Origin: an uncultured Verrucomicrobiae bacterium
GTDB lineage: Bacteria; Verrucomicrobiota; Verrucomicrobiia; Chthoniobacterales; JAATET01
Assembly (NCBI GenBank): GCA_963719495.1
Contig: CAVRCI010000002.1
Span: 64,001 to 128,000 of the forward strand
Length of the DNA stretch: 64,000 nucleotides
Direction of reading: 5' to 3'
Below are positions 1-64,000 of this stretch, one piece after another. The translations under genes were made by a program, and so were the position numbers. How positions within the stretch are numbered: the stretch's first letter is position 1; every line of letters starts with the position of its first letter. Below the pieces are notes generated by a model. That model had not been told where the DNA came from, searched no databases, and saw only the letters and a list, made by a program, of their open reading frames with translations.

Positions 1-159
1 CGGGAAGCGCCTCTCCGTCAGCCTCCGCTACGCTCCGGCCTCCTCCGAGGCGCTTCCCGCGTCTCCCAATACAACGCCCCAAAACCCCCAATCCACTTTT
101 GAACAGTCTCTCATTCCGCTTTTGAACAGTCTCCGTTCACTTTTGAACAGGCCCCGACA
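1..159 (-). mobile_element. Left end of IS1202-like element (second copy, runs off window start)
   Basis: Reverse complement of 35913-36071; TGT terminus and three CTGTTCAAAAG repeats. Confidence 0.9.
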
Positions 160-222
160 GGGCGATTGAGATTTCTTCAGCGCTTGCTTTTGATGCCGGA
201 TGAGTGCGATCCGCATTCGCAT
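160..222 (-). pseudogene. 5' stub of cassette ORF interrupted by IS
   Basis: ATG just after R' box (MRMRIALIRHQKQ...) runs into the IS end at 159. Confidence 0.5.
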
Positions 223-345
223 AAAGCCGAACGTCAAGCTCAGCCACCCCGAACGGGCAACCGAATCTGTCTGGTGATCTTCTGGAAGTTAAGGGTCCGC
301 GCAACCCCAAGAGCGAAGCGGCTAGGGGTTGGCTGTAGCGCCTTG

Positions 346-1785
346 TTAGCCCGCATTAATTACCTTTGCTTCTATCAATATTTGGCAATTTGGGCATACA
401 GCCCGCATGACTTCACCATTTCCCCAGATCGTTCGGATCGGCTCTGAGTCAGAGCATTCTGGACACGTAAGGTAGGAAAACTTTCCTTCGTAAGAGGTTG
501 AAGCAGCGGGTTCTGGACTTGCGGAGTAGTGCTTTAAGACGTCCCCTGACGAGTCAATAGTAAGCATGGAGCAACAGTTCATACAATACCGGTCAGTAGA
601 GTGATCGCCTTGAGTGATATTTGCAGGGACAACGTGATCACACTTCGGACATGTTGCCTCAACTCGCAGTCGTCCGATTCCGACAGGCGCTCTGGACTGA
701 CCTGACTTTCTCGTGATTACCTGACCATCTCCAATGCGGTTGACGTGAAATCGAGTGCTGCACCCTTCGCAACTGTGGAATGCACTTGAACCAGGATGAG
801 TTCCGAGGGTCTCGGTCCCAATCAGTCCGCAGTCGGGACACTTTACATGTTCTGTCCCAGTCAAGGTCGCGCGAATGTCACGAACTTGCTGAACCGTCGA
901 ATCGCCGAGAGTTACGTTGAGGAGGGAGGAGAAGCGTTGGGCAAATTGATCGCTATTCAAAATAAAGAATTTCGAAACTTTCGTCATGCGTTTCAGTTCG
1001 TCAGTGAGTTCTGGTCGAGGTCCAAATCTTCGTTTCCCGCCAGACTTAATGAAGTGCCACCAGTCCTCTTTATCATCATCAGTGATGAAAATAAGTTGAG
1101 CGATATTTGCAGTGTTGCAGTGTTCGATCACCTGATTCCAAAGTATCAGGTCACCAAACTCGCGCTTGAAAATCAACCCCCCGTGCGTGAATGCATCTCC
1201 TTGCTTCGATTCGTCCTCGTATCCCGGAGGGATTTTGAGCGCGTATCGCTTGGTTCCGTCTTTGAAGATAGCATCCAACCAATCTTGGTTTATTGGGCCC
1301 GGCCCAATCTTCTCAGAAAAAATTGTTTCAAGCTTTTGGAGGATCGGGTCGATATCCGTAACACCTAAGTGATTCGCGGACTGATCTTTCAGAAGATCGT
1401 TGAAGATCTCCTTCTCTTCGAGAAGCTTACCAACGAAGTCAGTCGTATCAATGATCGAGTGACGTTTCTTCAATTGGAGTGATGATATATCGGACTGTAG
1501 CTTATCCAGTGACTTCTCCACAAGATCCTGAACGGCCTTAAACTTTTGTTTTTGTTCAGCGATAACTAAAAGGCGATTACGGTGATATTCCAAAGCAGTC
1601 TGATGTGGTAACCAGACCTTGTGCGCGAGTGCTTCCATGACGCTTGTAAGATCTCTCGATGCATGAGACGGGTATCGATAAAGATTGAGAAGCACGTTTG
1701 TGTCGAAAACTACAAGAGTATCTTCAATTGCAATATCAATGGCATCTTGTATGTCGGCGTAAAAGCCAGGAAATGTGTCTTTCAT
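346..1785 (-). CDS. PIN-like (PIN_8-type) nuclease with C-terminal triple zinc ribbon
   Basis: VVFDTNVLLNLYR, FGDLILW and FITDDDKEDWW motifs; six CxxC motifs in last ~165 aa. Confidence 0.85.
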   Translation of the reverse strand: MKDTFPGFYADIQDAIDIAIEDTLVVFDTNVLLNLYRYPSHASRDLTSVMEALAHKVWLPHQTALEYHRNRLLVIAEQKQKFKAVQDLVEKSLDKLQSDISSLQLKKRHSIIDTTDFVGKLLEEKEIFNDLLKDQSANHLGVTDIDPILQKLETIFSEKIGPGPINQDWLDAIFKDGTKRYALKIPPGYEDESKQGDAFTHGGLIFKREFGDLILWNQVIEHCNTANIAQLIFITDDDKEDWWHFIKSGGKRRFGPRPELTDELKRMTKVSKFFILNSDQFAQRFSSLLNVTLGDSTVQQVRDIRATLTGTEHVKCPDCGLIGTETLGTHPGSSAFHSCEGCSTRFHVNRIGDGQVITRKSGQSRAPVGIGRLRVEATCPKCDHVVPANITQGDHSTDRYCMNCCSMLTIDSSGDVLKHYSASPEPAASTSYEGKFSYLTCPECSDSEPIRTIWGNGEVMRAVCPNCQILIEAKVINAG

Positions 1786-1916
1786 ATTTATAATGGGCTA
1801 ACGTCAAGCTCAGCCACCCTGAGCGGGCAACCAAGCCAACCGCCAGGTGAGCTGCCAATAGCGGGAACGAGCAACCCCAGCCAGCGAAGCGGCTAGGGGT
1901 TGGCTGCAGCGCCTTG

Positions 1917-2477
1917 TTAGCCCTGTATTCTTTTCAGACGGGTTCTCGTGTCGTCGAGGGTTGTTCTGAGTTCCTCAATATCTGAGTCAGGCATGTGATC
2001 AGCAAGAAGCTCGATGAAAAAAGAATCTGACTGAGTCGACTGATGTAAAAGCTGCATGATGTCGGCTTCGTAAATTGCAATACGATCGAAATCAAACTGA
2101 CGATACAGGCTCGGAAGCGCGAATAGCTTGAGGAGGATCAATCCATCCACATTTCCCGTGGACAGGGAGCCGATCTCATACTGCATGGATTCGGTGAAAT
2201 CATCGGCAATCATCTTGAAAACCCTGTGTTCTGCGAATAGGACATCCACACGGAGGCCGTCGAAGTCACCGTAGGCAAACATGTCGCTTCGTCGGGCAAT
2301 CTTGAGCTCGGGAATATCAGCGAGACGTGGTGCCGAGATGATCAAATCAATATCATCAGTATTGCGACCTCTGACATGTTGGAGCAATGCAATGCCTCCC
2401 ACTACGACAAATGGAATGTTGCGAGCACGAAGGAGCGAAAGAAATGATGAGACGAGTTCTGGATAGTCTGCAGACAT
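1917..2477 (-). CDS. Nucleotidyltransferase-fold protein
   Basis: FVVVGGIAL...RNTDDIDL motif; start at MSADY preferred (downstream of TTGGCC-17-TACACT). Confidence 0.8.
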   Translation of the reverse strand: MSADYPELVSSFLSLLRARNIPFVVVGGIALLQHVRGRNTDDIDLIISAPRLADIPELKIARRSDMFAYGDFDGLRVDVLFAEHRVFKMIADDFTESMQYEIGSLSTGNVDGLILLKLFALPSLYRQFDFDRIAIYEADIMQLLHQSTQSDSFFIELLADHMPDSDIEELRTTLDDTRTRLKRIQG

Positions 2478-2690
2478 GGGTCGGCCGAGTGTAACCGGAT
2501 TGGCGAAGTGGGCCAATGCGATTATCTTACCGGGATGAAGCGGGGCGGGCATAGGTTTAATGGGCTAACGTCAAGCTCAGCCACCCTGAGCGGGCAATCA
2601 AGCCAACCCCGAGGTGAGCTGCCAATGGCCTGTCCGAGCAACCCCAGCCAGCGAAGCGGCTAGGGGTTGGCTGCAGCGCCTTGTTCGGTC

Positions 2691-2951
2691 TCACCGCTTC
2701 TTCAGTATCCTGTCGTATTCAGCATGTGTGCCGATCCAAAACCAGTAGTATGTGCCGGAATCGAGCAACGAGAGTGTCCGGTAATCATCTGTGATTCTGA
2801 CTGACCAAAATGGACCGACCTTCTTGAACTGCAGCGAAGGATGACGGGGGTTGTCTGCCCAAAGTTGGTATTGCTTCCGGGCTGTGCTTTTGATGCCGGG
2901 AGGAAGGTCAGAGTATGCCTTCCAAAATTTATGAGTGGTTGAGGACTTCAT
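2691..2951 (-). CDS. RelE/ParE-like toxin
   Basis: FWKAYSDLP...NPRHPSLQFKK...WSVRI...WFWIGTHAEYD pattern; overlaps upstream small acidic ORF. Confidence 0.85.
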   Translation of the reverse strand: MKSSTTHKFWKAYSDLPPGIKSTARKQYQLWADNPRHPSLQFKKVGPFWSVRITDDYRTLSLLDSGTYYWFWIGTHAEYDRILKKR

Positions 2952-3150
2952 CGAGCGTCTTGACGCGATCGTTCTTGATGTCGTCCCTTACCGATGCGAG
3001 TAAGGAATCGAGCCGACCTGCTTTGTGATCGTCGTCAATCTGCTGGTCCCAATCTTCCCAAAGGTTTTCTTGGAGGCGATGCAACAAATCCCACCGTTCA
3101 GACGACGGAAGACGGACAATTGCTGATTCGATCTCTTGTAGAGTGCTCAC
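2929..3150 (-). CDS. Putative antitoxin
   Basis: 73 aa acidic, WDQQIDDDHKAGRLD motif; upstream of toxin. Confidence 0.8.
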   Translation of the reverse strand: MSTLQEIESAIVRLPSSERWDLLHRLQENLWEDWDQQIDDDHKAGRLDSLLASVRDDIKNDRVKTLDEVLNHS

Positions 3151-3319
3151 GATGCGAATGTATCTGCTGGCGACGGCGTCTCAAGCGTAAATTCAGGACC
3201 GGACGTCAAGCTCAGCCACCCTGAGCGGGGCAACGAACGTCTAGGCAAGGTGTTTGCCGGAAGGGGATCGGTCGGCCAAGGCTTGCCGTTGGCCGGCTAG
3301 GGGTTGGCTGCAGCGCCTT

Positions 3320-3669
3320 GTTCGTCGGAAGAGGTGACTGCACGATGGAGGACCCGATCGTCCGACAGGCCGACGATGGTCAAACCCAGCAAGCGGCTTC
3401 GTTAGAGCATTCAGTAGAAGATGCTTCTGTGGTCCAGATTGACTCCGCATTATAAATATATTGCTCGTGACAAGAGCAGGCCGGAGAGGATTCTGGATGG
3501 ATCTACTCATTCCGCGTGAGCGCCCCAAGCGTGCATGGCCGGCGAATAATCGTTGGCGTCGAATCGGGAGTGATCAATAGAAAACCAGAATCGTGCTCAA
3601 TCGTATGCCGAAGGGAATCGAGCAACTCTGAATTTTCCCTTGATCTTAACTCCAATAAATCAGGCGAAC
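3320..3669 (-). other. ORF-less cassette family C, copy 1 of 9
   Basis: 350 bp; other copies 5016-5365, 20674-21023, 24834-25183, 32468-32817, 39617-39966, 53737-54086, 56964-57314, 58047-58396; own attC variant. Confidence 0.85.
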
Positions 3670-3759
3670 GTCAAGCTCAGCCACCCTGAGCGGGCAATCA
3701 AGCCAACCCTGAGGTGAGCTGCCAATAGCGGGACCGAGCAACCCCAGCCAGCGAAGCGG

Positions 3760-4203
3760 CTAGGGGTTGGCTGCAGCGCCTTGTTCGGCTGTATTCCGTT
3801 GAAACTTCGACGAGAGGTCTGAACAATACAATAAAGCCAGAATTGCTCCTGTTATACCGGATGATAGCATGTCGAGCAGCATCTCCGGCGCAGACATGAT
3901 GTCATACGAAATCATGCCAATCCAAGGGATTGATATGGCAACAATGAATACATAGAGAGTCCGTGCATATCTGCGCAGCATCCAAAGGCGAATCCATGAA
4001 AGTATCGCTCCTATAAAAATGACGAAGGCATACGCAATGAACAGTGGTTCCGGGATTCCGTAATTATATATGGGAGCATCGTATGCTTGCATTCTGAGAT
4101 CTTCAGACAGCCAAGGATCGCCGAGCGCTCCCAGAGATATGTGGATAGTAATTAAAGCGAGTTCTGACAAAATCAAAATCCGCAAGACGGTCTTCGTGGT
4201 CAT
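3760..4203 (-). CDS. Membrane protein (about 4 TM)
   Basis: Hydrophobic segments; start MTTKTV; stop inside attC. Confidence 0.75.
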   Translation of the reverse strand: MTTKTVLRILILSELALITIHISLGALGDPWLSEDLRMQAYDAPIYNYGIPEPLFIAYAFVIFIGAILSWIRLWMLRRYARTLYVFIVAISIPWIGMISYDIMSAPEMLLDMLSSGITGAILALLYCSDLSSKFQRNTAEQGAAANP

Positions 4204-4399
4204 ATTGAGGCCGGATGAATTAAGTAGATACGAAAGGAGCCGCGTAGAATTCTTTCGTTGGCTGGTGGGTGACTTACTGAGCCGAACGTCAAGCTCAGCC
4301 ACCCTGAGCGGGGAACCAAGCCAACCCTGAGGTGAGCTGCGAGTAGCGGGTCCGCGCAACCCCCGCCGCGAAGCGGCTAGGGGTTGGCTGCAGCGCCTT

Positions 4400-4900
4400 G
4401 TTCGACGCGCATCTGTTCAAACTACGCATATCGTGACTTCCTCAAGCCAACCCCTCCGTATCTCTACCGAAGGCACTCCAATAATGACGATCAAACCTTC
4501 GAAGAGGCTTCGCGATTGGAATCACTGAAATGCGATTGGAAGATTGTAGAGAGTAAAGGCTGAACTGGAGCGGGGGGCTTGGGATCAAGCTCACAAATAT
4601 ACGCCAGGAAGATTGTAGGGGGTAGAGGCTGAATTGGAATAGAGAGGGGGCATCAAGCTCACAAATAGAAGCTTGGAACGATTGTTGGGACATCTGGTGA
4701 CTTCCGAACGATTGGTCGAAAATCAAAATATTCTATCCGTTGAGAAACTGGGTTTGTTGCCTAGGCCCCGATCCTCCGTCCTGCGCTGGTCGAAAAAAAA
4801 GAACCCGACCGCTTGAAACAAGATGTGGTGTCCCCTGACGGCGTCCGAATATGTAAGAGCGAAATATAGTCATCCGCCGGAGGCTCACAATGAGTCGAAC
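4400..4900 (-). other. ORF-less cassette family A, copy 1 of 4
   Basis: Other copies 16331-16836 (diverged), 50932-51433, 60787-61287. Confidence 0.8.
4538..4686. repeat. ~68-69 bp tandem repeat inside family A cassette
   Basis: GGAAGATTGT-like starts at 4538, 4607, 4675; ATCAAGCTCACAAATA recurs in each full unit. Confidence 0.8.
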
Positions 4901-5015
4901 GTCAAGCTCAGCCACCCCGAGCGGGGCAACGAACGTCTAGGCAAGGTGTTTGCCGGAAGGGGATCGGTCGGCCAAGGCTTGCCTCAAGCCGGCTAGGGGT
5001 TGGCTGCAGCGCCTT

Positions 5016-5365
5016 GTTCGTCGGAAGAGGTGACTGCACGATGGAGGACCCGATCGTCCGACAGGCCGACGATGGTCAAACCCAGCAAGCGGCTTCGTTA
5101 GAGCATTCAGTAGAAGAGGCTTCTGTGGTCCAGATTGACTACACATTATAAATATATTGCTCGTGACAAGAGCAGGCCGGAACGGATTCTGGATGGATCT
5201 ACTCATGCCGCGTGAGCGCCCCAAGCGTGCATGGCAGGCGAATAATCGTTGGCGTCGAATCGGGAGTGATCAATAGAAAACCAGAATCGTGCTCAATCGT
5301 ATGCCGAAGGGAATCGAACAACTCTGAACCTTCCCTTGATCTCAACCCCAATAAATCAGGCGTAC
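5016..5365 (-). other. ORF-less cassette family C, copy 2
   Basis: Near-identical to 3320-3669. Confidence 0.85.
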
Positions 5366-5684
5366 GTCAAGCTCAGCCACTCTGAGCGGGCAACCAAGCC
5401 AACCCCACCGTGAGCTGCAAGAAGCGGGACTGAGCAACCCCAGCCAGCGAAGCGGCTAGGGGTTGGCTGCAGCGCCTTGTTCGGCTGTATCTGCTACATG
5501 AATAACTTCGCAATCGAATCTGGATCTTGTCGCAAATCCTGAATCGCCACAATTGCGATTCGGCGTCCTTCGATAGAATAGAAAATCCCATAAGGAAATT
5601 CCTTGATAAGGAGCCTTCGGTAAGGGCGACGGAATGGTGAGCCAAGGTTTGGAAACCGCCGCAAAAGAAGTGATGCCTCGTCTA

Positions 5685-6898
5685 GTATCCTGTAACGCGC
5701 TATATTGCGTATTGAGTCGCGCTCATCGGAGCGGTATGTGGGTGGATGGCAAATCGATACCGCATCACTTTAACCGAGTCCGAACGTGAGTATTTGAGCG
5801 CGCTGGGCCGGACTTCCAAAACCGACGCCAGGCGATATGTGCATGCTCGAACGCTTTTACTTTGCGACGTTGGCGAGCACGCGCCGAGTGGCGTAGCATG
5901 GAAGGTGGCGGATGTCGCCAGCGCTCTGGGAATCGGTGTTCGCACCGTCGAACACATCAAGGAGCGCTTCGTGGAGGATGGGTTGGAGGCAGCGCTTGGA
6001 CGCAAGCCGAGAACCGGTCCTCCGAGGATTACCTTCGATGGAGCCTTTGACGCGAGGGTGACCGCCTTGGCGTGCTCCGATCCTCCCGATGGACGCGCCC
6101 GGTGGACCGTCCGTCTTCTCGCCGACAAAGTCGTGGAACTCAAGATTGCCCCCAGCGTTTCGACGATGACCATTCAGCGGTCTCTAAAAAAAACGAATTA
6201 CGCCCTCATCTGAGCAAATATTGGAAGATCCCTCCAGACGGCAGCGCCGCTTTCGTTGCTTGCATGGAGGACGTTCTCGAACTCTATCACGCACCCTACG
6301 ATGCGCTCTTCCCCCTCGTCTGTATGGATGAGTCGAGCAAGCAACTCGTTGGCGAAGTCCAAGCGCCCATCGCTGGCGCTCCCGGTAGGGCGCGAATCGA
6401 AGACCATGAATACGTTCGCAACGGCGTGGCCGAAATCTTCCTCGAAGTCGAGCCGCTGGGCGGACGCAGACATCTGGAAATCACCGAGCGCCGCACCCGC
6501 ATCCAATGGGCTCAGTTCATTCGCAGCATGCTCGACGAACGCTATCCCCACGCGACCAAGGTGCGCTTGGTCATGGACAACCTCAATACGCACAACATCG
6601 CTTCGCTCTACGAAGCCTTCCCTCCCCAGGAAGCTCGCCGACTGGCCCAACGCCTTGAGATCCACTACACCCCAAAACATGGCAGTTGGCTCAATGTCGC
6701 CGAGATCGAGTTCAGTGTCCTTCAGTCCCAATGCCTGAATCGTCGCATTCCTAACATTGAAACGCTGCGCTCGGAAGTCGCGGCTTGGGAGGCCGCCCGG
6801 AACGAAGCCGCCCGCACCACTTCGTGGCGCTTCACCACCGCCGACGCGCGGGTCAAATTGAGACGGTTATATCCGCAGCTTTAGTCGTTACAGGATAC
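5685..6898 (+). mobile_element. IS630 family element
   Basis: Terminal IR GTATCCTGTAACG/CGTTACAGGATAC, TA duplication at a CTAG target. Confidence 0.95.
5746..6884 (+). CDS. IS630 transposase (orfA/orfB joined by -1 frameshift)
   Basis: HTH orfA 5746-6213; DDE orfB (CMDE, VMDNLNTH, SWLNVAEIE); A8 run at 6186-6193. Confidence 0.92.
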
Positions 6899-7005
6899 TA
6901 GACTCCGCAAGAATTCTGAGCCTCGTCCCTCCTGGATATCTTCATAGCGTTCAAATGCGGATTGAATGTCAATGTCGGCTTGGAGGAGGTAAATGACCTC
7001 GGATG

Positions 7006-7227
7006 TCATCGAGCTGACAGGAGGCGCGACTTGATCTCGTCCAGTGTGGTGAACTCATCTGGGTGCTTGTGATAATGGGCGAGCCGCCTATCCAGCTCTT
7101 CGATGATCGCTGGGGAGACCGGGATCTCCTCGGGATGGGATGCGACGTTCTCCCATAGCTCTGACATCAGCGTGAGCTGGTCGAGGACTGAAAGGCTTTT
7201 CAGGTCGGGAATGCGTTCCAGAATCAT
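7006..7227 (-). CDS. Addiction module antitoxin
   Basis: LS..DQL.L..ELWE...ELDRRL...pattern upstream of ParE. Confidence 0.85.
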   Translation of the reverse strand: MILERIPDLKSLSVLDQLTLMSELWENVASHPEEIPVSPAIIEELDRRLAHYHKHPDEFTTLDEIKSRLLSAR

Positions 7228-7233
7228 GGAATG

Positions 7234-7262
7234 AATATGCGAATGGCGATCAATCCAGTCAA
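7234..7262 (-). promoter_or_regulatory. sigma70-like promoter, predicted leaderless
   Basis: TTGACT-17-CATATT-6 nt-ATG. Confidence 0.7.
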
Positions 7263-7375
7263 GGCATTGAGTTCAGGAGCCGAACGTCAAGCTCAGTCAC
7301 CCTGAACGGGCAATCAAGCAAACCTTGAGGTGAGCTGCTAATAGCGGGACCGAGCAACCCCAGCCAGCGGAGCGG

Positions 7376-7727
7376 CTAGGGGTTGGCTGCAGCGCCTTGT
7401 TCGGCGTATCTTGGTGTATTCCGCTTCGGGGACATAAAGCAATATAGTATAGCACCTGGAAAATTCAGGAATACAATCAATCCGACCCAAAGCAGTCTGT
7501 CGGTGCTCGTCAAACTCGGATTGCGCAGTGCATGGGCTAATGTAATCACCCAAAGACATATTGCGCTCAACACAATAAATGCCCCAGCGACTTGAAAATA
7601 TCCGATCTGATAGGCTAAATCATTAACATTCGTTGATTCGTGCGAGTTGAAGTAAAAAAAATATCAGCAAAACAAATCCGACATGAAGAAGGAGTAAGCC
7701 TGCAATTGTAGTTCCTATGACTTTCAC
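7376..7727 (-). pseudogene. Frameshifted copy of PLDc_N-like membrane protein
   Basis: Near-identical to 20158-20508 but +1 nt at A-run 7654-7661. Confidence 0.8.
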
Positions 7728-7890
7728 GAGATTGCGTTTCGAAGTTAATGCGTATTTCAGAAAATTCCTAGCCGAACGTCAAGCTCAGCCACCCTGAGCG
7801 GGTGATAGAGCCAACCCTGAGGTGATCTGCCGGTAGCGGGAACGAGCAACCCCAGCCAGCGAAGCGGCTAGGGGTTGGCTGCAGCGCCTT

Positions 7891-8411
7891 GTTAGACTCG
7901 TATTTGTATTCTGATGCTACCGCCCATGGTGAAAGATCGATTTCGATTCACCAGATGCTTTCGAGTGGATTCCGAAATAATACGTGAACAGAAATTGATG
8001 TCAGCGTCAAAATTGGAATGAAGCAGTCTCGCGCGCCAGTGATTGGAAGCGATTGGGTGCATTCCGATTGAATGAATTCGGATTCCATTTTTAACGGGCC
8101 GAGGCAGTGAAAATTTGGTCGATTCGTTTGGCTGTCTTTTAATCGAGTTGTCCATCCAGACATTCGACAAGTGGCTTTCTCGTGATGGGAACCTAAAGTC
8201 TCAATACCCACTCCGTAAAAGTGCAGTTCTACGCAAATGCACCGTTTTCGGGTCGGAATCGAGGTGGTCAAAAATCACCAAAAAAAATTCGGGTGCTGCG
8301 CACCAAATATGACTCGTCTTCGCCTCGTTTGGGATTCGGGTTTCTCGTTGCAGGTGACAAAAAGGTAGGGGTCGCTCGTATTCAGCCCGCCGGAGGCTCA
8401 CGGAGTCTAAC
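7891..8411 (-). other. ORF-less cassette family B
   Basis: Related cassettes 17523-18043, 21137-21732, 43919-44310, more distantly 45729-46118; shared hairpin+T-tract motif. Confidence 0.75.
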
Positions 8412-8524
8412 GTCAAGCTCAGCCACCCTGAGCGGGCAATCGAGCTAACCCCATGGTGAGCTGCCAATAGGGGGACCGAACAACCCCAGCCAGCGAAGCG
8501 GCTAGGGGTTGGCTGCAGCGCCTT

Positions 8525-8806
8525 GTTCGGATCCGCCCGTTCGTGGTCCCGTCGGATCTACAATCTGCAGCCTTGCTCGTCGCCATGCCGCTTGATAATC
8601 GACCCATACTAGCTAGTCAGACCGATGCGCTGCACTATGAAAATTGACGTCGAATGGACTGCGAAAAAATACCTTGGTTTGGGCTTCCGCACACTCAAAT
8701 TAACCTCATTGTGAACACCTTCCGAATACGCCAATTTTATACAAAGCAAATTGCGAACGATCTTTTTTGCAAATTGGACTTTCAGAAACTGGGGCATAGG
8801 TCCGAC
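8525..8806 (-). other. Cassette family D (no conserved ORF), copy 1 of 4
   Basis: Other copies 23157-23439, 46686-46968, 58510-58792. Confidence 0.75.
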
Positions 8807-8921
8807 GCCAAGCTCAGCCACCCTGAGCGGAGGACCGAACTCTTGAAAGAGATGTAAACTGCCACCCGGAAGTCAGAACAACGGCGACCAATGATCGGCT
8901 AGGGGTTGGCTGCAGCGCCTT

Positions 8922-9315
8922 GGTCGTCGTGACGGGTCGTAGACACAACGGCCCGCCGTAGCATCCGACAGGGGCTGAACCGTGGAAGTCAGGAACAACG
9001 CGACCACGTGAACAGAGGCTCGAGCCAGACTGGTCGTGGCCATATCTTCTCGTGATGGTGAAATCGTAGCCGAAGCGAATGAATCAACGAAGTCACTGAA
9101 ACGGAAGCTCGACCCGGCTCTGCGGGTGGAGCGGCGAGACGCTGAACGGCGGAGGGAGATCGGAGAGCTGGAAGAGGGCGTCTGTGACGAGGGGAGTCGG
9201 CGGATGGAAGGGGACGGGGTCATCCAGTCGAATCCGCTCGTCACAGTCGCCCGGGTGAATCACCAGCTAATGTCCCTGAACCGAACTCAGTCATTATTTA
9301 TTGTATAAGGCGACC
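8922..9315 (-). other. Cassette family E with GGT/ACC core
   Basis: Ends GGTCGTC...GGCGACC on plus strand; relatives 13478-13759, 52731-53012, 63982-end. Confidence 0.75.
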
Positions 9316-9448
9316 GTCAAGCTCAGCCACCCCGAGCGGATGATCAAGCCAACCCTGGGGTGAGCTGCCAGTAGCGGGTCCGAGCAACCCCGGCCAGCGA
9401 AGCGGCTAGGGGTTGGCTGCAGCGCCTTGTTAGCCTGTATTTGTATTG

Positions 9449-9787
9449 TTATTGAAATGCATCTGCCGGCATAGGCGCTGGTTCAACGATATTCGCTGGC
9501 GGGGGAGTGTTGGGATCGGGGACTTTAAAGATACGATTTGTATAGGGGTCTCTGACTTCGGTTCCTACTGGAAAGCCTCTAACATCAATATAACCTTTTT
9601 CGGGAGCGTATGGGCTTTGAACGAATCCAGGTTTATTACCGACATTGGTTGCTGATTGAATCTGAGCCGCCTGCTTCATGTCGCTGGAATCCGGATTGGA
9701 GGCGTTACCGTCAACCTGATCGCCAACATTTTTCTCTGAGCAAGCGACCAATGATACAATTATAGCGGTTATGATGAGCTTTTTCAT
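9449..9787 (-). CDS. Lipoprotein
   Basis: MKKLII...LVAC lipobox; GFVQSPYAP...DVRGFP.GTEVRDPYT motif. Confidence 0.8.
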   Translation of the reverse strand: MKKLIITAIIVSLVACSEKNVGDQVDGNASNPDSSDMKQAAQIQSATNVGNKPGFVQSPYAPEKGYIDVRGFPVGTEVRDPYTNRIFKVPDPNTPPPANIVEPAPMPADAFQ

Positions 9788-9980
9788 TATTTTACGGTTA
9801 AATAGGCTAACGTCAAGCTCAGCCACCCTGAGCGGGCGACCAAGCCAACCCCACGGTGAGCTGCAGGTAGCGGGACCGAGCAACCCCAGCCAGCGAAGCG
9901 GCTAGGGGTTGGCTGCAGCGCCTTGTTAGGACTGTATTTCCACGTTTCCCGTTCATTGGAAAGTGCATTGGAACAGTCAC

Positions 9981-10406
9981 TTATTTGAAGTTGTCTGGAT
10001 TTTGAACATGGTCGATGGCTACCCCCTTCTTTTTGGAGCTTCTCTTTGAATAAGTGCAGATGCAAATTAGAAAAGATGCTACGCATGCCGCTTTCAGAAT
10101 AAGCAGCAAGATCGGCTGAAACCAAGCTCTCGTAAATACCTCGATAAAATCTGATAGTCCGAATAAAGCAAATGAGATCGTGCATGCCATCAATATGTCC
10201 TGATCTCCCCGACTCTTTTTGCGGTTATTGAGAAATGCAAAGGCGATCGCCAGCCAGAATACTCCTTCGATGAGATTGAATATCTGGTCTAATTCAAGTC
10301 GGGGTATTCGAATAGCGATAAATCCAAGAATCATTGAAGCGATTGCGACTCCCCATATTCCGAATTCCAAAAATGCGGTAGGGAATGCAGTGTATTGCTT
10401 CTTCAT
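9981..10406 (-). CDS. Membrane protein
   Basis: Four hydrophobic segments; ATG just after R' box. Confidence 0.75.
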   Translation of the reverse strand: MKKQYTAFPTAFLEFGIWGVAIASMILGFIAIRIPRLELDQIFNLIEGVFWLAIAFAFLNNRKKSRGDQDILMACTISFALFGLSDFIEVFTRAWFQPILLLILKAACVASFLICICTYSKRSSKKKGVAIDHVQNPDNFK

Positions 10407-10544
10407 GAGTCCTAACGTCAAGCTCAGCCACCCTGAGCGGGCAACCGAGCCAACCCCACGGTGAGCTGCCAAAAGCGGGGCCGAGCAACCCCAGCCAGCG
10501 AAGCGGCTAGGGGTTGGCTGCAGCGCCTTGTTAGGCACGTATTT

Positions 10545-10802
10545 TTAGAGCGGTGCGATGGGGAGCAGCGGCTTTTCCTGTCTCGCGCGGTTCCAGTCCT
10601 CACGCAATTCATCAAGATGTTGGATTCTCCATTCGTCGACGAGTTGAAGTGCCTTTTTTGGGAGGCTACCTTCGTAGATCAGTCCGGTCTCAATCTCGAT
10701 GAGTGCTTCGTGCTCACCGTAGATGGCATGAAAATGGGTTGGTGGGTGATCTCGGTAGTAGAAGCGAATCCGGATCCCGTAGAATCTGCTTACTTCAGGC
10801 AT
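10545..10802 (-). CDS. DUF4160 family protein (TA component)
   Basis: MPEVSRFYGIRIRFYYRDHPPTHFHAIYG...IAPL signature. Confidence 0.88.
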   Translation of the reverse strand: MPEVSRFYGIRIRFYYRDHPPTHFHAIYGEHEALIEIETGLIYEGSLPKKALQLVDEWRIQHLDELREDWNRARQEKPLLPIAPL

Positions 10803-11055
10803 GTTGCACTCCTGATGGAATTGCTCCTGTGATCTCCCGGTATGCAGCATCTGAGCATATCTCAAGATCCTCTGACCATGCGATCTGTCCGAACTCTGCG
10901 ATGTGAACTGTGTTGAAGAATGCCTGGTCTGATAATGAAGAAAATACTCCAGATCGAACAGATTCAGACATATCAATCTGCCCCGTCGTGCCATCGGGAT
11001 ACGAGACCTCAACCTTGTAGTCGGGAAGGGGAGTTACCTTGTAAGGCCTGTTCAT
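10795..11055 (-). CDS. DUF2442 family protein (TA component)
   Basis: V.PLPDYKVEVSYPDG...FSSLSD..FF..V......IAW...LEICSD. Confidence 0.85.
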   Translation of the reverse strand: MNRPYKVTPLPDYKVEVSYPDGTTGQIDMSESVRSGVFSSLSDQAFFNTVHIAEFGQIAWSEDLEICSDAAYREITGAIPSGVQHA

Positions 11056-11274
11056 GCGTCTATAAGGTTATACTGACCTTCCGCATTTGAGAAGCCAGAG
11101 TTTTTTCACGGATGATGGACGAACATGAATTGCATTTCTCATCCGTCGGAGACTGCCCAACGTCAAGCTCAGCCACCCTGAGCGGGTGATCGAGCCAACC
11201 CTGAGGTGAGCTGCCGGTAGCGGGACCGAGCAACCCCAGCCAGCGAAGCGGCTAGGGGTTGGCTGCAGCGCCTT

Positions 11275-11940
11275 GTTAGGCCCGAGGGCGATCTGCTGCC
11301 CAGAACAATCTTGATCTCCAATGAGCCAACCCCGGAACTGATCTGTGAAGCACATATTCTCATCGGCTGACGAAGATAGGAAACCTCAATTCTTACCAAA
11401 AAAAATTCGACCTGCGGTGCTTTCTCGTTTTGGAACCAATGAAGTTTTCGCCTGTCGGTGAATTGAGCTGCGAGCGGGTCGAAAGGGCAAGTCATCCGCC
11501 GGAGGCTATCTCGTGGGAGATGGGGTGGAATCGGAGGGATCAAACTACGCTAAATGGAGCCGATCTGGTCATGAATGGCTCTGCAGGCAAGAGCTGATGG
11601 GCGGTCTATCGAGCAAAGTGCAGCGTTGTCCGATTGCGAGGTCGTCATGGTCGCTGCTCTGAGCGGGCCATGATGACCGGTCGATCTACAAGGCATGAAT
11701 CTCCAACTTCCCAGAGTCAGGTGATCGAGCATCACCCGGACTTGCTCGAACAACAGGTGTATAGATTTGTGGGCGTCTTGGGCAGGTGATGCGAGCCGAT
11801 CTGGAGTGATCCGGGGGATGAGAGGGTGAAAGGGCTGTCCCTCCGGGTCAGCTCCCGATCGGCGGTCGAGACTCCTGAGAACTTCCGCCTCCCGATGTAT
11901 ATATATCTCATCCGCCGGAGGCTCACAGGTATGGCCGAAC
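11275..11940 (-). other. ORF-less cassette family G
   Basis: No convincing ORF; homologous to 42878-43267; two GGA-hairpin motifs and one hairpin+T-tract motif. Confidence 0.7.
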
Positions 11941-12067
11941 GTCAAGCTCAGCCACCCTGAGCGGGCAATCAAGCCAACCCTGAGGTGAGCTGCCAGTAGC
12001 GGGACCGAGCAACCCCAGTCAGCGAAGCGGCTAGGGGTTGGCTGCAGCGCCTTGTTAGCCCTGTATT

Positions 12068-12298
12068 TCAGGTATGCAGCAATTCTCGCGCATGGGGGAT
12101 CTCTTCGGACCGAGCCGACCGAATGTCTTCCGACGACACTGTCACGACTGAAGCTGTTCGTCCCGTCAGCGTCACGAACTCGACCTCGTATGCTTCACCA
12201 GATCCGTAAACGTGAACAACAGCCCCGATGTCCCCAATTTCAAGAGAATCAGTGGGAATGGGGCGGGTTAAAATTACCTGTTCGTGTTCTTGGATCAT
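12068..12298 (-). CDS. DUF4926 family protein
   Basis: MIQEHEQVIL...GDIGAVVHVY...YEVEF signature. Confidence 0.85.
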   Translation of the reverse strand: MIQEHEQVILTRPIPTDSLEIGDIGAVVHVYGSGEAYEVEFVTLTGRTASVVTVSSEDIRSARSEEIPHARELLHT

Positions 12299-12304
12299 GA
12301 TGTT

Positions 12305-12637
12305 CTATAGCGGATATGCTGTGACGAGTCTTGGGAAATCTGCGGCCACGTCGACAATCCAAACTGCTCTGATTGTTGGTGATCGACCGTCCGGGCAATT
12401 GAGTGGACCGTCAACTTGGTATTTTGAGCCGTAGGGAGATTCCGAAACTCCTGTTACCGAGTTGCTCATCGCGTGCGCAATCAACGACCCCGCAAGAATG
12501 TGCCAGTCGTCGACTGTGAATCCGAACGAAGCGAAAAAGATCGCCTTCCCGCGGCCTTCGGGATGGGACGTGGCGAGGAGATACTCTGTGACCTTATCCT
12601 TCTGGATTTGAGCGTTGGGGATGTTTGGTAAAGTCAC
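12305..12637 (-). CDS. DUF6883-like putative toxin
   Basis: KVTEYLL..HPEG.GKA.FF...GF...W....PRLVTAYP; paired with DUF4926. Confidence 0.8.
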   Translation of the reverse strand: MTLPNIPNAQIQKDKVTEYLLATSHPEGRGKAIFFASFGFTVDDWHILAGSLIAHAMSNSVTGVSESPYGSKYQVDGPLNCPDGRSPTIRAVWIVDVAADFPRLVTAYPL

Positions 12638-12812
12638 TACTGGGTTTTACTATCTGACGGCGCCGAGGGCGATCTCTTTAATGGGCTAACGTCAAGCTCA
12701 GCCACACTGAGCGGACAATCGAGCCAACCCCATGGTGAGCTGCCAATAGGGGGACCGAACAACCCCAGCCAGCGAAGCGGCTAGGGGTTGGCTGCAGCGC
12801 CTTGGTAGCTCT

Positions 12813-13094
12813 TTATTTATTCAGGCGACGCATGATCCGCTCGGGATCGGATCGAAGATCGATGATCGCCTGCACGAATATGCGATTCCCTTCAATGGTA
12901 TAAAAGATTCCGAATGGAGATTTTGGAATGAGTAATCGACGAAATGGCTCAGAGTAAATTGGGCCCGACTTCGGAAAGCGGCCGATCTGGGCGATGCGAT
13001 CTTCGAATGCGATGTAAAAGGTGTCTCCGCGATCCGAGTAGATCTCCAAGAATTCGATTTCGGCACCGAGAAGAAGTTCAACTGCGAACCCCAT
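12813..13094 (-). CDS. parE: ParE/RelE toxin
   Basis: FP.SG......RRLLI...PFGIFY.......VQAIIDLRSDP. Confidence 0.85.
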   Translation of the reverse strand: MGFAVELLLGAEIEFLEIYSDRGDTFYIAFEDRIAQIGRFPKSGPIYSEPFRRLLIPKSPFGIFYTIEGNRIFVQAIIDLRSDPERIMRRLNK

Positions 13095-13304
13095 CTACTT
13101 CCCGATTCGGCGCTTGATCGTTTCCCATGGTGTTGAGGAATGTAGACCAGACTTGAAGGCCGAGTATCGTTCTTTGAGGATCTCGACAATGAGAGGATCT
13201 GGTTCAAGTGTCTCGGATATCGAGACTTGCGCCCACAGCTCGGTTGCCAGCTCAAACTTCTGGTCGTCCGTAAGCTGTTCGATTTCTGGTAGCTGCTCGA
13301 TCAT
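13095..13304 (-). CDS. Addiction module antitoxin
   Basis: LT.DQK.ELA.ELW...PWE.IK pattern. Confidence 0.85.
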   Translation of the reverse strand: MIEQLPEIEQLTDDQKFELATELWAQVSISETLEPDPLIVEILKERYSAFKSGLHSSTPWETIKRRIGK

Positions 13305-13310
13305 TTTCGT

Positions 13311-13339
13311 AAACTAGCCGGTAACTCGAAAGATGGCAA
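13311..13339 (-). promoter_or_regulatory. sigma70-like promoter, predicted leaderless
   Basis: TTGCCA-17-TAGTTT-6 nt-ATG. Confidence 0.65.
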
Positions 13340-13477
13340 TTCCCAGATTCATGGAGCTAACGTCAAGCTCAGCCACCCTGAGTGGGGCAACGAACGTCTA
13401 GGCAAGATGTTTGCTGGAAGGGGGATCGGTCGGCCAAGGCTTGCCGGTGATCGGCTAGGGGTTGGCTGCAGCGCCCT

Positions 13478-13759
13478 GGTCGTCGTGACGGGTCGCAGCG
13501 GAAGTGGCAATCAATAGCGTCCGGCAGGAACACGATACGGAAGTCGGGAAGAGCGTGATTTGCTGTAGGAGGTCCGAGTCACTGAGGGCATGCACATATC
13601 TCCTCGTGATGGCGAAAGCGTGGCTGAAAAAGACAGACAAACGAGATTACCAGGAAAGCAGAGGGATGCGGAACGATGAGGAGATGATGAGAACGATACT
13701 CGGACGAATAAGATCTTAAGGTCCTAAACCGGGTGTTCAAATCAATATATTAGGCGACC
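13478..13759 (-). other. Cassette family E
   Basis: GGT/ACC cores; similar to 52731-53012. Confidence 0.75.
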
Positions 13760-13883
13760 GTCAAGCTCAGCCACCCTGAACGGATGACCGAGCCAACCCC
13801 CAGGTGAGCTGCCAGTGGCGGGAACGAGCAACCCCAGCCAGCGAAGCGGCTAGGGGTTGGCTGCAGCGCCTTGTTCGGCTGTA

Positions 13884-14138
13884 TTACCTATCAGCCTTAC
13901 TGACATCGATCACCATCACGGCCTTCACAGCTTCATCAACCCAGTAGGTCACTGCGAAATCACCGATGATCTTCACCTGCCGATCTCGCATGGTAGCGTC
14001 TCTATCTATAAAATCTCCCGGAGAGTCAGAGTGATCGGAGAGTCCTGCAATGAATCGCATAACGTTTCGGCGCTGGGTTCCAGACTTGGGAACCTGATCC
14101 AGAAGATCGACATGCACGAATACGTCATACTGTGACAC
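13884..14138 (-). CDS. Putative RelE-like toxin
   Basis: Homologous to 34369-34632; second gene of small bicistron; start uncertain. Confidence 0.6.
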   Translation of the reverse strand: MSQYDVFVHVDLLDQVPKSGTQRRNVMRFIAGLSDHSDSPGDFIDRDATMRDRQVKIIGDFAVTYWVDEAVKAVMVIDVSKADR

Positions 14139-14145
14139 GAGCTTA

Positions 14146-14343
14146 CTACTGCTGATCAAGCTGCTGCTCGAACTCGCTTGGAGTCAACCAATGGGAAGAA
14201 TCGGAATCCTTGATGCGACTAGACAGAACTGACTGATAATCAGTGTCATGCGAGTGCCTGAGGTGGAATAGGAAGGCCGTGACTTCTCTTTGTTCGCCGT
14301 CAGAGAGGGCAGTCAATCCTCGCTTGATGTCTTCAACACTCAT
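14146..14343 (-). CDS. Putative antitoxin
   Basis: Homologous to 34629-34823; promoter TTGCCG-16-TACTCT-6-ATG. Confidence 0.65.
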   Translation of the reverse strand: MSVEDIKRGLTALSDGEQREVTAFLFHLRHSHDTDYQSVLSSRIKDSDSSHWLTPSEFEQQLDQQ

Positions 14344-14565
14344 AACGAAAGAGTAATCCGAATATTTTGGGCGGCAAGCTACACTTCAGAGCCGAACGTC
14401 AAGCTCAGCCACCCTGAGCGGACAAACAAGCCAACCCTTAGGTGAGCTGCCAATAGCGGGAACGAGCAACCCCAGCCAGCGAAGCGGCTAGGGGTTGGCT
14501 GCAGCGCCTTGTTCGGCTGCATTGGAAGCTCTATTAATCTTCGCAACAATCCAGACGATAAATGT

Positions 14566-15828
14566 CAGGGCCGACGCATCAAAAAAGATCGCGATGGAGG
14601 AAGTTTGGGCTGGTCCTATATTTTCCCGTGCGTAGATGGAGGAGATGCCCGAAACGCATCCCATCCAAAAAAGCCTGATCGAAGAGTTCAAACGCATAGA
14701 AGATCCGCGAGTATCGCGCACTCGCTACCATGAGTTGAGCGACATTCTAGTGATCGCGATCTCGACGCTTTTGTGCGCGGGCACGTCTTTCTACGACATG
14801 GAAGAGTTCGGTCGGGCCAAGGAAAAATGGTTCCGAACGTTTCTGAAGTTGCCCAACGGCATCCCCAGCCACGACACGTTCAATCGCGTGTTTTCGCTGA
14901 TCAATCCGGCGAGTTTTCACGAGTGCTTCATGAGGTGGACGCAGAGCGTGCGCGAACACATCGACCGGGAAATCGTCGCCGTCGACGGCAAAGCCCTCCG
15001 CGCAGCCTGCCAGGACGGCGGGAATGTGCGCTTCATCGTCAATGCTTGGGCAACCAGCAATCGACTTGTCCTGGGGCAGCTCGAAGTGCCCGACAAAACC
15101 AACGAAATCACGGCGGTTCCCACGCTGCTGCGAGCGTTGGAACTGCGTGGCTGCATCGTGAGCACCGACGCGATGGGGTGCCAGAAAGAGATCGCCCGAG
15201 AAATCATCGAGGCCGACGCCGATTACGTTCTTGCTCTCAAAGGCAATCACCAAACCGTCCATGAGGAAGTCAAAAGCTTCCTCGATGCCGAATTTGATCG
15301 CGAGCTCCAGAGCCCTCCAGTGCCCAAACCATCCACGAAGAAACCACCAAGCGCTCCCACTTTCGCATTCCTGGAAACCGTCGACAAAGGCCACGGGCGC
15401 TTGGAAATCCGGCGCTATTTCCAAAGCGTCGCCATCGACTGGTTCGCAGACATCAGCCAATGGGAAGGGCTGCAGAGCGTCGGAATGGTCGAATCCAGCC
15501 GCGAAATCAAAGGTCAAATCAGCGTGGAAAGACGCTACTTCCTGAGCAGCCTGCCCCTCGACGTCGGACTTTTCGCTCAAGCCGTCCGTGGACATTGGGG
15601 CGTGGAAAACTCCTGCCACTGGGTCTTGGACGTCATCCTGCGCGAAGATGGTTCCCGCGCCCGAACCGCTCACGCCGCCGAGAATCTCGCCACCCTGCGC
15701 CGCCTCGCCCTAAACCTGCTCTCTCGCGAAAAGTCCAAAAAACGCAGCATCAAGACCAAACAACTCGTCGCAGCCTGGGATCACGACTTCCTCCTGCACC
15801 TCCTCAATTTTTAGATGCGTCGGCCCTG
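14566..15828 (+). mobile_element. ISAs1 family element
   Basis: IR CAGGGCCGACGCATC at both ends; 10 bp target duplication CGATAAATGT. Confidence 0.95.
14636..15814 (+). CDS. ISAs1 transposase
   Basis: DPR, GIPSHDTF, AVDGK, NEITA, DAMGCQ, LKGN, HGRLE.R, HWGVEN motifs. Confidence 0.95.
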   Translation: MEEMPETHPIQKSLIEEFKRIEDPRVSRTRYHELSDILVIAISTLLCAGTSFYDMEEFGRAKEKWFRTFLKLPNGIPSHDTFNRVFSLINPASFHECFMRWTQSVREHIDREIVAVDGKALRAACQDGGNVRFIVNAWATSNRLVLGQLEVPDKTNEITAVPTLLRALELRGCIVSTDAMGCQKEIAREIIEADADYVLALKGNHQTVHEEVKSFLDAEFDRELQSPPVPKPSTKKPPSAPTFAFLETVDKGHGRLEIRRYFQSVAIDWFADISQWEGLQSVGMVESSREIKGQISVERRYFLSSLPLDVGLFAQAVRGHWGVENSCHWVLDVILREDGSRARTAHAAENLATLRRLALNLLSREKSKKRSIKTKQLVAAWDHDFLLHLLNF

Positions 15829-16330
15829 CGATAAATGTAGTGACGAGCGCTAGAAGCCCGAACCCGGAAATTGCTAGACCAAAAGAGGACGTGATGAGAA
15901 CTCCAGAAATATTCGTTGCCAGTTCCTTTGGATCCGCGACCCCTGAAGATCGCATGTGATCTCTGAACGAATACATGTTGTGAGCGAGACCTGCTGCGAA
16001 AATAGCGAATCCGCCGAGAAATGCCGTTGCAGATGAAGTGAAGGCCATAAAATACGGGTTTCTCATGATTAGAATGTTGTCGCCTGCTTAAGATTATACC
16101 GACTCGACGCGACCTCCATCGTATTGCGTGCCGGAGTCTGGATATGGAGTAAAAGAACTGGTTGGTTGCGTTACGAGTTGCTTAGGAATAGATCATCCAC
16201 CGGAGGTCGAGCCGAACGTCAAGCTCAGCCACCCTGAGCGGGCGACCAAGCCAACCCCCAGGTGAGCTGCCAGTAGCGGGACCGAGCAACCCCAGCCAGC
16301 GAAGCGGCTAGGGGTTGGCTGCAGCGCCTT

Positions 16331-16836
16331 GTTCGACGCGCATCTGTTCAAACTACGGATATCGTGACTTCCTCAAGCCGACCCCTCCGTATCTCTACCG
16401 AAGGCACTTCCACAATGAACATAGAATCTCAGGAAAGGCTCCGCAATCGAGGTTAGTAAATTGCGCCTGGAAGATTGTATGGGGGTTGAAGCGCAATTGG
16501 AAACGAGGGGCGGGAATCAAGCTCACAAATATTCGCCTGGAAGATTGTTGGTAATGGGAAGCTGAATTGGAACGGAGGGAAGGGAATCAGGCTCACCAAT
16601 ATGCGCTTGGAAGGATTCTGGGGGCTTCTGGTGACTTCCAAGTGATTGTTCGAAATCACCAAAATATTATCCACGGTGGGCAACTCTGAGCGCCGCCTAG
16701 CCATCGCGTATACCTCCAGCGCTGGTCGAAAATAGAGGGACCGACGGTCTCAAGCTGGATCTGGTCTAGTCTGATTTCGTCCGGACAACTGTAATCAAAA
16801 AATAGTCATCCGCCGGAGGCTCACAATGAGTCGAAC
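16331..16836 (-). other. ORF-less cassette family A (diverged)
   Basis: Ends match 4400-4900; internal repeat retained. Confidence 0.8.
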
Positions 16837-16950
16837 GTCAAGCTCAGCCACCCTGAGCGGGTGACCGAGCCAACCCTTAGGTGAGCTGCCAGTAGCGGGA
16901 CCGAGCAACCCCAGCCAGCGAAGCGGCTAGGGGTTGGCTGCAGCGCCTTG

Positions 16951-17283
16951 TTAGCCTGTATTTGATTGTTTTTCTAACTGGAGAATAATTCTTGCCATCG
17001 CTCTGTCTTCAAAAATAGAAAAAGTGTGGAAGACGGCGACCAGAAACAATACAGTCGAGAGTCGTGAAGAGTCACCCGTCGACAAGAGAATGATAGCAAG
17101 TGTGATCAAAAGAGTCGGACCAGTGAGTTGCCACCAAGAGTATTTCGGATCAATGCGTTTTAGCAGGCGTCTCTCGATCCAACTGCGCCCCTCAAATTTT
17201 ATCTGAGTGCAACTGGGGCTCGGTGGTCTCAGCTCGAATCTGGTCCGTGGCGGTTCCGGGACTGTCCATTTGAAAGTGTTCAT
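16951..17283 (-). CDS. Hypothetical membrane protein
   Basis: ORF stops in R'' box; two hydrophobic segments. Confidence 0.6.
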   Translation of the reverse strand: MNTFKWTVPEPPRTRFELRPPSPSCTQIKFEGRSWIERRLLKRIDPKYSWWQLTGPTLLITLAIILLSTGDSSRLSTVLFLVAVFHTFSIFEDRAMARIILQLEKQSNTG

Positions 17284-17522
17284 TAGAGGCTTAAGTTAAA
17301 AATTTGGGCGCGTCGAAGAGTTGATCGACTGCTTTGTCCGAATGGGTCGATGTAATGTCGGAGGCGATTGAACGATGATATATATTCACTTCGAATTTAT
17401 TTAGGCTAACGTCAAGCACTGTCACCCCGAACGGGTGTGCGAACTACGGGTTGTGATCAACTGGAGGAAAGTCGTGGACAAAAGTTGGCAGCGGCGCGGC
17501 TAGGGGTTGGCTGCTGCGCCTT

Positions 17523-18043
17523 GTTAGACTCGTATTCGTATTGAGATGCTGCCGCCTATGGTGAAAATGATGGAGTTGGTTTCACCAGTTGCATTTGAAT
17601 GGAGTCCGAAATGATACGGCAACAGGAAGTGATGTCAGCTTCAAGATTGAAACGAAGCAGTATGGCGCATGAGTGATTGGAAGCGACAGGGGTGTTTTCC
17701 GAATGTATGAATTCCGATCCGTTCGGTAGCTGGATGCATAGGACTTGAGTCGTTTCGTTTGGTTATCGTTGGGTCCGGCAGTCTATCCAAATATTCAATA
17801 AGTGGCTTCCTCGTGAAAGGCACCTTAATTCTCAACGCAAACTCCGTGAAAAGTGACAGGTTAGCGAAAATGCAGAGTTTCAGAGGCAGAAACACGATGT
17901 TCAAAAATTGTCAAAAAAAATCGGGTGCTGCGCACCAAATATGACTCGTCTTCGCCTCGTTTGGGGTCCGGGCTCATCATTGCGGGTGGCAAACAAGTTG
18001 GAGTTACTCGGAGTCATTCCGCCGGAGGCTCATGGAGTCTAAC
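17523..18043 (-). other. ORF-less cassette family B
   Basis: Same length and blocks as 7891-8411. Confidence 0.75.
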
Positions 18044-18157
18044 GTCAAGCTCAGCCACCCTGAGCGGGCAATCAAGCCAACCCTGAGGTGAGCTGCCAAT
18101 AGCGGGACCGAGCAACCCCAGCCAGCGAAGCGGCTAGGGGTTGGCTGCAGCGCCTTG

Positions 18158-18475
18158 TTAGGGCTGTATTTGTATGTAGCTGCCTCTAGTAGAATCCGAG
18201 ATCGCTGTCTTTAGGTCTTCAAGGCGCTCTTCAATTAGTTCGAGGAGTGTGAACGGGAGTTCGATAATCGATACGATGCGACCGGAAAGATTCTGTTGGT
18301 ATCGTAAACTCTTGTCTCCGGTCACCAGAATATCGATCTGACCATCAATCAGTCTTATGAGTGCGCCGTTCTTGACTCCGTCCCATCCCTTGTATCGAAC
18401 CGTGACCACATCGAATTCGGGCAGCAGCAACCGGAGATCAATCGGAAGATTCTCGTCAAGAATGACTGTTTTCAC
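18158..18475 (-). CDS. DUF5615 PIN-like toxin
   Basis: ILDENLP...GWDGVKNGAL...LVTGDKSLRYQQNL. Confidence 0.85.
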   Translation of the reverse strand: MKTVILDENLPIDLRLLLPEFDVVTVRYKGWDGVKNGALIRLIDGQIDILVTGDKSLRYQQNLSGRIVSIIELPFTLLELIEERLEDLKTAISDSTRGSYIQIQP

Positions 18476-18668
18476 GGACCAATTTCAGAAACTCAAGGGC
18501 GTCGTCCCTATCCACAGATGGGAACTGCCGAAGAAATGAATCGAGCGAATGCCCTGCATCAATGTAGTCCAGAAGTGATTGAGCCATCACGCGGGTGTCT
18601 CGGAAGACGACGGTTCCTCCAAGGATCTCTGGATCTGAGTGAACTGGACTGTGGTCGAGCGTTACCAT
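18456..18668 (-). CDS. DUF433 antitoxin
   Basis: DPEILGG..VF..TRV....FP.V. Confidence 0.85.
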   Translation of the reverse strand: MVTLDHSPVHSDPEILGGTVVFRDTRVMAQSLLDYIDAGHSLDSFLRQFPSVDRDDALEFLKLVRENSHS

Positions 18669-18842
18669 TCCATAATCGTATTCAGAATCGACGTTTGTGC
18701 AAATTGTATTGAGTCCTAACGTGAAGCTCAGCCACCCTGAGCGGGCAACCAAAGCCAACCCCCAGGTGAGCTGCCAGTAGCGGGACCGAGCAACCCCAGC
18801 CAGCGAAGCGGCTAGGGGTTGGCTGCAGCGCCTTGTTCGGTC

Positions 18843-19151
18843 TCATTTACGCGCTCTCAGTTGCTGACGGATAAAACCCGGTCTGCGAACTGCACCGATC
18901 ACCAAGGCAACGATCAGAATGTCGTGATGGTATCGGTAGAATAGAAAATAAGGAAATGGCTTCACAAGGATCTTTCTAAATCCAGAATAGAACTCGCGGT
19001 ATGCTTCTCCTTCATTGCAGATGTGCGGGATATATGAATAGAAAGTATCAACGAATCGATCTCCAAGCCCTGGATATCCATGCACGTCATACCAGTCAGC
19101 AATTTCGGCAATGTCTTCTGGAACCTCAGGTAAGATTCGAAAATCCTTCAT
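18843..19151 (-). CDS. parE: ParE toxin
   Basis: DI.EI.DWY.....GLG.RF...FPY..FY. Confidence 0.85.
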   Translation of the reverse strand: MKDFRILPEVPEDIAEIADWYDVHGYPGLGDRFVDTFYSYIPHICNEGEAYREFYSGFRKILVKPFPYFLFYRYHHDILIVALVIGAVRRPGFIRQQLRARK

Positions 19152-19372
19152 CCACGAAGTTCTCTGACGCGGGCCTTGCACTCTTCAAGAGTGATCGCTG
19201 AATCGGGATCAGAAATGAAACTCTTCCATCTACCGTCCAAAATAGATCGTTCCTGTTCAGACGCTTCGACGGAATCAGCATTGTGGATGACATCGATCCA
19301 CAACTCGTTAACAAGCTGGAGCTTGTCCCGTGGCGATAAAGCCATAATTTGAGGGAATTCTGCAAGTGTCAT
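19148..19372 (-). CDS. Addiction module antitoxin
   Basis: LSPRDKLQLVNELW; ATGA overlap with toxin. Confidence 0.85.
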   Translation of the reverse strand: MTLAEFPQIMALSPRDKLQLVNELWIDVIHNADSVEASEQERSILDGRWKSFISDPDSAITLEECKARVRELRG

Positions 19373-19548
19373 GAAAGAAATCTACCAAATCTGCCGTGGG
19401 ATGGAATGCAATTCTCAGGACCGAACGTCAAGCTCAGCCACCCTGAGCGGGCAATCAAGCCAACCCTGAGGTGAGCTGCCAATAGCGGGTCCGAGCAACC
19501 CCAGCCAGCGAAGCGGCTAGGGGTTGGCTGCAGCGCCTTGTTGGGTCC

Positions 19549-19809
19549 TCACCGGCTTTTCAGAATTGCGTCGTATTCTGAATGGTGACCGATCCAAATC
19601 CAAACAAGACCTTCAGATCTTTCCTTGGCAATCGCTCTGTAGGTTATTCCGACCCGGGCGCTCCAGAATAATTGGATCTTCTTCAGGTGAATTGACGGAT
19701 GCCGTGGGTTGTCACGGAGGAGAGCGAAGTTCTTATCGGCGAGTGTCCGTATATGAATCGGTAACTGTCGGTAGTGATACCAGAAGTCTGAGGTAGCGAA
19801 GTGCCTCAC
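19549..19809 (-). CDS. RelE/ParE-like toxin
   Basis: Homologue of 2691-2951. Confidence 0.85.
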   Translation of the reverse strand: MRHFATSDFWYHYRQLPIHIRTLADKNFALLRDNPRHPSIHLKKIQLFWSARVGITYRAIAKERSEGLVWIWIGHHSEYDAILKSR

Positions 19810-20003
19810 AGCTCAGAGCACCGGCCCGCTTCAAAATCGTCATCGGCTTTTTGGGCAAGGTGCTCAAGTCGTCCTTGAGAAACGTCGCTTTCAAACTGTT
19901 TATCCCATTGATCTGCAATGAAATGCTCAAACCACTCCGAAAATTTCGCGAGTTCGGTTTTCGGTAGTTGCTCCACTGCGTTCTCTAGATCGACTGTAGT
20001 CAT
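19806..20003 (-). CDS. Putative antitoxin
   Basis: WDKQFESDV..GRL motif as in 2929-3150. Confidence 0.8.
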   Translation of the reverse strand: MTTVDLENAVEQLPKTELAKFSEWFEHFIADQWDKQFESDVSQGRLEHLAQKADDDFEAGRCSEL

Positions 20004-20157
20004 GAATTCTTCTAGCCTGAACGATCAAAACTGGCAACACGTTGATCCGCCGAGAACTAGACCCAACGTCAAGCTCAGCCACCCTGAGCGGGCGACCAGG
20101 CCAACCCCACGGTGAGCTGCAGGTAGCGGATCCGAGCAACCCCAGCCAGCGAAGCGG

Positions 20158-20508
20158 CTAGGGGTTGGCTGCAGCGCCTTGTTCGGCGTATCTTGGTGTA
20201 TTCCGCTTCGGGGACATAAAGCAATATAATATAGCACCTGGAAAATTCAGGAATACAATCAATCCGACCCAAAACAGTCTGTCGGTGCTCGTCAAACTCG
20301 GATTGCGCAGTGCATGGGCTAATGTAATCACCCAAAGACATATTGCGCTCAACACAATAAATGCCCCAGCGACTTGAAAATATCCGATCTGATAGGCTAA
20401 ATCATTAACATTCGTTGATTCGTGCGAGTTGAAGTAAAAAAGTATCAGCAAAACAAATCCGACATGAAGAAGGAGTAAGCCTGCAATTGTAGTTCCTATG
20501 ACTTTCAC
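20158..20508 (-). CDS. Membrane protein with PLDc_N-like domain
   Basis: LW...L......L....RL.WV.LIVF....GAILY. Confidence 0.75.
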   Translation of the reverse strand: MKVIGTTIAGLLLLHVGFVLLILFYFNSHESTNVNDLAYQIGYFQVAGAFIVLSAICLWVITLAHALRNPSLTSTDRLFWVGLIVFLNFPGAILYCFMSPKRNTPRYAEQGAAANP

Positions 20509-20673
20509 GAGATTGCGTTTCGAAGTTAATGCGTATTTCAGAAAATTCCTAGCCGAACGTCAAGCTCAGCCACCCTGAGCGGAGCAACGAACGTTTAGGC
20601 GAGGTGTTTGCCGGAAGGGGATCGTTCGGCCAAGGCTTGCCGCTGGTCGGCTAGGGGTTGGCTGCAGCGCCTT

Positions 20674-21023
20674 GTTCGTCGGAAACGGTGACTGCACAAT
20701 GGAGGACCAGAGCGTCCGACAGGCTGACGATGATCAAATCCAGCAAGCGGCTTCGTTAGAGCATTCAGTCGAAGAGGCTTCTGTGGTCCAGATTGACTAC
20801 GCGTTATAAATATATTGCTCGTGACACGAAAAGGGCGGAACGGATTCTGGATTGATCTACTCTTGCCGCGTGAGCGCCCCAAGCCTGCATGGCAGGCGAA
20901 TAACCCTTGGGGTCGAATCGGGAGTGATCAATGGAAAGCCAGAATCGTGCTCAATCGTATGCCGAAGGGAATCGAGCAACTCTGAACTTTCCCTTGATCT
21001 CAACCCCAATAAATCAGGCGAAC
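20674..21023 (-). other. ORF-less cassette family C, copy 3
   Basis: Similar to 3320-3669. Confidence 0.85.
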
Positions 21024-21136
21024 GTCAAGCTCAGCCACCCTGAGCGGGTAACCGAGCCAACCCCCAGGTGAGCTGCCGGTAGCGGGACCGAGCAACCCCA
21101 GCCAGCGGAGCGGCTAGGGGTTGGCTGCAGCGCCTT

Positions 21137-21732
21137 GTTAGACTCGTATTTGTATTCTGCTGCTTCCACACTTGGAGAATCACGGATTCTGGATCACCAA
21201 CGGCAGTCAAACGGAATCCGAAATGTTACGGCAACTTGAGTTGTGAGGTTATCGAGAAATGCTGCTTACGATATCCGCGAACAATCCGGGCAATCGACGA
21301 CTCCAAGTTGGATCTGATTGACCGAATTCGGATCGAAAGTGACTGGTATCGGACGTCAACGATTGAAAGACAAAGGCTGCATTTCTGATGTATGAGTTTG
21401 GATTCGTTTTTAATCGGTAGTTGCAATGGGAAAATGATAACGATCCGTTACGCTTTCGCTTGATCGAGTTGTCCATCCAAACATTCAATAAGTGGCTTTG
21501 CGGTGAAAGGAACGAATATCCTCAATACGTGCGCCGTAAAAATTGCAGTGCTGCGCAAATGCACGGTTTTTGGGTCAGACCATAGATGGTTGAAAATCGC
21601 CAAAAAAATCGGGTGCTGCGCACCAAATATGACTCGTCTTCGCCTCGTTGTGGCTTCGGAGTTGACGTTTCGGGCAACAATCGGACAGGAGCTAATCAGA
21701 TATTCCGCGGAGGCTAATGGAGTGAGTCTAAC
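21137..21732 (-). other. ORF-less cassette family B (longer)
   Basis: Shares blocks with 7891-8411. Confidence 0.75.
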
Positions 21733-21845
21733 GTCAAGCTCAGCCACCCTGAACGGGCGATCTGAGGCTACTGATGATCAACTGCCGGTAGAAGGTCCGC
21801 GCAACCCCAGGAGCGAAGCGGATAGGGGTTGGCTGCAGCGCCTTG

Positions 21846-22396
21846 TTAGGCACTTTCCTGATCTGATGAAGTGTAGGGAGCTTTGTCAACGCCATAACTG
21901 GTGTATCGAAGAATCTTGAAATGTGCCACGAGAGAGATGAGCAATAGAAGCGAGGCACCGGGCGGTTGCTCTTCACCAGCAATTGCAACCTTGACTACGA
22001 ACCACCCCACGTAGGCGACAAATGAGATAAGAATGGCCAAAATCCAGTGGAGAGGCCGACGGATGAAACAAAAGCGGATCGTAATGACAGACCGAGAAAA
22101 TATACAACAGCCAAAATGCTGCCGATTGAATAGCTGTATCCCGGCGCGATTGGTATAAATATGCCAAGGATGTCAATAGCGACGGCAAGAGCCAGTAGTG
22201 AAAATATGATGGGGTATCGATGGATCAGCGGGAAACGAACATCTCGGTGTTGCTGACTCACGCTTGAACTGGTATCTGCGATACTTGCTTCGTGAGAGAA
22301 GGTTTCCCGAGGGTCCTCGTAGCACTTCTCACAATATACGTGGTTCGCGTCTCCCCAGTTTACTCGGGTGTTCTTGTTGCATGACTCGCATTTCAT
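21846..22396 (-). pseudogene. Zn-ribbon plus membrane protein, probably frameshifted
   Basis: CESC...CEKC N-terminus; hydrophobic continuation in a second frame ending at R''. Confidence 0.5.
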
Positions 22397-22528
22397 AATA
22401 TTAAGCCTAACGTCAAGCTCAGCCACCCTGAACGGGAGTTCGGATTTGACTGGTGATCATCTGCCCGTGGTGGGTGGCGCAACCCAGCCGCGAAGCGGCT
22501 AAGGGTTGGCTGCAGCGCCTTGTTCGGC

Positions 22529-22966
22529 TCACCGGATGCGACTAGCTGTCACAATTTCGTCGTCGTCTGTATTGATCAGCTTTGTATCGAAAACGTCTTC
22601 AACAATAGTAATATCCGAAAGAGGGAGCCATAGGCTTGCGTCAATTTGGTCCAAGATGTCGACTTTCCACACGCTTCCATCGTCGAGAACGATGACAGAT
22701 CCGTCTGACGCTACTTCAGATATCCAATACGAGCTTGAGGCGAGTCTTTGGATAGGTCGGCTCCGAGGCGGAGCGGGACTGGTATGCGGTGGACTATAGG
22801 TGCGTTGTGTGAAGTGTGCATTTGGATCGGGTCCGGGATCCGACGACCATCCGGTTTCTCGCTTTATTCTTAAGGCATTCGCGTTGTGTTCTGCGATTTG
22901 TTCGCGCGTCATGCTGCTGCAACCTACGCTTGCTGAAAGAACTAAATAAATAATATGTCGGTGCAT
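22529..22966 (-). CDS. Putative lipoprotein
   Basis: SVGC lipobox-like; fills cassette. Confidence 0.7.
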   Translation of the reverse strand: MHRHIIYLVLSASVGCSSMTREQIAEHNANALRIKRETGWSSDPGPDPNAHFTQRTYSPPHTSPAPPRSRPIQRLASSSYWISEVASDGSVIVLDDGSVWKVDILDQIDASLWLPLSDITIVEDVFDTKLINTDDDEIVTASRIR

Positions 22967-23156
22967 AGACAACTGAGTGAATTTGGAATTTGTGATTAGG
23001 ATCGTCAGATCTGTGGTAATTTCACTTTTTTTGTATGCCGAACGTCAAGCTCAACCACCCTGAGCGGGTAACCGAGCCAACCCCCAGGTGAGCTGCCAAT
23101 AGCGGGACCGAGCAACCCCAGCCAGCGAAGCGGCTAGGGGTTGGCTGCAGCGCCTT

Positions 23157-23439
23157 GTTCGGATCCGCATGTTCGTGGTCCCGTCGGATCTAAAATCTGC
23201 AACCTTGCTCGCCGCCATGCCGATTGATGATCGGGCCATACCAGCGAGTCAGACCGACGCGCTTTGCTACGGAAATTGACGTCGAATGGACTGCGCAAAA
23301 ATACCTTGGTTTGGGCTTCCTGCCACGCAAATCAGCCCCATTGTGGACACCTTCCGAATACACCAATTCTATACAAAGCAAATTACGAACGATCTTTTTT
23401 GCAATTCGGGCGTCCAGAAACAGGGGCATAGGTCCGAAC
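23157..23439 (-). other. Cassette family D, copy 2
   Basis: Possible 79 aa ORF 23190-23429, not intact in all copies. Confidence 0.7.
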
Positions 23440-23567
23440 GTAAAGCTCAGCCACCCTGAGCGGGAAGCCGAGCCAACCCTTAGGTGAGCTGCCGATAGCG
23501 GGACCGAGCAACCCCAGCCAGCGAAGCGGCTAGGGGTTGGCTGCAGCGCCTTGTTCGGCTGTATCTA

Positions 23568-24029
23568 TTACCGCAATATCGTATGCGGAGCGTCATCGCC
23601 GTCGACGCTTTGGGCGGGAAGGTCCTCATCGAAATGAGTCTCTTCATGATTTGTATTCATTCGAACGCGAACGCAATTTGTTAGCGTCGCTTTTGATAGG
23701 GTAATTCCGACATCTGAGATGCTTTGACGGAGGTGAAGCAACAGAAAGAGAATAGGCCCATATTCTCCTTCATCGTAGTTTTGGGGATCGATATCGTCGG
23801 GTAGTTCAAATTGCAACAGAAGAGGTCCGGTGTAGAGCGGACCTATGGTGCGAGGGCAATCTTTCAAGAGAACGATGCTCGGCGGCATTGATCGCAAATA
23901 TGAGAACCACCCTTGGCCGACCGAATCGAAATCCAGGAGATTCACTTTGACTTGGATTGAAGGACGGAGTGAAGGAATGAATCTATCCAAATAAGGACGA
24001 AGCTTCCGATGAAGCAATGCGGGAAACAT
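23568..24029 (-). CDS. Hypothetical protein
   Basis: ORF fills cassette. Confidence 0.6.
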   Translation of the reverse strand: MFPALLHRKLRPYLDRFIPSLRPSIQVKVNLLDFDSVGQGWFSYLRSMPPSIVLLKDCPRTIGPLYTGPLLLQFELPDDIDPQNYDEGEYGPILFLLLHLRQSISDVGITLSKATLTNCVRVRMNTNHEETHFDEDLPAQSVDGDDAPHTILR

Positions 24030-24134
24030 AAATTTAAAGCCGAACGTCAAGCTCTGCCACCCCGAACGGGCGACCGAACAGCGGAACGCAGTTCCGCCAA
24101 ACAGCGGGTTCGAGTTTGGTGTGACATCAAGAGG

Positions 24135-24701
24135 CTAGGGGTTGGCTGCAGCGCCTTGTTCGGGCTTCATTTTTTTGTTTTCTTTAATGATGATTGTCGA
24201 AGAAGGCGGAGTGTACGGAACGGCGCTTGTCTCAATTCTGAACGTCACTTGGAAAAAGTTTTTCGGAGGGTTCGGACCAAACGTCCAAATTCGGTAAAAC
24301 CAAGAATCTGAGTTTGAGGTAGTTCTCTGAGCTAGCCGACTTCCTTCAGGAAAATCAATGAAAGCATTTCCGGCAACATTCCCTTCTGAAGACAGATTGA
24401 AAATTAAGCGGTTGGGAACATGAGTCTGTGCATCCTGAAAAAGGAAAATTCGGATTCGATAGTTTTTGGCAGGCGGATTCAGATACGGCGTCACGTCTTG
24501 TTTAATAACTCGTCCTTCTTTGGCTTTTATCTCTGCGACCAATCGGGGATAGGTCGTGCCATCCAGAGCAAGGTCAGCGCAGAAAGGAACAACGCCGAGT
24601 GCCGATGCGAGTTTCTCAGTTTTTACGACTTGCTGTCTAATCTCCTGCGCAAAACATGACCCGAATAAAAAGCCTGTAGATACAAGAATTGAAATACGCA
24701 T
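24135..24701 (-). CDS. Hypothetical secreted protein
   Basis: Signal peptide; fills cassette. Confidence 0.7.
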   Translation of the reverse strand: MRISILVSTGFLFGSCFAQEIRQQVVKTEKLASALGVVPFCADLALDGTTYPRLVAEIKAKEGRVIKQDVTPYLNPPAKNYRIRIFLFQDAQTHVPNRLIFNLSSEGNVAGNAFIDFPEGSRLAQRTTSNSDSWFYRIWTFGPNPPKNFFQVTFRIETSAVPYTPPSSTIIIKENKKMKPEQGAAANP

Positions 24702-24833
24702 TTGTATTATGCCCGAACGTCAAGCTCAGCCACCCTGAGCGGGGTAACGAACGTCTAGGTAAGGTGTTTGCCGGATGGGAATCGGTCGGCCAAGGCTTGC
24801 CTCAGGCCGGCTAGGGGTTGGCTGCAGCGCTTT

Positions 24834-25183
24834 GTTCGTCGGAAGAGGTGACTGCATAGTGGAGGACCCGATCGTCCGACAGGCCGACGATGGTCAAATC
24901 TAGCAAGCGGCTTCGTCAGAGCATTCAGTAGAAGAGGCTTCTGAGGTCCAGATTGACTCCGCATTATAAATATATTGCTCGTGACAAGAGAAGGGCGAAA
25001 CGGATCCTGAATGGTTCTACTCATTCCGCGTGAGCGCCCCAAGCGTGCATGGCAGGCGAATAATCGTTGGCGTCGAATCGGGAGTGATCAATGGACAACC
25101 AGCATCGTGCTTAACCGTATGCCGAAGGGAATCGATCAATACTGAACTTTCCCTTGATCTCAACTCCAATAAATCAGGCGAAC
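24834..25183 (-). other. ORF-less cassette family C, copy 4
   Basis: Similar to 3320-3669. Confidence 0.85.
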
Positions 25184-25272
25184 GTCAAGTTCAGCTACCC
25201 TGAACGGGTAACCGAATTTGTCTGGTGATCTTCTGGAAATTGTGGGTCCGCGCAACCCCAAGAGCGAAGCGG

Positions 25273-25743
25273 CTAGGGGTTGGCTGCAGCGCCTTGTTCG
25301 GTGGTATTTATGATGTTTTCAGGTATGCGCTTTCCCATGCTGACACGCTCCTCAGACGTATAACCTAACGAAGTGTAAAAGCCTTGGACGCTCTCATTGG
25401 ATTGCATGATCTGAAGATTGATTTTCATGCAGCCGAGACCCGTAAGAACGCGCTCTGCTTCGTGGACCAACGCGGATCCAACCTTATTATGGCGATGCGA
25501 CGGTAAAACGGCGAGGGAATAGAGCCAACCGCGATGTCCATCGTAGCCAGCCATAATACTTCCGATGACCGTTGCCTCGGAAAGCGCGATAAAGAACAGG
25601 CCATCTTTTATTGCGAGTTTCTTATGAATAACGAGATCGGGATCGTTGTGAGAAGTCTCGTAGCGAAACACCACTCTCCAAAGAGCGGTTACTCCGGCGC
25701 GATGGACCGATTCGTTAAACGGGGCGATGATGTGGAAATGCAT
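25273..25743 (-). CDS. GNAT acetyltransferase (YpeA-like)
   Basis: GSIMAGYDGHRGWLYSLAV...GC.KINLQ. Confidence 0.9.
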   Translation of the reverse strand: MHFHIIAPFNESVHRAGVTALWRVVFRYETSHNDPDLVIHKKLAIKDGLFFIALSEATVIGSIMAGYDGHRGWLYSLAVLPSHRHNKVGSALVHEAERVLTGLGCMKINLQIMQSNESVQGFYTSLGYTSEERVSMGKRIPENIINTTEQGAAANP

Positions 25744-25898
25744 TTGTTATTATCACCGAACGTCAAGCTCAGCCACCCTGAGCGGGCAAACAAGCCAACC
25801 CCCAGGTGAGCTGCCGATTGCGTGACCGAGCAACCCCAGCCAGCGAAGCGGCTAGGGGTTGGCTGCAGCGCCTTGTTAGCCCTGTATTGAATTTATTC

Positions 25899-26261
25899 TC
25901 ATATCGGAAGAATTCGAACACGAGTGCGATTTGGAAGAATTGTAACGATGGCACCTTTTTCGAGTTGTTCGGAAAATGAATCTATTACTGTCAGAACTGT
26001 TGATCCGAGCGCTTCGGGCGTGATATCGTCAACGCGAGCTTGAATGACGCTGGGCTTGTGGGCGTGGGAATGAGCAAGCAGGGTTCCAAAGTCGAGATCG
26101 TGTGTTAAAATTACGAGGTTCTCAGCTCGAGCATGTTCGAAAATCACATGGTCCTTCGCATTCCGGGGTCCAACAGACGACCAGTGGAATGAATGAATCT
26201 TGTTTTGGCTGAAGAATGGGATCCATTCTTCGGGTAGGCACACGTCGACGAGAATTGTCAT
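25899..26261 (-). CDS. DUF5615 PIN-like toxin
   Basis: LVDVCLP...D..I...A......ILTHDLDFG...RVRILPI. Confidence 0.88.
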   Translation of the reverse strand: MTILVDVCLPEEWIPFFSQNKIHSFHWSSVGPRNAKDHVIFEHARAENLVILTHDLDFGTLLAHSHAHKPSVIQARVDDITPEALGSTVLTVIDSFSEQLEKGAIVTILPNRTRVRILPI

Positions 26262-26482
26262 GCAGCCTGTAGTTCTGCATCATAGGCCTCCGCGAGCCAG
26301 GTAGCGTATGAGAGCGCTGCGGAAATATCCTCAGCTTCCAGAAAAGGATACATGCCAAGTACCTTGGCTCGGTCGTGACCGGCGGCAATTAACCCTGTAA
26401 TCGTGCCGACAGTTATCCGCATGTTCCGAATACAGGGCTTTCCACCCATCAACGCTGGATCTCTTGTGATACGCTCGTGCAT
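26258..26482 (-). CDS. DUF433 antitoxin
   Basis: RIT.DP..MGGKPCIR.MRITV...YP.LE.EDI. Confidence 0.9.
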   Translation of the reverse strand: MHERITRDPALMGGKPCIRNMRITVGTITGLIAAGHDRAKVLGMYPFLEAEDISAALSYATWLAEAYDAELQAA

Positions 26483-26663
26483 GCCGGAACGTAGAACATT
26501 GCCCATGCTGCGACAACAGCAATTTATGGGCTAACGTCAAGCTCAGCCACCCTGAGCGGGCAATCAAGCCAACCCTGAGGTGAGCTGCCGGTAAGGGGTT
26601 CGAGCAACCCCAGCCAGCGAAGCGGCTAGGGGTTGGCTGCAGCGCCTTGTTAGCTCTGTATCG

Positions 26664-26984
26664 CTATTGTAAATCGAGAGAAAAACGGAGTGCATTCTTT
26701 ACCGCTTCCATTTGATCCTGCGAAAGAGACCCAAGCCGTCGGCCGAATTCGTGGTGCTGGATCGCCTGCAATCCTTGAGTGTTCACGAAACTGTAGCGAT
26801 CAAGGAATCGTTGCTTCCCGATATCGACTTCGTATTTGCTCTCTCTTGAGTTTGTGGTGATAGGAGCGCAGATGGATAATGCTCGTGGGGCGTCGGGATC
26901 ACGACGTGAAACGATGAGCATCGGTCGGGGCTTCGCAGCTATCCCAAGGTCAACTAGGTAGATTTCACCCGGACTAGTCGTCAT
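26664..26984 (-). CDS. mazF: PemK/MazF family toxin
   Basis: PGEIYLVDLG...KPRP.LIVS...PITT...LG.LS..QM..V..AL. Confidence 0.88.
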   Translation of the reverse strand: MTTSPGEIYLVDLGIAAKPRPMLIVSRRDPDAPRALSICAPITTNSRESKYEVDIGKQRFLDRYSFVNTQGLQAIQHHEFGRRLGSLSQDQMEAVKNALRFSLDLQ

Positions 26985-27210
26985 ACAATGAGTCCAACGT
27001 CGCCGCACGGATGGCGACCGGTAGAAGAATGTCGGAATTGTCCTCTTTCACTCGGAGATCGAAGGGCAATCCTCGATGAATCCGAACTTGGTGAAGAAAA
27101 ATACGAATGGCTTCTGTAGTTGTGAGACCGAGTTCTCCCAAGATTTGCTCTGAATCCTGCTTCAGACGGTCGTCCACTCTTGCGCGAACATACGATTCTT
27201 TGAGTGCCAT
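26974..27210 (-). CDS. RelB/DinJ family antitoxin
   Basis: VRARVD..LK...E.IL..LGLT..EAIRIFL.Q......LPF. Confidence 0.88.
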   Translation of the reverse strand: MALKESYVRARVDDRLKQDSEQILGELGLTTTEAIRIFLHQVRIHRGLPFDLRVKEDNSDILLPVAIRAATLDSLYDD

Positions 27211-27379
27211 GTCCGAATGTAGTTCTGGCGTGCTACGGAGGTCAAGCTGAATGTCATGAGCTAACGTCAAGCTCAGCCACCCCGAACGGGCAATCAAGCC
27301 AACCCTGAGGTGAGCTGCCAAAAGCGGGAACGAGCAACCCCAGCCAGCGAAGCGGCTAGGGGTTGGCTGCAGCGCCTTG

Positions 27380-27841
27380 TTAGGCGAATTCTTTACTCAT
27401 TCGAATGCTCGTGGGTTCAAACTGAGCTTTCCTGTATAGATTCATTGCTGCTGAATTTCTTGGGAAGACGCTTAATGAAATACGATTGACGCCGTGCTCG
27501 CGCGAATATGCTTCGGCAGACTGCAATGATTTATAGCCGAACCCTCTCTTGCGAAAGGATTCTTTTATCAAAAGATCTAGTATAAACGCCTCCTTTCCCG
27601 TTGGACGATCAATAAAGGTGAGCCAAATATAACCGATTGCATCAGGTGAATTCTTTATTCGTATTGAGAGAAGATGTTGATTGTCAGATTCCTGTCCGTC
27701 CGGAAGGAGCTTTTCAATCTGAGCCTTTGCAATTTCTGCCGATGGCCATGTCCCATCTCGTCCGTCTGTTGTGAAGTCGTTCAGTGCATACTCCATATAG
27801 TCGCGAAATTCGGTTGGAGTCATTTGGAGCAAGGCGATCAT
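27380..27841 (-). CDS. GNAT acetyltransferase
   Basis: IGYIW...FRKRGFG...LSVF..N..A..LY.K. Confidence 0.88.
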   Translation of the reverse strand: MIALLQMTPTEFRDYMEYALNDFTTDGRDGTWPSAEIAKAQIEKLLPDGQESDNQHLLSIRIKNSPDAIGYIWLTFIDRPTGKEAFILDLLIKESFRKRGFGYKSLQSAEAYSREHGVNRISLSVFPRNSAAMNLYRKAQFEPTSIRMSKEFA

Positions 27842-27983
27842 CTGTGTATTTGTATGCCTAACGTCAAGCTCAGCCACCCTGAGCGGGCAATCAAGCCAAC
27901 CCTGAGGTGAGCTGCCAATAGCTGGTCCGAGCAATCCCAGCCAGCGAAGCGGCCAGGGGTTGGCTGCAGCGCCTTGTTAGGCC

Positions 27984-28316
27984 TCAGGCTATCTCTACAA
28001 TTGGTTCGCCTGATTCAAGTAAACGAAGTGCCTCGTTAAGCTGAAAAGCCAGTTTTGATTTCAGCGTGGCTTCGGAGGTATTGCCACAGGTAAGCCAAAT
28101 GACCTTGGGTGGCGGTCCAAATCGTTCGACAAGATCGATGAAATCTCGATCTTTACTCATGATTATTGTTCCCGGCACCCGCGCTGCATCAAATATGTTG
28201 ATGTCCGGCGAATCTCGCATCTGGAGATCTCTTATCGGATAGGCTTCGATCAGGAATGTTTCTCGAATCCATCTGGCAACGCGAGGCGAGATGTGTGCAT
28301 CCACCCAAATCGTCAC
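27984..28316 (-). CDS. DUF5615 PIN-like toxin
   Basis: WVDAHISP...SKDRDF...GPPPKVIWL.CGN. Confidence 0.88.
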   Translation of the reverse strand: MTIWVDAHISPRVARWIRETFLIEAYPIRDLQMRDSPDINIFDAARVPGTIIMSKDRDFIDLVERFGPPPKVIWLTCGNTSEATLKSKLAFQLNEALRLLESGEPIVEIA

Positions 28317-28531
28317 GCCGCGAGTATCGGATGGTCAACGCGCTGACGAGCGAACAAAAGACTAGCCGTAATGTCGTCGGGTTCCAAATCGGGGAGTTCG
28401 TCGAGAATCTGCGCGGATGACAACCCGTTGGCGAGTAAGTCAAGGACATCGGTTACCCGTATTCTCATGCCCCGAATGCACGGACGACCTCCGCATTTCC
28501 CGGCTTCTGATGTGATGCGATCACTTGTCAT
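28313..28531 (-). CDS. DUF433 antitoxin
   Basis: CGGRPCIRGMRIRV.DVL. Confidence 0.9.
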   Translation of the reverse strand: MTSDRITSEAGKCGGRPCIRGMRIRVTDVLDLLANGLSSAQILDELPDLEPDDITASLLFARQRVDHPILAA

Positions 28532-28697
28532 GCTTCGACGAGATTACTTCGGCGGGATACGCTAGTCAATTGTTTCATGGCCTAACGTCAAGCTCAGCCA
28601 CCCTGAGCGGGCGACCGAGCTTGTCTGGTGTGAACTGCCATCTGCGCGTTTCTCAACCCCAGCCGCAATGCGGCTAGGGGTTGGCTGCAGCGCCTTG

Positions 28698-29273
28698 TTA
28701 GGGCCGTATTTCTTGTCTGAGCCTAGTGATTGCCGCACGAATTTGAGCCTTGCGTTCAGATGGCAATGGATATGGGAACAAAGCATGACGACCTGTTGCC
28801 ATCGATAGCGCCATTTCAACGTCGTCTAAAAACTTTGTCTGTTCCTCTCTTGATAAACTCGGCAAAATTCGGTTTACGATATCTGGACAGCGATCAAATA
28901 ACGCTAAAGCCAGCCGTTTCCACGGTGGCCAAATACCAGCCGTCATTTTTATTTGAAACGTTAAAAGTGTCATGGCTACTTGATCGTCAGGATAATCTTT
29001 CAAATATTCAGATGCTTTTGCGATTTCTTGTCCAGATACAGCTTCTTGAAACTCAATTATTAGATGGTCCTCGACATTACCGGGTGAAGTTTGTCTTTCT
29101 GTCAAATATGTTTGGACTTCGATAATGGAAATAGCGCGTCGATACGTGTTTAGAACGTCAGTTCGAGGGTCGCTAACGTCAATCAGTTTGCCAGCTGCTG
29201 GCTTCCATGCATCAGCCGTATAGATAAACGCAGCGCAAGCTACTATAGTGGAGAATTTTTGGGTGATGTGCAT
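28698..29273 (-). CDS. Hypothetical secreted protein
   Basis: Signal-like N-terminus; fills cassette. Confidence 0.7.
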   Translation of the reverse strand: MHITQKFSTIVACAAFIYTADAWKPAAGKLIDVSDPRTDVLNTYRRAISIIEVQTYLTERQTSPGNVEDHLIIEFQEAVSGQEIAKASEYLKDYPDDQVAMTLLTFQIKMTAGIWPPWKRLALALFDRCPDIVNRILPSLSREEQTKFLDDVEMALSMATGRHALFPYPLPSERKAQIRAAITRLRQEIRP

Positions 29274-29406
29274 GATGTATTTTTGTGCCCTAACGTCAAG
29301 CTCAGCCACCCCGAACGGGCGTTGAGCGGAGCAACGCAGTTGCGCCACACAGCGGATACAAGTTTGGTGTGACAGTAGGCGGCTAGGGGTTGGCTGCAGC
29401 GCCTTG

Positions 29407-29649
29407 TTAGCTCCGTATTGTATCGCGTTCTTCAGGCTCGATATCGGGAACCGACTCCAAAATCGACAGGAGGCTGCCTGCCGAGCCTTGATCAGCTCGG
29501 GTCTTGAGGTAATCGACGGTCTTCAGGCAAGAGATTTTCTCTGCGAGAGCCAATGAAATGAACTGATTGATTGAGACACCGTCTTCCTTCGCCAGATTTT
29601 TGATCTCACGGTGGATTGAAGTGGGTAGGCGAACGCTTAAAGTAGACAT
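29407..29649 (-). CDS. Ribbon-helix-helix antitoxin
   Basis: LSVRLP.SIH......A..DGVSINQFI..ALAEK. Confidence 0.85.
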   Translation of the reverse strand: MSTLSVRLPTSIHREIKNLAKEDGVSINQFISLALAEKISCLKTVDYLKTRADQGSAGSLLSILESVPDIEPEERDTIRS

Positions 29650-29650
29650 T

Positions 29651-30058
29651 TTATAGTTGGGTTAGTAGCTCTGCTGCATCAATGACTTGTAATCCGAATG
29701 ATCGAGCTGGGATAAAATGGTTCAGATTGTAGGTGATCAAGTGAGTTGCGGATGCCGCGACCGCAAGCTCAAGAAATGACTCGTCACTTGGATCAATGAG
29801 CGTAGGTCGCCATGTGAAATAGATCTTTTGGTGGATTGAAATCGCGCAAATGTCTGCGAGGAACTGAGAGATTTGTGACTGGGTTAATGAGGGCACCATA
29901 CCGGGCCGACCGAGAACATCCTCGTATTCTAAAAATGTCGCGACCGATAGGGCCATGGTCAGCTGGCCTTCAGCGATTAGACGTAGGACCTTGTTCGACG
30001 CTCCCCTGCGAGAACGAAGGGCAGAAACGATGACGTTGGTGTCGATGACAAGATGCAC
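29651..30058 (-). CDS. PIN-family toxin
   Basis: VIDTNVIVSALRS..GAS...EYEDVL...WRP.L.DP.D...LELAV. Confidence 0.88.
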   Translation of the reverse strand: MHLVIDTNVIVSALRSRRGASNKVLRLIAEGQLTMALSVATFLEYEDVLGRPGMVPSLTQSQISQFLADICAISIHQKIYFTWRPTLIDPSDESFLELAVAASATHLITYNLNHFIPARSFGLQVIDAAELLTQL

Positions 30059-30118
30059 ATGCGATACCGTATGTGATACCGCTTCATGCGCAACTCTTTT
30101 TATGAGCTAACGTCAAGC

Positions 30119-30907
30119 TCAGCCACCCTGAACGGGCGAGCGAGTTTGTCTGGTGATCTTCTGGAAGTTGACGGTCCGCGCAACCCCAAGAGCGAAGCGG
30201 CTAGGGGTTGGCTGCAGCGCCTTGTTAGCCTGTATTGCATTTCTGATAAAGAACCCTAGAAAAGCCAAGAAAAAGTAGCCGACGATCTGTGGCTCCGGAA
30301 TAATTACGATGGATTCAAGGCTGTATGCCGTCCCATTCGGAATACTAAAGAACCATCGAGTTTCGTAAATTGTTCGCAACTCGCTCATTGTGCTTTCAGT
30401 GCTCACGTAGTCGGAGAGGGCAAGCCGGAAGGTGGTGGTCTCAGCGGGAATTGTAGGTCGATAAATCAAGGTGCCATCGATCGCCCGCAAAGCAATGGTT
30501 GCGTTGATGTCGCTCATCGGCGCGTTTCTGAAGGTGATAACGATCTCGCCAAGATTCGAGTAATACGTCGACAGATCTAAATATGGGCCGGAAAACTCAG
30601 AATCGTGATAGAGTCCTAAAACTCCAGAGGTATCGGAGCCCGAAGTGGAAAGAGCGAGAGCGCCGTTTGATAGATTGGCCGAGATGCTTCGAGCATCGAC
30701 AGGTCTATTCTCAATCGAGACGAACATGGTCCGCTGATCAAATAGAGTTGATGGGGCTGAATCGGTTCCTGAGAAGGTGGTAGTAGAGCCAAAATTGGCA
30801 ACGAGTGGCTGCGTCCGCGTTGTGGCAGTGAAGTCATCAATTATGATGGAAGCCTGCCCCGCCGATATAATTGAAAGAAACGCGAGAAGTTGAATGAGTT
30901 TTTTCAT
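30119..30907 (-). CDS. PEP-CTERM-type exported protein (stop at far end of attC)
   Basis: Signal peptide; IPEP + hydrophobic helix + R. Confidence 0.7.
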   Translation of the reverse strand: MKKLIQLLAFLSIISAGQASIIIDDFTATTRTQPLVANFGSTTTFSGTDSAPSTLFDQRTMFVSIENRPVDARSISANLSNGALALSTSGSDTSGVLGLYHDSEFSGPYLDLSTYYSNLGEIVITFRNAPMSDINATIALRAIDGTLIYRPTIPAETTTFRLALSDYVSTESTMSELRTIYETRWFFSIPNGTAYSLESIVIIPEPQIVGYFFLAFLGFFIRNAIQANKALQPTPSRFALGVARTVNFQKITRQTRSPVQGG

Positions 30908-31046
30908 GAATTATAGGCTAACGTTAAGCTCAGCCACCCTGAGCGGGCGACCGAGCGAACCCCCGGGTGAGCTGCCAATAGCGGGACCGAGCAACCCCAG
31001 CCAGCGAAGCGGCTAGGGGTTGGCTGCAGCGCCTTGTTCGGCTGTA

Positions 31047-31502
31047 TTATTCGTCTTGCACAACCTGATCTCTCGACGACACCTCAAGTAATTTCTGGAC
31101 CATTGCGATGATCTCAGTGACTTTATTCAAAATGTCAAAGTGTGACGCTAGGCTGCCAAGAATTATGTTCATGATATCGAGAGCATCGCGGAGAAGTTCC
31201 TTTCCACCCAACCGATGAAATAAGCTTGCTGCCTTATCGAAGGCTTTTAGCTTGAAGGTGAGATCAGCTGATTCAGCTTTTAGCCCAACACTTTCTAGGA
31301 CCTCAGGCGGAATATTTTGCGTAACCTCAGCGGATGCTAGGTCTAAGATGGTGGAACTTCGTTTCAGTGCATTTTGTGTAGTTGATCGAATATCCGATGA
31401 AAATAGGATGTAATTCGCCATGTTGGCTCGGTAGAGGATATGGGAGGATTTCGAAAGGAATTCAGAGAGATCTTTCGTTGGCTCGGTTAGTTTTAGGTCC
31501 AT
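31047..31502 (-). CDS. Hypothetical protein
   Basis: 151 aa ORF ending next to R''. Confidence 0.65.
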   Translation of the reverse strand: MDLKLTEPTKDLSEFLSKSSHILYRANMANYILFSSDIRSTTQNALKRSSTILDLASAEVTQNIPPEVLESVGLKAESADLTFKLKAFDKAASLFHRLGGKELLRDALDIMNIILGSLASHFDILNKVTEIIAMVQKLLEVSSRDQVVQDE

Positions 31503-31738
31503 TGGATTTGTTGATGTATTTTGGTTCTTCTGATGAAGGTAATGAGGCGCAATGCTTGATTTTTAGGACGGTCCTGCTCTTCATGTGCAGTTTATCCTGC
31601 GGAGGTTCTTATACTGAGCCGAACGTAAAGCTCAGCCACCCCGAGCGGGCAAACAAGCCAACTCTGAGGTGAACTGCCGGAAGCGGGACCGAGCAGCCCC
31701 AGCCAGCGAAGCGGCTAGGGGTTGGCTGCAGCACCTTT

Positions 31739-32083
31739 TTAGCCCCGTATTGCTTCTATTCGATCAAGATAAACGTTTATCAGCTTGTGACCCGGAAGCA
31801 GATCTTCGATTCTGGGCCAAACGCGTTCTAGAAATGCATGAAAGTCACGCTTCCTGAGATTGCCAATCCGAAGATGCACGACCCAAGGTGGAGGAGAGGA
31901 CAGCATTGCGCGGTTAGAGAAATCAGAATCTTTGGTCACAATGCAGAGTGAATGCTGCAGCGAGTAGGTCCAAATGGGGGTGTCTTGGACACTTGTTCCC
32001 AAGTTATAGGAATGAATTATGGGCTTCGATGGTTTGAACAGGAGCCTATCCGGCAGGTTCTCATCGAATAGGAATCCGGTCAT
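31739..32083 (-). CDS. DUF5615 PIN-like toxin
   Basis: FLFDENLP...IVTKDSDF...PPP.VVHLRIGN. Confidence 0.88.
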   Translation of the reverse strand: MTGFLFDENLPDRLLFKPSKPIIHSYNLGTSVQDTPIWTYSLQHSLCIVTKDSDFSNRAMLSSPPPWVVHLRIGNLRKRDFHAFLERVWPRIEDLLPGHKLINVYLDRIEAIRG

Positions 32084-32301
32084 GCCACCTGTTGAAGCGA
32101 GTAGTGATGGCTCAGAAGATTCGACGAAAAATTGAAACAGGCCAAAATGTCATCTTTGGTAAGTCGGGGGTATTCTTCGAGAATCTCCTCTATCGAGTCC
32201 CCGGCAGCGAGAAACTCAAGAATCGTTCGCGCTGTAACGCGCGAGCCTTCGATGACTGGTTGTCCGTTGCAGATGTCCGGGTCAATGACGATTTTGCTCA
32301 T
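32080..32301 (-). CDS. DUF433 antitoxin
   Basis: DPDICNGQPVIEGSRV...YP.LT.DDI. Confidence 0.9.
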   Translation of the reverse strand: MSKIVIDPDICNGQPVIEGSRVTARTILEFLAAGDSIEEILEEYPRLTKDDILACFNFSSNLLSHHYSLQQVA

Positions 32302-32467
32302 AGATGATAGCGTAGTCGATTCGGTAGTCTTGGCAACGCTTCATGGGCTAACGTCAAGCTCAGCCACCCTGAGCGGAGCAACGAACGTCTAGGCGAGGTG
32401 TTTGCCGGAAGGGGATCGTTCGGCCAAGGCTTGCCGCTGGTCGGCTAGGGGTTGGCTGCAGCGCCTT

Positions 32468-32817
32468 GTTCGTCGGAAACGGTGACTGCACAATGGAGGA
32501 CCAGAGCGTCCGACAGGCTGACGATGATCAAATCCAGCAAGCGGCTTCGTTAGAGCATTCAGTCGAAGAGGCTTCTGTGGTCCAGATTGACTACGCATTA
32601 TAAATATATTGCTCGTGACACGAAAAGGGCGGAACGGATTCTGGATGGATCTACTCATGCCGCGTGAGCGCCCCAAGCTTGCATGGCAGGCGAATAATCG
32701 TTGGCGTCGAATCGGGAGTGATCAATAGAAAACCAGAATCGTGCTCAATCGTATGCCGAATGGAATCGAACAACTCTGAACCGTTCCTTGATCTCAACCC
32801 CAATAAATCAGGCGAAC
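32468..32817 (-). other. ORF-less cassette family C, copy 5
   Basis: Similar to 3320-3669. Confidence 0.85.
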
Positions 32818-32931
32818 GTCAAGCTCAGCCACCCTGAGCGGGTAATCAAGCCAACCCTGAGGTGAGCTGCCAATAGCGGGACCGAGCAACCCCAGCCAGC
32901 GAAGCGGCTAGGGGTTGGCTGCAGCGCCTTG

Positions 32932-33660
32932 TTAGGTCTCATTCGTATTCTTCTGTAGGGCGATTGAATAGCGAGTCACCCGCTCACATAGGAATGGAAT
33001 ATTACGAACGTCCTCGGCGTCCATGAGAAAGTTGCCTTCAGTATTGATTGCCGCTTGAGACATATCGAACTCGAAGGGTCGGCTGGTGATAAAAAATGTG
33101 AATAAAATCCCCGAAATGACAGTCCGGTATGTGTGATGGCCGTCCATCTTGAGCTTATCTGGCGGCAAGATCCAATCCGGTTGATACTCTCCCTCCAATA
33201 GCAGCCCCGTCAAAACAGTAGGATATAGATCTGGTGGCCCGGGGTCTCCAGCGAGAAGCATTAAACGTAGTCGTTCCTGATGTGGGCCAAGCTTTACAGC
33301 GGAGAAGATCTCAAGTGTCGAGATACCCATCCGCCAGATTAGCGACATGAGATATAGCTTGAAGGGAAGATAGTCGATGCCTCCAAGTCGCATATAGTGA
33401 TCGGTCCTCTCTACGAGATAAACCGTGTCGTCAAAAATTACCTTTTTTGCATATCCCTCCCATCTTGAAAATACGCCTTCACAAGTATCACAGAGCAGTT
33501 CTTCTCGAAAGCCTTTCTGTTCAAACTTCTGTTTCTGATTGGGATCTGTCGAGATGACGTAGAATCTGTGCTTATTATCGTATAGTGGCTTATACTGAAA
33601 CTCAGGAATGATGTGAGAATTTCGCAGTGCTGATTCTTGATGGCAAAGTTGGCATCTCAT
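32932..33660 (-). CDS. HNH-like zinc-binding protein
   Basis: CQLC....L.NSHIIP...LLCDTCE. Confidence 0.7.
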   Translation of the reverse strand: MRCQLCHQESALRNSHIIPEFQYKPLYDNKHRFYVISTDPNQKQKFEQKGFREELLCDTCEGVFSRWEGYAKKVIFDDTVYLVERTDHYMRLGGIDYLPFKLYLMSLIWRMGISTLEIFSAVKLGPHQERLRLMLLAGDPGPPDLYPTVLTGLLLEGEYQPDWILPPDKLKMDGHHTYRTVISGILFTFFITSRPFEFDMSQAAINTEGNFLMDAEDVRNIPFLCERVTRYSIALQKNTNET

Positions 33661-33812
33661 AAGACCTAACGTCAAGCTCAGCCACCCTGAGCGGGTGACC
33701 GAGCCAACCCCCAGGTGAGCTGCCGGTAGCGGGTTCGAGCAACCCCAGCCAGCGAAGCGGCTAGGGGTTGGCTGCAGCGCCTTGTTCGGCTGTATTCGAG
33801 ATCGACGTTACT

Positions 33813-34112
33813 TTAACGACTATTTGCTTCTGTGATGCTGTCGGCGATGTCGGCCAACATGAGTGCAGCTTCCTTCACGATCTTTCCGATCACCACGTAG
33901 ATCACGCCGATAAGAATCGAGATAAATAATGTCATGACCCCAGGTAAGAACTGTTGAGTCATCATTCCGATTCCACCGATCAATCCAAATAGGACCACAA
34001 TTCCACCCAGAACATATATGAGTATTGCGATGATACCGATGACAGAGCGAAAGGTTGGATAGGCTGAATCAGATCGGATTGAGGAAATGTAGTTTTGTTT
34101 TTGTGTGTTCAT
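33813..34112 (-). CDS. Membrane protein
   Basis: Two TM helices; YP.FR and LADIAD motifs. Confidence 0.75.
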   Translation of the reverse strand: MNTQKQNYISSIRSDSAYPTFRSVIGIIAILIYVLGGIVVLFGLIGGIGMMTQQFLPGVMTLFISILIGVIYVVIGKIVKEAALMLADIADSITEANSR

Positions 34113-34368
34113 GTTTTGGTTTTGGGTTTTGGTAAATTTTGTTTTTTGGGCTAGCTTGCCTCAATCTCGGATCTACTCGAAAAATCGAATGACCGGGCTT
34201 TCTCTAATTGGACGGAAATAGATCGAATGGATCAATATGAGCCGAACGTCAAGCTCAGCCACCCTGAACGGGCGGACTGAGGCTACTGGTGATCAACTGC
34301 CGGTAAGAGGTCCGCGCAACCTCTAGGAGCGCAGCGGATAGGGGTTGGCTGCAGCGCCTTGTTAGGCC

Positions 34369-34632
34369 TCATCGATCTGCGTGGACAAGACTCAAAATCT
34401 TCACGTGTCGATCAGGGAAGTCGATCCAGTAATGTATTGCGAATCCCAGCCGAATTGAAATCTCTACCCGGCGGCTTGTGGAATCTGCTTCTGAAAAATC
34501 TGAATAGCTGTCAGGAGATTGTCGGATCGCTTCAAAATGCCGGAACAATTGGTGCCGCTTCTTCTTCGGAAGTGAATCTAGAGTGTGAACGGTCTCTAAA
34601 TCGATTAAGAGTCTGTAGTCCAAAGGAATCAA
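34369..34632 (-). CDS. Putative RelE-like toxin
   Basis: Homologue of 13884-14138. Confidence 0.6.
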   Translation of the reverse strand: MIPLDYRLLIDLETVHTLDSLPKKKRHQLFRHFEAIRQSPDSYSDFSEADSTSRRVEISIRLGFAIHYWIDFPDRHVKILSLVHADR

Positions 34633-34823
34633 TCCGCGTAGCGAGCTCTCAAATCGTCGAGTTCAACCCAATTCGAGGTGTCCTTGTCATTGATCTTCGC
34701 AGACAAAACTGCCTTGAACTCCGTGTCGTCCGCGGTCTGTCGTGCGACCATAAATGCGACCAACTCACGTTGCTCTGATTCAGGAAGATGCAGAACAGCA
34801 TCTTTTATTTGATGAAGCGACAT
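34629..34823 (-). CDS. Putative antitoxin
   Basis: Homologue of 14146-14343. Confidence 0.65.
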   Translation of the reverse strand: MSLHQIKDAVLHLPESEQRELVAFMVARQTADDTEFKAVLSAKINDKDTSNWVELDDLRARYAD

Positions 34824-34829
34824 AGTTTG

Positions 34830-34857
34830 ATTCTACGATTACTGCTTGGAAGCGCAA
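34830..34857 (-). promoter_or_regulatory. sigma70-like promoter, predicted leaderless
   Basis: TTGCGC-16-TAGAAT-6 nt-ATG. Confidence 0.65.
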
Positions 34858-34990
34858 TCTCATTTTTTGGCCTAACGTCAAGCTCAGCCACCCTGAGCGG
34901 GCAATCAAGCCAACCCTGAGGTGAGCTGCCAGTAGCGGGTCCGAGCAACCCCAGCCAGCGAAGCGGCTAGGGGTTGGCTGCAGCGCCTTG

Positions 34991-35620
34991 TTAGGCCGTG
35001 TTGCTGTATTTTGAAGCGAGCCGGTTGATGTGATATTCGTCTGTCTCGATTGATCTTTGCAACCTCTTCATTTCTATACGACCGACGATGTATGAAATCT
35101 TTCGCTCGTCGAAGATTGTTGGTCGAAAAGCGCTGATATACGAAATGAGGTCTTTCAATTGAATGACGCTTTCTCCCATCTCAGTTTTTAAAGAGGCAGC
35201 GCCGGAGAATACGACCAGATTCACAAAAGATTCACTGGGGAGCTTGAATAACTGACGAAGAGCCTGGATGTGGCCGTCGTTCTGCGATAAGGGATTCTGA
35301 AATCTTGATTTTTTCCGGTAGATTGTCTGTGTCCACTGCTTCTGATTTGGTCCGCCAAATATCCATCCTTGGTAGTGCTTGGTCTCGATTACAAAGATTG
35401 CTGTATCCGTAATTAGGACATGATCGATTTGTGTCGATCCTTCGCTGGTCGGAAGTGTTATGTTATTAATCAGGTGATACAGGGGCAGATTTGCATCGTG
35501 AATGCAGTTTATCACACGCGATTCACCGACATCCTTGCGAATTTCACGCGTGCGGCGGATTGATATGCCTGCTGCAAATCCAAGGAAAAGTGCTACGCAG
35601 ATCCAGAGTAGTTCTGTCAT
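34991..35620 (-). CDS. NERD nuclease-related domain protein with N-terminal TM
   Basis: GE..V...TQIDHV.....IFVIETKHY.GWI.G...W.Q...FQNP..QN..H. Confidence 0.9.
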   Translation of the reverse strand: MTELLWICVALFLGFAAGISIRRTREIRKDVGESRVINCIHDANLPLYHLINNITLPTSEGSTQIDHVLITDTAIFVIETKHYQGWIFGGPNQKQWTQTIYRKKSRFQNPLSQNDGHIQALRQLFKLPSESFVNLVVFSGAASLKTEMGESVIQLKDLISYISAFRPTIFDERKISYIVGRIEMKRLQRSIETDEYHINRLASKYSNTA

Positions 35621-35912
35621 ATGGGCCTAACGTCAAGCTCAGCCACCCTGAGCGGGCAATCAAGCCAACCCTGATGTGAGCTGCCGATAGAGGGATCGAG
35701 CAACCCCAGCCAGCGAAGCGGCTAGGGGTTGGCTGCAGCGCCTTGTTCGGCTGTATTCGAAGTTAGTAAAGACTTGCTCAATAAGTAGCGCTTCGCGGGT
35801 GCATCGCAAATAAAATGTTCCTGCTCTTCTGTAATGTGGAATCCCATCCCAACGAAAAACGGCATAGCTGTCGTGCTCGATTCGGTGTAGAGAAGTGAAA
35901 TACGCTTGTCAT

Positions 35913-37399
35913 TGTCGGGGCCTGTTCAAAAGTGAACGGAGACTGTTCAAAAGCGGAATGAGAGACTGTTCAAAAGTGGATTGGGGGTTTTGGGGCGTTG
36001 TATTGGGAGACGCGGGAAGCGCCTCGGAGGAGGCCGGAGCGTAGCGGAGGCTGACGGAGAGGCGCTTCCCGCGTGCGCGCCTGCTCCCCGGCCCCAGTGC
36101 CCCAAGGATACCAGCCGTTGGGGTGAAGCGTTTGTGGAACGCGCTGGCTTGCGCGCTCGCCTGGTCGATTATCCCGGATTGAAAAGAAGCAGATTACCCA
36201 CCGTCTCCCGCCAGATTTTGTCCGTCGCACACTTGCAGGTTTCAATGCGGGACTTCTCGATGCCAGCAATGCCGCAAGCCAGTTAGGCATCGGCAAAACC
36301 AGGCTCTATGAACTCCGCACGGCCTACCTCGCAAATCGTAATTCCTACGCCCCGGCTGCCAGCGGGGGCGCTCGTCGCGCCGACTGGCCGCCCGAAGTTG
36401 AACGCTTTCTCCAAGAGTTTCTGCCGCTTCAGAACCCACCCAATTACCAGTTAGTCGCCGACGAACTTGAGCGACTCTGCGGATTCGTTCGGGCGCGCTC
36501 GGTCGTCGAGACCCACGTCAAAGCGCGCTACGCCCATCTGGTGCCCTCGCCGACCCGCAAGCCTCGCGTTTATCGGCGCTTCCGTCGCGCTCGCATCGGC
36601 GAACTTTGGCAGCACGACAGTTCGATCCACCAATGGTGGCCCGCCGCCGCTAAACAGACTTTACTGCTCACCGTCGACGACCATTCGGGCCTGAATCTAG
36701 CAGGTCGCTTCGTGGAATCCGATACCACTTGGAACCATTTCGGACATTTCCGCGAATCCTTCGAGACCTGGGGCCTGCCGCAGATCGTTTACACTGATGG
36801 CCTCAGCCTCTTCGGGCCAAGTTCCAGCGGCGATCACTGCGATCCTAAGAGTGAATTCCAACGCGCCCTCCGCGGACTCGGCGTCGCTCACTTAGTGGCA
36901 CCGACCCCACAAGCTAAGGGTAAGATCGAGCGCCGTTTCGGGACTTTCCAGAGACGGCTCGTCACACTACTCGCCCATGCCAGCGCCAAAACTTGGCCCC
37001 AGGCCGACGAAATTCTTCAGATGGAGATTGCCAGGCAGAACCGTACCGTCAATCGCTCCACCGGCAAGGTCCCGCTCCATCTGTGGGAAGCGCAGTCGCT
37101 TGGCGACAGCGGGCGCATGCGCCCCATCCCGCCTTCCGCGCTCCTAGACTTACACCTCTCAATCCGCTGCTCCCGCCGGGTGAACAATGACCACACCATC
37201 GACTTCGATGGCTCCAACTACGAGATCTCCAACACCCAGCGCAAGAGCGTCACCATCGTCCACCATCCCGGAAGCCGTTTCTGGGTCGTCGAACACCCTC
37301 CCAAAACCGTCTGGCCCCCCATTCTAGGCCACTTCAGCCTCTAAAATCGCTGTTCGCTTTTGAACAGGCGAGAATTCCGCTTTTGAACAGTCGCCGATA
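35913..37399 (+). mobile_element. IS1202-family (IS481-related) element
   Basis: Ends TGTCGGGGCCTGTTCAAAAG / CTTTTGAACAGTCGCCGATA; 3 left + 2 right CTGTTCAAAAG repeats; 16 bp duplication GAAATACGCTTGTCAT. Confidence 0.88.
36178..37344 (+). CDS. DDE transposase (HTH + rve core); start codon uncertain, possibly ATT
   Basis: Frame open from 36127; HTH AASQLGIGKTRLYELR; GELWQHDSS, VDDHS, YTDG, PQAKGKIER motifs. Confidence 0.85.
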   Translation: MEKKQITHRLPPDFVRRTLAGFNAGLLDASNAASQLGIGKTRLYELRTAYLANRNSYAPAASGGARRADWPPEVERFLQEFLPLQNPPNYQLVADELERLCGFVRARSVVETHVKARYAHLVPSPTRKPRVYRRFRRARIGELWQHDSSIHQWWPAAAKQTLLLTVDDHSGLNLAGRFVESDTTWNHFGHFRESFETWGLPQIVYTDGLSLFGPSSSGDHCDPKSEFQRALRGLGVAHLVAPTPQAKGKIERRFGTFQRRLVTLLAHASAKTWPQADEILQMEIARQNRTVNRSTGKVPLHLWEAQSLGDSGRMRPIPPSALLDLHLSIRCSRRVNNDHTIDFDGSNYEISNTQRKSVTIVHHPGSRFWVVEHPPKTVWPPILGHFSL

Positions 37400-37846
37400 G
37401 AAATACGCTTGTCATTTGCTTCATGTTCGATTGCGATGTAAAGCAGCCGCCCAATTCCTTTCCTTGTCCAGCGGTGGTGAACGTAGAAGTAATCAATGTG
37501 GCCATCACGGTCGAGCTCCGCAAAACCGAGTATTGATTGCTGGTGGCGGACAACAAAAGGATTCTTCAGACGAATCCGATCGGCCCACTCATTTATATCT
37601 TTGTTTGATGGCGCCCAACGCTCGCATTGCGCTGGCGTGTAATCACGTCCGTTGACGATGTGAGTCGTGTCATAATATATTTTCCAAAGGATTGCCTCTT
37701 CTCCGGAAACATATCGATTAACGAGGTAAGTTGAATTGCTCATAGTGAAGCCGAACGTCAAGCTCAGCCACCCTGAGCGGGCAATCAAGCCAACCCCGAG
37801 GTGAGCTGCCAGTAGCGGGACCGAGCAACCCCAGCCAGCGAAGCGG

Positions 37847-38431
37847 CTAGGGGTTGGCTGCAGCGCCTTGTTCGGCATCAGTCTGACCAGCAGTCATTGA
37901 ATTTTCGGAGCAAACAATTCTCGTATGAATTGAAGTTATGTATATATTAGCTATCTCAAAAGTTTCCTCAATCCCTTCCCAAAAAGCCAAGTCTAGATTC
38001 TCAATTCTTGGACTCGACTGGAAATAACTCACGCAGATCTCGTTGTGCTTTTGCAATATCGTTCCATGTGCAAAAGCGTTTCTATAGCGAATTACCCTTG
38101 AGAATGTCTTCTCGAATTTATTCCGATCCTGCGGATCCAAAATTCGAAGTTGCTCACAAATCCAAAAGATTGTCTTTCGCTTACTCTCAAACGAAAAGAA
38201 ACTTGAGTGCACAATCTGATCCATGAATACATTGAGCAAATTTGGGTCATTTCTTATAAAGAAGGCGCCAATTATCTCAGCACAATTTTGTTCGATTCCG
38301 AGAGCACTCCGAATTACGAGACTGCCGTTTCGAAAGGCAATTTCGATTTCATCGAGTTGCATCTGCTGTGGAACATTTGCTTCCATCTGCATGATTGCCT
38401 TTGCTTGGAAGGGGAGCGTGATGATCTTCAT
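37847..38431 (-). CDS. Putative HEPN-like protein
   Basis: RNAFAH (Rx4H) motif in helical protein. Confidence 0.6.
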   Translation of the reverse strand: MKIITLPFQAKAIMQMEANVPQQMQLDEIEIAFRNGSLVIRSALGIEQNCAEIIGAFFIRNDPNLLNVFMDQIVHSSFFSFESKRKTIFWICEQLRILDPQDRNKFEKTFSRVIRYRNAFAHGTILQKHNEICVSYFQSSPRIENLDLAFWEGIEETFEIANIYITSIHTRIVCSENSMTAGQTDAEQGAAANP

Positions 38432-38573
38432 GGGAACTATAGCCGAACGTCAAGCTCAGCCACCCTGAGCGGGCAATCGAGCCAAACCCCAGGTGAGCTG
38501 CCAATAGCGGGACCGAGCAACCCCAGCCAGCGAAGCGGCTAGGGGTTGGCTGCAGCGCCTTGTTCGGCTGCAT

Positions 38574-38930
38574 TCATGGAAGTTCTACAGTTCGATTGAC
38601 CAAATCCCAATTTGCGACAAGCTTCAGGCGAGCGGTGGTTTGATTCCATTGCATTTCATCTACCATAGATGCCAACTCAATTGGTGCCGTTCCGCAAGAA
38701 AGGCCTTCGCGAGTGAATACAGTCACATATCCAGACTTATCACCCGATGAACCAGGCATCATTGGAACGCTGAATTGCCATGCGGAACAGGTTACGATTG
38801 CGAGAAACTCTCGATTGGGGCTTTGGTTGCGACGGCATTCGATCTGACGGAAGATGGTAAAGTAGCCTAAGAAACCTAATACAAGAACTATGGCGGTTCC
38901 GAGAATGATCAACTTCTGTCTGCGCTTCAT
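38574..38930 (-). CDS. Membrane-anchored hypothetical protein
   Basis: N-terminal TM; MMPGSSGD motif; duplicate at 52181-52537. Confidence 0.75.
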   Translation of the reverse strand: MKRRQKLIILGTAIVLVLGFLGYFTIFRQIECRRNQSPNREFLAIVTCSAWQFSVPMMPGSSGDKSGYVTVFTREGLSCGTAPIELASMVDEMQWNQTTARLKLVANWDLVNRTVELP

Positions 38931-39120
38931 GATCCAGCCCGGTCGAAAGGTGGTTTTCTCGTTCAGCAGGTTACTCGGGGTATTCATCCACCGGAGGTCG
39001 AGCCGAACGTCAAGCTCAGCCACCCTGAGCGGGCAATCGAGCCAACCCTGAGGTGAACTGCCAGTAGAGGGTCCGCGCAATCCCAGCCGCGAAGCGGCTA
39101 GGGGTTGGCTGCAGCGCCTT

Positions 39121-39500
39121 GTTCGGCTATAACCGCACAAGCTACGAGTGATGTTGCAATCACGCTGCCAACCCCTCCCTGAATTTGACCGTATGCATTT
39201 TATTATTGACCGTTCGAATAAGAGAAATGCCGTAAACTAGATGAAACTGAGCAGCGCGTGGAACGAGAGATGGCTTGAACAGGGCTTGTAGGGTGAGACC
39301 TGAAAATCACCAAAATATTTTCGCTTCGCTTCGCGAAGAAATGCGGATGAAGGGGAGGTGATGAAATGGCGTGGATTTTCTCCAACGTGCCGCAATTACA
39401 GAATCGCTGGGCATCACCATATATTCCGCTCCGTCAAGCAATGTCGGGAGCGATTAGCGAGTTGCTCAGGAAATATCATCCGCCGGAGGCTGAGCCGAAC
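39121..39500 (-). other. ORF-less cassette family F
   Basis: Homologous to 56467-56848; no conserved ORF. Confidence 0.75.
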
Positions 39501-39616
39501 GTCAAGCTCAGCCACCCTGAGCGGAGCAACGAACGTCTAGGCAAGGTGTTTGCCGGAAGGGGGATCGGTTGGCCAAGGCTTGCCTCAGACCGGCTAGGGG
39601 TTGGCTGCAGCGCCTT

Positions 39617-39966
39617 GTTCGTCGGAAACGGTGACTGAACAATGGAGGACCCGAGCGTCCGACAGGCTGACGATGACCAAATCCAGCAAGCGGCATCGTT
39701 AGAGCATTCAGTCGGAGGGGCTCCTGTGGTCCAGATTGACTACGCATTATAAATATATTGCTCGTGACACGAGAAGGGCGGAACGGATTCTGGATGGATC
39801 TACTCATGCCGCGTGAGCGCCCCAAGCGTGCATGGCAGGCGAATAACCGTTGGCGTCGAATCGGGAGTGATCAATGGAAAACCAGAATCGTGCTCAATCG
39901 TATGCGGAAGGGAATCGCGCAGCTCTGAACTTTTTCTTGATCTCAACTCCAATAAATCAGGCGAAC
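39617..39966 (-). other. ORF-less cassette family C, copy 6
   Basis: Similar to 3320-3669. Confidence 0.85.
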
Positions 39967-40079
39967 GTCAAGCTCAGCCACCCTGAACGGGCGAGCGGAG
40001 GCAACTGGTGATCAGCTGCAGGTAGAGGGTCCGCGCAACCCCAAGAGCGAAGCGGATAGGGGTTGGCTGCAGCGCCTTG

Positions 40080-40394
40080 TTAGGGCTGTATTATGATATA
40101 GCTTCCAGGGTCCGCCGTATCCACCGCTGTGACAATCTTCGGAATGAAGGGCTTGAGAAATGGCCAGCGAATCGTGAAGAGTTCGACAATAGCGATCTTG
40201 CGGTTGGACAAGTTTTGCTGATACCGGAGGTTCTTGTCTCCGAGGACAAAAACATCGAAGCGGGCGTCAATCAGCTTCATCAACTCACCATTTTTAACGC
40301 CGGCCCAACCCTGATGTTGCACCGAAGTAGTGGAATGGTGATCGAGATACTTCAGTAGCGGATGAGGAACATTCTCATCAATGATGACCGTCAT
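40080..40394 (-). CDS. DUF5615 PIN-like toxin
   Basis: Homologue of 18158-18475. Confidence 0.85.
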   Translation of the reverse strand: MTVIIDENVPHPLLKYLDHHSTTSVQHQGWAGVKNGELMKLIDARFDVFVLGDKNLRYQQNLSNRKIAIVELFTIRWPFLKPFIPKIVTAVDTADPGSYIIIQP

Positions 40395-40597
40395 GAATCT
40401 GATTGTGCCAGTCGTAGAAGCTCTTCCGCATCCACTTTTTGAACCGAGGGGAAAAAGCTGATGAAGTCATCCAGAGAGTATCCATCAGTCACGTAGTCCA
40501 AAAGCGTCTGAGCTGGAACGCGACTACCTCTGAAAACGATCGTGCCACCCAGAATTTCTGGGTCGGAGTGAACTGGACTGTGATCTAGCGTGATCAT
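40391..40597 (-). CDS. DUF433 antitoxin
   Basis: Homologue of 18456-18668. Confidence 0.85.
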   Translation of the reverse strand: MITLDHSPVHSDPEILGGTIVFRGSRVPAQTLLDYVTDGYSLDDFISFFPSVQKVDAEELLRLAQSDS

Positions 40598-40776
40598 GGC
40601 TGGAAGTTACTCTAGCTGGGCCTATCTGCAATCTCATATTGCCTCATGCCCTAACGTCAAGCTCAGCCACCCTGAGCGGGTGACCGAGCCAACCCCCAGG
40701 TGAACTGCCAATGGCGGGAACGAGCAACCCCAGCCAGCGAAGCGGCTAGGGGTTGGCTGCAGCGCCTTGTTAGCCC

Positions 40777-40971
40777 TCAGGATTTAATGTATGGGACATT
40801 CACGTCGTCCAACATTGGAAAATGCTTGCGGTTCAGAGTGTCTAGAATGAGATCATGCGAATCGGAAGTTGCGGCAATAATGCAGTCTGCAAGCCCGGTC
40901 CCGTGAGAGGGGCGAAACTGCCGCGAGTAGAGGCCTGCTTCTTCAGCTATCTCGACCGTCACCGGAAGAAC
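40777..40971 (-). pseudogene. vapC: 3' remnant of VapC toxin truncated by IS
   Basis: Near-identical to 3' part of 48661-49041. Confidence 0.88.
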
Positions 40972-42877
40972 CAGGGCATTTGGCTTGAAGCGCGAGGAAG
41001 CTGATAGGTAGGGGAAAAGAGAAATGGCTAGACAAAAGCGCGTCGAAAAGCTGAACTACGGTGGTGAAAAAGCAGGAGACCAGGAAAGGCGAGGGCATTG
41101 AAAGCAAGGCAACGCGATTGGAAGTGAAGGTAGCGCATTCGGCGGGGGACTGGCGCCGAGCGAAAGAGGCCCTTGGGCGAGAGCATGGGTTGGGAGCTGG
41201 GAGCGAGGCGGGAGACCGGCTCTGCCAGTTGGTGATGGAGGAAGGGAAGCTTGCCGGGGTAATGGTGTGGTGTGCGGCGGCGTGGCATTTGAAGGATCGG
41301 GACGAAGCGGTGGGATGGGATGCGGTGACGCGCTCGGAGCGGCTCAAGCTGGTGGTGCAGCTGCGACGCTTTCTGGTTTTGGAAGAGGCACGACGGCCGA
41401 ACCTGGCCAGCCAATGTCTTGGGGCCGGGATGCGGGAACTGGTGGAGCAATGGGAAAAGGTACACGGTTACCGACCACTTCTGGCCGAAAGCTTCAGCGA
41501 TCCAGAAAGCCATGCGGGAACGGTTTACAAAGCGACGAACTGGACGCAGGCGGGAACGACGAAGGGGTTTTCGCAAGACCACACCGACTACTACATCCCC
41601 AACGGGAGGCCCAAGAAGCTGTGGCTGAAAGAGCTCGCGCCCAAGGCCTGCGAGTTGATGAGCGCGCGCGAGTTGCCCGAAGCCAGCAAGGGGGCCTTGG
41701 TCGGACGCGGGGGAGCCCGCAGTCCGCTCAAGAACGCCGGACTCAAAAGCCTGCGCGACGCCTTGAGGGAGGTGCCCGATCCGCGTCACCCCAAAAGCCG
41801 CCGTCACCCCCTATCGGCGATGTTGACCCTGATCTCGCTGGGGTTGCTCATGGGGGCGCGCGACGTGCTCGATATCTGGAGGAAAGTGGCCTGCCTTTCC
41901 CAGAGCCAAAGAGAGGTGATCGGCCTGCGGGTGCGCGACAAGCAAAGTAAGCGGCTCAAGATGCCCGGCTACGATGCGCTCAACGACCTGCTGGCCGCCG
42001 TGGAACCCCACGCCTACGCCCATGCGCTGACGGCCTGGTTGCAAGCCAACGCGGGAGTGCTGCCCCGCAGCCTGGCCCTGGATGGCAAAAGCGTGGGCGA
42101 TGGACGCTGCGGCATGATCGTGACCCTTTGCCGTCATGAAGACGGGCGTCCGGTGGCCATGATCCCGGCCAGCGGAAAAAAAGAAGACTGCGAAGTCTCT
42201 GAAGCCCGCGCCCTGCTCTCCAATCCCGGGGTGGAACTGGTCAACGCGCTGGTCACGGCCGACCCGCTTCACAACAAAGAGGCCACCGCGCGAGTCATCC
42301 TGGAAAAGGGAGGCGACTATCTCATCGGCACAAAAGCAAATACCTCCAAACGATTGGAGGCAGCCACCCGCGCCCTGGAGGGCTCCCCTTTTTTGACCTG
42401 AGCTGCGAAGGCGATCACGGGCGCATCGACTCCCGCAAAGCCGCCGTCCAACCCATCTCCCCAGTCTCCGCCGGGCTGCCCGGTGCCCGCTCCGCCATCA
42501 CCGTGCAGCGCGACTGGCAGGAAAAGAAAGACCCCCACCAAACGCCCAAGAGCCATACCCGTATCTTCCTTTCCAGCCTGGAACCGGAAGAAAAATCCCG
42601 TTCCACCCGCGCCGTTCGCGAGCACTGGAGCATCGAGAACCGCAATCACCACAAACGCGACGCCTCCGCCTGGCAAGAAGATCGGCACCGACATCGCAGA
42701 CCAAAAGCTGCCCTCAACCTCGCCCTCACCCGCAACGTCCTGCTCGCCCTCATTCCCTTTGAGCACGGGCAACCCCTCGCTCACTTCTTCGAACTCTACC
42801 ACCGACACCCAGCAAAAGCTCTCAACCTTATCCTTCACGCTCGCCCCGCCCTATGACCCTTCCAGCCAAACGCCCTG
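40972..42877 (+). mobile_element. ISAs1-like element with DUF4338-fused transposase
   Basis: IR CAGGGCATTTGGCTTGAAG / CTTCCAGCCAAACGCCCTG; no target duplication. Confidence 0.85.
41061..42856 (+). CDS. DUF4338-like domain + ISAs1-type transposase, -1 frameshift at ~42385-42394
   Basis: RD..VGW...RFLVL...PNLASQ...GYRPLLAESF...GTVYKATNW; then VPDPR, LDGK, TADPLH, KAN; shifted frame gives HGRIDSR and HWSIEN. Confidence 0.82.
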
Positions 42878-43267
42878 CGCCGGAGGCCATGCCGTGGGGT
42901 GAACGATTGCCTTGGATGGTTCGAACGTCGAACAAAATAGCTGATCTGGCCATGAATGGCTCTGCAGGCATGGGCGGATGAGCGGTCGATTCGGAGCAAT
43001 TCCGTAAACGATCAATTTCATCGGGACGAGGTCTTCGTGGTCGCTGCTCTGAGCGGGCCACGATGACCGGTCGAGCTACAAAGGATGAATTGCATTCAAA
43101 TCGTGGCCACCGGAGAAGACGAGCAGATCTGTGGTGATGTGCGGGATGAGAGGGTGAATGGGCTGTCCTGGCACATCAGCCACAGATCGGCGGCCGAGCT
43201 ACCAGTGACTCTTCGCTGGCCAATGTATCAAATACATCATCCGCCGGAGGCTTCAGGAAAACCCAAC
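42878..43267 (-). other. Partial ORF-less cassette family G
   Basis: Homologous to ~11497-11940. Confidence 0.7.
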
Positions 43268-43381
43268 GTCAAGCTCAGCCACCCTGAGCGGGTCACCGAG
43301 CCAACCCTGAGGTGAGCTGCCAGTAGCGGGACCGAGCAACCCCAGCCAGCGAAGCGGCTAGGGGTTGGCTGCAGCGCCTTG

Positions 43382-43780
43382 TTAGGGCCGTATTGCGACG
43401 GGATCAAGAATGCTGCCGTCCATCAATACAAATACTGTCCAGAATGTGGGCTTTAGATCCTTTGACCCGTAGTTAACCTTGTAAAAGTAGCTGTCGTTAT
43501 AGGGTGAGGGAAGTCGATCAAGAACGATCTGAAATGGGCGCTCAGGAATATAGCCTGCCAAATTCTGTTTCAGGGTCCATTTCCGAGCAATAGTTTCAGC
43601 GTCTTTAACCGAAAGTGGTGGATCCTTATCAAATTTCCAGTGTGGTTGAGCATCCAATTGTTCGGAAGATGCGGACCAAACAAAATTCGGAGTCGAGTCG
43701 TGCGTCTGATCTATAACGTAGGATTCCGCCTGCACTTGGAGTGAGAATGCTAGAATTATGCTGAGTGGGATGTATTGCAT
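43382..43780 (-). CDS. Hypothetical secreted protein
   Basis: Signal peptide; PPLS...A...A and VLMDG motifs; duplicated at 44401-44823. Confidence 0.78.
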   Translation of the reverse strand: MQYIPLSIILAFSLQVQAESYVIDQTHDSTPNFVWSASSEQLDAQPHWKFDKDPPLSVKDAETIARKWTLKQNLAGYIPERPFQIVLDRLPSPYNDSYFYKVNYGSKDLKPTFWTVFVLMDGSILDPVAIRP

Positions 43781-43918
43781 GGTATGTATGTGTTGGTGCC
43801 CTAACGTCAAGCTCAGCCACCCCGAGCAGGCAGTCGAGCCAACCCTGAGGTGAGCTGCCAATAGCGGGTCCGAGCAACCCCAGCCAGCGAAGCGGCTAGG
43901 GGTTGGCTGCAGCGCCTT

Positions 43919-44310
43919 GTTAGACTCGTATTGCTTTTCTCCGTTTCTGTATACTTTGTTTGCTAAGTATAAGTGTGTGAGGTAAGCTGTCTTAGATGTG
44001 GTGATGGTGGAGGAGTTAAGTTCAGTGAGCCAGTAGCATCAGTCCTGATTGAATGAATTACACAAAATCACCTAAAAAATTCGTTTGCTGCGCACAAAAT
44101 ATGAGTTCGTCTTCGGATCACTTTCAATAACTGTTCTCGCTTCGCTCGACTTAGAATTCAAGCCACTCAGTGAATTCATCCACCGGAGGTCTGCATATCG
44201 ATACAAAATCCGCAGGCTCCGTTGCAAATGTTCGGCTTGGCGGGAGCGCTTCATGCATCTCATTACCTCATCCACCGGAGGTCTTCATGACTTTTGTATA
44301 AGAGTCTAAC
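43919..44310 (-). other. ORF-less cassette, family B-related
   Basis: GACTCGTATT end, hairpin+T-tract, two ACC-GGA-GGT motifs. Confidence 0.7.
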
Positions 44311-44400
44311 GTCAAGCTCAGCCACCCTGAGCGGGTCACCGAGCCAACCCTGAGGTGAGCTGCCAGTAGCGGGACCGAGCAACCCCAGCCAGCGAAGCGG

Positions 44401-44823
44401 CTAGGGGTTGGCTGCAGCGCCTTGTTGGGGCCGTATTGCGACGGGATCAAGAATGCTGCCGTCCATCAATACAAATACTGTCCAGAATGTGGGCTTTAGA
44501 TCCTTTGACCCGTAGTTAACCTTGTAAAAGTAGCTGTCGTTATAGGGTGAGGGAAGTCGATCAAGAACGATCTGAAATGGGCGCTCAGGAATATAGCCTG
44601 CCAAATTCTGTTTCAGGGTCCATTTCCGAGCAATAGTTTCAGCGTCTTTAACCGAAAGTGGTGGATCCTTATCAAATTTCCAGTGTGGTTGAGCATCCAA
44701 TTGTTCGGAAGATGCGGACCAAACAAAATTCGGAGTCGAGTCGTGCGTCTGATCTATAACGTAGGATTCCGCCTGCACTTGGAGTGAGAATGCTAGAATT
44801 ATGCTGAGTGGGATGTATTGCAT
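44401..44823 (-). CDS. Hypothetical secreted protein (duplicate, extended into attC)
   Basis: TAA>CAA change in R'' box. Confidence 0.78.
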   Translation of the reverse strand: MQYIPLSIILAFSLQVQAESYVIDQTHDSTPNFVWSASSEQLDAQPHWKFDKDPPLSVKDAETIARKWTLKQNLAGYIPERPFQIVLDRLPSPYNDSYFYKVNYGSKDLKPTFWTVFVLMDGSILDPVAIRPQQGAAANP

Positions 44824-44962
44824 GGTATGTATGTGTTGGTGCCCTAACGTCAAGCTCAGCCACCCCGAGCAGGCAGTCGAGCCAACCCTGAGGTGAGCTG
44901 CCAATAGCGGGAACGAGCAACCCCAGCCAGCGAAGCGGCTAGGGGTTGGCTGCAGCGCCTTG

Positions 44963-45523
44963 TTAGCCCTGTATTCTTTTCAGACGGGTTCTCGTGTCGT
45001 CGAGGGTTGTTCTGAGTTCCTCAATATCTGAGTCAGGCATGTGATCAGCAAGAAGCTCGATGAAAAAAGAATCTGACTGAGTCGACTGATGTAAAAGCTG
45101 CATGATGTCGGCTTCGTAAATTGCAATACGATCGAAATCAAACTGACGATACAGGCTCGGAAGCGCGAATAGCTTGAGGAGGATCAATCCATCCACATTT
45201 CCCGTGGACAGGGAGCCGATCTCATACTGCATGGATTCGGTGAAATCATCGGCAATCATCTTGAAAACCCTGTGTTCTGCGAATAGGACATCCACACGGA
45301 GGCCGTCGAAGTCACCGTAGGCAAACATGTCGCTTCGTCGGGCAATCTTGAGCTCGGGAATATCAGCGAGACGTGGTGCCGAGATGATCAAATCAATATC
45401 ATCAGTATTGCGACCTCTGACATGTTGGAGCAATGCAATGCCTCCCACTACGACAAATGGAATGTTGCGAGCACGAAGGAGCGAAAGAAATGATGAGACG
45501 AGTTCTGGATAGTCTGCAGACAT
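44963..45523 (-). CDS. Nucleotidyltransferase-fold protein (duplicate of 1917-2477)
   Basis: Identical translation. Confidence 0.8.
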   Translation of the reverse strand: MSADYPELVSSFLSLLRARNIPFVVVGGIALLQHVRGRNTDDIDLIISAPRLADIPELKIARRSDMFAYGDFDGLRVDVLFAEHRVFKMIADDFTESMQYEIGSLSTGNVDGLILLKLFALPSLYRQFDFDRIAIYEADIMQLLHQSTQSDSFFIELLADHMPDSDIEELRTTLDDTRTRLKRIQG

Positions 45524-45728
45524 GGGTCGGCCGAGTGTAACCGGATTGGCGAAGTGGGCCAATGCGATTATCTTACCGGGATGAAGCGGGGCGGGCATAG
45601 GTTTAATGGGCTAACGTCAAGCTCAGCCACCCTGAGCGGGCAATCAAGCCAACCCTGAGGTGAGCTGCCAATAGCGGGACCGAGCAACCCCAGCCAGCGA
45701 AGCGGCTAGGGGTTGGCTGCAGCGCCTT

Positions 45729-46118
45729 GTTAGCCTGTATTGTGTTTCTCGATAGGCGCTATCGATCGCGTTCAAAGGTTTCTGGTGAAGTTGATGTGTC
45801 GATGCGGGTTGTGAAGCTACAGTAGTTGTGGCGATCTTGAATCATGTCTTCCCGGTCGCTCTATCGGTAAAGTAGTATGTCCTGATCCCAAGAAAAACGT
45901 CTGCATAAAAATGCGAAAATCGGCCAAAAAAATTCGGCGCTACGCGTAAAAGTGAAATCGTCGTTCCTCCTCATTTAGGTTTTGGACAGGGTTACTGAAT
46001 GTCGGCGTCTTGGCATGTGAGAACGGTGCTCGAGAGAGTCGAACCGGAGCGGTTGTGGTCGATCCTCATGGTCATCGTTCCTAATACACTCATTTTATTC
46101 ATTGTATCAGAGGCTAAC
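45729..46118 (-). other. ORF-less cassette, distant family B
   Basis: No ORF >=60 aa; CGC-GTA-GCG hairpin + CGAATTTTTTT on minus strand. Confidence 0.7.
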
Positions 46119-46177
46119 GTTATCCGTGACTCAAGAACGAGCGCAGCGAGAGAATTGAGTCTACGGATTTGTTAGCC
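46112..46177 (-). repeat. Short atypical attC (66 bp)
   Basis: GGCTAAC...ATCCGTGACTCAA...TTGAGTCTACGGAT...GTTAGCC hairpin with unpaired base. Confidence 0.8.
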
Positions 46178-46184
46178 GAGTTTA

Positions 46185-46559
46185 TCATTTATCTATCAGA
46201 CGTGGCACAGATAAGTTTTTGTCACTCAAAACAGTATCGCTAGTGGAACCTGCGGCTTCGTCAAAATAGCCATCAAAATCACCATCAATAAGAATATAAT
46301 GTTCATAGGAATCGGGAGGAGAAACGACTCTCAAATAATCAATCTTTCCATCGCCATTATGATCGGCACACTCAGCATTCGATTTCGTCCACGACGTCCC
46401 AATAAAGTTATTTCTAGCTCCAATCTCGGATCTATTCCATCCATTTTTAACCGATATAACCCCTACATCGGGAAACGCAAAGGTTTCGGAAGATGGTTGT
46501 GCATCCTCTCCGCACGAAATCAGCAGTAAGCTAAGTGTAAGCATGGCAAGAGATTTCAT
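46185..46559 (-). CDS. Lipoprotein with DxDGDG-like Ca-binding motifs
   Basis: LISC lipobox; DHNGDGKID, DGDFDGYFD. Confidence 0.78.
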   Translation of the reverse strand: MKSLAMLTLSLLLISCGEDAQPSSETFAFPDVGVISVKNGWNRSEIGARNNFIGTSWTKSNAECADHNGDGKIDYLRVVSPPDSYEHYILIDGDFDGYFDEAAGSTSDTVLSDKNLSVPRLIDK

Positions 46560-46685
46560 ATTTTAGGCTAACGTCAAGCTCAGCCACCCTGAGCGGGCAA
46601 TCAAGCCAACCCTGAGGTGAGCTGCCAATAGCGGGAGCGAGCAACCCCAGCCAGCGAAGCGGCTAGGGGTTGGCTGCAGCGCCTT

Positions 46686-46968
46686 GTTCGGATCCGCATC
46701 TTCGTGGTCCCGTCGGATCTAAAATCTGCAGCCTTGCTCGCCGCCATGCCGAGTGATGATCGAGCCATACCAGCGAGTCAGACCGATGCGCTTCGATACG
46801 GAAATTGACGTCGAACGGACTGCGCAAAAATACCTTGGTTTGGGCTTCCGGCCAGGAAAATCAACCTTATTGTGGACACCTTCCGAATACACCCAATTTA
46901 TACAAAGCAAATTACAAACAAGCTTGTCTGCAGTTTGGGCGCCGTAGAACAGGGGCATAGGTCCGAAC
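46686..46968 (-). other. Cassette family D, copy 3
   Basis: Similar to 23157-23439. Confidence 0.7.
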
Positions 46969-47089
46969 GTCAAGCTCAGCCACCCTGAGCGGGTAGCCGA
47001 GCCGACCCTGAGGTGAGCTGCCGGTAGCGGGACCGAGCAACCCCAGCCAGCGAAGCGGCTAGGGGTTGGCTGCAGCGCCTTGTTCGGCT

Positions 47090-47380
47090 TCATCCATGCA
47101 GCGCTTCTAATACGATCTTTGGATGCCGTTCGGTGACCATGAGAAGCGCCCTGGCTGCTCCTTCCGGTTCTCGTCTCTTTTGCTCCCAATTCTGGATGGT
47201 TCGAGCACTTACCCCGATCATCAAGGCAAATTCGGTCTGACTCAATCCTAGGTTTCCGCGGATGTGCTGAACATCGGGATTTGAGACCTCGGTTACCCGA
47301 AAGTCTTGCTTGTCACCGCGCTGAAACGAACGAGCTTGCTTGATGCTACCAACCAGTAGTGAAAAATCTTCAGTATTCAT
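47090..47380 (-). CDS. higA: HigA-like HTH antitoxin
   Basis: IR..LGLSQ.EFA..IGVS.RTIQNWEQ.RR.P.G.A.ALL. Confidence 0.88.
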   Translation of the reverse strand: MNTEDFSLLVGSIKQARSFQRGDKQDFRVTEVSNPDVQHIRGNLGLSQTEFALMIGVSARTIQNWEQKRREPEGAARALLMVTERHPKIVLEALHG

Positions 47381-47691
47381 GAGAGTTCTTGCTGAACAAG
47401 TGTTCGGAGCACCTTGAGTTGTTCGTTCGTGAAGTTGTCTTGTTTGTTCTTCGGGTATGCGAGAAGTAGAAATATCGATCCCTCGTGAAGGATGTAGTAG
47501 ATGACCCGGATGCCTCCACGCTTGCCGCGGCCTTGTGCGGACCAGCGTATTTTGCGAAGGCCACCGCTTCCGCGGATAAGATCGCCCGATTCAGGATTGA
47601 GCGAGAGAGTGACTTGAAAGTGGTGAAAATCGGCGTCATTGAGGAGCGTGGTGACCTGCTTGGTGAAAATAGGAGTTTCGATGAACTGCAC
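47377..47691 (-). CDS. higB: HigB/RelE-like toxin
   Basis: FIETPIF...NPESGDLI.GSGGLRKIRW...GKRGG.RVIYY...YPKN. Confidence 0.9.
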   Translation of the reverse strand: MQFIETPIFTKQVTTLLNDADFHHFQVTLSLNPESGDLIRGSGGLRKIRWSAQGRGKRGGIRVIYYILHEGSIFLLLAYPKNKQDNFTNEQLKVLRTLVQQELS

Positions 47692-47698
47692 ATCATGA

Positions 47699-47726
47699 AA
47701 GATACGCCAATGGCGTATGCATGCAA
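47699..47726 (-). promoter_or_regulatory. Promoter with palindromic operator
   Basis: TTGCAT-16-TATCTT; ATACGCCA-N-TGGCGTAT at 47702-47718. Confidence 0.7.
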
Positions 47727-47869
47727 CTGATTTCAGAGCCGAACGTCAAGCTCAGCCACCCTGAGCGGGTGACCGAGCCAACCCTGAGGTGAGCTGCCGG
47801 TAGCGGGAACGAGCAACTCCAGCCAGCGAAGCGGCTAGGGGTTGGCTGCAGCGCCTTGTTCGGTCTGTG

Positions 47870-48463
47870 TTAGTTCCATCCCACATGAGACATCAAAGTA
47901 TCTGGTGTTATGTCCATGCTTCCGAATAAAGCATCGAGAACTTCATGTTCTTTTCCTATGGGAATCCTCAAAAACAGCTGGGTTGATCGGCTGATTCCGT
48001 TCGCTTGAAGAATTACGCTCACTTCTTCATTTTCCACTTGGTAGGACTTGGTGAGCTTGAGCAACTTGCTCCACTCACTGTTTGAAATGTAGACTAATTT
48101 TCTAGCCGTCCTATCTAGAGTAGGCTGCCGACCTATCGAAATATCAAATTGGGCGAATGCGTTGTTAATCTCACCGGCGAGCTCGTCGATCGGAAGGTCT
48201 CCGGGAAGGTCAGCATCTTTTGTAAGAATTACGTATACGCCACCTTTTGTGTCCGGAGCAAAAAGTATAGAATGTGGGAGCTGAGGACTGTAAAGTGCAA
48301 AGTATGCTTGGAAAATGGACTTGTTTCGGAGCTCGTCGATTGCCTCAATAATCTCGGATTTTCCCGGCTTGAGCTTTAGTGGTGGCGGCTCAGAGAATCC
48401 AGAACGCACGCCTGTGCATAATAGTATGGTCGCAAGAGCAACTTTAGATAATCTGGAAATCAT
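47870..48463 (-). CDS. Hypothetical secreted protein
   Basis: Signal-like N-terminus MISRLSK. Confidence 0.7.
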   Translation of the reverse strand: MISRLSKVALATILLCTGVRSGFSEPPPLKLKPGKSEIIEAIDELRNKSIFQAYFALYSPQLPHSILFAPDTKGGVYVILTKDADLPGDLPIDELAGEINNAFAQFDISIGRQPTLDRTARKLVYISNSEWSKLLKLTKSYQVENEEVSVILQANGISRSTQLFLRIPIGKEHEVLDALFGSMDITPDTLMSHVGWN

Positions 48464-48660
48464 AGTGCGGAATCGCTTTCTGCAATATTGGTGCACGGAG
48501 CCAAGGACTCATTCCGCCGGAGGCTGTATTGGACCGAACGTCAAGCTCAGCCACCCTGAGCGGGAAGCCGAGCCAACCCTGAGGTGAGCTGCCGATAGCG
48601 GGTCCGAGCAACCCCAGCCAGCGAAGCGGCTAGGGGTTGGCTGCAGCGCCTTGTTAGCCC

Positions 48661-49041
48661 TCAGGATTTAATGTATGGGACATTCACGTCGTCCAACATT
48701 GGAAAATGCTTGCGGTTCAGAGTGTCTAGAATGAGATCATGCGAATCGGAAGTTGCGGCAATAATGCAGTCTGCAAGCCCGGTCCCGTGAGAGGGGCGAA
48801 ACTGGCGCGAGTAGAGGCCTGCTTCTTCAGCTATCTCGACCGTCACCGGAAGAACCGTAAATGCCGATACTGTCTTTTCCAAGCGAGACCGTTCTGATCC
48901 CTCGCGAATACCTTGATAGAGTTCGGCAACGGTCATCACTGACAGGTAGGATTCGGTAATGTGGGACTCAACAAAGGAAACGGCATCAGGATAATTCTTC
49001 AAATAATCGATCATGATGTCGGTGTCGATCAACCGGGCCAT
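48661..49041 (-). CDS. vapC: VapC PIN toxin
   Basis: LIDTDIMIDYL...TVAEL..G...ADCIIAAT...TLN.KHF. Confidence 0.92.
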   Translation of the reverse strand: MARLIDTDIMIDYLKNYPDAVSFVESHITESYLSVMTVAELYQGIREGSERSRLEKTVSAFTVLPVTVEIAEEAGLYSRQFRPSHGTGLADCIIAATSDSHDLILDTLNRKHFPMLDDVNVPYIKS

Positions 49042-49275
49042 CTAAAATCGATCAAATTGCGAGCGCATTGCTCTGAGATCTAGTCCGTCTTCCCGGTCGG
49101 CCCACATTCCGCGTGACGATCTGAGTGCTTTGAGACGATTGCCGGAATCTCGGCGCGAGATAAACTCGTCAATTGCTTGCCTGATGAGTTCACTTTTGCC
49201 GCGGCCAAATGACTGCGACAACCTCGCAATGGCGGAGCTCTCTTCGTCAGTGAGGTATACTTGTGTTCGAATCAT
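49042..49275 (-). CDS. vapB: CopG/RHH antitoxin
   Basis: RTQVYLT...SELIRQAID...GMWADR; promoter TTGACA-17-CATTAT-5-ATG. Confidence 0.88.
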   Translation of the reverse strand: MIRTQVYLTDEESSAIARLSQSFGRGKSELIRQAIDEFISRRDSGNRLKALRSSRGMWADREDGLDLRAMRSQFDRF

Positions 49276-49449
49276 ACAGCATAATGTATGGAGCGATCCT
49301 GCGTGTCAACAAATGAATTGGGGCTAACGTCAAGCTCAGCCACCCTGAGCGGGTAGCCGAGCCGACCCTGAGGTGAGCTGCCGGTAGCGGGACCGAGCAA
49401 CCCCAGCCAGCGAAGCGGCTAGGGGTTGGCTGCAGCGCCTTGTTCGGCT

Positions 49450-49740
49450 TCATCCATGCAGCGCTTCTAATACGATCTTTGGATGCCGTTCGGTGACCAT
49501 GAGAAGCGCCCTGGCTGCTCCTTCCGGTTCTCGTCTCTTTTGCTCCCAATTCTGGATGGTTCGAGCACTTACCCCGATCATCAAGGCAAATTCGGTCTGA
49601 CTCAATCCTAGGTTTCCGCGGATGTGCTGAACATCGGGATTTGAGACCTCGGTTACCCGAAAGTCTTGCTTGTCACCGCGCTGAAACGAACGAGCTTGCT
49701 TGATGCTACCAACCAGTAGTGAAAAATCTTCAGTATTCAT
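49450..49740 (-). CDS. higA: HigA-like antitoxin (duplicate)
   Basis: Same translation as 47090-47380. Confidence 0.88.
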   Translation of the reverse strand: MNTEDFSLLVGSIKQARSFQRGDKQDFRVTEVSNPDVQHIRGNLGLSQTEFALMIGVSARTIQNWEQKRREPEGAARALLMVTERHPKIVLEALHG

Positions 49741-50051
49741 GAGAGTTCTTGCTGAACAAGTGTTCGGAGCACCTTGAGTTGCTCGTTCGTGAAGTTGTCT
49801 TGTTTGTTCTTCGGGTATGCGAGAAGTAGAAATATCGATCCCTCGTGAAGGATGTAGTAGATGACCCGGATGCCTCCACGCTTGCCGCGGCCTTGTGCGG
49901 ACCAGCGTATTTTGCGAAGGCCACCGCTTCCGCGGATAAGATCGCCCGATTCAGGATTGAGCGAGAGAGTGACTTGAAAGTGGTGAAAATCGGCGTCATT
50001 GAGGAGCGTGGTGACCTGCTTGGTGAAAATAGGAGTTTCGATGAACTGCAC
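49737..50051 (-). CDS. higB: HigB/RelE-like toxin (duplicate)
   Basis: Same translation as 47377-47691. Confidence 0.9.
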   Translation of the reverse strand: MQFIETPIFTKQVTTLLNDADFHHFQVTLSLNPESGDLIRGSGGLRKIRWSAQGRGKRGGIRVIYYILHEGSIFLLLAYPKNKQDNFTNEQLKVLRTLVQQELS

Positions 50052-50228
50052 ATCATGAAAGATACGCCAATGGCGTATGCATGCAACTGATTTCAGAGCC
50101 GAACGTCAAGCTCAGTCACCCCGAACGGATGTAGAGGAAAGTGGAGTGATCAACTGCAATCTGGTCGTTCGCCAACCCCTAAGAGCGAAGCGGCTAGGGG
50201 TTGACTGCAGCGCCTTGTTCGGCTGTAT

Positions 50229-50510
50229 CTATTTGGCGATTCTGTTTGTTAGCGTAACTAACGCCTCAATGGCATGTAAATTCAGAAAGAACTTAGGTTC
50301 ATCTGGGCCCACACCTCGCTTTCGTATCAAAGTATCATCAAATGTCACCTGTTCTTTTGAATGGTGAAGATCTTGATATGCAGCCCAAGCATATGGATAC
50401 GCGCTATCGAAGAAGCCCTCGATATGTTCGTCTTGGCGAATTCTCTCTTTGGCTTGAGTGACCAGTTGGTGGAGTTGATCTAATATTAACGTGCGTAGGT
50501 GTGTATTCAT
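50229..50510 (-). CDS. Hypothetical protein
   Basis: Second ORF of two-gene cassette. Confidence 0.55.
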   Translation of the reverse strand: MNTHLRTLILDQLHQLVTQAKERIRQDEHIEGFFDSAYPYAWAAYQDLHHSKEQVTFDDTLIRKRGVGPDEPKFFLNLHAIEALVTLTNRIAK

Positions 50511-50530
50511 ATTTGATGATGTATGTTATG

Positions 50531-50758
50531 CTATTTCTGTTTGCTGTTGTGACGCGATCTCTGTCCAAGGATAATTCCAATGGTCGCACCTATCGCGATG
50601 AGGAAGACTTCAATCCCGAGCCCTTGAGTGAAAAGATAGCCAAGAAATACAAATGTTAGGCCGCCGACTGCCCAGGCTGATTTGCCGATGTTTTTCGAGA
50701 CAATGTAGCCGAGTGAACCCAAGAAAAATGCGAGAACGAGAGAATTTAGGAATAACAT
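50531..50758 (-). CDS. Small membrane protein
   Basis: Three hydrophobic segments, basic tail. Confidence 0.6.
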   Translation of the reverse strand: MLFLNSLVLAFFLGSLGYIVSKNIGKSAWAVGGLTFVFLGYLFTQGLGIEVFLIAIGATIGIILGQRSRHNSKQK

Positions 50759-50931
50759 ATTGTTGCAGCGGGCGCGTAGTGAAAGGGATCTGTGAGCGAA
50801 TTTATGAATAAAGCCGAACGTCAAGCTCAGCCACCCTGAGCGGGCAATCAAGCCAACCCTGAGGTGAGCTGCCAATAGCGGGTCCGCGCAACCCCCGCCG
50901 CGAAGCGGCTAGGGGTTGGCTGCAGCGCCTT

Positions 50932-51433
50932 GTTCGACGCGCATCTGTTCAAACTACGCATATCGTTACTTCCTCAAGCCAACCCCTCCGTATCTCTACC
51001 GAAGGCACTCCAATAATGAAGATCAAACCTTCGGAGAGGCTTCGCGATTGGAATCACTGAAATGCGATTGGAAGATTGTAGAGAGTAGAGCCTGAACTGG
51101 AGCGGGGGGCTTGGGACCAAGCTCACAAATATACGCCTGGAAGATTGTAGGGGGGTAGAGGCTGAATTGGAATAGAGAGGGGGCATTAAGCTCACAAATA
51201 GAAGCTCGGAACGATTGTTGGAACATCTGGTGACTTCCGAACGATTGGTCGAAAACCAAAATATTCTATCCGTTGAGAAACTGTGTTTGTTGCCTAGGCC
51301 CCGATTCTCCGTCCTACGCTGGTCGAAAAAATAGAACCCGACCGCTTGTAACAAGATGTGGTGTCCCCTGACGGCGTCCGAATATGTGAGAGCGAAATAT
51401 AGTCATCCGCCGGAGGCTCACAATGAGTCGAAC
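50932..51433 (-). other. ORF-less cassette family A
   Basis: Similar to 4400-4900. Confidence 0.8.
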
Positions 51434-51523
51434 GTCAAGCTCAGCCACCCTGAGCGGATAACCGAGCCAACCCCTAGGTGAGCTGCCAATAGCGGGACCG
51501 AGCAACCCCAGCCAGCGAAGCGG

Positions 51524-52042
51524 CTAGGGGTTGGCTGCAGCGCCTTGTTCGGCTGTATTCGAAGTTAGTAAAGACTTGCTCAATAAGTAGCGCTTCGCGG
51601 GTGCATCGCAAATAAAATGTTCCTGCTCTTCTGTAATGTGGAATCCCATCCCAACGAAAAACGGCATAGCTGTCGTGCTCGATTCGGTGTAGAGAAGTGA
51701 AATACGCTTGTCATTTGCTTCATGTTCGATTGCGATGTAAAGCAGCCGCCCAATTCCTTTCCTTGTCCAGCGGTGGTGAACGTAGAAGTAATCAATGTGG
51801 CCATCACGGTCGAGCTCCGCAAAACCGAGTATTGATTGCTGGTGGCGGACAACAAAAGGATTCTTCAGACGAATCCGATCGGCCCACTCATTTATATCTT
51901 TGTTTGATGGCGCCCAACGCTCGCATTGCGCTGGCGTGTAATCACGTCCGTTGACGATGTGAGTCGTGTCATAATATATTTTCCAAAGGATTGCCTCTTC
52001 TCCGGAAACATATCGATTAACGAGGTAAGTTGAATTGCTCAT
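51524..52042 (-). CDS. GNAT acetyltransferase (YafP-like), intact
   Basis: DY...Q...WA...GHID.FYVH.....KGIG..L...A.PFF...GF. Confidence 0.9.
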   Translation of the reverse strand: MSNSTYLVNRYVSGEEAILWKIYYDTTHIVNGRDYTPAQCERWAPSNKDINEWADRIRLKNPFVVRHQQSILGFAELDRDGHIDYFYVHHRWTRKGIGRLLYIAIEHEANDKRISLLYTESSTTAMPFFVGMGFHITEEQEHFICDAPAKRYLLSKSLLTSNTAEQGAAANP

Positions 52043-52180
52043 AGTGAAGCCGAACGTCAAGCTCAGCCACCCTGAGCGGGCAATCGAGCCAAACCCCAGG
52101 TGAGCTGCCAATAGCGGGACCGAGCAACCCCAGCCAGCGAAGCGGCTAGGGGTTGGCTGCAGCGCCTTGTTCGGCTGCAT

Positions 52181-52537
52181 TCATGGAAGTTCTACAGTTC
52201 GATTGACCAAATCCCAATTTGCGACAAGCTTCAGGCGAGCGGTGGTTTGATTCCATTGCATTTCATCTACCATAGATGCCAACTCAATTGGTGCCGTTCC
52301 GCAAGAAAGGCCTTCGCGAGTGAATACAGTCACATATCCAGACTTATCACCCGATGAACCAGGCATCATTGGAACGCTGAATTGCCATGCGGAACAGGTT
52401 ACGATTGCGAGAAACTCTCGATTGGGGCTTTGGTTGCGACGGCATTCGATCTGACGGAAGATGGTAAAGTAGCCTAAGAAACCTAATACAAGAACTATGG
52501 CGGTTCCGAGAATGATCAACTTCTGTCTGCGCTTCAT
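52181..52537 (-). CDS. Membrane-anchored hypothetical (duplicate of 38574-38930)
   Basis: Identical translation. Confidence 0.75.
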   Translation of the reverse strand: MKRRQKLIILGTAIVLVLGFLGYFTIFRQIECRRNQSPNREFLAIVTCSAWQFSVPMMPGSSGDKSGYVTVFTREGLSCGTAPIELASMVDEMQWNQTTARLKLVANWDLVNRTVELP

Positions 52538-52730
52538 GATCCAGCCCGGTCGAAAGGTGGTTTTCTCGTTCAGCAGGTTACTCGGGGTATTCATCCACCG
52601 GAGGTCGAGCCGAACGCCAAGCTCAGCCACCCCGAACGGGGATCCGAACTCTGAAGAAGGATGTAAACTGCCACCCGGAAGTCAGTGCAACAGCGGCCGG
52701 TGATCGGCTAGGGGTTGGCTGCAGCGCCCT

Positions 52731-53012
52731 GGTCGTCGGGACGGGTCGCAGCGGAAGTGGCAATCGATAGCGTCCGGCAGGAACAAGATAAGGAAGTTGG
52801 GAAGGGGGTGATTTGCTGCAAGAGGTCCGAGTCACTGATGGCATGCACATATCTCCTCGTGATGGCGAAAGCGTGGCAAAAAAGACAGACAAACGAGATT
52901 ACCAGCAAAGCAGAGGGACGCGGAACGATGAGGAGATGATGAGAACGATACTCGGACGAATAAGATCTGAAGGTCGTAAACCGGGCGTTCAAAACAGATA
53001 TATTAGGCGACC
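52731..53012 (-). other. Cassette family E
   Basis: GGT/ACC cores. Confidence 0.75.
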
Positions 53013-53099
53013 GTCAAGTTCAGCCACCCTGAACGGGTGATGAACAATGACAGATAATCAACTGCCCGTGGTGGGTGGCGCAACCCAGCCGCGCAGCGG

Positions 53100-53537
53100 C
53101 TAAGGGTTGGCTGCAGCGCCTTGTTCGGCTGTATTATCGCTCTTCTTCGAAAGCCGTTCCTTCAGATCAGTTCTTTCACGAATAAAATAGTCGATCTTGT
53201 TCCCGAGAGTCATAAGTGTGTCCTCATTTGAATCTTCACTAGAACGTGCTCGAGCAGATAGATAATCAATGGTCACATCGATCATGTCAGTCTCTACGGA
53301 TGAGATTGACTGGTTGATTTTGGCGGCGGCGTCTTGCTTGCCCTCAGATAATAGAACCGCTCTTTTCACGAGCAAATCTTTGTAGGCCTCCGAGAGAGCT
53401 ACAATCTTGGAATTTTTAATTTGAAGAAGTAGCTGATTGTCAGTGGGAATCGATCGACTGGGGAGTTCATCAGCGTGCACCATCGATGAGGTCGCGATCA
53501 CGGTCGAGAGAAGGAGGTAGGAAAGGCTGAGTTTCAT
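53100..53537 (-). CDS. Secreted helical hypothetical protein
   Basis: Signal peptide VHA/D. Confidence 0.72.
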   Translation of the reverse strand: MKLSLSYLLLSTVIATSSMVHADELPSRSIPTDNQLLLQIKNSKIVALSEAYKDLLVKRAVLLSEGKQDAAAKINQSISSVETDMIDVTIDYLSARARSSEDSNEDTLMTLGNKIDYFIRERTDLKERLSKKSDNTAEQGAAANP

Positions 53538-53736
53538 TGTTGCTAATTGGAATTTAAGGTTTGAGTGAGCTTTGGCTTTGTTGAGGAGCGCGATCTCGAT
53601 CCACTTTTTCAGAGCCGAACGTCAAGCTCAGCCACCCTGAGCGGGGCAACGAACGTCTAGGCAAGGTGTTTGCTGGAAGGGGGATCGGTCGGCCAAGGCT
53701 TGCCTCAGGCCGGCTAGGGGTTGGCTGCAGCGCCTT

Positions 53737-54086
53737 GTTCGTCGGAAACGGTGACTGCACAATGGAGGACCTGAGCGTCCGACAGGCTGACGATGATCAA
53801 ATCCAGCAAGCGGCTTCGTTAGAGCATTCAGTCGAAGAGGCCTCTGTGGTCCAGATTGACGACGCATTATAACTATATTGCTCGTGACACGAGAAGGGCG
53901 GAACGGATTCTGGATTGGTCTACTCTTGCCGCGTGAGCGCCCCAAGCGTGCATGGCAGGCGAAAAACCCTTGGCGTCGAATCGGGAGTGATCAATGGAAA
54001 GCCAGAATCGTGCTCAATCGTATGCCGAAGGGAATCGAGCAACTCTAAACTTTCCCTTGATTTTAACCCCAATAAATCAGGCGAAC
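53737..54086 (-). other. ORF-less cassette family C, copy 7
   Basis: Similar to 3320-3669. Confidence 0.85.
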
Positions 54087-54176
54087 GTCAAGCTCAGCCA
54101 CCCTGAGCGGGCAATCAAGCCAACCCCACGGCGAGCTGCCAATAGCGGGACCGAGCAACCCCAGCCAGCGAAGCGG

Positions 54177-54653
54177 CTAGGGGTTGGCTGCAGCGGCTTG
54201 TTCGGCTGTATTGATGCTCAATATCCGGTCGGCTTCAGTCCTCGAAATACCTCTCAGGAGCCCTATCTTCAAACCGTCCGCCTCAAGCGAAATATACCAA
54301 GCCTCTTCTCTCGTGGCGGTTATCCGATAGATCATTTGAGGCATGTGCTCCTGTGTTGTCCCATGCCAAAACAGAAGTGCGTCGTCGCATCGTCGATCTA
54401 GATACAGATTCAGGTTCTGTTCGCTTGTTCGGAGGCCATGAAGCAGGCTTTCAGGATTGACTGGCTTATACCCATTGCCAGATTTAATAAAATGATCTTC
54501 GGAAAGAATGCGGTTTGGATGGAATGGGGGGACGGTAAGTTGCAGTTTTCTGACGGCTACGGCGCCCATGAGCTTACCTGAAAAGTTTAGCCACTTCGCA
54601 TCGAACCATCCGTCGATACATATCCGAACGCAAAATACCTGGCTGATACGCAT
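54177..54653 (-). CDS. Hypothetical protein
   Basis: IDGWFD.KWL.FSG...VPPFHPNRI; start uncertain. Confidence 0.65.
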   Translation of the reverse strand: MRISQVFCVRICIDGWFDAKWLNFSGKLMGAVAVRKLQLTVPPFHPNRILSEDHFIKSGNGYKPVNPESLLHGLRTSEQNLNLYLDRRCDDALLFWHGTTQEHMPQMIYRITATREEAWYISLEADGLKIGLLRGISRTEADRILSINTAEQAAAANP

Positions 54654-54819
54654 CGGAGAGGCGCCGAAAGATGTGATTGGGTGAATGCATTTTATTCGAG
54701 CCGAACGTCAAGCTCAGCCACCCTGAACGGGTGATGAGGAACGACTGGTGATCAACTGCCGATGGCGGGTGGCACAACCCCAGCCAGCGGATTGGCTAGG
54801 GGTTGGCTGCAGCGCCTTG

Positions 54820-55710
54820 TTAGGGCTTATTGCCTTCTTCGGGAAGTTCGAGTTGAGAGTATCGAATCTTTTCTTTGACGTCGTAAACTTTAAGGACTTG
54901 ATAGCGATAACCGACGATTTCTCCTTCGGCAGTCTTGAGCAGTGTAATCTCGAGCAGTGCATCAATGGCGTCCCCAGATTTCAGCTCAATCGTGCGCTCA
55001 TGGAAATCTCGTAGCCATTCAGAATCTAGGATCTTTGCTCTGATCACTCTTCCCTGCATATAAAGATCCCATTGGGAATCACCGATCAAATCGGGTTTCT
55101 TGACAGGTAGGATAACGCGCGTCGGTTTGCTGACTGGGATGAGTTCGAGAAGCTCTTCTTCTAGCGAAGGAGAGATGCTGATCTCTTTCGAAATTGTTCG
55201 TCGAATACTTTCTGACGTGTAGATCGCCGAATCTTCTCGTATGAGCAAACGCGTAGATCGCTCGAAGGATTGTAGCGTCGCTAGAATACGATGAAGCGGA
55301 ACTGGGGCGGGGTGGGGGAGAAGCTGCGTAGGTGCCTTAGATGCAATCTCCAGCATTGCTCGTTGATAGTCTTCAAGTTGCTGCCGAGTCGTGATAGTCG
55401 GCTCCTCTTCGAGGTGCTTCAACAAGAAGTCTCTGCCGTCGTCGAGCATGCGTCCCAAGACCTTCTTCCAGTCTCCGTCGCGAAGTGCCTCCTTGTTTGG
55501 GGTATTCAAAATCCATCGGAATATGGCTTTAAGTGAACCTTTCTCAATATCGTGAAGAAGGGTTGTGGATGCTAATGGAAGATCAATTGAATCAAGGAGT
55601 TCGTTGTCAAAACGATCGAACGAGTCGATCAATCCAGCCATTGAGTGAAACACTCTTGCTGGATTTGGCGTGTCTGGAACGAAATCAATAGTTATGTCGT
55701 ATTGTTGCAT
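54820..55710 (-). CDS. Hypothetical protein (296 aa)
   Basis: Fills cassette; IEKGSLK, KKPDLIG..QW, I.D.EWL..F motifs. Confidence 0.8.
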   Translation of the reverse strand: MQQYDITIDFVPDTPNPARVFHSMAGLIDSFDRFDNELLDSIDLPLASTTLLHDIEKGSLKAIFRWILNTPNKEALRDGDWKKVLGRMLDDGRDFLLKHLEEEPTITTRQQLEDYQRAMLEIASKAPTQLLPHPAPVPLHRILATLQSFERSTRLLIREDSAIYTSESIRRTISKEISISPSLEEELLELIPVSKPTRVILPVKKPDLIGDSQWDLYMQGRVIRAKILDSEWLRDFHERTIELKSGDAIDALLEITLLKTAEGEIVGYRYQVLKVYDVKEKIRYSQLELPEEGNKP

Positions 55711-55852
55711 AATTGTATGGCCCTAACGTCAAGCTCAGCCACCCTGAGCGAATGACCGAGCCAACCCCGAGGTGAGCTGCCAATGGCGGCACCGAGCAAC
55801 CCCAGCCAGCGAAGCGGCTAGGGGTTGGCTGCAGCGCCTTGTTAGCTAGCAT

Positions 55853-56344
55853 TTATTTTTCTGAGATAAAAGCTTTGTAAACTTCAGAAGTTTCCTCAGG
55901 ACTAAGAATTGTTATAACTCCGGCATCGGAAATCTGATATACGTATTTTATCGAAGCCGAATTTCTGAGTAAACCAAAATACAGAATAATGTAGGAGTCT
56001 TTCGATATCTTCGGTAGGAAGGCCTCCAGAATGTAGATGTTGACCTCTTCTGAAGCAGTAATGTAGTCGTGTGAAATTTGTCGAACATTTGAAGTAACTA
56101 TTGATGATAGTATTATCTGACCATCGTAAAAAATACTCCATTGGCTGTAGTCGATCGGACTCTTCGATTCTTTCTCCGGAGTCCATGACCTTAAAAGAAT
56201 ATGTCCGTCTTTAATGATTGTTTCAACAGTAGCAGATTTACCATTTATTATAATGGTAGAGTTCGTGTTCTCAAAGGCAGAAAGCGAATGAGGAAGTAAC
56301 AAGAATGCTAAAATTGCTTGGATGATTGCGTGTTTCATATTCAT
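55853..56344 (-). CDS. Hypothetical secreted protein
   Basis: Signal peptide; AT-rich. Confidence 0.7.
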   Translation of the reverse strand: MNMKHAIIQAILAFLLLPHSLSAFENTNSTIIINGKSATVETIIKDGHILLRSWTPEKESKSPIDYSQWSIFYDGQIILSSIVTSNVRQISHDYITASEEVNIYILEAFLPKISKDSYIILYFGLLRNSASIKYVYQISDAGVITILSPEETSEVYKAFISEK

Positions 56345-56466
56345 AATAGCTAACGTCAAGCTCAGCCACCCTGAGCGGGCAATCGAGCCAACCCTGAGGT
56401 GAACTGCCAGTAGAGGGTCCGCGCAATCCCAGCCGCGAAGCGGCTAGGGGTTGGCTGCAGCGCCTT

Positions 56467-56848
56467 GTTCGGCTCTAACCGCACAAGCTACGAAGGGTGT
56501 TGCAATCACGATGCCAACCCCTCCTTGAATTTGACCGTATGCATTTTACTATTGGCCGTTCGGATAAGGGGGAATGCCGTAAACTAGATGAAACTGAGCA
56601 GCGTGTGGAATGAGATAAGACTGGAACCGCAGTCAAAAAGTGGGACCTGAGAATGACCAAAAGATTTCGCTTTCGCTTCGCGAAAGAATGCGGATGAAGG
56701 ACTGATGGTGGAATTTCGGTGATCCGTCGCCGATGGTTCATCTTCGGAGCACTGCTGGGCAACATCATATTTTATAGCTCCGTCAAGCGGTGTTGGGAGC
56801 GATCAACAAGTTGCTCAGACGATATCATCCGCCGGAGGCAAGCCGAAC
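56467..56848 (-). other. ORF-less cassette family F
   Basis: Homologous to 39121-39500. Confidence 0.75.
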
Positions 56849-56963
56849 GTCAAGCTCAGCCACCCTGAGCGGGGCGACGAAAGTCTAGGAAAGGTGTTTG
56901 CGGGAAGGGGATCGGTCGGCCAAGGCTTGCCTCGGGCCGGCTAGGGGTTGGCTGCAGCGCCTT

Positions 56964-57314
56964 GTTCGTCGGAAGAGGTGACTGCACAATGGAGGACTTG
57001 ATCGTCCGACAGGCCGACGATGGGTCAAACCCAGCAAGCGGCTTCGTTAGAGCATTCAGTAGAAGAGGCTTCTGTGGTCCAGATTGACTACGCATTATAA
57101 ATATATTGCTCGTGACAAGAGCAGGCCGGAACGGATTCTGGATGGATCTACTCATGCCGCGTGAGCGCCCCAAGCGTGCATGGCAGGCGAATAATCGTTG
57201 GCGTCGAATCGGGAGTGATCAATAAAAAACCAGAATCGTGCTCAATCGTATGACGAAGGGAACCGAACAACTCTGAACCTTCCCTTGATCTCAACCCCAA
57301 TAAATCAGGCGAAC
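56964..57314 (-). other. ORF-less cassette family C, copy 8
   Basis: Similar to 3320-3669, +1 nt. Confidence 0.85.
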
Positions 57315-57440
57315 GTCAAGCTCAGCCACCCTGAGCGGGTGATCGAGAAAACTTTGAGATGAACTGCCGGAAGCGGGACCGAGCAACCCCAGCCAGCGAA
57401 GCGGCTAGGGGTTGGCTGCAGCGCCTTGTTCGGCTGTATT

Positions 57441-57836
57441 TCATTCGAGGTGTGCGATGGTCCTCGAAAATTCGGGAAGTCCCAATTTGACAGAGACGAC
57501 AGAAAACTCGTGATCGGTGAGTGGTCCAACTACTGAATCTTCTGGGTTTGCATAGACGCAATCTTTGGATGTGTCTAAGTAGAAGAAATTTGTAACCGCG
57601 CGATTGTTGTTAGGATGCTGCTTTGCAACGATGTATTTTTGATTGTATCCGATGGAAAAGACCGTTTCAGGTATCCTTCCGATTGCTGAACCATCACCCG
57701 AGTCGTAGGAAACGTTCATCTGTGAATCTGTATCAACGGCGATCAATCGATATGGTCCGACGATCTCTTCATCATGCACGAACCCGCAGCCGACAAAGCA
57801 GAATGCCGTAATAAAATAGAGCGAAAGTCGAATCAT
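57441..57836 (-). CDS. Lipoprotein (DUF3997-like)
   Basis: FVGC lipobox; IP..V..IGYN..YIVAKQ...VVGPLT..EF. Confidence 0.72.
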   Translation of the reverse strand: MIRLSLYFITAFCFVGCGFVHDEEIVGPYRLIAVDTDSQMNVSYDSGDGSAIGRIPETVFSIGYNQKYIVAKQHPNNNRAVTNFFYLDTSKDCVYANPEDSVVGPLTDHEFSVVSVKLGLPEFSRTIAHLE

Positions 57837-58046
57837 TGGTATTTAGAGGACTCCGGTGACCGATAGCAGAAGAAGTGGCAATATTCTCATATTGCTCAGG
57901 AATATTTCATCCACCGGAGGTCGAGCCGAACGTCAAGCTCAGCCACCCTGAGCGGGGCAACGAACGTCTAGGCAAGGTGTTTGCGGGAAGGGGATCGTTC
58001 GGCCAAGGCTTGCCTCAAGCCGGCTAGGGGTTGGCTGCAGCGCCTT

Positions 58047-58396
58047 GTTCGTCGGAAGAGGTGACTGCACGATGGAGGACCCGATCGTCCGACAGGCCGA
58101 CGATGGTCAAACCCAGCAAGCGGCTTCGTTAGAGCATTCAGTAGAAGAGGCTTCTGTGGTCCAGATTGACTACGCATTATAAATATATTGCTCGTGACAA
58201 GAGCAGGCCGGAACGGATTCTGGATGGATCTACTCATGCCGCGTGAGCGCCCCAAGCGTGCATGGCAGGCGAATAATTCTTGGGGTCGAATCGGGAGTGA
58301 TCAATGAAAAACCAGAATCGTGCTCAATCGTATGCCGAAGGGAATCGAGCAACTCTGAACTTTCCCTTGATCTTAACTCCAATAAATCAGGCGAAC
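58047..58396 (-). other. ORF-less cassette family C, copy 9
   Basis: Similar to 3320-3669. Confidence 0.85.
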
Positions 58397-58509
58397 GTCA
58401 AGCTCAGCCACCCTGAGCGGGCATTCAAGCCAACCCTGAGGTGAGCTGCCGATAGCGGGACCGAGCAACCCCAGCCAGCGAAGCGGCTAGGGGTTGGCTG
58501 CAGCGCCTT

Positions 58510-58792
58510 GTTCGGATCCGCCCGTTCGTGGTCCCGTCGGATCTACAATTTGCAGCCTTGCTCGTCGCCATGCCGATTGATAATCGAGCCATACCAGCGA
58601 GTCAGACCGATGCGCTTCGCTACGAAAATTGACGTCGAATGGAATGCGCAAAAATACCTTGGTTTTGGCTTTCAGATACACAAATTCACCTCATTGTGGA
58701 CCCCTTCCGAATACGCCAATTTTATACAAAGCAAATTACGAACGAGCTTGCTTGCAGTTTGGGCTTCGAAGACCAGGGGCATAGGTCCGAAC
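58510..58792 (-). other. Cassette family D, copy 4
   Basis: Similar to 8525-8806. Confidence 0.7.
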
Positions 58793-58882
58793 GCCAAGCT
58801 CAGCCACCCTGAGCGGGTGACCGAGCCAACCCTGAGGTGAGCTGCCAGTAGCGGGACCGAGCAACCCCAGCCAGCGAAGCGG

Positions 58883-59398
58883 CTAGGGGTTGGCTGCAGC
58901 GCCTTGTTCGGCTGTATCTTTTATCGGCGCGGGCTCGATCTGAGAAAAAACATAAACAATCTTTCCGTCATTAATGACAGGTGCGGCGATGATATATCGA
59001 TTGTATTTGCCAAAGTGATTGATCGAAAATGCGGCATTAATTGCAGCTACTTGCTTTGGAGCTATTGCAATTGGTTGGTGCGACAATCGCGATGGAATCT
59101 GAAGAGTGATTTCATGTAATGCGTCTGTCTCATCGACTCCGTAAAGTCGAAATCCTCGATTTGGAATCGTTCGAAAATCTATTGTTCCTCTGGGATGCGA
59201 GATTGTCTTAAAATATACTGTTGCCGTCACAAAATCAGAATTCACTGATTGAAAATTGAGTGACACGTTGAATGAATGATCTGGAGGTCCCCACGTTAAA
59301 TGGGTCGGTTCCACATCGAGAATATAGTAGGGCTTATTTAGCGCGCTGGCGGCCGTTAAGAGGCACAAAGAGCAAAAGACTGAAATAGGTAGACGCAT
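58883..59398 (-). CDS. Hypothetical secreted protein
   Basis: Signal peptide ASA; fills cassette. Confidence 0.7.
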   Translation of the reverse strand: MRLPISVFCSLCLLTAASALNKPYYILDVEPTHLTWGPPDHSFNVSLNFQSVNSDFVTATVYFKTISHPRGTIDFRTIPNRGFRLYGVDETDALHEITLQIPSRLSHQPIAIAPKQVAAINAAFSINHFGKYNRYIIAAPVINDGKIVYVFSQIEPAPIKDTAEQGAAANP

Positions 59399-59544
59399 TT
59401 TTAAATGAGCCGAACGTCAAGCTCAGCCACCCTGAGCGGGCGACCGAGCCGACCCTGAGGTAAGCTGCCAGTAGCGGGACCGAGCAACCCCAGCCAGCGA
59501 AGCGGCTAGGGGTTGGCTGCAGCGCCTTGTTCGGTCGTATGATC

Positions 59545-59919
59545 TCACTTGATGGGCTCGCCGACGAATACCAAGCAATCGTTCGGATCACCAATGTGAA
59601 ACTCTGTCATGCCGTAATCGCGGTCATGTAGATCTCTTACCTTGTATTGGTCTCGGAAAGTTGAAACGTGCTCCCACAAATGATGAATGTCTACAACCTG
59701 AATATAAATCTCAGTGTGCCCTCGAACCGCATCCAATACTGACGAATCGGCTGCCTTCATCAGGTGGATTGAATGGGTATCTCGTTCAATAATCGAGTAG
59801 TCGGCTGATTTCATTGTGACCGTGAAACCGAGGATGTCGGTATAGAATGAAATAGATTGATCCATGTCGGCAACTGCGAGCATGGGGCTAATTCCTGTGA
59901 CCTTGAATTCAATATTCAT
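59545..59919 (-). CDS. VOC/glyoxalase/bleomycin-resistance family protein
   Basis: P.L.V.DM..SI.FY..ILGF...YGM.EF...DP. Confidence 0.9.
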   Translation of the reverse strand: MNIEFKVTGISPMLAVADMDQSISFYTDILGFTVTMKSADYSIIERDTHSIHLMKAADSSVLDAVRGHTEIYIQVVDIHHLWEHVSTFRDQYKVRDLHDRDYGMTEFHIGDPNDCLVFVGEPIK

Positions 59920-60096
59920 TTTGAGAACAGTTTAGTAACTGAGTATTGGAAGATTTTACGCGAATGAATTATGAATTTCATCCGCCGGAGGCTTCATGGA
60001 CCGAACGTCAAGCTCAGCCACCCTGAGCGGGCAAACAAGCCAACCCTGAGGTGAGCTGCCAATAGCGGGTCCGAGCAACCCCAGCCAGCGAAGCGG

Positions 60097-60657
60097 CTAG
60101 GGGTTGGCTGCAGCGCCTTGTTCGGCTGTATTGCGTTTCGAAGTAGTTTCTGGTTGAGCAAGTAGTGGCTCCAAGACAACTCTGAGATCATCAGGGTTGT
60201 AATGCTTGCTCTGGCGAATGTGTCTAATCGGAATCTGAGCGCCAGTCATGATCTCGTCGACTAATATATCTCGTTGCTGTCGGGATCTGAGTCTGTGGCT
60301 AGAATCGTCAAGTTCAATAACGGCGATGATGTCATAGGTGAGGCGATTACATATGACAAAATCCACGTGTTTCGAGGATATCTTGTTGAATGCTCGTATA
60401 TATTCTTTGTTTTTGTGTATTTTCGCTGGTTCCACAATGTCAGCGAGTCTGACCTTCCCTGTCACGGTGAAAGTCCGGGGAATCACTTGTCGAAGAACCT
60501 CAAGAAATTGCAGCTCAGGGGCTGTGTATAGGGACTGTCGAGAGACGTATCTGAAAGACGTTGATTGCGACCGAGCTGTATTGAGAGCCTTGGAAACAAA
60601 CTGAAGAATCAGTAGGATTGCAACGAGAGCGACAGTCCATGGAAGTATTTCACTCAT
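60097..60657 (-). CDS. DUF2726 domain protein
   Basis: KVRLADIV...KHVDFVIC...IELDDSSH...RD. Confidence 0.88.
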   Translation of the reverse strand: MSEILPWTVALVAILLILQFVSKALNTARSQSTSFRYVSRQSLYTAPELQFLEVLRQVIPRTFTVTGKVRLADIVEPAKIHKNKEYIRAFNKISSKHVDFVICNRLTYDIIAVIELDDSSHRLRSRQQRDILVDEIMTGAQIPIRHIRQSKHYNPDDLRVVLEPLLAQPETTSKRNTAEQGAAANP

Positions 60658-60786
60658 TGTATGAAAGCCGAACGTCAAGCTCAGCCACCCTGAGCGGGCA
60701 ATCAAGCCAACCCTGAGGTGAGCTGCCAATAGCGGGAACGAGCAAGCCCAGCCAGCGAAGCGGCTAGGGGTTGGCTGCAGCGCCTT

Positions 60787-61287
60787 GTTCGACGCGCATC
60801 TGTTCAATCTACGCATATCGTGACTTCCTCAAGCCAACCCCTCCGTATCTCTACCGAAGGCACTCCAATAATGAAGATCAAACCTTCGAAGAGGCTTCGT
60901 GATTGGAATCACTGAAATGCGATTGGAAGATTGTAGAGAGTAAAGGCTGAACTGGAGCGGGAGGCTTGGGATCAAGCTCACAAATATACGTCTGGAAGTT
61001 TGTAGGGGGTAGAGGCTTAATTGGAATAGAGAGGGGGCATCAAGCTCACAAATAGAAGCTTAAAACGATTGTTGGGACATCTGGTGACTTCCGAACGATT
61101 GGTCGAAAATCAAAATATTCTATCCGTTGAGAAACTGTGTTTGTTGCCTAGGCCCCGATCCTCCGTCCTACGCTAGTCAAAAAAATAGAACCCGACCGCT
61201 TGAAACAAGATGTGGTGTTCCCTGACGGCGTCCGAATATGTAAGAGCGAAATATAGTCATCCGCCGGAGGCTCACAATGAGTCGAAC
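60787..61287 (-). other. ORF-less cassette family A
   Basis: Similar to 4400-4900. Confidence 0.8.
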
Positions 61288-61412
61288 GTCAAGCTCAGCC
61301 ACCCTGAGCGGGCAACCAAGCCAACCCCACGGTGAGCTGCCGGAAGCGGGACCGAGCAACCCCAGCCAGCGAAGCGGCTAGGGGTTGGCTGCAGCGCCTT
61401 GTTCGGCCCTCA

Positions 61413-61820
61413 TTATAGAATTCGAAACCTTTGCTTCGTATTCTCTGGCCAACCATGAAAAATCGAAATCATTTGAACGGCGTAGAAGCTTCTGATGATA
61501 CAGATCTGGAATGGGGACTCACCGGATCTGTAGACGACTAAAACCCCATCTTTTCTAAGTGATAGAATTGCAGACTCATCCTCTTGAAAATTTACGGAAA
61601 ATGATGTGCCGTCCTTCCGGTAGACTTGAATAGTTGGAGGATTAGCCGTAAAGGAAACATGTCCGGAGCGAAATCCTTCGAAAAGCCCGTAGTAGATGGA
61701 TAGTGAGTTATCGTCAGTTAACTCGAACTTCAGTGGGATGAGATACTGTCCGCGATCCTGAATGGACTCTTTGTAATAGAGTCCGCAGACGAGCGGGAAC
61801 AAGAAATGGCGTCTAGACAT
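61413..61820 (-). CDS. Hypothetical protein
   Basis: Fills cassette. Confidence 0.6.
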   Translation of the reverse strand: MSRRHFLFPLVCGLYYKESIQDRGQYLIPLKFELTDDNSLSIYYGLFEGFRSGHVSFTANPPTIQVYRKDGTSFSVNFQEDESAILSLRKDGVLVVYRSGESPFQICIIRSFYAVQMISIFHGWPENTKQRFRIL

Positions 61821-61967
61821 GAATATTTGGCCGAACGTCAAGCTCAGCCACCCTGAGCGGGTGAACGAGCCAACCCTGAGGTGAGCTGCCAATAGAAGGT
61901 CCGAGCAACCCCAGCCAGCGAAGCGGCTAGGGGTTGGCTGCAGCGCCTTGTTCGGCTGTATCGCATT

Positions 61968-62360
61968 TTAGTTTCGATGGCTCAGTCCGGGGACTCTAAA
62001 TTCTTGAAGGCACTTCTCGCAGCGGTGGACTCTCCAGCTTGCCGACTCAATCTCGATATATCGGGGAAGCTCGGAAAGCCGGTGCATGCAAACAGGGCAG
62101 TTGGGAACAGCGAGAACTGCTCGATATATGAGATACCCGACAAGCCAAACAGATAATCCGATAGCCGCGACCACCAGACAAGCGTTCGCCCAGTGATTGT
62201 CCTGAAGATGGTTACTAAAAGTCGGTCCTGCCATGATTATCACTATGACAATCGCAAAAATAGCAAGTGATTTAGCAAATGTCTCTCGATGGAATCCGGA
62301 GACTTCACGTGGTAACTCTTTATCTTCAAGCATTGTGGAAGTTGATGGGCTTGGGTTCAT
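61968..62360 (-). CDS. Two-TM protein with C-terminal Zn ribbon
   Basis: CPVC...CEKC after two hydrophobic helices. Confidence 0.7.
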   Translation of the reverse strand: MNPSPSTSTMLEDKELPREVSGFHRETFAKSLAIFAIVIVIIMAGPTFSNHLQDNHWANACLVVAAIGLSVWLVGYLIYRAVLAVPNCPVCMHRLSELPRYIEIESASWRVHRCEKCLQEFRVPGLSHRN

Positions 62361-62628
62361 GTCAGTCTCGAAAAGACAGAGTTGGTAATCGAACAACGAA
62401 CTCGACTGGAGACAAATTGGACGATCCGAAGAGGTCCTGGGTCATGCAGCAAGTTGCTCAGAAATATCATCCACCGGAGGTCGAGCCGAACGTCAAGCTC
62501 AGCCACCCTGAGCGGGCAACCAAGCCAACCCAACGGTGAACTGCCGGAAGCGGGAACGAGCAACCCCAGCCAGCGAAGCGGCTAGGGGTTGGCTGCAGCG
62601 CCTTGTTAGCCCTGTATTGAATTTGTTC

Positions 62629-62991
62629 TCATATCGGAAGGATTCGAACACGAGTCCGATTCGGAAGAATTGTAACAATGGCACCTTTTTCGAGTTGTTC
62701 GGAAAATGAATCTATTACTGTTAGAACGGTTGATCCGAGCGCTTCGGGCGTGATATCGTCAACGCGAGCTTGAATGACGCTGGGCTTGTGGGCGTGGGAA
62801 TGAGCAAGCAGCGTTCCAAAGTCGAGATCGTGCGTGAAAATCACGAGGTTCTCAGCTCGAGCGTGTTCGAAAATTACATGGTCCTTCGCATTCCGTGGTC
62901 CTAGAGACGACCAATGGAATGAATGAATCTTGGTTTGGTCGAAGAATGGAATCCAGTCTTCGGGTAGGCACACATCGACGAGAATCGTCAT
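62629..62991 (-). CDS. DUF5615 PIN-like toxin (paralogue of 25899-26261)
   Basis: Few substitutions from first copy. Confidence 0.88.
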   Translation of the reverse strand: MTILVDVCLPEDWIPFFDQTKIHSFHWSSLGPRNAKDHVIFEHARAENLVIFTHDLDFGTLLAHSHAHKPSVIQARVDDITPEALGSTVLTVIDSFSEQLEKGAIVTILPNRTRVRILPI

Positions 62992-63212
62992 GCAGCCTGT
63001 AGTTCTGCATCATAGGCCTCCGCGAGCCAGGTAGCGTATGAGAGAGCAGCGGAAATATCCTCAGCTTCGAGAAAAGGATACATACCAAGAACCTTGGCTC
63101 GGTCGTGACCAGCGGCAATTAACCCTGTAATCGTGCCGACAGTTATCCGCATGTTCCGAATACAGGGCTTCCCGCCCATTAACGCTGGATCTCTTGTGAT
63201 ACGCTCGTGCAT
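62988..63212 (-). CDS. DUF433 antitoxin (paralogue of 26258-26482)
   Basis: Same translation. Confidence 0.9.
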   Translation of the reverse strand: MHERITRDPALMGGKPCIRNMRITVGTITGLIAAGHDRAKVLGMYPFLEAEDISAALSYATWLAEAYDAELQAA

Positions 63213-63383
63213 GCCGAAACGTAGAACATTGCCGACGGCGCGACAACAGCAATTTATGGGCTAACGTCAAGCTCAGCCACCCCGAACGGGCGACCGGATA
63301 CTACTGGTGATCAACTGCCGATTGCGCTTCCGCAACCCCAGGAGCGAAGCGGATAGGGGTTGGCTGCAGCGCCTTGTTAGGTC

Positions 63384-63851
63384 TCAGGAATTATTGTTGT
63401 TTCGAGCAGACCGGCGCCAAGTAATAACTGCTAGCCAGAAACAAAATATCTGAGTGAGCTCAGGAATCTCAGGAATGAAGTCAATTGTGCATCTTCTAGT
63501 GAAAGGGTGAGTTGTAGTGATTACTCCAACCGGTTGTGATCCTGTAGATATGTCATAGCAACGAGTAAAAGGCGATTGCGCTTTCGAAAGAAGAGAGCCT
63601 TCCGGAGTGTCAATTTGAAAGGATCGAAACATGGCGTTCGGCTTGTGTGCTTCTGAAATCGTGCTGGTATCAGAGAGTAACGACCAGCGCCCGCTCATCC
63701 ATCCGTGTTTTTGTATCGTGTAACAAGTTCTATTGTATTGAATGGAGCCCTGTTCAGTAAAAAAGTCGAATTCAGCAATCGCTTGACCGGTAGGTGATCC
63801 CTCAATATGAAAGTTCCAAGAACAAAGAGATTCTGGCAGGCAAGTGAGCAT
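63384..63851 (-). CDS. Hypothetical protein, LURP-one/scramblase-like beta fold
   Basis: Repeating beta-strand pattern and C-terminal hydrophobic helix. Confidence 0.6.
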   Translation of the reverse strand: MLTCLPESLCSWNFHIEGSPTGQAIAEFDFFTEQGSIQYNRTCYTIQKHGWMSGRWSLLSDTSTISEAHKPNAMFRSFQIDTPEGSLLSKAQSPFTRCYDISTGSQPVGVITTTHPFTRRCTIDFIPEIPELTQIFCFWLAVITWRRSARNNNNS

Positions 63852-64000
63852 TATAATAATGACCTAACGCCAAGCTCAGCCACCCCGAACGGGGGACCAA
63901 ATTCTGAGCTTGATGTGATGGAATGGACGGAAGTCAGAACAAGAGCGCCGGGTGACGGCTAGGGGTTGGCTGTAGCGCTCTGGTCGTCGGGACGGCTCGT

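Follow-up and report, generated by a model that had tools for sequence, protein, structure and literature searches.

The role of gene-less integron cassettes has been debated since 2006, and the window analysed here, a stretch of 64,000 nucleotides of verrucomicrobial DNA, raises the question of what such cassettes are and how they multiply. The window is the middle part of a minus-strand cassette array that spans approximately 27–175 kb of C2 in its genome (G000), with about 200 attC sites in a superintegron of roughly 210 cassettes. An integron integrase (a tyrosine recombinase) lies at C2:176.7 kb, divergent from the array, and the attI junction could be read, so that integrase, attI and array stand together at this locus. 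The integrase profile TIGR02249 scores above its cut-off in four of the five congeners (G001–G005), and the genus provides six arrays with independent blooms.

Twenty-nine of the 89 cassettes that start in positions 3320–64000 (33%) are members of non-coding families, which bears out a preliminary description that placed about one third of cassettes in recurrent ORF-less families. Its counts for families C (9), A (4) and F (2) hold, as does its statement that coding cassettes occur at most twice in the window, with one coding family reaching three copies genome-wide. Family B has four copies by HMM rather than five, the four of D become three plus one related family, and E splits into two families (E1 and E2, two copies each) with about 150 nt in common at the 3′ end. 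Two further related singletons, the cassette at 11282 and that at 40776, which is interrupted by an insertion, complete the tally. The supposedly ORF-less family G probably corresponds to the pair at 7406 and 20188, whose copies are about 99% identical; this pair carries a PLDc_N membrane protein gene, and in one copy a single nucleotide inserted into a T run has shifted the frame. Parsed copy numbers in the genome are 30 for C plus one at attI, 12 for B and 7 for A.

Neighbours differ for every copy of the non-coding families, and each copy has its own complementary R′/R″ ends. Across the array, R′/R″ complementarity extends to 7/7 pairs in 153 of 208 cassettes, R″ pairs at a mean of 6.7 of 7 positions with the start of its own cassette versus 5.4 with that of the next, and folded R and L boxes are present. 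The private ends and differing neighbours demonstrate that these are real mobile cassettes. Family C comprises the following features.

3327..3668, minus strand: body of the family C cassette, 342 bp; the window has 9 copies and the genome 31, including one in first position at attI
3198..3326, minus strand: C-type attC, private to the family, 129 bp with a predicted pfold of about 0.8
3567..3653, minus strand: imperfect 5′ hairpin of C, 31 bp, sense strand; common variants pair via G-U
3360..3438, minus strand: non-coding C block; the diverged homolog in G001 conserves it at 80% across 79 nt
5023..5364, minus strand: family C copy
20681..21022, minus strand: family C copy
24841..25182, minus strand: family C copy
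32475..32816, minus strand: family C copy
39624..39965, minus strand: family C copy
53744..54085, minus strand: family C copy
56971..57313, minus strand: family C copy
58054..58395, minus strand: family C copy

Copies of C range from 87 to 100% identity and are mosaic (p = 0.0005); mosaic copies occur in eight of ten family sets. The family is present in two of the five congeners and in none of 55 other genomes searched, its conserved block has no homologs beyond the genus in metagenomes and viral contigs, and phages yielded no C. The 3′ block shows no folding beyond that of shuffled sequence in G000 or G001. A verrucomicrobial LexA box has no exact site genome-wide, and its one-mismatch sites are confined to the C/attC junction. 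The other families, and the gene pair set apart from them, are arranged as follows.

4407..4899, minus strand: family A cassette, about 493 bp, headed by the M1 leader motif; internal duplication; 3′ module in common with the dominant G005 family
4870..4884, minus strand: M1 leader motif, RCCTCCGGYGGATGA, with an AT-rich −10-like box after it
16338..16835, minus strand: family A copy
50939..51432, minus strand: family A copy
60794..61286, minus strand: family A copy
8532..8805, minus strand: family B cassette, 275 bp; congener homologs have conserved ends and a diverged interior
23164..23438, minus strand: family B copy
46693..46967, minus strand: family B copy
58517..58791, minus strand: family B copy
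7898..8410, minus strand: M1-headed cassette of family D with a conserved small triloop hairpin that precedes a T run
17530..18042, minus strand: family D copy
21144..21731, minus strand: family D copy
43926..44309, minus strand: family related to D, 385 bp, with two M1 motifs; G001 has 11 copies
8929..9314, minus strand: family E1 cassette of 386 bp; its crossover is G↓GT and its R″ ACC, replacing G↓TT/AAC
63989..64000, minus strand: second E1 copy, 3′ end only, the rest beyond the window
13485..13758, minus strand: family E2 cassette of 274 bp with a G↓GT/ACC crossover and an attC interior of C type
52738..53011, minus strand: family E2 copy
39128..39499, minus strand: family F cassette, M1-headed; leader also on unrelated coding cassettes
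56474..56847, minus strand: family F copy
11282..11939, minus strand: member of a further non-coding family with two M1 motifs; the hairpin at ~11637–11678 has double substitutions across families
40776..43266, minus strand: relative of the 11282 cassette with a GC-rich, apparently IS-like insertion of about 2 kb
20188..20557, minus strand: PLDc_N protein cassette, not ORF-less; second, frameshifted copy at 7406–7776

Non-coding cassettes make up 28–50% of the cassettes in all five congeners, each with its own dominant family, and only stray copies cross between genomes: C has 30 copies in G000 and one in G004, a 291-bp family has 46 in G004 and two in G000, and a 340-bp family has 54 in G005 and one in G000. 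The blooms are species-specific. In G000, near-identical siblings (at least 98%) exist for 27 of 73 non-coding cassettes versus 21 of 127 others (p = 0.002), an excess that recurs in G004 and G005 and falls short of significance in G001, G002 and G003; duplicates among these other cassettes are recent in 21 of 23 cases, in contrast to the wide identity range of C. Placement within arrays is random, with neither even spacing nor a preference for promoterless neighbours, and a non-coding cassette stands first at attI in two of five integrons. Beyond the genus, 14 array fragments of other genera contained no match to the non-coding families, a metagenome search of 26 attC-bearing and 80 integrase loci gave one weak match, and a plasmid search with positions 7898–9314 gave one match at chance level.

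We read these families as gene-less cassettes of the Vibrio kind, amplified by the integrase and forming a mixed class that consists in part of cis-acting modules, a reading to which we give roughly even chances. The integrase would repeatedly excise and re-insert gene-less cassettes, yielding high copy numbers, and recombination among copies would mix them. Families C and E may bloom via a private attC for which the recombinogenic hairpin is easier to form than for the common array attC, and the M1-headed families A, D and F may persist as promoter or leader modules that alter transcription of the next cassettes in cis. The attC and M1 readings differ by family and thus indicate a mixed class rather than a single ncRNA family. 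Selfish cassettes, as the preliminary description had also proposed, gain indirect support from the species-specific blooms, the attC folding of C and E and the excess of near-identical siblings. A purely selfish cassette leaves internal conserved modules unexplained, and selection on short modules in part of the families is supported.

Predicted attC folding differs sharply for C, with a median pfold of 0.81 (n = 30) versus 0.023 (n = 133), although the C copies share a single attC by descent, so that p-values for this comparison are overstated. Predicted values are 0.30 for E1 and 0.63 for E2. Against a general rule, B (0.008) and A (0.016) show no advantage over other cassettes, the value for the family that dominates G001 lies far lower (0.00015), and the dominant families of G002, G004 and G005 equal their background. 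The crossover triplets also set part of the class apart. Cores of the self-complementary types G↓AT/ATC and G↓GT/ACC were counted in 62 of 380 non-coding cassettes and in none of 423 coding or 152 other cassettes; a further set of 177 cassettes added 13 with such cores, these 13 being 319–322 bp long. These triplets trace to two origins only. The GGT/ACC form is present in all nine copies of E1 and E2, which thus depart from the GTT/AAC triplet seen in C (29/30, its triplet being normal), in B (10/12) and also in A, D and F. IntI1 accepts changes at the second triplet position, and T to A increased attC × attI recombination (PMC2811028).

The M1 motif is an array feature in sense orientation (28 of the 29 sites of G000) and stands at the head of 18 of 39 non-coding versus 21 of 314 coding families; coding cassettes with M1 have long leaders downstream of the motif. 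Families C, B and E are without it, and the M1-headed A, D and F with their relatives account for 12 of the 29 window copies. An extended −10-like nAnnnT in TGn register follows M1 at 16 of 53 sites versus 6.4 in shuffled sequence, and the full TAnnnT at only five of the 53, the sites being related to each other. Downstream of M1 there is no excess of host −35/−10 elements, M1 coding cassettes have no excess of leaderless sigma70 promoters, and no hybrid promoter was found that combines an attC −35 with a cassette start. Intrinsic terminators at −7 kcal/mol or stronger are absent in 38 of the 39 families sampled. A host-trained matrix, built from the leaders of 32 self-promoted TA cassettes in the same genus, reveals no excess of promoter elements over controls except in A and a few others.

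These results bear on the possibility that all families, including C, consist of promoter (or polar silencer) cassettes which the host selects for tuning expression in the distal array, with copy number tracking benefit. Promoter activity was detected in most of 29 Vibrio gene-less cassettes tested, where in-silico prediction failed (PMC11014356), and untranslated stretches can exert a polar effect on downstream cassettes (PMC11511950). Furthermore, the host promoter model gives at least 9 for all nine A copies, mostly across M1, and multi-copy retention over long times fits action in cis. However, C scores below coding controls on the matrix (medians of 4.9 and 4.7 versus 7.3 and 7.2, n = 228), B, D and E1 score no higher, and the non-coding families are GC-richer (0.50 versus 0.455) rather than AT-rich. 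Spacing is uneven with no tie to promoterless neighbours, and strong terminators were not found. As an account of every family, host-selected promoter function is possible but unlikely.

It is improbable that several families represent small structured trans-acting RNAs, or ssDNA hairpins bound, for example, by IntI as decoys. In C, a 31-bp sense hairpin at nucleotides 16–102 has z of about −3 in four of seven sense copies tested, and the four commonest variants retain sense-strand pairing and disrupt antisense pairing, changes that are consistent but one-sided. This hairpin was, however, picked out of many scanned windows, its covariation does not exceed shuffles (122/500; one double change), and in the homolog from G001 it lacks significance (z −1.0). 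Covariation beyond shuffles is seen in a congener superfamily whose 19-bp inverted arms contain four double-changed pairs (score reached in 0/500 shuffles) and whose 7-6-6 geometry loosely resembles attC, but this best covarying hairpin is missing from G000. A single hairpin arm has 27 viral matches, in which the second arm is missing. Template switching can also make inverted arms co-vary. Double substitutions across families in the hairpin of the 11282 cassette, and the known integron-borne sRNA-Xcc1 (10.1101/2025.06.18.660453), fit an RNA or ssDNA role; against it, folding of whole cassettes gives z near 0 in the 11 families covered, Rfam gave zero matches at gathering and E-value thresholds, and 31 copies are unnecessary for a trans-acting RNA. 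Only the 5′ hairpin of C, as modelled, is suggestive of structured RNA. Among the functional readings, support extends to short conserved modules and not to a large structured ncRNA.

The non-coding nature of the recurrent families is confirmed by their codon statistics. Variation in C is flat across codon phases (45/55/56 alleles), and omega over six frames is 0.74–1.18, versus best-frame values of 0.20–0.59 in 12 coding families. A 50-codon frame is kept in 27 of 29 distinct C copies, yet has an omega of 1.8. Chance ORFs of 50–126 codons occur in many non-coding copies, with no coding selection on them; the families therefore lack the strict absence of ORFs above 150 bp used by Boucher 2006, and they agree with that study in having no protein homolog, no synonymous-site pattern and, besides paralogs, homologs in close relatives only. 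A type I toxin–antitoxin locus was considered and rejected, as no hydrophobic ORF in the large families combines conservation with a low omega. Decay of protein-coding cassettes under neutral drift recalls B and E1, which open with an ATG in the position customary for cassettes and have 62–101 codon frames in some copies, the probable G pair with its frameshifted gene, and some Vibrio gene-less cassettes of known gene origin (PMC11014356). It is very improbable here and already largely refuted, given flat codon phase, indels that break frames, and ORFs of A–F without a Pfam match: the 95-aa ORF of C matches one protein (91% identity), probably another copy's product, the B ORF matches an 81-aa protein (60% identity) and, marginally, two others, and a six-frame search of 536 other cassettes and the genome outside arrays returned one B relative, at the DNA level only.

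The class itself is already described, and the suggestion of an undescribed layer of integron biology cannot be kept: paralogous non-coding families were reported by Boucher 2006 (PMC1382264), with selfish, promoter and RNA options proposed for them, and promoter activity by Blanco 2024 (PMC11014356). The Vibrio families resemble ours in array share (6–49% versus 28–50% here), in copy number (one family of 45 versus up to 54 here), in restriction to a genus, in lacking a codon pattern and in suspected gene conversion (PMC1382264). Ours differ in belonging to another phylum, Verrucomicrobiota, and in being modular, the Vibrio ones being similar across their full length; the two sets of sequences are probably separate. 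Non-GTT triplets and a shared leader are not described for the Vibrio families in the excerpt of that paper. New here are congener-specific blooms, the private C attC, non-GTT triplets limited to non-coding cassettes, the M1 leader and, in some families, covarying hairpins.

Promoter-carrying gene-less cassettes of Vibrionaceae and Treponema were reportedly also described by Tansirichaiya in 2019 (PMC6557892), beside the work of Blanco. The promoter cassettes of Blanco 2024 (PMC11014356) similarly lack an ORF, have sense-strand regulatory potential and are dispersed in a sedentary array; activity was measured there, whereas ours have a predicted element in M1-headed families only and are GC-richer than coding cassettes. 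The Xanthomonas sRNA-Xcc1 cassette and a recurring 'empty' cassette (10.1101/2025.06.18.660453) likewise represent non-coding cargo repeated within arrays, whereas the present families have no Rfam match.

More speculatively, and with a rather low probability in our estimation, large integrons might host non-autonomous parasites: gene-less cassettes with recombination-tuned attC sites, attC-like internal hairpins and species-wise blooms that supply a leader to coding cassettes and so serve as blanks or regulators for new cassettes. Three handles, namely natural non-GTT crossovers, an easily folded private attC on a dominant family and a leader common to unrelated coding cassettes, could separate selfish amplification from regulation and may inform how cassettes arise. 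The triplets have a laboratory counterpart: artificial attC sites with GAT or GGT and a complementary partner remain recombinogenic with IntI1 (Frumerie 2010, PMC2811028), whereas those found here are natural and confined to non-coding cassettes.

The window (C2:64001–128000 of the source genome, G000) falls within an array on the minus strand of contig C2, where some 200 homogeneous attC sites (cassette recombination sites) extend over 27–175 kb. The integrase gene at C2:176.7 kb is divergent from this array, and smaller arrays are present on the plus strand of C2 and on C7. The integrase ORF is open for 549 codons (fetched stretch L003:630–2130; 561–565 codons in congeners), a long N-terminal extension. 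The host probably belongs to Verrucomicrobiota, the most frequent phylum in two of three top clusters for one housekeeping protein, which is weak evidence. Window cargo is ordinary by Pfam, with numerous toxin-antitoxin (TA) pairs, GNAT acetyltransferases and unknown proteins; one large cassette (352–1801) is filled by a 479-aa PIN_8 domain protein. The recurrent non-coding families reported in the preliminary description are real: they account for 29 of the 89 cassettes in 3320–64000 and show flat codon phase, versus biased phase in coding controls.

Non-coding cassettes in window positions 3320–64000, minus-strand array
Family C, 9 copies
Family A, 4 copies
Family B, 4 copies (five had been counted previously)
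Family D, 3 + 1 copies
Family E, 2 + 2 copies (families E1 and E2)
Family F, 2 copies
Two related singletons, 11282 and 40776

A further pair described as ORF-less, probably 7406/20188, consists of two copies of a PLDc_N gene, one of them frameshifted in a homopolymer run. Among 208 cassettes parsed from the G000 arrays, 74 belong to the listed non-coding families, and family C alone has 31 copies, every one within arrays and one first at attI. These cassettes are mobile units, since their ends pair with the R'' box of the cassette itself.

Arrays with the same attC occur in all five congeners, G001–G005 (65–419 matches apiece); other genomes of the same taxonomic family, in fragmented assemblies, have at most 36 matches. 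Non-coding shares in the fetched congener stretches are 37/133, 83/180, 19/57, 84/210 and 83/167, where the class rests on our own family list (codon test for large families; HMM homology or low ORF cover for small ones). Every species has its own dominant family plus stray copies of other species' families, and the families are modular, with superfamilies sharing blocks of 50–200 nt. Family C has a relative in G004 (one copy at 95%) and, in G001, a homolog of 380 bp that has diverged, one 79-nt block being kept at 80% identity. No homologs were found beyond the genus in other genomes, array fragments of other genera, metagenomes, viral contigs or phages. In G001 (L108–L112), a D-related 385-bp family is followed by a B-like family five times versus 1.3 expected, which suggests a two-cassette unit moving; C is followed by F twice in the window (39128–39965 and 56474–57313).

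The families are mobile, non-coding, multi-copy, mosaic, species-specific and randomly placed. The explanation we favour, at roughly even confidence, is that their blooms are fed by integrase-driven duplication, which in C and E would be aided by recombination-prone attC sites, and that families headed by the leader motif M1 (A, D and F) may act in cis on transcription. Near-identical siblings are more frequent among non-coding cassettes in three of six genomes (27/73 versus 21/127 other cassettes in G000), and other duplicates are almost entirely recent (21/23). Copies of C range from 87 to 100% identity and are mosaic. A recombination signal is seen in 8 of 10 family sets; the placement of copies in the array is random (gap CV of C 0.91, p = 0.62), and adjacent non-coding pairs show no deficit.

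The attC interior of C is private to C, and its predicted folding probability (pfold) is 0.81 versus 0.023 for the rest; predicted values for E1 and E2 are likewise high. Predicted pfold is not raised for A and B, and for the congeners' dominant families it equals or falls below their own background. Excision rate is linked to pfold and cassette length in PMC5371416. E1 and E2 cassettes start at G|GT and have an ACC R'' end in 9/9 copies. A self-complementary non-GTT core is present in 62/380 non-coding, 0/423 coding and 0/152 other cassettes of the six genomes, and 13 more were found among 177 independent G004 cassettes, all in one 320-bp superfamily; only two origins lie behind all the cores counted. 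IntI1 accepts second-position triplet changes, and T to A increased attC × attI recombination, according to PMC2811028. In the partial texts retrieved by a literature search, no report was found of natural non-GTT triplets restricted to non-coding cassettes.

M1 (RCCTCCGGYGGATGA, the leader of A) is located within arrays, in sense orientation, at 28 of 29 G000 sites; it is found in all five congeners, with a single occurrence among 11 other family members. It heads 18/39 non-coding versus 21/314 coding families, and six non-coding families, but none of the coding ones, repeat it internally. Its first and ninth positions co-vary (G-C 55, A-T 13, other 3). Start codons are late in M1 coding cassettes, 15% falling within 25 nt versus 68% without M1, and F shares a 30-nt extended M1 with several coding cassettes, the proteins of which are dissimilar except for short overlaps. 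In the TGn register behind M1, nAnnnT occurs at 16/53 sites versus 6.4 shuffled, and the full TAnnnT at only 5/53; no −35/−10 excess was found downstream. Judged from these sequence features, M1 may be a promoter-like leader.

Host selection of every family as a promoter or silencer appears unlikely. A host promoter model built from 32 leaders of self-promoted TA cassettes (a TTG-type −35 and TAnnnT separated by a 16–18-nt spacer, the latter about 6 nt ahead of the start codon) gives A scores of at least 9 in 9/9 copies, across its leader, and promoter activity elsewhere, in cassettes that carry no gene, is described in PMC11014356. On the same model, C scores lower than coding controls, and scores for B, D and E1 are no higher than in the controls. 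Non-coding cassettes are not tied to promoterless neighbours (34/185 versus 46/286, p = 0.62), and no strong terminators were found in the families.

Still less likely is that the families are small RNAs or single-stranded DNA decoys. Whole-cassette folding is no better than that of shuffles, and an Rfam search of the families returned zero matches. On the sense strand, nucleotides 16–102 of C are predicted to fold into a 31-bp hairpin, with z between −2.7 and −3.3 in four of seven copies, a weak z in three, and −1.0 in the G001 homolog. Common C alleles preserve its pairing 6 to 2, versus about 35% in other windows; the hairpin is 97.7% paired, with covariation not above shuffles (122/500) in a region that is one of many scanned. 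Double substitutions across families occur in the hairpin of 11282 and 40776, and the 320-bp superfamily, absent from G000, has 19-bp inverted arms with four double-changed Watson-Crick pairs. Constraint therefore acts on short modules; no common RNA architecture emerged. The outer boxes of the superfamily's covarying arms (L120:16034–16141 and relatives in G001–G005) resemble an attC core with GAT/ATC, the triplet of most of its cassette ends, and have no extrahelical base.

Gene decay is highly improbable, as in a codon test of 32 families pooled across six genomes the non-coding ones show flat phase and lowest-frame omega of 0.58–0.85 (smallest in small families), versus strong phase bias and omega of 0.20–0.59 in 12 coding families. 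A 50-codon frame in C is intact in 27 of 29 distinct copies, yet has an omega of 1.8, and protein searches found nothing deep.

The favoured explanation and the promoter/silencer and RNA/decoy alternatives are partly compatible and not fully exclusive. The class, previously proposed as a candidate undescribed one, is already known (PMC1382264, PMC11014356): Vibrio non-coding cassettes constitute 6–49% of cassettes, include one 45-copy family and drew the same hypotheses (PMC1382264). What is new lies in the details: the individual families, the leader they share, and the restriction of non-GTT triplets to non-coding cassettes. A literature search on Verrucomicrobia integron arrays yielded nothing on these families.

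Many window TA cassettes (DUF433/DUF5615, PIN, ParE-like, RelB/PemK; for example 62612–63264, 26656–27264 and 2690–3203) have a sigma70 promoter of their own within the first 50 nt; the start codon lies about 6 nt past the −10 box, so their mRNAs are apparently leaderless. Promoterless coding cassettes in all six arrays start 9–25 nt past the crossover, with a Shine-Dalgarno word in 2/243. ATAC(A/G) lies within the last 10 nt of 180/436 unrelated cassette families and CAT behind the R' box in 149/436, both possible footprints of cassette genesis. Four cassettes (window 5486–7284, 14518–16216, 35752–37755 and 40776–43266) contain GC-rich insertions of 1–2 kb with opposite-strand ORFs, probably IS elements, and inverted blocks of cassettes lie inside or adjoin the main arrays at G000 C2:49.7–55.4 kb and G001 C3:315–334 kb.

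What the first reader, a model, noticed from the sequence alone, without database searches (positions are those of the whole stretch)
4871..62481. Covarying TCATCC-RYC-GGA-GRY mini-hairpin at the 5' end of ~20 unrelated cassettes
Seen on the plus strand, mostly 1-25 nt from the R' box: GCC-GGA-GGC (4876, 8389, 11498, 11914, 16812, 18021, 39482, 42879, 43243, 48516, 51409, 56831, 59984, 61263), ACC-GGA-GGT (16199, 38990, 44182, 44274, 52597, 57913, 62473) and GTC-GGA-GAC (11145). Two independent compensatory pair changes leave C-GGA-G intact. It occurs in ORF-less families A, B, F, G and in unrelated coding cassettes. Established: C(GNA)G triloops are exceptionally stable in ssDNA, and this strand is the attC bottom strand recombined by IntI and released on excision. 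Inference: a ssDNA recognition signal (priming, HUH/REP-like processing or cassette genesis). Alternatives: CsrA-type GGA loop or SD on antisense RNA.
Basis: partly seen in the sequence, partly recalled or inferred. Interest (0 to 1): 0.85.

Follow-up and report, generated by a model that had tools for sequence, protein, structure and literature searches.

The report
Mini-hairpin tag on integron cassettes
Many gene cassettes in the giant gene-shuffling arrays of one bacterial genus start with the same short DNA word that can fold into a tiny hairpin; it is real and under selection, and probably a signal read on single-stranded DNA, but the protein that reads it is not known.

Summary
Confirmed and extended. 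The window lies inside a ~200-cassette chromosomal integron. The word TCATCC-RYC-GGA-GRY-(T) sits on the attC bottom strand 1-21 nt from the R' box in 19 of 92 window cassettes (13 families, not ~20). All six genomes of the genus carry 10-88 copies; 35 other relatives carry 0-1. All 299 exact array copies share attC orientation. Four stem types covary (119 of 125 dereplicated sites paired, 49% expected). The loop is GGA in 297 of 298, and the word is far more conserved than its flanks. It is enriched in gene-less cassettes and in coding cassettes with ~75-nt leaders. New context: in this genus arrays of 61-390 attC place the bottom strand on the G-rich, inferred lagging-strand template, an orientation reported only for arrays of up to 22 cassettes. 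Best reading (0.35): a protein-read single-strand start signal that primes top-strand synthesis into the cassette and so limits excision. No reader was found, and tagged cassettes show no extra persistence. No csrA was found; REP, N4-promoter and ops membership tests fail.

The parts
1..64000 (-). Part of a ~200-cassette sedentary chromosomal integron array (G000:C2 27.4-175 kb; intI at C2:176417, outside the window). Cassettes read on -, so + is the attC bottom strand.
   Evidence: 92 attC in the window; about 200 on C2; intI
4898..5018 (+). Example attC (bottom strand), 116-122 nt in the window, with its own GC-GAA-GC apical mini-hairpin; its R' box lies next to the tag at 4870
   Evidence: apex loop GAA 343, GGA 24
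4870..4884 (+). Tag, GC stem, 5' end of gene-less family 9
8382..8397 (+). Tag variant (TCAGCCC foot), family 21
11139..11153 (+). Tag, GT/AC stem, cassette with a DUF4160 ORF and long leader
11492..11506 (+). Tag, internal second copy, gene-less family 11
11908..11922 (+). Tag, 5' copy, gene-less family 11
16193..16207 (+). Tag, AC/GT stem, cassette interrupted by a DDE transposase gene
16806..16820 (+). Tag, family 9
18014..18029 (+). Tag variant (TCATTCC foot), family 21
20043..20057 (+). Probable decayed tag at a cassette 5' end
   Evidence: read by eye
21700..21714 (+). Decayed tag (one stem base lost), family 21
31592..31606 (+). Probable decayed tag at the 5' end of a coding cassette
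38984..38998 (+). Tag, AC/GT stem; a 137-aa ORF starts at the ATG inside the tag
39476..39490 (+). Tag, gene-less family 19
43237..43251 (+). Tag, gene-less cassette interrupted by a transposase gene
44176..44190 (+). Tag, AC/GT stem, internal second copy 92 nt from the first, family 10
44268..44282 (+). Tag, AC/GT stem, 5' copy, gene-less family 10
48509..48524 (+). Tag variant (TCATTCC foot), coding cassette
51403..51417 (+). Tag, family 9
52591..52605 (+). Tag, AC/GT stem, duplicate of the cassette at 38984
56825..56839 (+). Tag, family 19
57907..57921 (+). Tag, AC/GT stem, coding cassette with long leader and second box CTGAGCAA
59978..59992 (+). Tag, glyoxalase-family cassette with long leader
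61257..61271 (+). Tag, family 9
62467..62481 (+). Tag, AC/GT stem, coding cassette with long leader

Best explanation
The tag is a cis signal read by a protein when the attC bottom strand is single-stranded (lagging-strand template at the fork, or the excised cassette circle). It folds into a 3-bp stem closed by C-G around a GGA triloop. The loop, the TCATCC foot, a 3' T and an A/T-rich stretch 5' of the foot are read by sequence; the two outer pairs only need to pair. Most likely it is a single-strand initiation site: a host priming polymerase (DnaG primosome or RNA polymerase) binds the hairpin and starts the top strand at or just after GGATGA, running into the cassette. At the fork this would make the cassette and its own attC double-stranded just as the neighbouring attC is unwound. 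The two sites would then rarely fold together and the tagged cassette would be excised less often. The same start could also give a sense transcript. SHOWN: conservation, covariation, strand, position, genus range.
For: Pairing is kept without sequence at the outer pairs: 297 of 301 exact-foot sites and 119 of 125 dereplicated sites from a scan that did not require pairing, against 49% expected. Loop GGA in 297 of 298, while the attC apex loop varies (GAA 343, GGA 24), so the centre base is read, not just stable. Stem and loop diverge 0-0.08 per site, against 0.02-0.19 for the rest, in all 13 family sites; the foot is also lower in 12 of 13. 299 of 299 exact copies lie on the bottom strand. 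Uncompensated transitions give G-T on the bottom strand 5 times and on the top strand once, with equal background rates (p=0.11). The bottom strand is the G-rich strand in flanks of all six genomes, and 6 of 6 specific markers (rpsL, fusA, rpoB, rpoC, tuf, 16S) read on the G-rich strand. Loot et al. (PMC5371416) found lagging-template arrays only up to 22 cassettes, and inversion of the Vibrio array raises excision (PMC11023631); here arrays hold 61-390 attC. GNA mini-hairpins occur at the G4 origin, RSF1010 ssiA and N4 promoters and bind SSB poorly (PMC13037366). Enrichment in multi-copy gene-less families, 10 of 19 versus 38 of 364 coding families (p=1.5e-5), fits a selfish retention trick.
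Against: No reader identified: one dnaG in 4 of 5 genomes (G005 has a second weak hit), priA in 4 of 5, no Prim-Pol in 5 of 5. Tagged coding cassettes are not shared between genomes more often (5 of 37 vs 31 of 318, p=0.56) and do not lie further from attI in four arrays (p=0.17-0.86). Priming does not explain the long leaders (ORF start at or beyond 55 nt in 21 of 33 vs 77 of 339) or second copies 68-142 nt away. The most amplified family of this genome (29 copies) has no tag. The orientation may be tolerated for other reasons: many TA cassettes, intI with an internal stop in G001 and in one G004 copy, and none over the cut-off in G003. Host primase normally needs only a triplet (recalled). 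Standard DNA parameters give the isolated hairpin only -0.3 to -1.5 kcal/mol and did not predict it for the GT/AC type; the review seen says such parameters miss mini-hairpin stability.
Confidence: 0.35

Rival explanations
1. HUH/TnpA(REP)-type processing signal: a Y1 transposase binds foot plus hairpin on the single bottom strand and cuts and joins DNA nearby, building or remodelling cassettes.
For: 12 Y1 genes in G000, 5-19 in four relatives. GNA triloop hairpins are common in this genome's REP-like repeats: 23 of 112 copies of one REP have one within 35 nt, against 0 of 112 control windows, and one Y1 gene is flanked by ATCCC-GRA-GGGAT repeats. Two REP-adjacent hairpins carry a TCATCC foot (C6, C11). 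REPs and IS200/605 ends use a conserved foot 5' of a hairpin, are strand-specific and need loop bases (PMC8266576). The same tagged head is fused to unrelated genes.
Against: The foot is ATCC, not GTAG/GTGG; the stem is 3 bp, not 5-8 or more; copies are never inverted pairs. No tag was seen in the printed flanks of 5 of 12 Y1 genes. The short REP-flanked Y1 type is not among the top hits of G001, G002 or G004. Outside the array the 12-mer is not enriched (10 paired vs 15 unpaired sites).
Confidence: 0.15
2. Double-stranded operator or promoter element for cassette expression: a dimeric regulator or alternative sigma factor binds the dyad CnTCC-N3-GGAnG, with TG-n-WATATT acting as an extended -10, and drives the ORF 40-60 nt downstream or an RNA from gene-less cassettes.
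For: Long leaders in tagged coding cassettes (median ORF start 74 vs 18 nt, p=2.5e-6). TCC and GGA are near-invariant and complementary; one family has a perfect CCTCC-N3-GGAGG. Only 1 of 19 cassettes in each of two widespread TA protein families is tagged or fewer. Gene-less Vibrio cassettes carry promoters (PMC11014356).
Against: A dsDNA site does not need the outer bases to covary (119 of 125). There is no sigma70-like signal in leaders on either strand (3.6 and 4.3 vs 4.0 and 4.2 shuffled), though the TA positive control scored only 4.1-9.4. No conserved element at a fixed distance beyond +21. No regulon: 2 near-exact sites outside cassettes.
Confidence: 0.14
3. mRNA-level translation element on the top strand: a small hairpin followed by GG-AUG-A acts as start or stop-restart point that carries ribosomes past attC.
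For: ATG is present in 79 of 91 sites and followed by A/T-rich codons like real starts; 13 sites give a 4-codon mini-ORF, one with TAA instead of TGA; several main ORFs start at this ATG. The largest family has GGAGGA, an SD-like word.
Against: 12 of 91 sites, including the 76-member family, lack the ATG. Mini-ORF lengths run from 2 to 137 codons with no conserved peptide. Position modulo 3 is even across 46 distinct heads (18/17/11). No lineage fixes a top-strand G-U pair, and the AT/AT type is not predicted to form this stem as RNA. No downstream pairing partner (5.4 vs 5.1 bp).
Confidence: 0.12
4. Accessory binding site on the bottom strand for IntI or another host ssDNA-binding factor, tuning attC recombination of the tagged cassette (up or down) without any synthesis.
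For: Most copies lie 1-21 nt from the R' box on the recombined strand. IntI has a ~230-aa N-terminal extension. Tagged cassettes have slightly more stable own attC (-27.5 vs -26.0 kcal/mol, p=0.004). Several tagged gene-less families also carry a block complementary to the attC L'' arm.
Against: The extension resembles a second SAM-like integrase domain found in many phyla. Internal copies lie 100-430 nt from any R' box. About three quarters of cassettes lack the tag (328 of 1131 have it).
Confidence: 0.12
5. Selectively neutral scar of how cassettes are made, copied from a few founder heads.
For: One head type (position 11) accounts for 26 of 72 5' families, and 15 of 72 leaders share a second box, so sites are not independent. 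One leader ends in a second cassette head.
Against: The tag is much more conserved than its flanks within families, occurs behind 46 distinct heads, and occurs at internal positions with different stem types inside one cassette.
Confidence: 0.05
6. ops-like pause and recruitment site for the RfaH-like NusG paralogue during antisense transcription; or CsrA site or SD on an antisense RNA.
For: A NusG paralogue exists in G000 and most relatives. The bottom strand has purine at -10 and pyrimidine after the stem (83 of 91). ops uses a non-template DNA hairpin (PMC11685472).
Against: G at +1 is not kept outside one head lineage (11 of 36, 5 of 19). The paralogue is family-wide and unlinked to the array. 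It would need antisense transcription, and no promoter was found. No csrA in 5 of 5 genomes, while controls rang.
Confidence: 0.05

Closest known systems
Single-strand initiation sites with GNA/GNNA mini-hairpins: phage G4 origin, RSF1010 ssiA (passages of PMC13037366)
   Same: Mini-hairpin on the template strand, proposed to resist SSB, next to a conserved single-stranded stretch; orientation fixed.
   Different: Those sites are 40 nt or longer, single-copy, on phage or plasmid DNA, with a known primase. Here a 16-nt word is repeated in a chromosomal cassette array and no dedicated primase was found.
Coliphage N4 virion RNA polymerase hairpin promoter (passages of PMC4496689; PMC13037366)
   Same: C-GGA-G loop with the centre G read by protein; stem bases free as long as they pair; hairpin on the template strand upstream of the start.
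   Different: N4 uses a 5-7 bp stem and the heptamer GCGGAGC with contact to -8G; here the stem is 3 bp and that position is C or T. No host single-subunit RNA polymerase was found (search uninformative). Viral matches were single copies.
REP / TnpA(REP) (RAYT) and IS200/IS605 end hairpins (passages of PMC8266576; bioRxiv 10.1101/279083)
   Same: Conserved 5' foot plus hairpin, one strand only, loop base specificity, lagging-template exposure.
   Different: No GTAG-type foot, very short stem, no inverted pairs, confined to cassettes, no linked tnpA.
Gene-less promoter cassettes of Vibrionaceae superintegrons (passages of PMC11014356)
   Same: Abundant gene-less cassettes in a large chromosomal integron; possible expression role.
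   Different: No shared motif or hairpin is mentioned in that text ('motif' 0, 'hairpin' 0 occurrences). Here one word is shared by gene-less and coding cassettes and shows no sigma70 signal.
Sedentary chromosomal integrons (passages of PMC5371416; PMC11023631)
   Same: intI, attI region, hundreds of cassettes with homogeneous attC, TA cassettes, IS insertions.
   Different: Large arrays are reported with the bottom strand on the leading template; here it is on the inferred lagging template in all six genomes.

Membership tests
Sedentary chromosomal integron (the array) | intI next to an array of attC-bounded cassettes | tested here: met
   TIGR02249 425.6 bits, over cut-off, at C2:176417; 198 paired attC
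d(GNA) triloop mini-hairpin | C-GNA-G core with paired stem | tested here: met
   297 of 301 paired; 119 of 125
d(GNA) triloop mini-hairpin | Folds as a hairpin in ssDNA (sheared G-A pair, SSB and nuclease resistance) | not testable with these tools
   Nearest-neighbour folding gives -0.3 to -1.5 kcal/mol; needs melting, NMR or probing
Single-strand initiation site (ssi/sso/PAS) | Lies on a strand that becomes single-stranded, in fixed orientation | tested here: met
   299 of 299 on the bottom strand; bottom strand is G-rich, inferred lagging template
Single-strand initiation site (ssi/sso/PAS) | Directs primer synthesis | not testable with these tools
   No assay or Okazaki data available
Single-strand initiation site (ssi/sso/PAS) | Dedicated primase, or likeness to a known ssi | tested here: inconclusive
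   Host dnaG and priA present, no Prim-Pol; other primase families not searched; no sequence comparison with known ssi made
N4 vRNAP promoter | 5-7 bp stem with GCGGAGC/GCGAAGC heptamer | tested here: not met
   3-bp stem, YCGGAGR versus PMC4496689 and PMC13037366
N4 vRNAP promoter | Cognate single-subunit RNA polymerase | tested here: inconclusive
   PF00940: 0 of 5 genomes, but no control rang; a phage reader cannot be excluded
REP / REPtron | GTAG/GTGG (or CnGA) tetranucleotide at the 5' foot | tested here: not met
   Foot is ATCC; definitions
REP / REPtron | Stem of 5 bp or more; inverted pairs; dispersed in intergenic DNA | tested here: not met
   3-bp stem; one orientation only; 31 of 33 sites in the array
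REP / REPtron | Flanks a cognate tnpA(REP) | tested here: inconclusive
   Not seen in printed flanks of 5 of 12 Y1 genes; nearest chromosomal copy is 3.9 kb from one Y1 gene
CsrA/RsmA site | csrA in the host | tested here: not met
   0 of 5 genomes (79-99% complete); controls rang in 3 of 14
ops / opsX (NusG paralogue site) | Pause consensus G-10 Y-1 G+1 on the sense non-template strand of an operon leader | tested here: not met
   G+1 in 11 of 36 and 5 of 19 outside one lineage; strand is antisense to cassettes
sigma70 promoter cassette | -35/-10 in the leader | tested here: not met
   Scores equal to shuffles on both strands; matrix recalled, modest power
Known structured RNA | Rfam match | tested here: not met
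   0 at gathering over the window; 0 at E<=1 over 4300-18100

The most novel reading that the evidence does not exclude
This genus keeps integron arrays of up to about 390 cassettes in the excision-prone, lagging-template orientation, and individual cassettes carry their own single-strand priming signal that closes the ssDNA window before both attC sites can fold. It would be a cassette-level anti-excision device outside attC and independent of toxin-antitoxin systems. The same signal could turn excised single-stranded circles double-stranded, or let them be transcribed.
Probability: 0.2. Interest if true: 0.9.

Novelty: new variant of a known kind. Interest (0 to 1): 0.66.

Why it matters
In the current model a cassette needs only attC; how cassettes arise, what gene-less cassettes do and how huge arrays stay stable are open questions. 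A conserved, selected, strand-specific word in about a quarter of the cassettes of a genus is a second cis element with a ready mutational test (break the stem, restore it, change the loop, flip the strand). Its co-occurrence with giant arrays in the orientation thought to destroy them makes the stability question directly testable. If it is a promoter or a processing site instead, it still gives a handle on cassette expression or genesis.

Tried and rejected
Longer RNA structure: no downstream partner for the GGATGA half; RNAalifold on 10 gene-less families, both strands, gave no convincing covarying fold; Rfam blank. Promoter scans null on both strands. Reading-frame link to attC: even across distinct heads. 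Pairing of the foot with the cassette's own 3' end: CATCC in 5 of 70 vs 13 of 481, p=0.07. Persistence and position tests null. Divergence just downstream of the tag was above the family mean in 9 of 13 sites, not decisive. Reverse transcriptase (DGR, group II intron) as reader: none in G000, G001 or G004; hits in G002 and G005 only. Genes flanking intI showed no shared small candidate reader among ORFs of 120 aa or more; I did not annotate them. Phage origin: 62 single-copy viral matches, none next to an attC by eye; only the GC-stem variant was scanned. Metagenome scan: 4 hits, none near an attC. The single-subunit RNAP search was uninformative. Five unspecific rpL14 pattern hits were dropped before the 6 of 6 marker count; the dnaA hit lies on the C-rich strand away from the skew switch.

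Full report
1. Observation. All 22 listed 9-mers are present on +. The 15-mer TCATCCRYCGGAGRY occurs 18 times on + and never on -, against 0.00 expected. The window holds 92 attC sites; cassettes read on -, so + is the bottom strand. Of the 22 sites, 19 are at cassette 5' ends, 1-21 nt from the R' box, 2 are internal second copies, and 42879 is probably chance. The 19 cassettes fall into 13 families.

2. Genome and relatives. The window is G000:C2:64001-128000, inside an array of about 200 attC (C2:27.4-175 kb) with an intact intI at 176417. Counting the TCATTCC variant, 31 of 33 sites in G000 are in this array, one is in a small cassette cluster on C7, and one lies beside a REP-like repeat on C11. 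The bare 9-mer is common elsewhere (363 sites) with no shared context. Among 41 genomes, the six of this genus hold 31, 36, 68, 10, 69 and 88 copies; the other 35 hold 0 (33 genomes) or 1 (2 genomes). The same six hold 61-390 attC of this type, other genera at most 13, so the tag and the giant array share one range. These tallies include G016, flagged unpublished; it has no tag, and no claim depends on it. A scan of 185,579 genomes for tag plus attC start gave 33 loci: 31 in records titled uncultured Verrucomicrobiae, one with the same attC end in a short contig titled Woeseiaceae, and one chance hit. The lineage is therefore probably Verrucomicrobiae; this is an inference.

3. Anatomy. I fetched the array regions that searches pointed to, not whole genomes, and parsed 1131 cassettes. 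328 carry the tag, 258 of them within 40 nt of the 5' end. On 91 dereplicated sites the bottom-strand consensus is A/T-rich - TCATCC - RYC - GGA - GRY - T. The final T is found in 71 of 91, and information falls to 0.15 bits or less beyond six A/T-rich bases. With an exact foot, 297 of 301 sites pair, in four types: GC 181, AT 68, AC/GT 46, GT/AC 2. A scan that did not require pairing gave 119 of 125 paired at both outer pairs, against 49% under independence. Sites are not independent: one head type gives 26 of 72 5' families. Yet the tag follows 46 distinct heads, and different stems coexist within one cassette. The loop is GGA in 297 of 298, while the attC apex loop is GAA 343 and GGA 24. 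In nine multi-copy families stem and loop diverge less than the rest at all 13 sites; the foot does so at 12 of 13. All 299 exact copies match the orientation of the nearest attC, also in inverted segments. Uncompensated transitions favour bottom-strand G-T 5 to 1, which is weak (p=0.11).

4. Which cassettes. The tag is in 10 of 19 gene-less multi-copy families (hand-picked from the 24 largest, TA families left out) and 38 of 364 coding families (p=1.5e-5). The largest gene-less family of G000 lacks it. Tagged coding cassettes have long leaders: median ORF start 74 vs 18 nt, 21 of 33 vs 77 of 339 at 55 nt or more. Homologous proteins occur with and without a tagged leader. I scanned 86 of 104 window ORFs (mostly leaving out duplicates) plus IntI against Pfam. 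They show TA systems, GNATs, transposases and many unknowns; tagged cassettes include DUF4160 and glyoxalase genes. Fifteen of 72 leaders share a second box, CTGAGYAAC, against 13 of 475 controls.

5. Replication context. C2 has positive GC skew along its length. Six of six specific markers read on the G-rich strand, so by the usual rule (established knowledge) that strand is the lagging-strand template. In all six genomes the flanks put the bottom strand of the main arrays on the G-rich strand; short inverted segments exist in G000 and G001. Loot et al. report 25 of 30 chromosomal integrons the other way round, with lagging-template arrays never above 22 cassettes, and inversion of the Vibrio array raises excision. 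Caveats: no origin was mapped, dnaA is not at the skew switch, intI has an internal stop in G001 and in one G004 copy, and none passes the cut-off in G003.

6. Mechanism. Covarying outer pairs, a fixed loop centre, a fixed foot and one strand describe a small hairpin read by a protein on single-stranded DNA. The N4 promoter shows the same logic, and mini-hairpins mark the G4 and RSF1010 priming sites. A polymerase bound at the hairpin and moving 3'-5' on the bottom strand would begin at GGATGA and run into the cassette. At a fork that unwinds the cassette's own attC first and the neighbouring attC last, a primer at the tag would cover the cassette before both sites can fold. I give this 0.35, within about 0.6 for any ssDNA-level signal. 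Against it: no dedicated primase, no sign of greater persistence, and no account of the long leaders. Rivals are HUH processing (0.15; GNA hairpins are part of this genome's REP-like repeats), a dsDNA operator or promoter (0.14), a translation element (0.12), an IntI accessory site (0.12), a neutral scar (0.05), and ops, CsrA or antisense SD (0.05).

7. Literature. I ran ten searches and saw listings with abstract starts. I read keyword passages only, no whole texts and no supplements, of PMC11014356, PMC13037366, PMC5371416, PMC11685472, PMC8266576, bioRxiv 10.1101/279083, PMC4496689 and PMC11023631. None of these describes such a word in cassettes, and the search for integron + cassette + triloop + attC + hairpin gave 0 papers. 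The library lacks most subscription journals, and the data set behind Loot et al.'s orientation count was not seen. An earlier AI note (e1-7020170) reports the same tag from another genome; I saw it after my analysis, and it is not independent support.

8. Verdict. A real, selected, genus-wide cis element in integron cassettes, most likely read as single-stranded DNA, with no membership in a known family and no identified reader. Interest 0.66; new variant of a known kind.

Noticed in passing
G000:C2 27.4-175 kb and arrays of G001-G005: Giant arrays (61-390 attC) have the attC bottom strand on the G-rich, inferred lagging-strand template, unlike the large arrays in PMC5371416. Worth a study of its own.
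   Followed up: partly
window 39124-39500 and 56470-56848 (family 19); families 1, 16, 44, 399, 441: A block GGGGTTGGC about 55 nt before R'' in several gene-less families is complementary to the attC L'' arm. Predicted R-box pairing drops to 0.18-0.64 with flanks, from 0.89-0.99 for attC alone (coding control mean 0.83), but two families without the block drop as well.
   Followed up: partly
window 3323-3669, 5019-5365, 20677-21023, 24837-25183, 32471-32817, 39620-39966, 53740-54086, 56967-57314, 58050-58396: A 347-bp gene-less cassette, 9 copies in the window and 28-29 in G000, without the tag; a copy also sits first, next to attI. Each genome has its own amplified gene-less families.
   Followed up: partly
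G000:C13 356,500-357,400: A short Y1 transposase gene (Y---Q--HH signature) flanked by ATCCC-GRA-GGGAT repeats. Other chromosomal REP-like families also have GNA triloops, and 23 of 112 copies of one REP have a GNA mini-hairpin beside them.
   Followed up: partly
L001:787-2433 (intI): IntI has an N-terminal extension of about 230 aa, conserved in the genus, that resembles a second SAM-like domain.
   Followed up: partly
window 5482-7285, 14514-16217, 35748-37756, 40772-43267: Four long cassettes. Three contain transposase ORFs on +: DDE_3 (6264-6881), DDE_Tnp_1 (14636-15811), and a DruA/Mom-like plus DDE_Tnp_1_assoc fusion (41235-42398). The fourth has a GNAT gene cut short by a ~1.5-kb insert whose end also appears at the window start.
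   Followed up: no
leaders of 15 of 72 tagged families, e.g. window 57890-57921: Second box CTGAGYAAC 3-7 nt after the tag (top strand); with a 7-nt gap its TGA ends a 4-codon mini-ORF from the tag's ATG.
   Followed up: partly
G005:C16, cassette family 150: The tagged leader ends in a second cassette head (GTTCGGC...) just before the ATG, as if a tagged head had been fused to an ordinary cassette.
   Followed up: no
G000:C13 409,567-410,169: Stand-alone RfaH-like NusG paralogue between a TA pair and a secA-like gene (read by eye); present in most genomes of the family.
   Followed up: partly
L137: The same attC end and tag, cut by an IS, in a 3.4-kb contig titled Woeseiaceae: transfer across phyla or misbinning.
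   Followed up: no
TA cassettes, e.g. window 48656-49328: TA cassettes appear to have sigma70-like -35/-10 boxes ending about 7 nt before the ATG, which suggests leaderless mRNAs (read by eye; scores).
   Followed up: no
G000:C13 403,253: dnaA-dnaN lies in a stretch of steady negative skew, about 250 kb from the skew switch.
   Followed up: no

Follow-up and report, generated by a model that had tools for sequence, protein, structure and literature searches.

The cassettes analyzed here resemble the gene-less cassettes of Vibrionaceae and Treponema in being bounded by attC sites, poor in ORFs and present in multiple copies within a large sedentary array that also carries toxin-antitoxin cassettes. 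They differ in that promoter activity or small RNAs are described for the former, and the available portions of those reports make no mention of a conserved DNA mini-hairpin module (10.1101/2023.11.21.568050; PMC8876359). Other known systems share features with the module found here. Loops of the GNA class are very stable in DNA and much less so in RNA, are poor SSB substrates and occur at single-strand priming sites (PMC13037366). RSF1010 ssiA, the phage G4 origin and the N4 virion polymerase promoter have, as our motifs do, a GNA loop closed by a C-G pair, and ssiA and ssiB form a comparable opposite-strand pair; however, our stems are shorter, the flanks are different and a cognate primase or polymerase is only conjectural here (PMC13037366). 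Small stem-loops also stand at the spacer ends of CGTC-REP dimers (PMC3733652). The stem-loops of such REP dimers and composites have opposite-strand partners (PMC3733652), and the 22-nt core and tail of our motif was found, by eye, in dimers of this kind. Our copies differ in that they lie in integron cassettes, have no full REP palindrome, have a partner 88-170 nt off and are confined to arrays. Finally, ops and opsX are non-template DNA hairpins read by RfaH and UpxY (PMC11685472). Our motif agrees with their 9-nt consensus, likewise on the sense strand, and the host has an RfaH-like gene; yet the pause-site bases are other here, an upstream pause hairpin was not seen and the site was not found in host operon leaders.

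The window, a stretch of 64,000 nucleotides (1..64000, array on the minus strand), is the middle part of a chromosomal integron array of about 200 cassettes that covers about 26-175 kb of contig C2 in an uncultured Verrucomicrobiae genus. It holds 92-94 attC sites of about 127 nt each. The integrase gene lies outside the window in divergent orientation, at C2:176720, and scores 301 bits against TIGR02249 (cut-off 265). An example attC site (8405..8531, minus strand), upstream of the first motif cassette, has a mini-hairpin with a GAA loop at its apex, on the bottom (+) strand.

Hairpin motifs in gene-less cassettes of the window

The preliminary description reported six minus-strand hairpins with a GNA loop, each followed by a CGA(A) linker and a run of T, and all six sites were recovered as described (motif B). 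The pattern of hairpin, linker and T6 gave 8 matches at these 6 sites against 0.01 expected, a number reached by none of 100 shuffles, and a control in which the GNA loop was placed on the opposite strand gave 0. Of 157 linker-T6 sites in the genome, 10 carry the hairpin; 8 of these lie in this array, 1 in a mini-array on C7 and 1 elsewhere.

All six B sites lie inside gene-less cassettes, a context missed in the preliminary description; attC sites delimit these cassettes, and the array has an integron integrase. Family 9 cassettes on the minus strand at 7891..8411, 17523..18043 and 21137..21732 carry B on the same strand with a 5-bp stem, GCA loop and linker at 8280..8304 (loop 8299-8297, T8), 17913..17936 (loop 17931-17929, T8) and 21602..21624 (loop 21619-21617, T7), respectively. 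The plus-strand GGA hairpin (motif A) lies 95 nt from B in the first, at 8389..8397, with a 3-bp stem and a partly changed 5' tail; it lies 95 nt from B in the second, at 18018-18029, and is degenerate in the third (loop 21709-21711). The remaining copies of B have 3-bp stems and linkers and are likewise on the minus strand, as are their cassettes. In the family 8 cassette (11275..11940), B at 11398..11418 (GCA loop 11415-11413, T8) is 88 nt from the inner of two A, at 11495-11506 and 11911-11922 (+). The family 5 cassette (43919..44310) has B at 44074..44094 (GCA loop 44091-44089, T6), 96 nt from the inner of a tandem of A at 44179-44190 and 44271-44282 (+). The cassette with the second half of family 66 (45729..46118, boundary read from the sequence) is headed by a short attC of another type at about 46112-46177 and has B at 45926..45946 (GTA loop 45943-45941, T7) and a degenerate A (loop 46046-46048, +). 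In addition, B variants with a GAA loop and no linker, absent from the preliminary list, were located in two minus-strand family 10 cassettes: at 39311-39338 (minus strand, broken T tract) in 39121..39500, with A at 39479-39490 (+), and at 56658-56685 (minus strand) in 56467..56848, with A at 56828-56839 (+). These variants stand 153-157 nt from A.

A plus-strand GGA hairpin about 85-100 nt from B had been described at five of the six sites, one of them degenerate. At four sites it has a 3-bp stem and lies 88-96 nt off, loop to loop, but nothing beyond the closing pair is left of it at 21612 and 45938, where the distances are 92 and 105 nt, respectively. The further idea of a fixed bracket of about 100 nt is unsupported because the A-B spacings fall into two classes, 88-105 nt or 140-170 nt, and because A is usually alone: in the window, 13 of its 20 plus-strand matches have no B in the same cassette. 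Since the whole A-B segment can be aligned in five of the six window copies, the variants in spacing and stem represent some three lineages and cannot be counted as six independent cases. MITE ends are likewise unsupported, the two ends being unlike and no inverted ends having been seen in the alignment; no terminal inverted repeats or target duplications around A-B were seen on reading the alignment and the full cassette sequences.

Coding capacity does not account for these cassettes. A helix-turn-helix-like plus-strand frame was considered and rejected because length changes between copies break the frame and Pfam found nothing in nine ORFs from the motif cassettes; the codon score agrees with the lack of a conserved ORF. 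The Rfam and ARAGORN scans of the window gave no match, neither motif was seen in the attI region, and no reverse transcriptase that would point to a DGR- or intron-type origin was found in the host genome. Large gene-less families of 30, 17 and 15 copies are without either motif.

Conservation of motif B and its possible roles

Among the cassette families of four genomes, 12 of the 78 gene-less ones contain B, as does 1 of the 215 that are coding (p=7e-7); B is always on the array sense strand, the motif definition having been tuned on the same data and the families being related to one another. The opposite-strand control gave a single match, which is motif A itself. The cGNAg core is retained in 87 of 90 copies from 13 families with a free middle base (loops GCA, GGA, GAA and GTA), and its six columns show an identity of 0.99-1.0 against family means of 0.82-0.98, which we read as selection acting on it. 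As far as the sequences tell, this free base in a conserved core is the signature of DNA mini-hairpins. Nearest-neighbour DNA folding of B was no better than that of shuffles (z -0.5 to +1.2), in a model that probably has no GNA bonus. Copy numbers are higher in families with B than in the other gene-less families (p=2e-4), a contrast that is inflated because, on inspection, a real ORF is present in at least five of the 14 gene-less families classed as 'A only'.

Outside the core, B decays: a T6+ run is present in 52 of 90 copies and the linker in 24 of 90. This bears on the suggestion that B is an atypical intrinsic terminator ending a small RNA of about 100 nt that starts near A. In its favour, the hairpin and its run of T6-8 are on the sense strand, and a simple scan lists 8304-8292 as terminator-like, yet the same scan finds 2 sites in all against 4.1 expected. 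The stems of 3-7 bp fall under 4 bp in 23 of 90 copies, the T run starts 3-10 nt off the stem in all 85 copies that have one and is shorter than six in 38 of 90, RNA folds resemble those of shuffles in 9 of 9 tests (z -0.5 to +2.3), and Rfam, as stated, is empty. Because the T6+ run and linker decay and never abut the stem, we regard a terminator or small RNA as very improbable.

The same decay would fit an inherited relic, that is, an A-B segment captured once or a few times and spread by integrase shuffling, whose hairpin persists through short divergence or palindrome self-repair without present function. The A-B block can be aligned as stated above, and in four of the five large families the conservation of the 30 nt around B is ordinary (percentiles 0.29-0.76). 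Moreover, 300 genomes of the class showed no recurrence of the pattern, none having more than 2 matches and most of these being coding, and the 13 metagenome matches had no cassette context. Such a relic appears unlikely in view of the core, kept despite its changing middle base, and of the recurrence of B in 3-4 lineages whose flanks cannot be aligned and in which a single strand is always used.

Motif A was found in 9 of the 12 gene-less families with B and in 14 of the 66 others (p=5e-4), on the opposite strand of one segment; the pairing is real but largely inherited. For the most part A stands alone at cassette 5' ends, where it adjoins attC on the recombining bottom strand with a stem that covaries in four ways, and it is present in 22 coding families too. 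An arrangement of this kind would be compatible with the proposed origin function, in which priming on an excised cassette would occur at A for the bottom strand and at B for the top strand, making a host-dependent mini-replicon like that of RSF1010 ssiA/ssiB; ssiA and the G4 origin do contain such mini-hairpins, although the known ssi hairpins have longer stems (PMC13037366). We consider this improbable given the two spacing classes and the solitary or coding-family copies of A; iterons or a rep gene were not noticed, and the paired pattern in metagenomes gave 13 matches, 0 in cassettes and one in a MITE/REP-like element.

A transcriptional role for the pair was also considered: the cassette would provide a promoter and antitermination, B being an ops-like non-template hairpin for an RfaH-like host protein. 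Gene-less cassettes are known promoters elsewhere (10.1101/2023.11.21.568050). In coding cassettes the first ATG follows at a median of 77 nt with A (n=26) and 17 nt without it (n=180), and TG plus a hexamer resembling a -10 box stand in register behind A (T 79%, G 83%, A 64%, T 60% in 47 leaders). The 9-nt opsX consensus (PMC11685472) is fitted on the sense strand by 12 of 13 B families, yet it is little beyond a generic mini-hairpin. Its matches in intergenic DNA of the host are not biased to the sense strand (108 sense, 172 antisense; 127 and 153, respectively, for the control). By eye, the two bases 3' of the B hairpin are not pyrimidine-purine, unlike those of two opsX 12-mers (PMC11685472), and no sigma-70 boxes were seen in fixed register around B when compared with host tRNA promoters. 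The stand-alone RfaH-like gene of the host, at C13:409810, matches RfaH best and keeps the TRG motif, with scores below curated cut-offs; however, this paralogue is frameshifted, possibly by assembly error, in G005, the genome richest in B copies, and it also occurs in G002 and G003, two genomes in which the family 9 cassette was not found. Based on rough gene calls, inspection of the leaders of 40 long operons and of 12 polysaccharide anchor genes showed no site like B. On balance this role, the main rival of the reading preferred below, is possible but rather unlikely.

REP-like features of the hairpins

The suggestion of single-strand signals at the DNA level, on opposite strands and with a REP-like flavour, is supported, since the loop rule, strand specificity, co-occurrence and REP-composite matches agree. 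Our preferred reading, put forward tentatively and from sequence evidence, is that B may be a REP-type single-stranded-DNA landmark, likely folding in single-stranded DNA and not in RNA. The hairpin would stay folded in vivo against SSB and would be read by a DNA-processing protein during cassette copying or movement. The A-B segment may descend from a REP-type composite, with A as a clipped REP-like arm and B as the spacer stem-loop, now presumably spread by integrase shuffling and not by a transposase. Candidate readers are the replication-restart or priming machinery and a REP-flanked Y1 (HUH) transposase, encoded in the host genome at C13:356865, which might act on A or B.

Searches with the 22-nt core and tail pattern placed six of ten matches outside Verrucomicrobiae in REP dimers or composites of Dyella, Devosia and two clostridial genomes, as judged by eye with the flanks of loci L187-L189 left out. 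In two of the six, a second GNA hairpin faces the first from the other strand. A possible likeness of B to dimer-spacer stem-loops comes from the matches in Dyella and Devosia dimers, by eye only. The module is rare elsewhere (3 of 101 Devosia-family genomes, 1-3 matches in each of five genomes), and two of the three Dyella matches are coding. In the host itself, intergenic GAA-loop mini-hairpins favour the C-rich strand by 90 to 14, which is 5.1 times the expectation, and REP words share this bias (121:7, 55:0 and 57:1). In the host REP composites, hairpins of this kind occupy the same replication strand. The sense strand of the main arrays coincides with the C-rich strand in all four genomes and therefore transcription and replication roles are inseparable here; the leading-strand assignment comes from three operons only, because dnaA is away from any skew switch. 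Hairpins similar to A adjoin a host REP at three places, where they scored on the C-rich strand or as ambiguous, unlike motif A of the arrays, which is on the G-rich strand.

The cassettes are not REPs or REPINs in the strict sense. A complete REP palindrome, including its foot tetranucleotide, was not seen in them, A being a 3-bp stem with one tail only, and A-B has no sharp insertion boundary that we could see. Instead of two like inverted repeats at a conserved distance, as in a REPIN, the ends are unlike and the spacings of two classes; instead of the intergenic dispersal of REPs, copies are confined to arrays, with only 1 B-like intergenic site outside them in the host.

Wider searches gave few counterparts. 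Of 301 genomes in the class-wide search, 46 had a match, at most 2 in any genome outside G000, and the 29 foreign loci inspected were mostly within long ORFs. Among 401 genomes of the phylum, motif A had 17 matches in G000 and at most 2 elsewhere, and none of the 13 loci inspected had a cassette context. Viral contigs gave 18 GNA-loop and 8 complementary-loop matches (stems of at least 3 bp in 12/18 and 2/8), a contrast that is not conclusive because duplicates are included, and one chance-like match to motif A. Plasmids gave no match and phages a single 32-nt chance match.

Implications for gene-less cassettes

The evidence for the module in cassettes comes from the sequences of one uncultured genus. 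A bolder extension of the REP-type reading is doubtful: gene-less cassettes would be REP-derived single-stranded-DNA modules, and A, which heads 22 unrelated coding families just behind the attC crossover, would be a footprint of cassette genesis, left when cutting or joining of DNA at a REP-type mini-hairpin was followed by the gain of an attC site, the A-B cassettes being self-favoured blanks. Large integrons commonly contain gene-less cassettes, which have so far been read as promoters or small RNAs. If true, a selected hairpin code at the DNA level would represent a third role for these 'empty' cassettes. It would also bear on how cassettes are made and amplified, through a link to REP/HUH single-strand chemistry, and on the transcription of 150-kb AT-rich arrays by way of RfaH-type loading.

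Gene-less cassettes and their hairpins

The window, positions 64001-128000 of contig C2, lies inside a chromosomal integron of the host, where 201 right and 199 left attC ends occur on the minus strand of that contig between about 26 and 175 kb, and 94 copies of the attC arm fall within the window. The integron integrase gene is divergent from the array. In a scan of 95 ORFs, many cassettes proved to hold acetyltransferases, toxin-antitoxin pairs or unknowns. Insertion sequences (DDE_3, DDE_Tnp_1) lie within cassettes on the plus strand at 5746-6884, 14636-15814 and 41061-42401, the last with an ORF of a DruA/Mom-like and a DDE_Tnp_1-associated domain. Similar arrays are present in the same-genus genomes G001, G004 and G005. 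The 589 cassettes parsed were grouped into 342 families, 321 of which (200-1500 nt) were classed as gene-less (without a conserved ORF), coding or intermediate. A 350-nt gene-less cassette with neither hairpin described below has 28 copies in the host array (window 3319-3669 and eight more); the dominant gene-less family differs per genome (44 in G005, 20 in G001, 16 in G004). At 46112-46177 a short attC, different in type, links a coding cassette to a gene-less one of family 66, and this pair is found again in a mini-array on host contig C7 (about 38-40 kb).

Motif B is a minus-strand mini-hairpin with a GNA loop, a CGA(A) linker and a T run. All six sites proposed between 8280 and 45946 in the preliminary description are present: eight matches fell on them against 0.01 expected by chance, and a control pattern had no matches. 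Genome-wide, ten of the 157 linker-plus-T6 sites carry the hairpin, nine of these within cassette arrays. Under a loose definition, B occurred on the sense strand in 12 of 78 gene-less, one of 215 coding and none of 28 intermediate families. Nine gene-less families held both B and motif A, a plus-strand GGA-loop hairpin mostly near the cassette 5' end, three held B only, 14 A only (at least five of these with real ORFs) and 52 neither (p=5e-4); the definition was tuned on the same data, and the families are related.

A GGA hairpin does lie opposite B, with two A copies reduced to the closing pair, and the distance of about 85-100 nt suggested earlier held at five sites (88-96 nt, loop to loop) and gave way to 105 nt at the sixth. 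Across families the spacing falls into two classes, 88-96 and 140-168 nt. The whole A-B segment was alignable in five copies. That the block is an inherited relic seems unlikely to us, and a paired origin would be decidedly improbable.

The bottom strand carries motif A in 48 families, the other strand in three; in the window it has 20 plus-strand sites (e.g. 4873-4884, 16196-16207, 59981-59992). Its stem covaries in four ways, and TG and then a -10-like hexamer follow 3' of it, judged by general sigma-70 promoter rules. In coding cassettes bearing A the 5' leader is longer, with the first ATG at a median of 77 nt versus 17 nt. Of the 589 cassettes, 137 (from 47 of the 342 families) begin with A, coding cassettes among them, and a leader of about 45 nt with A is often common to cassettes with unrelated ORFs. 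A could be a promoter module, or else a footprint left when cassettes form. At the end of nine gene-less families (window 4400-4495, 11275-11370, 56467-56560) stands a 9-nt block that is complementary to the next attC's left arm and looks like the 3' half of a decayed attC. Only families bearing A or B have it (9 of 26, versus none of the 52 with neither and none of the 215 coding ones), and it may compete with the folding of attC.

Conservation of motif B and its possible reading as a transcription signal

Of 90 copies from 13 families, 87 kept the C-G-closed GNA loop and two pairs, 67 had a stem of at least 4 bp, 52 a T6+ run and 24 the originally described linker. The middle loop base changes both inside and among families, as in the DNA mini-hairpin rule of a GNA loop with a free middle base (PMC13037366, in the text available). 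The 30-nt stretch around B was unusually conserved in just one of five large families. We conclude that B is a genuine DNA mini-hairpin module of gene-less cassettes and under selection.

The preliminary description had also offered a terminator defining a small RNA. Intrinsic terminators were judged by general rules. In each of the 85 copies with a T run, the run starts 3-10 nt past the stem, and it is decaying; RNA folding of B gained nothing over shuffles (nor did model DNA folding), and Rfam returned no matches. These results make a terminator or a structured sRNA very improbable. An explanation of some other kind is hardly to be expected.

B could instead serve transcription like ops, the DNA hairpin site of RfaH/UpxY, with an RfaH-like protein as candidate reader. 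In 12 of 13 families B matches the opsX hairpin consensus in the available part of PMC11685472. The host also encodes an RfaH-like protein, a stand-alone NusG paralogue whose gene lies upstream of secA (L135:1255-1860, contig C13) and is kept in four of five same-genus genomes. However, the gene is frameshifted in G005 (possibly an assembly error), the consensus shows no sense-strand bias in host intergenic DNA, the operon leaders inspected held no B-like site, and the bases after B are unlike the opsX pause site as far as that text describes it. We regard such a role as rather unlikely; strand data do not separate it from a role in replication, since the sense strand coincides with the C-rich strand.

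Matches to motif B in other genomes

In the other class and phylum genomes searched, neither motif forms clusters, and none of 13 metagenomic matches to the paired A-B pattern had a cassette context. In genome contigs, the 22-nt B pattern was found at 13 loci: three in Verrucomicrobiae arrays (of the same sort, in uncultured members), three coding, one intergenic in Flavobacterium and six in REP dimers or composites, judged by eye (Dyella, Devosia and, in two clostridial genomes, four loci). The Dyella and Devosia loci each have a further GNA hairpin opposite, on the other strand and some 20 nt off; CGTC-REP dimer spacers hold two small stem-loops 20-23 bp apart according to the accessible portion of PMC3733652, after which the foreign repeats were labelled GTAG-type or CGTC-type by eye. 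Such a module is scarce there, occurring in 3 of 101 Devosia-family genomes and one to three times per genome in five genomes. The literature searched gave no description of such a module in integron cassettes.

Four related viral contigs (35% GC) carry a version with a 6-bp stem between genes, at the end of a common conserved non-coding region of about 150 nt (L094-L097, about 1350-1560), directly before a TATA-like box and near an ORF that is portal-like by eye. B in viral contigs exceeds the control too weakly to decide. Two viral or plasmid-like contigs (L106 and L111, 150-320) show runs of several GNA mini-hairpins with the same tail at the end, resembling single-strand origins.

As REPINs, MITEs or terminators, B and the A-B pair were rejected; the REPIN- or MITE-like ends suggested earlier do not fit these classes. 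Of the readings weighed, the likeliest, though still less likely than not, is that B acts as a REP-type landmark on single-stranded DNA, comparable to REP-spacer stem-loops or ssi signals.

Host REP composites and replication strand

REP composites abound in the host and contain GAA-loop mini-hairpins, 114 of them intergenic, the hairpins favouring the C-rich strand by 97 to 19 or 90 to 14 in two counts. The Y1 (HUH) transposase has 12 matches in the host, one clearly flanked by GNA-loop palindromes, and reverse transcriptase none. A-like hairpins adjoin host REPs at three places, but beyond the arrays there is just a single B-like site. In the main arrays of all four genomes the sense strand is the C-rich strand, except for a reversed 19-attC segment of G004, in which the tail or linker is broken in all three B copies.

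The leading strand is, as a rule, G-rich. The G-rich strand carries the S10 operon, nusG and the tRNA-Ala/tRNA-Ile pair characteristic of rRNA spacers, and is thus probably leading; the dnaA position gave no confirmation. GC skew is very strong, up to 0.3, yet genes are unbiased by strand (1727 versus 1671). REP composites are nearly all oriented with replication (121:7, 55:0, 57:1). In the arrays of about 200 cassettes in the window, G001, G004 and G005, it is the G-rich strand, the putative lagging-strand template, that forms the attC bottom strand. Arrays so oriented never exceed 22 cassettes in what PMC5371416 makes available; if the strand call is right, those described here would be exceptions to that maximum.

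Follow-up and report, generated by a model that had tools for sequence, protein, structure and literature searches.

Gene-less integron cassettes with a compensated GGT/ACC core in the chromosomal array of a Verrucomicrobiae bacterium

In attC sites, the triplets GTT (R') and AAC (R'') are treated as the sole element of fixed sequence, and some surveys filter on them (PMC6557892). According to Frumerie et al. (PMC2811028), the triplet is not mechanistically required, and cassette exchange between integrons was proposed as the reason for keeping it. In recombination between attC and attI1 by IntI1, compensated sites reached 1.0 (GGT), 1.9 (GAT), and 0.15 (GCT) times the wild-type rate (PMC2811028 Table 4), and a position-2 mismatch (GTT/ATC) lowered recombination from 2.2e-3 to 6e-6, ~370-fold (PMC2811028). 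An attI site bearing GGT still took up the next cassette (0.96, IntI1). These rates refer to IntI1 in E. coli, not to the integrase of the present host.

The window, the whole stretch of 64,000 nucleotides analysed here, carries cassettes termed family E, which belong to a chromosomal integron array of ~150 kb that reads along the minus strand. Their sites resemble the VCR-like attC sites of sedentary chromosomal integrons, being imperfect palindromes of 124-130 bp with R'', L'', L', and R' boxes, an extrahelical base, a symmetric 5/5 spacer, and long homogeneous repeats, with >200 sites in one array beside intI and an attI-like site. They differ in the core, which is GGT/ACC here and GAT/ATC in congeners, while natural GTT/AAC is called conserved in PMC2811028 and PMC2727003. 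The engineered sites attC(aadA7)-GGT and -GAT (Frumerie et al., PMC2811028) bear identical compensated position-2 substitutions. Yet these are laboratory mutants assayed in attC x attI1 with IntI1 alone, whereas the present variants are natural multi-copy lineages in which mismatched array junctions are obligatory, the one such test in that paper being the GTT/ATC mismatch. Gene-less cassettes of Vibrionaceae superintegrons and oral metagenomes (bioRxiv 2023.11.21.568050; PMC6557892) are likewise short, non-coding, repeated, and interspersed in a large array; however, the passages concerned used or required the GTT/AAC core, and E-like cassettes would therefore be filtered out or rewritten. 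Delta-attI-type cassettes (PMC12901181) and attG sites (as mentioned in PMC12614218) are also non-canonical, being either proposed to tune the stability of arrays or used by IntI. They consist of attI remnants in place of attC or of genomic secondary targets, respectively, whereas E keeps a complete attC hairpin and is changed in the core alone. The literature searched, largely open-access main texts, contains no description of natural attC families with a compensated core other than GTT, which is not proof of novelty.

In family E, the triplet core is rewritten as self-matching GGT/ACC; in three relatives, other cassette families have it rewritten as GAT/ATC. GGT/ACC-compensated cassettes account for 9 of the 199 scored genome-wide, and a tenth copy is split by an IS. 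All nine intact copies lack the invariant GTT (R') and AAC (R''): each begins with G|GTCGCC and ends in an attC whose R'' is GACGACC, which lets GGT pair with ACC in the excised circle. The first-pass annotation had recognised this compensated core, which can be refined to 6/7 complementary R''/R' pairs, position 6 being a G.T wobble, and its motif positions hold as reverse complements: plus-strand GGCGACC at 9309, 13753, and 53006, and GGTCGTC at 8922, 13478, 52731, and 63982, the start of the fourth copy lying just beyond the window at G000:C2:128375. With the register set by the attC arms on either side, the change is a true T2>G / A>C substitution rather than a shifted site. In 1039 non-variant cassettes from six genomes, 0.58% of the starts and 0.38% of the R'' boxes have a position-2 change without compensation; the joint chance of both is ~7e-6, and coincidence is therefore excluded.

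The family comprises two gene-less subfamilies, E-long (386 bp, five copies) and E-short (274 bp, four copies and the split one), which are homologous (z 8.4-8.6) at 55-64% aligned identity. E-long is represented on the minus strand by the cassette at 8806..9315 (start at 9315/9314; 386-bp body) and by a 3' end with its own attC (63988-63862) at 63862..64000. E-short occurs on the same strand at 13361..13759 (274-bp body) and 52615..53012. Copies are diverged, as had been stated (83-97% identity in E-long, 86-100% in E-short), and differ by stops and frameshifts. Neither subfamily has a conserved protein-coding frame: codon periodicity is absent in every frame, the synonymous share reaches 0.17-0.34 where the most clearly coding control has 0.69, and a 101-codon frame is open in just three of five E-long copies. 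Pfam gave no match for six E/F0 ORFs and Rfam none within the window, and RNAalifold on the five E-long copies gave no covariation support (2/102 pairs). A single sigma-70-like promoter match spans the junction of one copy, with zero in another. E-short was unmatched among plasmids, E bodies were not found in 60 relatives, in which the attC part alone matched, an E-specific 28-mer had no metagenome match, and homology between E and the GAT families was not found. A canonical gene-less family, F0, served as control (example at 3204..3668, minus strand; 30 genome copies; GTTCGCC / GACGAAC) and shows the same position-6 wobble. Some E-short copies, including that at 13361..13759, have an F0-type, chimeric attC interior, so homologous exchange between attC arms occurs. 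Descent of E from F0 is unestablished despite similar-looking heptamers (z 0.1-3.2, nhmmer negative).

Genome-wide, 213 attC sites delimit the cassettes of the intI/attI-linked array, with crossover after the first G. The E sites, 127-130 nt, fall within the attC range of 57-142 nt (PMC2727003), and as a circle are predicted to fold, on the bottom strand, into a hairpin that has an L box, an extrahelical base, and a central spacer left unpaired. Once integrated, E creates position-2 mismatches on both sides. The upstream neighbours' sites, all on the minus strand, combine R'' GGCTAAC with R' GGTCGCC beside E-long (9309..9435) and GCCGAAC with GGTCGCC beside both E-short copies (13753..13879 and 53006..53129). 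E's own attC is likewise mismatched, ACC facing the GTT of the next cassette, which the earlier annotation overlooked: on the minus strand, GACGACC faces GTTAGCT at 13355..13484 and GTTCGGC at 52609..52737. At the E-long site 8800..8928 (minus strand; R'' GACGACC at 8928-8922, L boxes, spacer TTGGC), the adjoining cassette has lost one T, hence the array R' GTCGGAC. Fold predictions put R-box pairing at ~0.9 for the circle but at 0.01-0.10 for the integrated site; of 60 canonical sites in arrays, 23% are likewise predicted below 0.05. An alternative register, in which R'' pairs with the right spacer as a built-in lock, was rejected, covariation being inconsistent across families.

Across six genomes, 77 of 1119 cassettes are compensated variants, all at position 2 (68 GAT, 9 GGT, 0 GCT), the 68 GAT/ATC cassettes belonging to families in three of five congeners. 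These bases match the published order of tolerance for GAT, GGT, and GCT. Both core halves are compensated in 77 of 80 variant cassettes, and in the other three the core is GAT/ACC, which a wobble can accommodate. Counts are not independent, since the variants go back to about two origins. Mismatches at position 2 affect 10-41% of junctions in four arrays (41% of attC sites in genome G003).

The first-pass annotation had proposed that cassettes with different neighbours were mobilised with the altered core, and the array bears this out. All nine upstream and nine downstream neighbours belong to different families. One E-short pair is identical over 397/397 positions (52615..53012 and G000:C2:53058-53454), with identity ending ≤7 bases from both crossover points and different neighbours beyond. 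Among the 21 variant pairs at ≥99% identity (eight clusters), no upstream or downstream neighbour is held in common, and four of the eight clusters contain no matched junction. Family E is probably best read as a related gene-less cassette pair, changed at core position 2 on both sides, whose members were likely inserted and re-excised singly by the ordinary resident integrase. Such single movement suggests that mismatches at 10-41% of junctions do not freeze an array. From their dispersal and the published mutants, the E sites would be recombined by IntI as folded single strands. If homology is not checked at position 2, as has been published for IntI1, circles with a compensated GGT or GAT would integrate at the wild-type rate, and the resulting GGT-bearing attI would accept the next cassette. 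Both flanking attC hairpins would then carry a position-2 mismatch, and the mismatched sites are probably still used enough for single-copy spread, perhaps at reduced rate. Drift probably maintains the variants, whose gene-less lineages expand inside one genus and would have little need of exchange with other integrons. Weighing against this reading are the published penalty, the low predicted R-box pairing in the array, and a deficit of tandems. Near-identical siblings were also slightly fewer among variant copies (21/80) than among canonical high-copy ones (109/326; no formal test).

It could tentatively be proposed instead that insertion runs at full rate and leaves both flanking attC sites substantially less excisable, so that E accumulates and stabilises its neighbours, with new copies supplied by occasional excision, by matched tandems, or from a pool outside the array. 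The ~370-fold drop and the fold predictions favour this, as do the scarcity of matched variant-variant tandems (5 vs 9.7 expected, P=0.054), for which canonical families show no deficit (55 vs 51.5), and the copy numbers: 6/7 variant families have ≥3 copies per genome vs 30/521 other families, from about two independent origins. Near-identical siblings were also slightly rarer among the variants' neighbours (11/94 vs 67/377, P=0.21). However, the 21 near-identical pairs lack common neighbours, variant positions along arrays are uniform without distal enrichment (n=77, mean 0.45, KS P=0.29), and neighbour duplicates show no polarity: where a neighbour exists as two near-identical copies, the one beside the variant is proximal in four cases and distal in five, and a cassette with a variant on each side has a 100% identical twin closer to the start of the array. 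Neighbours' attC arms show no extra decay (0.40 vs 0.42 mismatches, P=0.92), some canonical families without genes are still more numerous (88, 56, 33, and 30 copies), and the G003 array, despite its mismatches, contains recent duplicates. The previously suggested locking of the neighbour's attC is thus plausible from the published drop, while the genome tests gave no sign of a strong lock; a strong lock is unsupported, and a partial ratchet is possible. Equally tentatively, gene-less cassettes may twice have evolved a core that is 'easy in, hard out', matching itself in the circle and mismatched on both sides once integrated. Such a core would work as a recombination ratchet by which non-coding cassettes build up and superintegron arrays become divided into blocks that shuffle more slowly, with no need for toxin-antitoxin addiction.

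It is improbable that the altered sites are inert and that block duplication, homologous recombination, or gene conversion accounts for the spread of the copies. The F0-type interiors do show arm exchange, and conversion could explain near-identical pairs. Yet all neighbours of the nine copies differ, identity stops at cassette boundaries, conversion cannot place cassettes in new junctions, and the core is compensated in 77 of the 80 variants and wobble-compatible in the other three.

More improbable still is a second, divergent integrase specific for GGT/ACC sites. The main array-linked IntI, a protein of 535 aa extended at its N-terminus (intI at C2:176417), scores 425.6 bits, above the TIGR02249 cut-off, and keeps the VchIntIA residues Y18, T22, Y26, K160, G161, and H271 (counted on the alignment). 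These core-contacting residues are also retained in the main IntIs of other genomes, whether or not variants occur there. Beside the array lies an attI-like site, ...CCAATATACTG|TT, common to three loci of relatives. A second, full-length IntI-like gene (G000:C1:371896-372837) does exist, and its product aligns with VchIntIA across the integron-specific insertion. However, at 248.7 bits it falls below the TIGR02249 cut-off of 265, has RWRC in place of the RRHH of IntIs, and has no attC array within 40 kb (one weak arm-like match, not attC), and so fails as an integron integrase by cut-off and linked attI/attC. Its orthologues (61-73% identity) occur in G001 and G005, neither of which has a variant cassette, whereas G002 (97% complete), with 28 such cassettes, yielded no orthologue. 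As the gene does not track the variants and the resident IntI is conventional at core-contacting residues, no new integrase is needed, and the second integrase suggested by the first-pass annotation finds no support. Its other suggestion, relaxed specificity, stands insofar as GGT is tolerated, but this is a documented trait of standard integron integrases, including IntI1, rather than a special one (PMC2811028).

A sequencing or assembly artefact, conceivable in a highly repetitive array within a 16-contig assembly, is scarcely credible given the identical change at both ends of ten diverged copies, a contig from another run (X1) that covers the whole copy at 13452-13779 with 10 differences, none at the two core bases, and GAT/ATC families in three other genomes and three metagenome contigs.

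The natural families form the exception predicted from Frumerie et al., at the tolerated position, with the tolerated bases, and in multi-copy gene-less lineages only. Recent single-cassette duplication in four arrays with 10-41% mismatched junctions sits awkwardly beside the ~370-fold penalty, and E and the GAT families offer ready natural substrates for studying how core pairing governs excision and array stability.

Among 17 genomes of the family, the ACC pattern occurs in two and the ATC pattern in three, although arrays may hide in fragmented assemblies. Twelve of 38 genome loci were checked and held no compensated cassette, the other 26, on one contig, having been dropped beforehand. A broader pattern gave 40 metagenome loci, of which 29 were canonical AAC in another register and five had other heptamers (four viewed, none with an attC right arm). 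The remaining six are GTCCATC attC sites, and all three with a visible cassette start begin G|ATGGAC.

The window, C2:64001-128000 in the source genome (G000), is part of a sedentary integron array that reads along the minus strand. Across the genome, a scan tolerant of mismatches gave 213 attC sites, of which 208 are on contig C2 (about 27-175 kb, including 10 within an inverted segment) and five on contig C7. Scoring each cassette's own start against its own R'', with bodies over 1300 bp left out, sorted 199 G000 cassettes into 181 GTT/GTT, 9 GGT/GGT and 9 uncompensated or misregistered. The compensated GGT/ACC core that the first-pass annotation had described for family E, cassettes starting G|GTCGCC with R'' GACGACC, is real, and its seven motif coordinates are right as reverse complements (starts at window 9309, 13753 and 53006; R'' at 8922, 13478, 52731 and 63982). 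Since the attC arms are conserved, the register of the E core sites is fixed. Among 1039 other cassettes, a position-2 change without compensation is seen in 0.58% at the start and in 0.38% at the R'' box, so chance joint compensation would occur at about 7e-6 per cassette. One E-short copy is covered in full by a 328-nt contig from sequencing run X1; the 10 differences between them are all listed, and neither of the two core bases is among them. For a contig from run X2, of the same study, 20 of 21 differences are listed, none of these at the core. At window 12684-12810, just downstream of an E copy, lies a cassette whose R'' is an uncompensated AGCTACC, the rest of its family having AAC; in this single case, hairpin-templated conversion from a GGT cassette that once adjoined it may be the cause.

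Family E comprises E-long (body 386 bp, five copies, identity 83-97%) and E-short (274 bp, four copies plus an IS-split one, 86-100%), which are homologous (z 8.4-8.6 vs shuffles). Judged from sequence, neither subfamily is protein-coding. Copies differ from one another in stops and frameshifts, and a 101-codon frame is open in just three of five E-long copies. Substitutions are flat across codon positions in all six frames, with a synonymous share of 0.17-0.34 against 0.69 and 0.45 in controls (a third, at 0.35, is uninformative), and Pfam and Rfam searches of E gave no matches. The attC ends in TTGGC at seven of nine E sites, compared with the host's TTGAC, and this spacer is usual among metagenome arrays with a related attC type, which suggests import from another lineage. 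The IS-split E-short, the tenth E copy, carries a 17-bp duplication, and between its halves, which face opposite ways, about 9 kb of the array is inverted (C2:46501-55636). Two E-short copies have a chimeric attC (window 13355-13484; C2:37616-37745) with an interior of the type found in F0, a canonical gene-less family. F0 (window 3204-3668 and 29 further copies) makes up 30 of the 199 scored cassettes and also holds the first position at attI. The motif CCTCCGGCGGA is repeated near the starts of many cassettes.

The attC type of G000 is also found in five congeners (G001-G005), in which the dominant gene-less family differs and reaches up to 88 copies. Across the six genomes, 77 of 1119 scored cassettes have a compensated non-GTT core, 68 with GAT/ATC (G002 28/181, G003 14/61, G004 26/384) and nine with GGT/ACC, all in G000; none occurs among 133 cassettes in G001 or 162 in G005. 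All compensated changes are at position 2, and C is never the new base. Three more G004 cassettes, among differing neighbours, combine a GAT start with a wobble-compatible ACC R''. Array attC sites with a position-2 mismatch number 22/213 in G000, 54/190 in G002, 27/66 in G003 and 54/404 in G004. As the GAT families share homology among themselves and with canonical GTT families (z 22-28; nhmmer), their core change arose within a gene-less superfamily. Sequence comparison points to about two origins for the variants, E included, so their multi-copy enrichment (6/7 families vs 30/521 others) would not represent many independent events. On three metagenome contigs, G|ATGGAC...GTCCATC cassettes have bodies without detectable relation to the genome GAT families. 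An internal inverted repeat, GCTCATCG...CGATGAGC, is conserved in the GAT superfamily (arrays G002:C4, G003:C1 and G004:C7; loci L035-L044 and L051-L065) and its canonical sister, and the apparent compensatory changes in its stem suggest a structured RNA or ssDNA element.

PMC2811028 calls the triplet absolutely conserved in integrons characterised up to then; PMC2727003 and PMC7439510 likewise give AAC/GTT as conserved, and PMC6557892 applies it as an essential filter. For IntI1, compensated attC x attI1 recombination relative to wild type was 1.0 for GGT, 1.9 for GAT and 0.15 for GCT, wild-type attC x attI1-GGT gave 0.96, and partners needed identity at position 1 only, while a non-complementary GTT/ATC site fell to 6e-6 from 2.2e-3 (PMC2811028). 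The natural variant spectrum agrees with these tolerated substitutions. Position-2 tolerance is already known, and the natural multi-copy compensated families would be the new part; none was found in a search of literature largely outside the subscription journals. The nearest concept found, that of unusual sites tuning array stability, is about delta-attI cassettes (PMC12901181). The promoter function described in bioRxiv 2023.11.21.568050 belongs to Vibrio gene-less cassettes and is putative for E. In the proposed working, the E circle, self-complementary by its core, would integrate normally at attI as published for IntI1, turning the attI core to GGT while the next cassette could still enter; both its flanks, mismatched once in the array, would nevertheless recombine at a rate sufficient for cassettes to duplicate singly.

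Inserted E mismatches two sites, the upstream neighbour and later arrival (AAC facing GGT) and its own attC (ACC facing GTT). Folding predicts R-box pairing of 0.01-0.10 at mismatched sites, about 0.5 at canonical array sites and 0.9 in circles; of 60 canonical sites in arrays, however, 23% are predicted to be equally open. While the upstream mismatch proposed earlier stands, the lock built on it shows no sign of being strong, in tests that take cassettes to enter at attI and to come mostly from donors within the genome. Under a strong lock, E would have to move together with its neighbours, yet the 21 variant copy pairs at least 99% identical (eight clusters) share none on either side. Four of the eight clusters have no matched junction, and a G000 pair identical at 397/397 diverges 7 bases upstream of the junction on one side and 6 bases downstream of it on the other. 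Variants are evenly positioned along arrays (n=77, P=0.29), near-identical two-copy neighbours have the variant-adjoining copy proximal four times and distal five, and extra attC decay in variants' neighbours was looked for and not seen. Matched tandems number 5 vs 9.7 expected for variants (P=0.054) and 55 vs 51.5 for canonical families; a near-identical sibling is found slightly less often for variants (21/80 vs 109/326) and for their neighbours (11/94 vs 67/377, P=0.21). The tandem deficit and rarer siblings speak in favour of a partial effect. Low-copy neighbours of variants less often lack a long ORF (17/94 vs 121/377, P=0.008), in the same direction in G000, G002, G003 and G004.

A second integrase for the altered core, also proposed earlier, is unnecessary, because the main IntI keeps its residues and the one further IntI-like gene found (C1:371896-372837) is array-less and does not match the variant distribution. 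The array-linked gene (C2:176417-177349; TIGR02249, 425.6 bits, cut-off 265) is conventional, retaining the VchIntIA residues singled out in PMC2811028, Y18, T22, Y26, K160, G161 and H271 (our count, 2A3V alignment), as do the main IntIs of G001, G002, G004 and G005; in G003, whose array extends past the contig end, the search found no IntI scoring above the cut-off. Divergent from this gene is an attI-like site, ...CCAATATACTG|TTCGCC, whose motif is found again beside three IntI loci of relatives. The second gene scores below the TIGR02249 cut-off, and the 40 kb around it contain no array; it is present in both variant-free genomes but was not found in G002, with its 28 variants. It is kept in 5/6 congeners at 61-73% identity, with RWRC replacing RRHH. 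The array-linked integrase ORF (L001:829-2436) encodes 535 aa, with ~210 additional N-terminal residues ahead of the IntI domain, and relatives also have long open frames.
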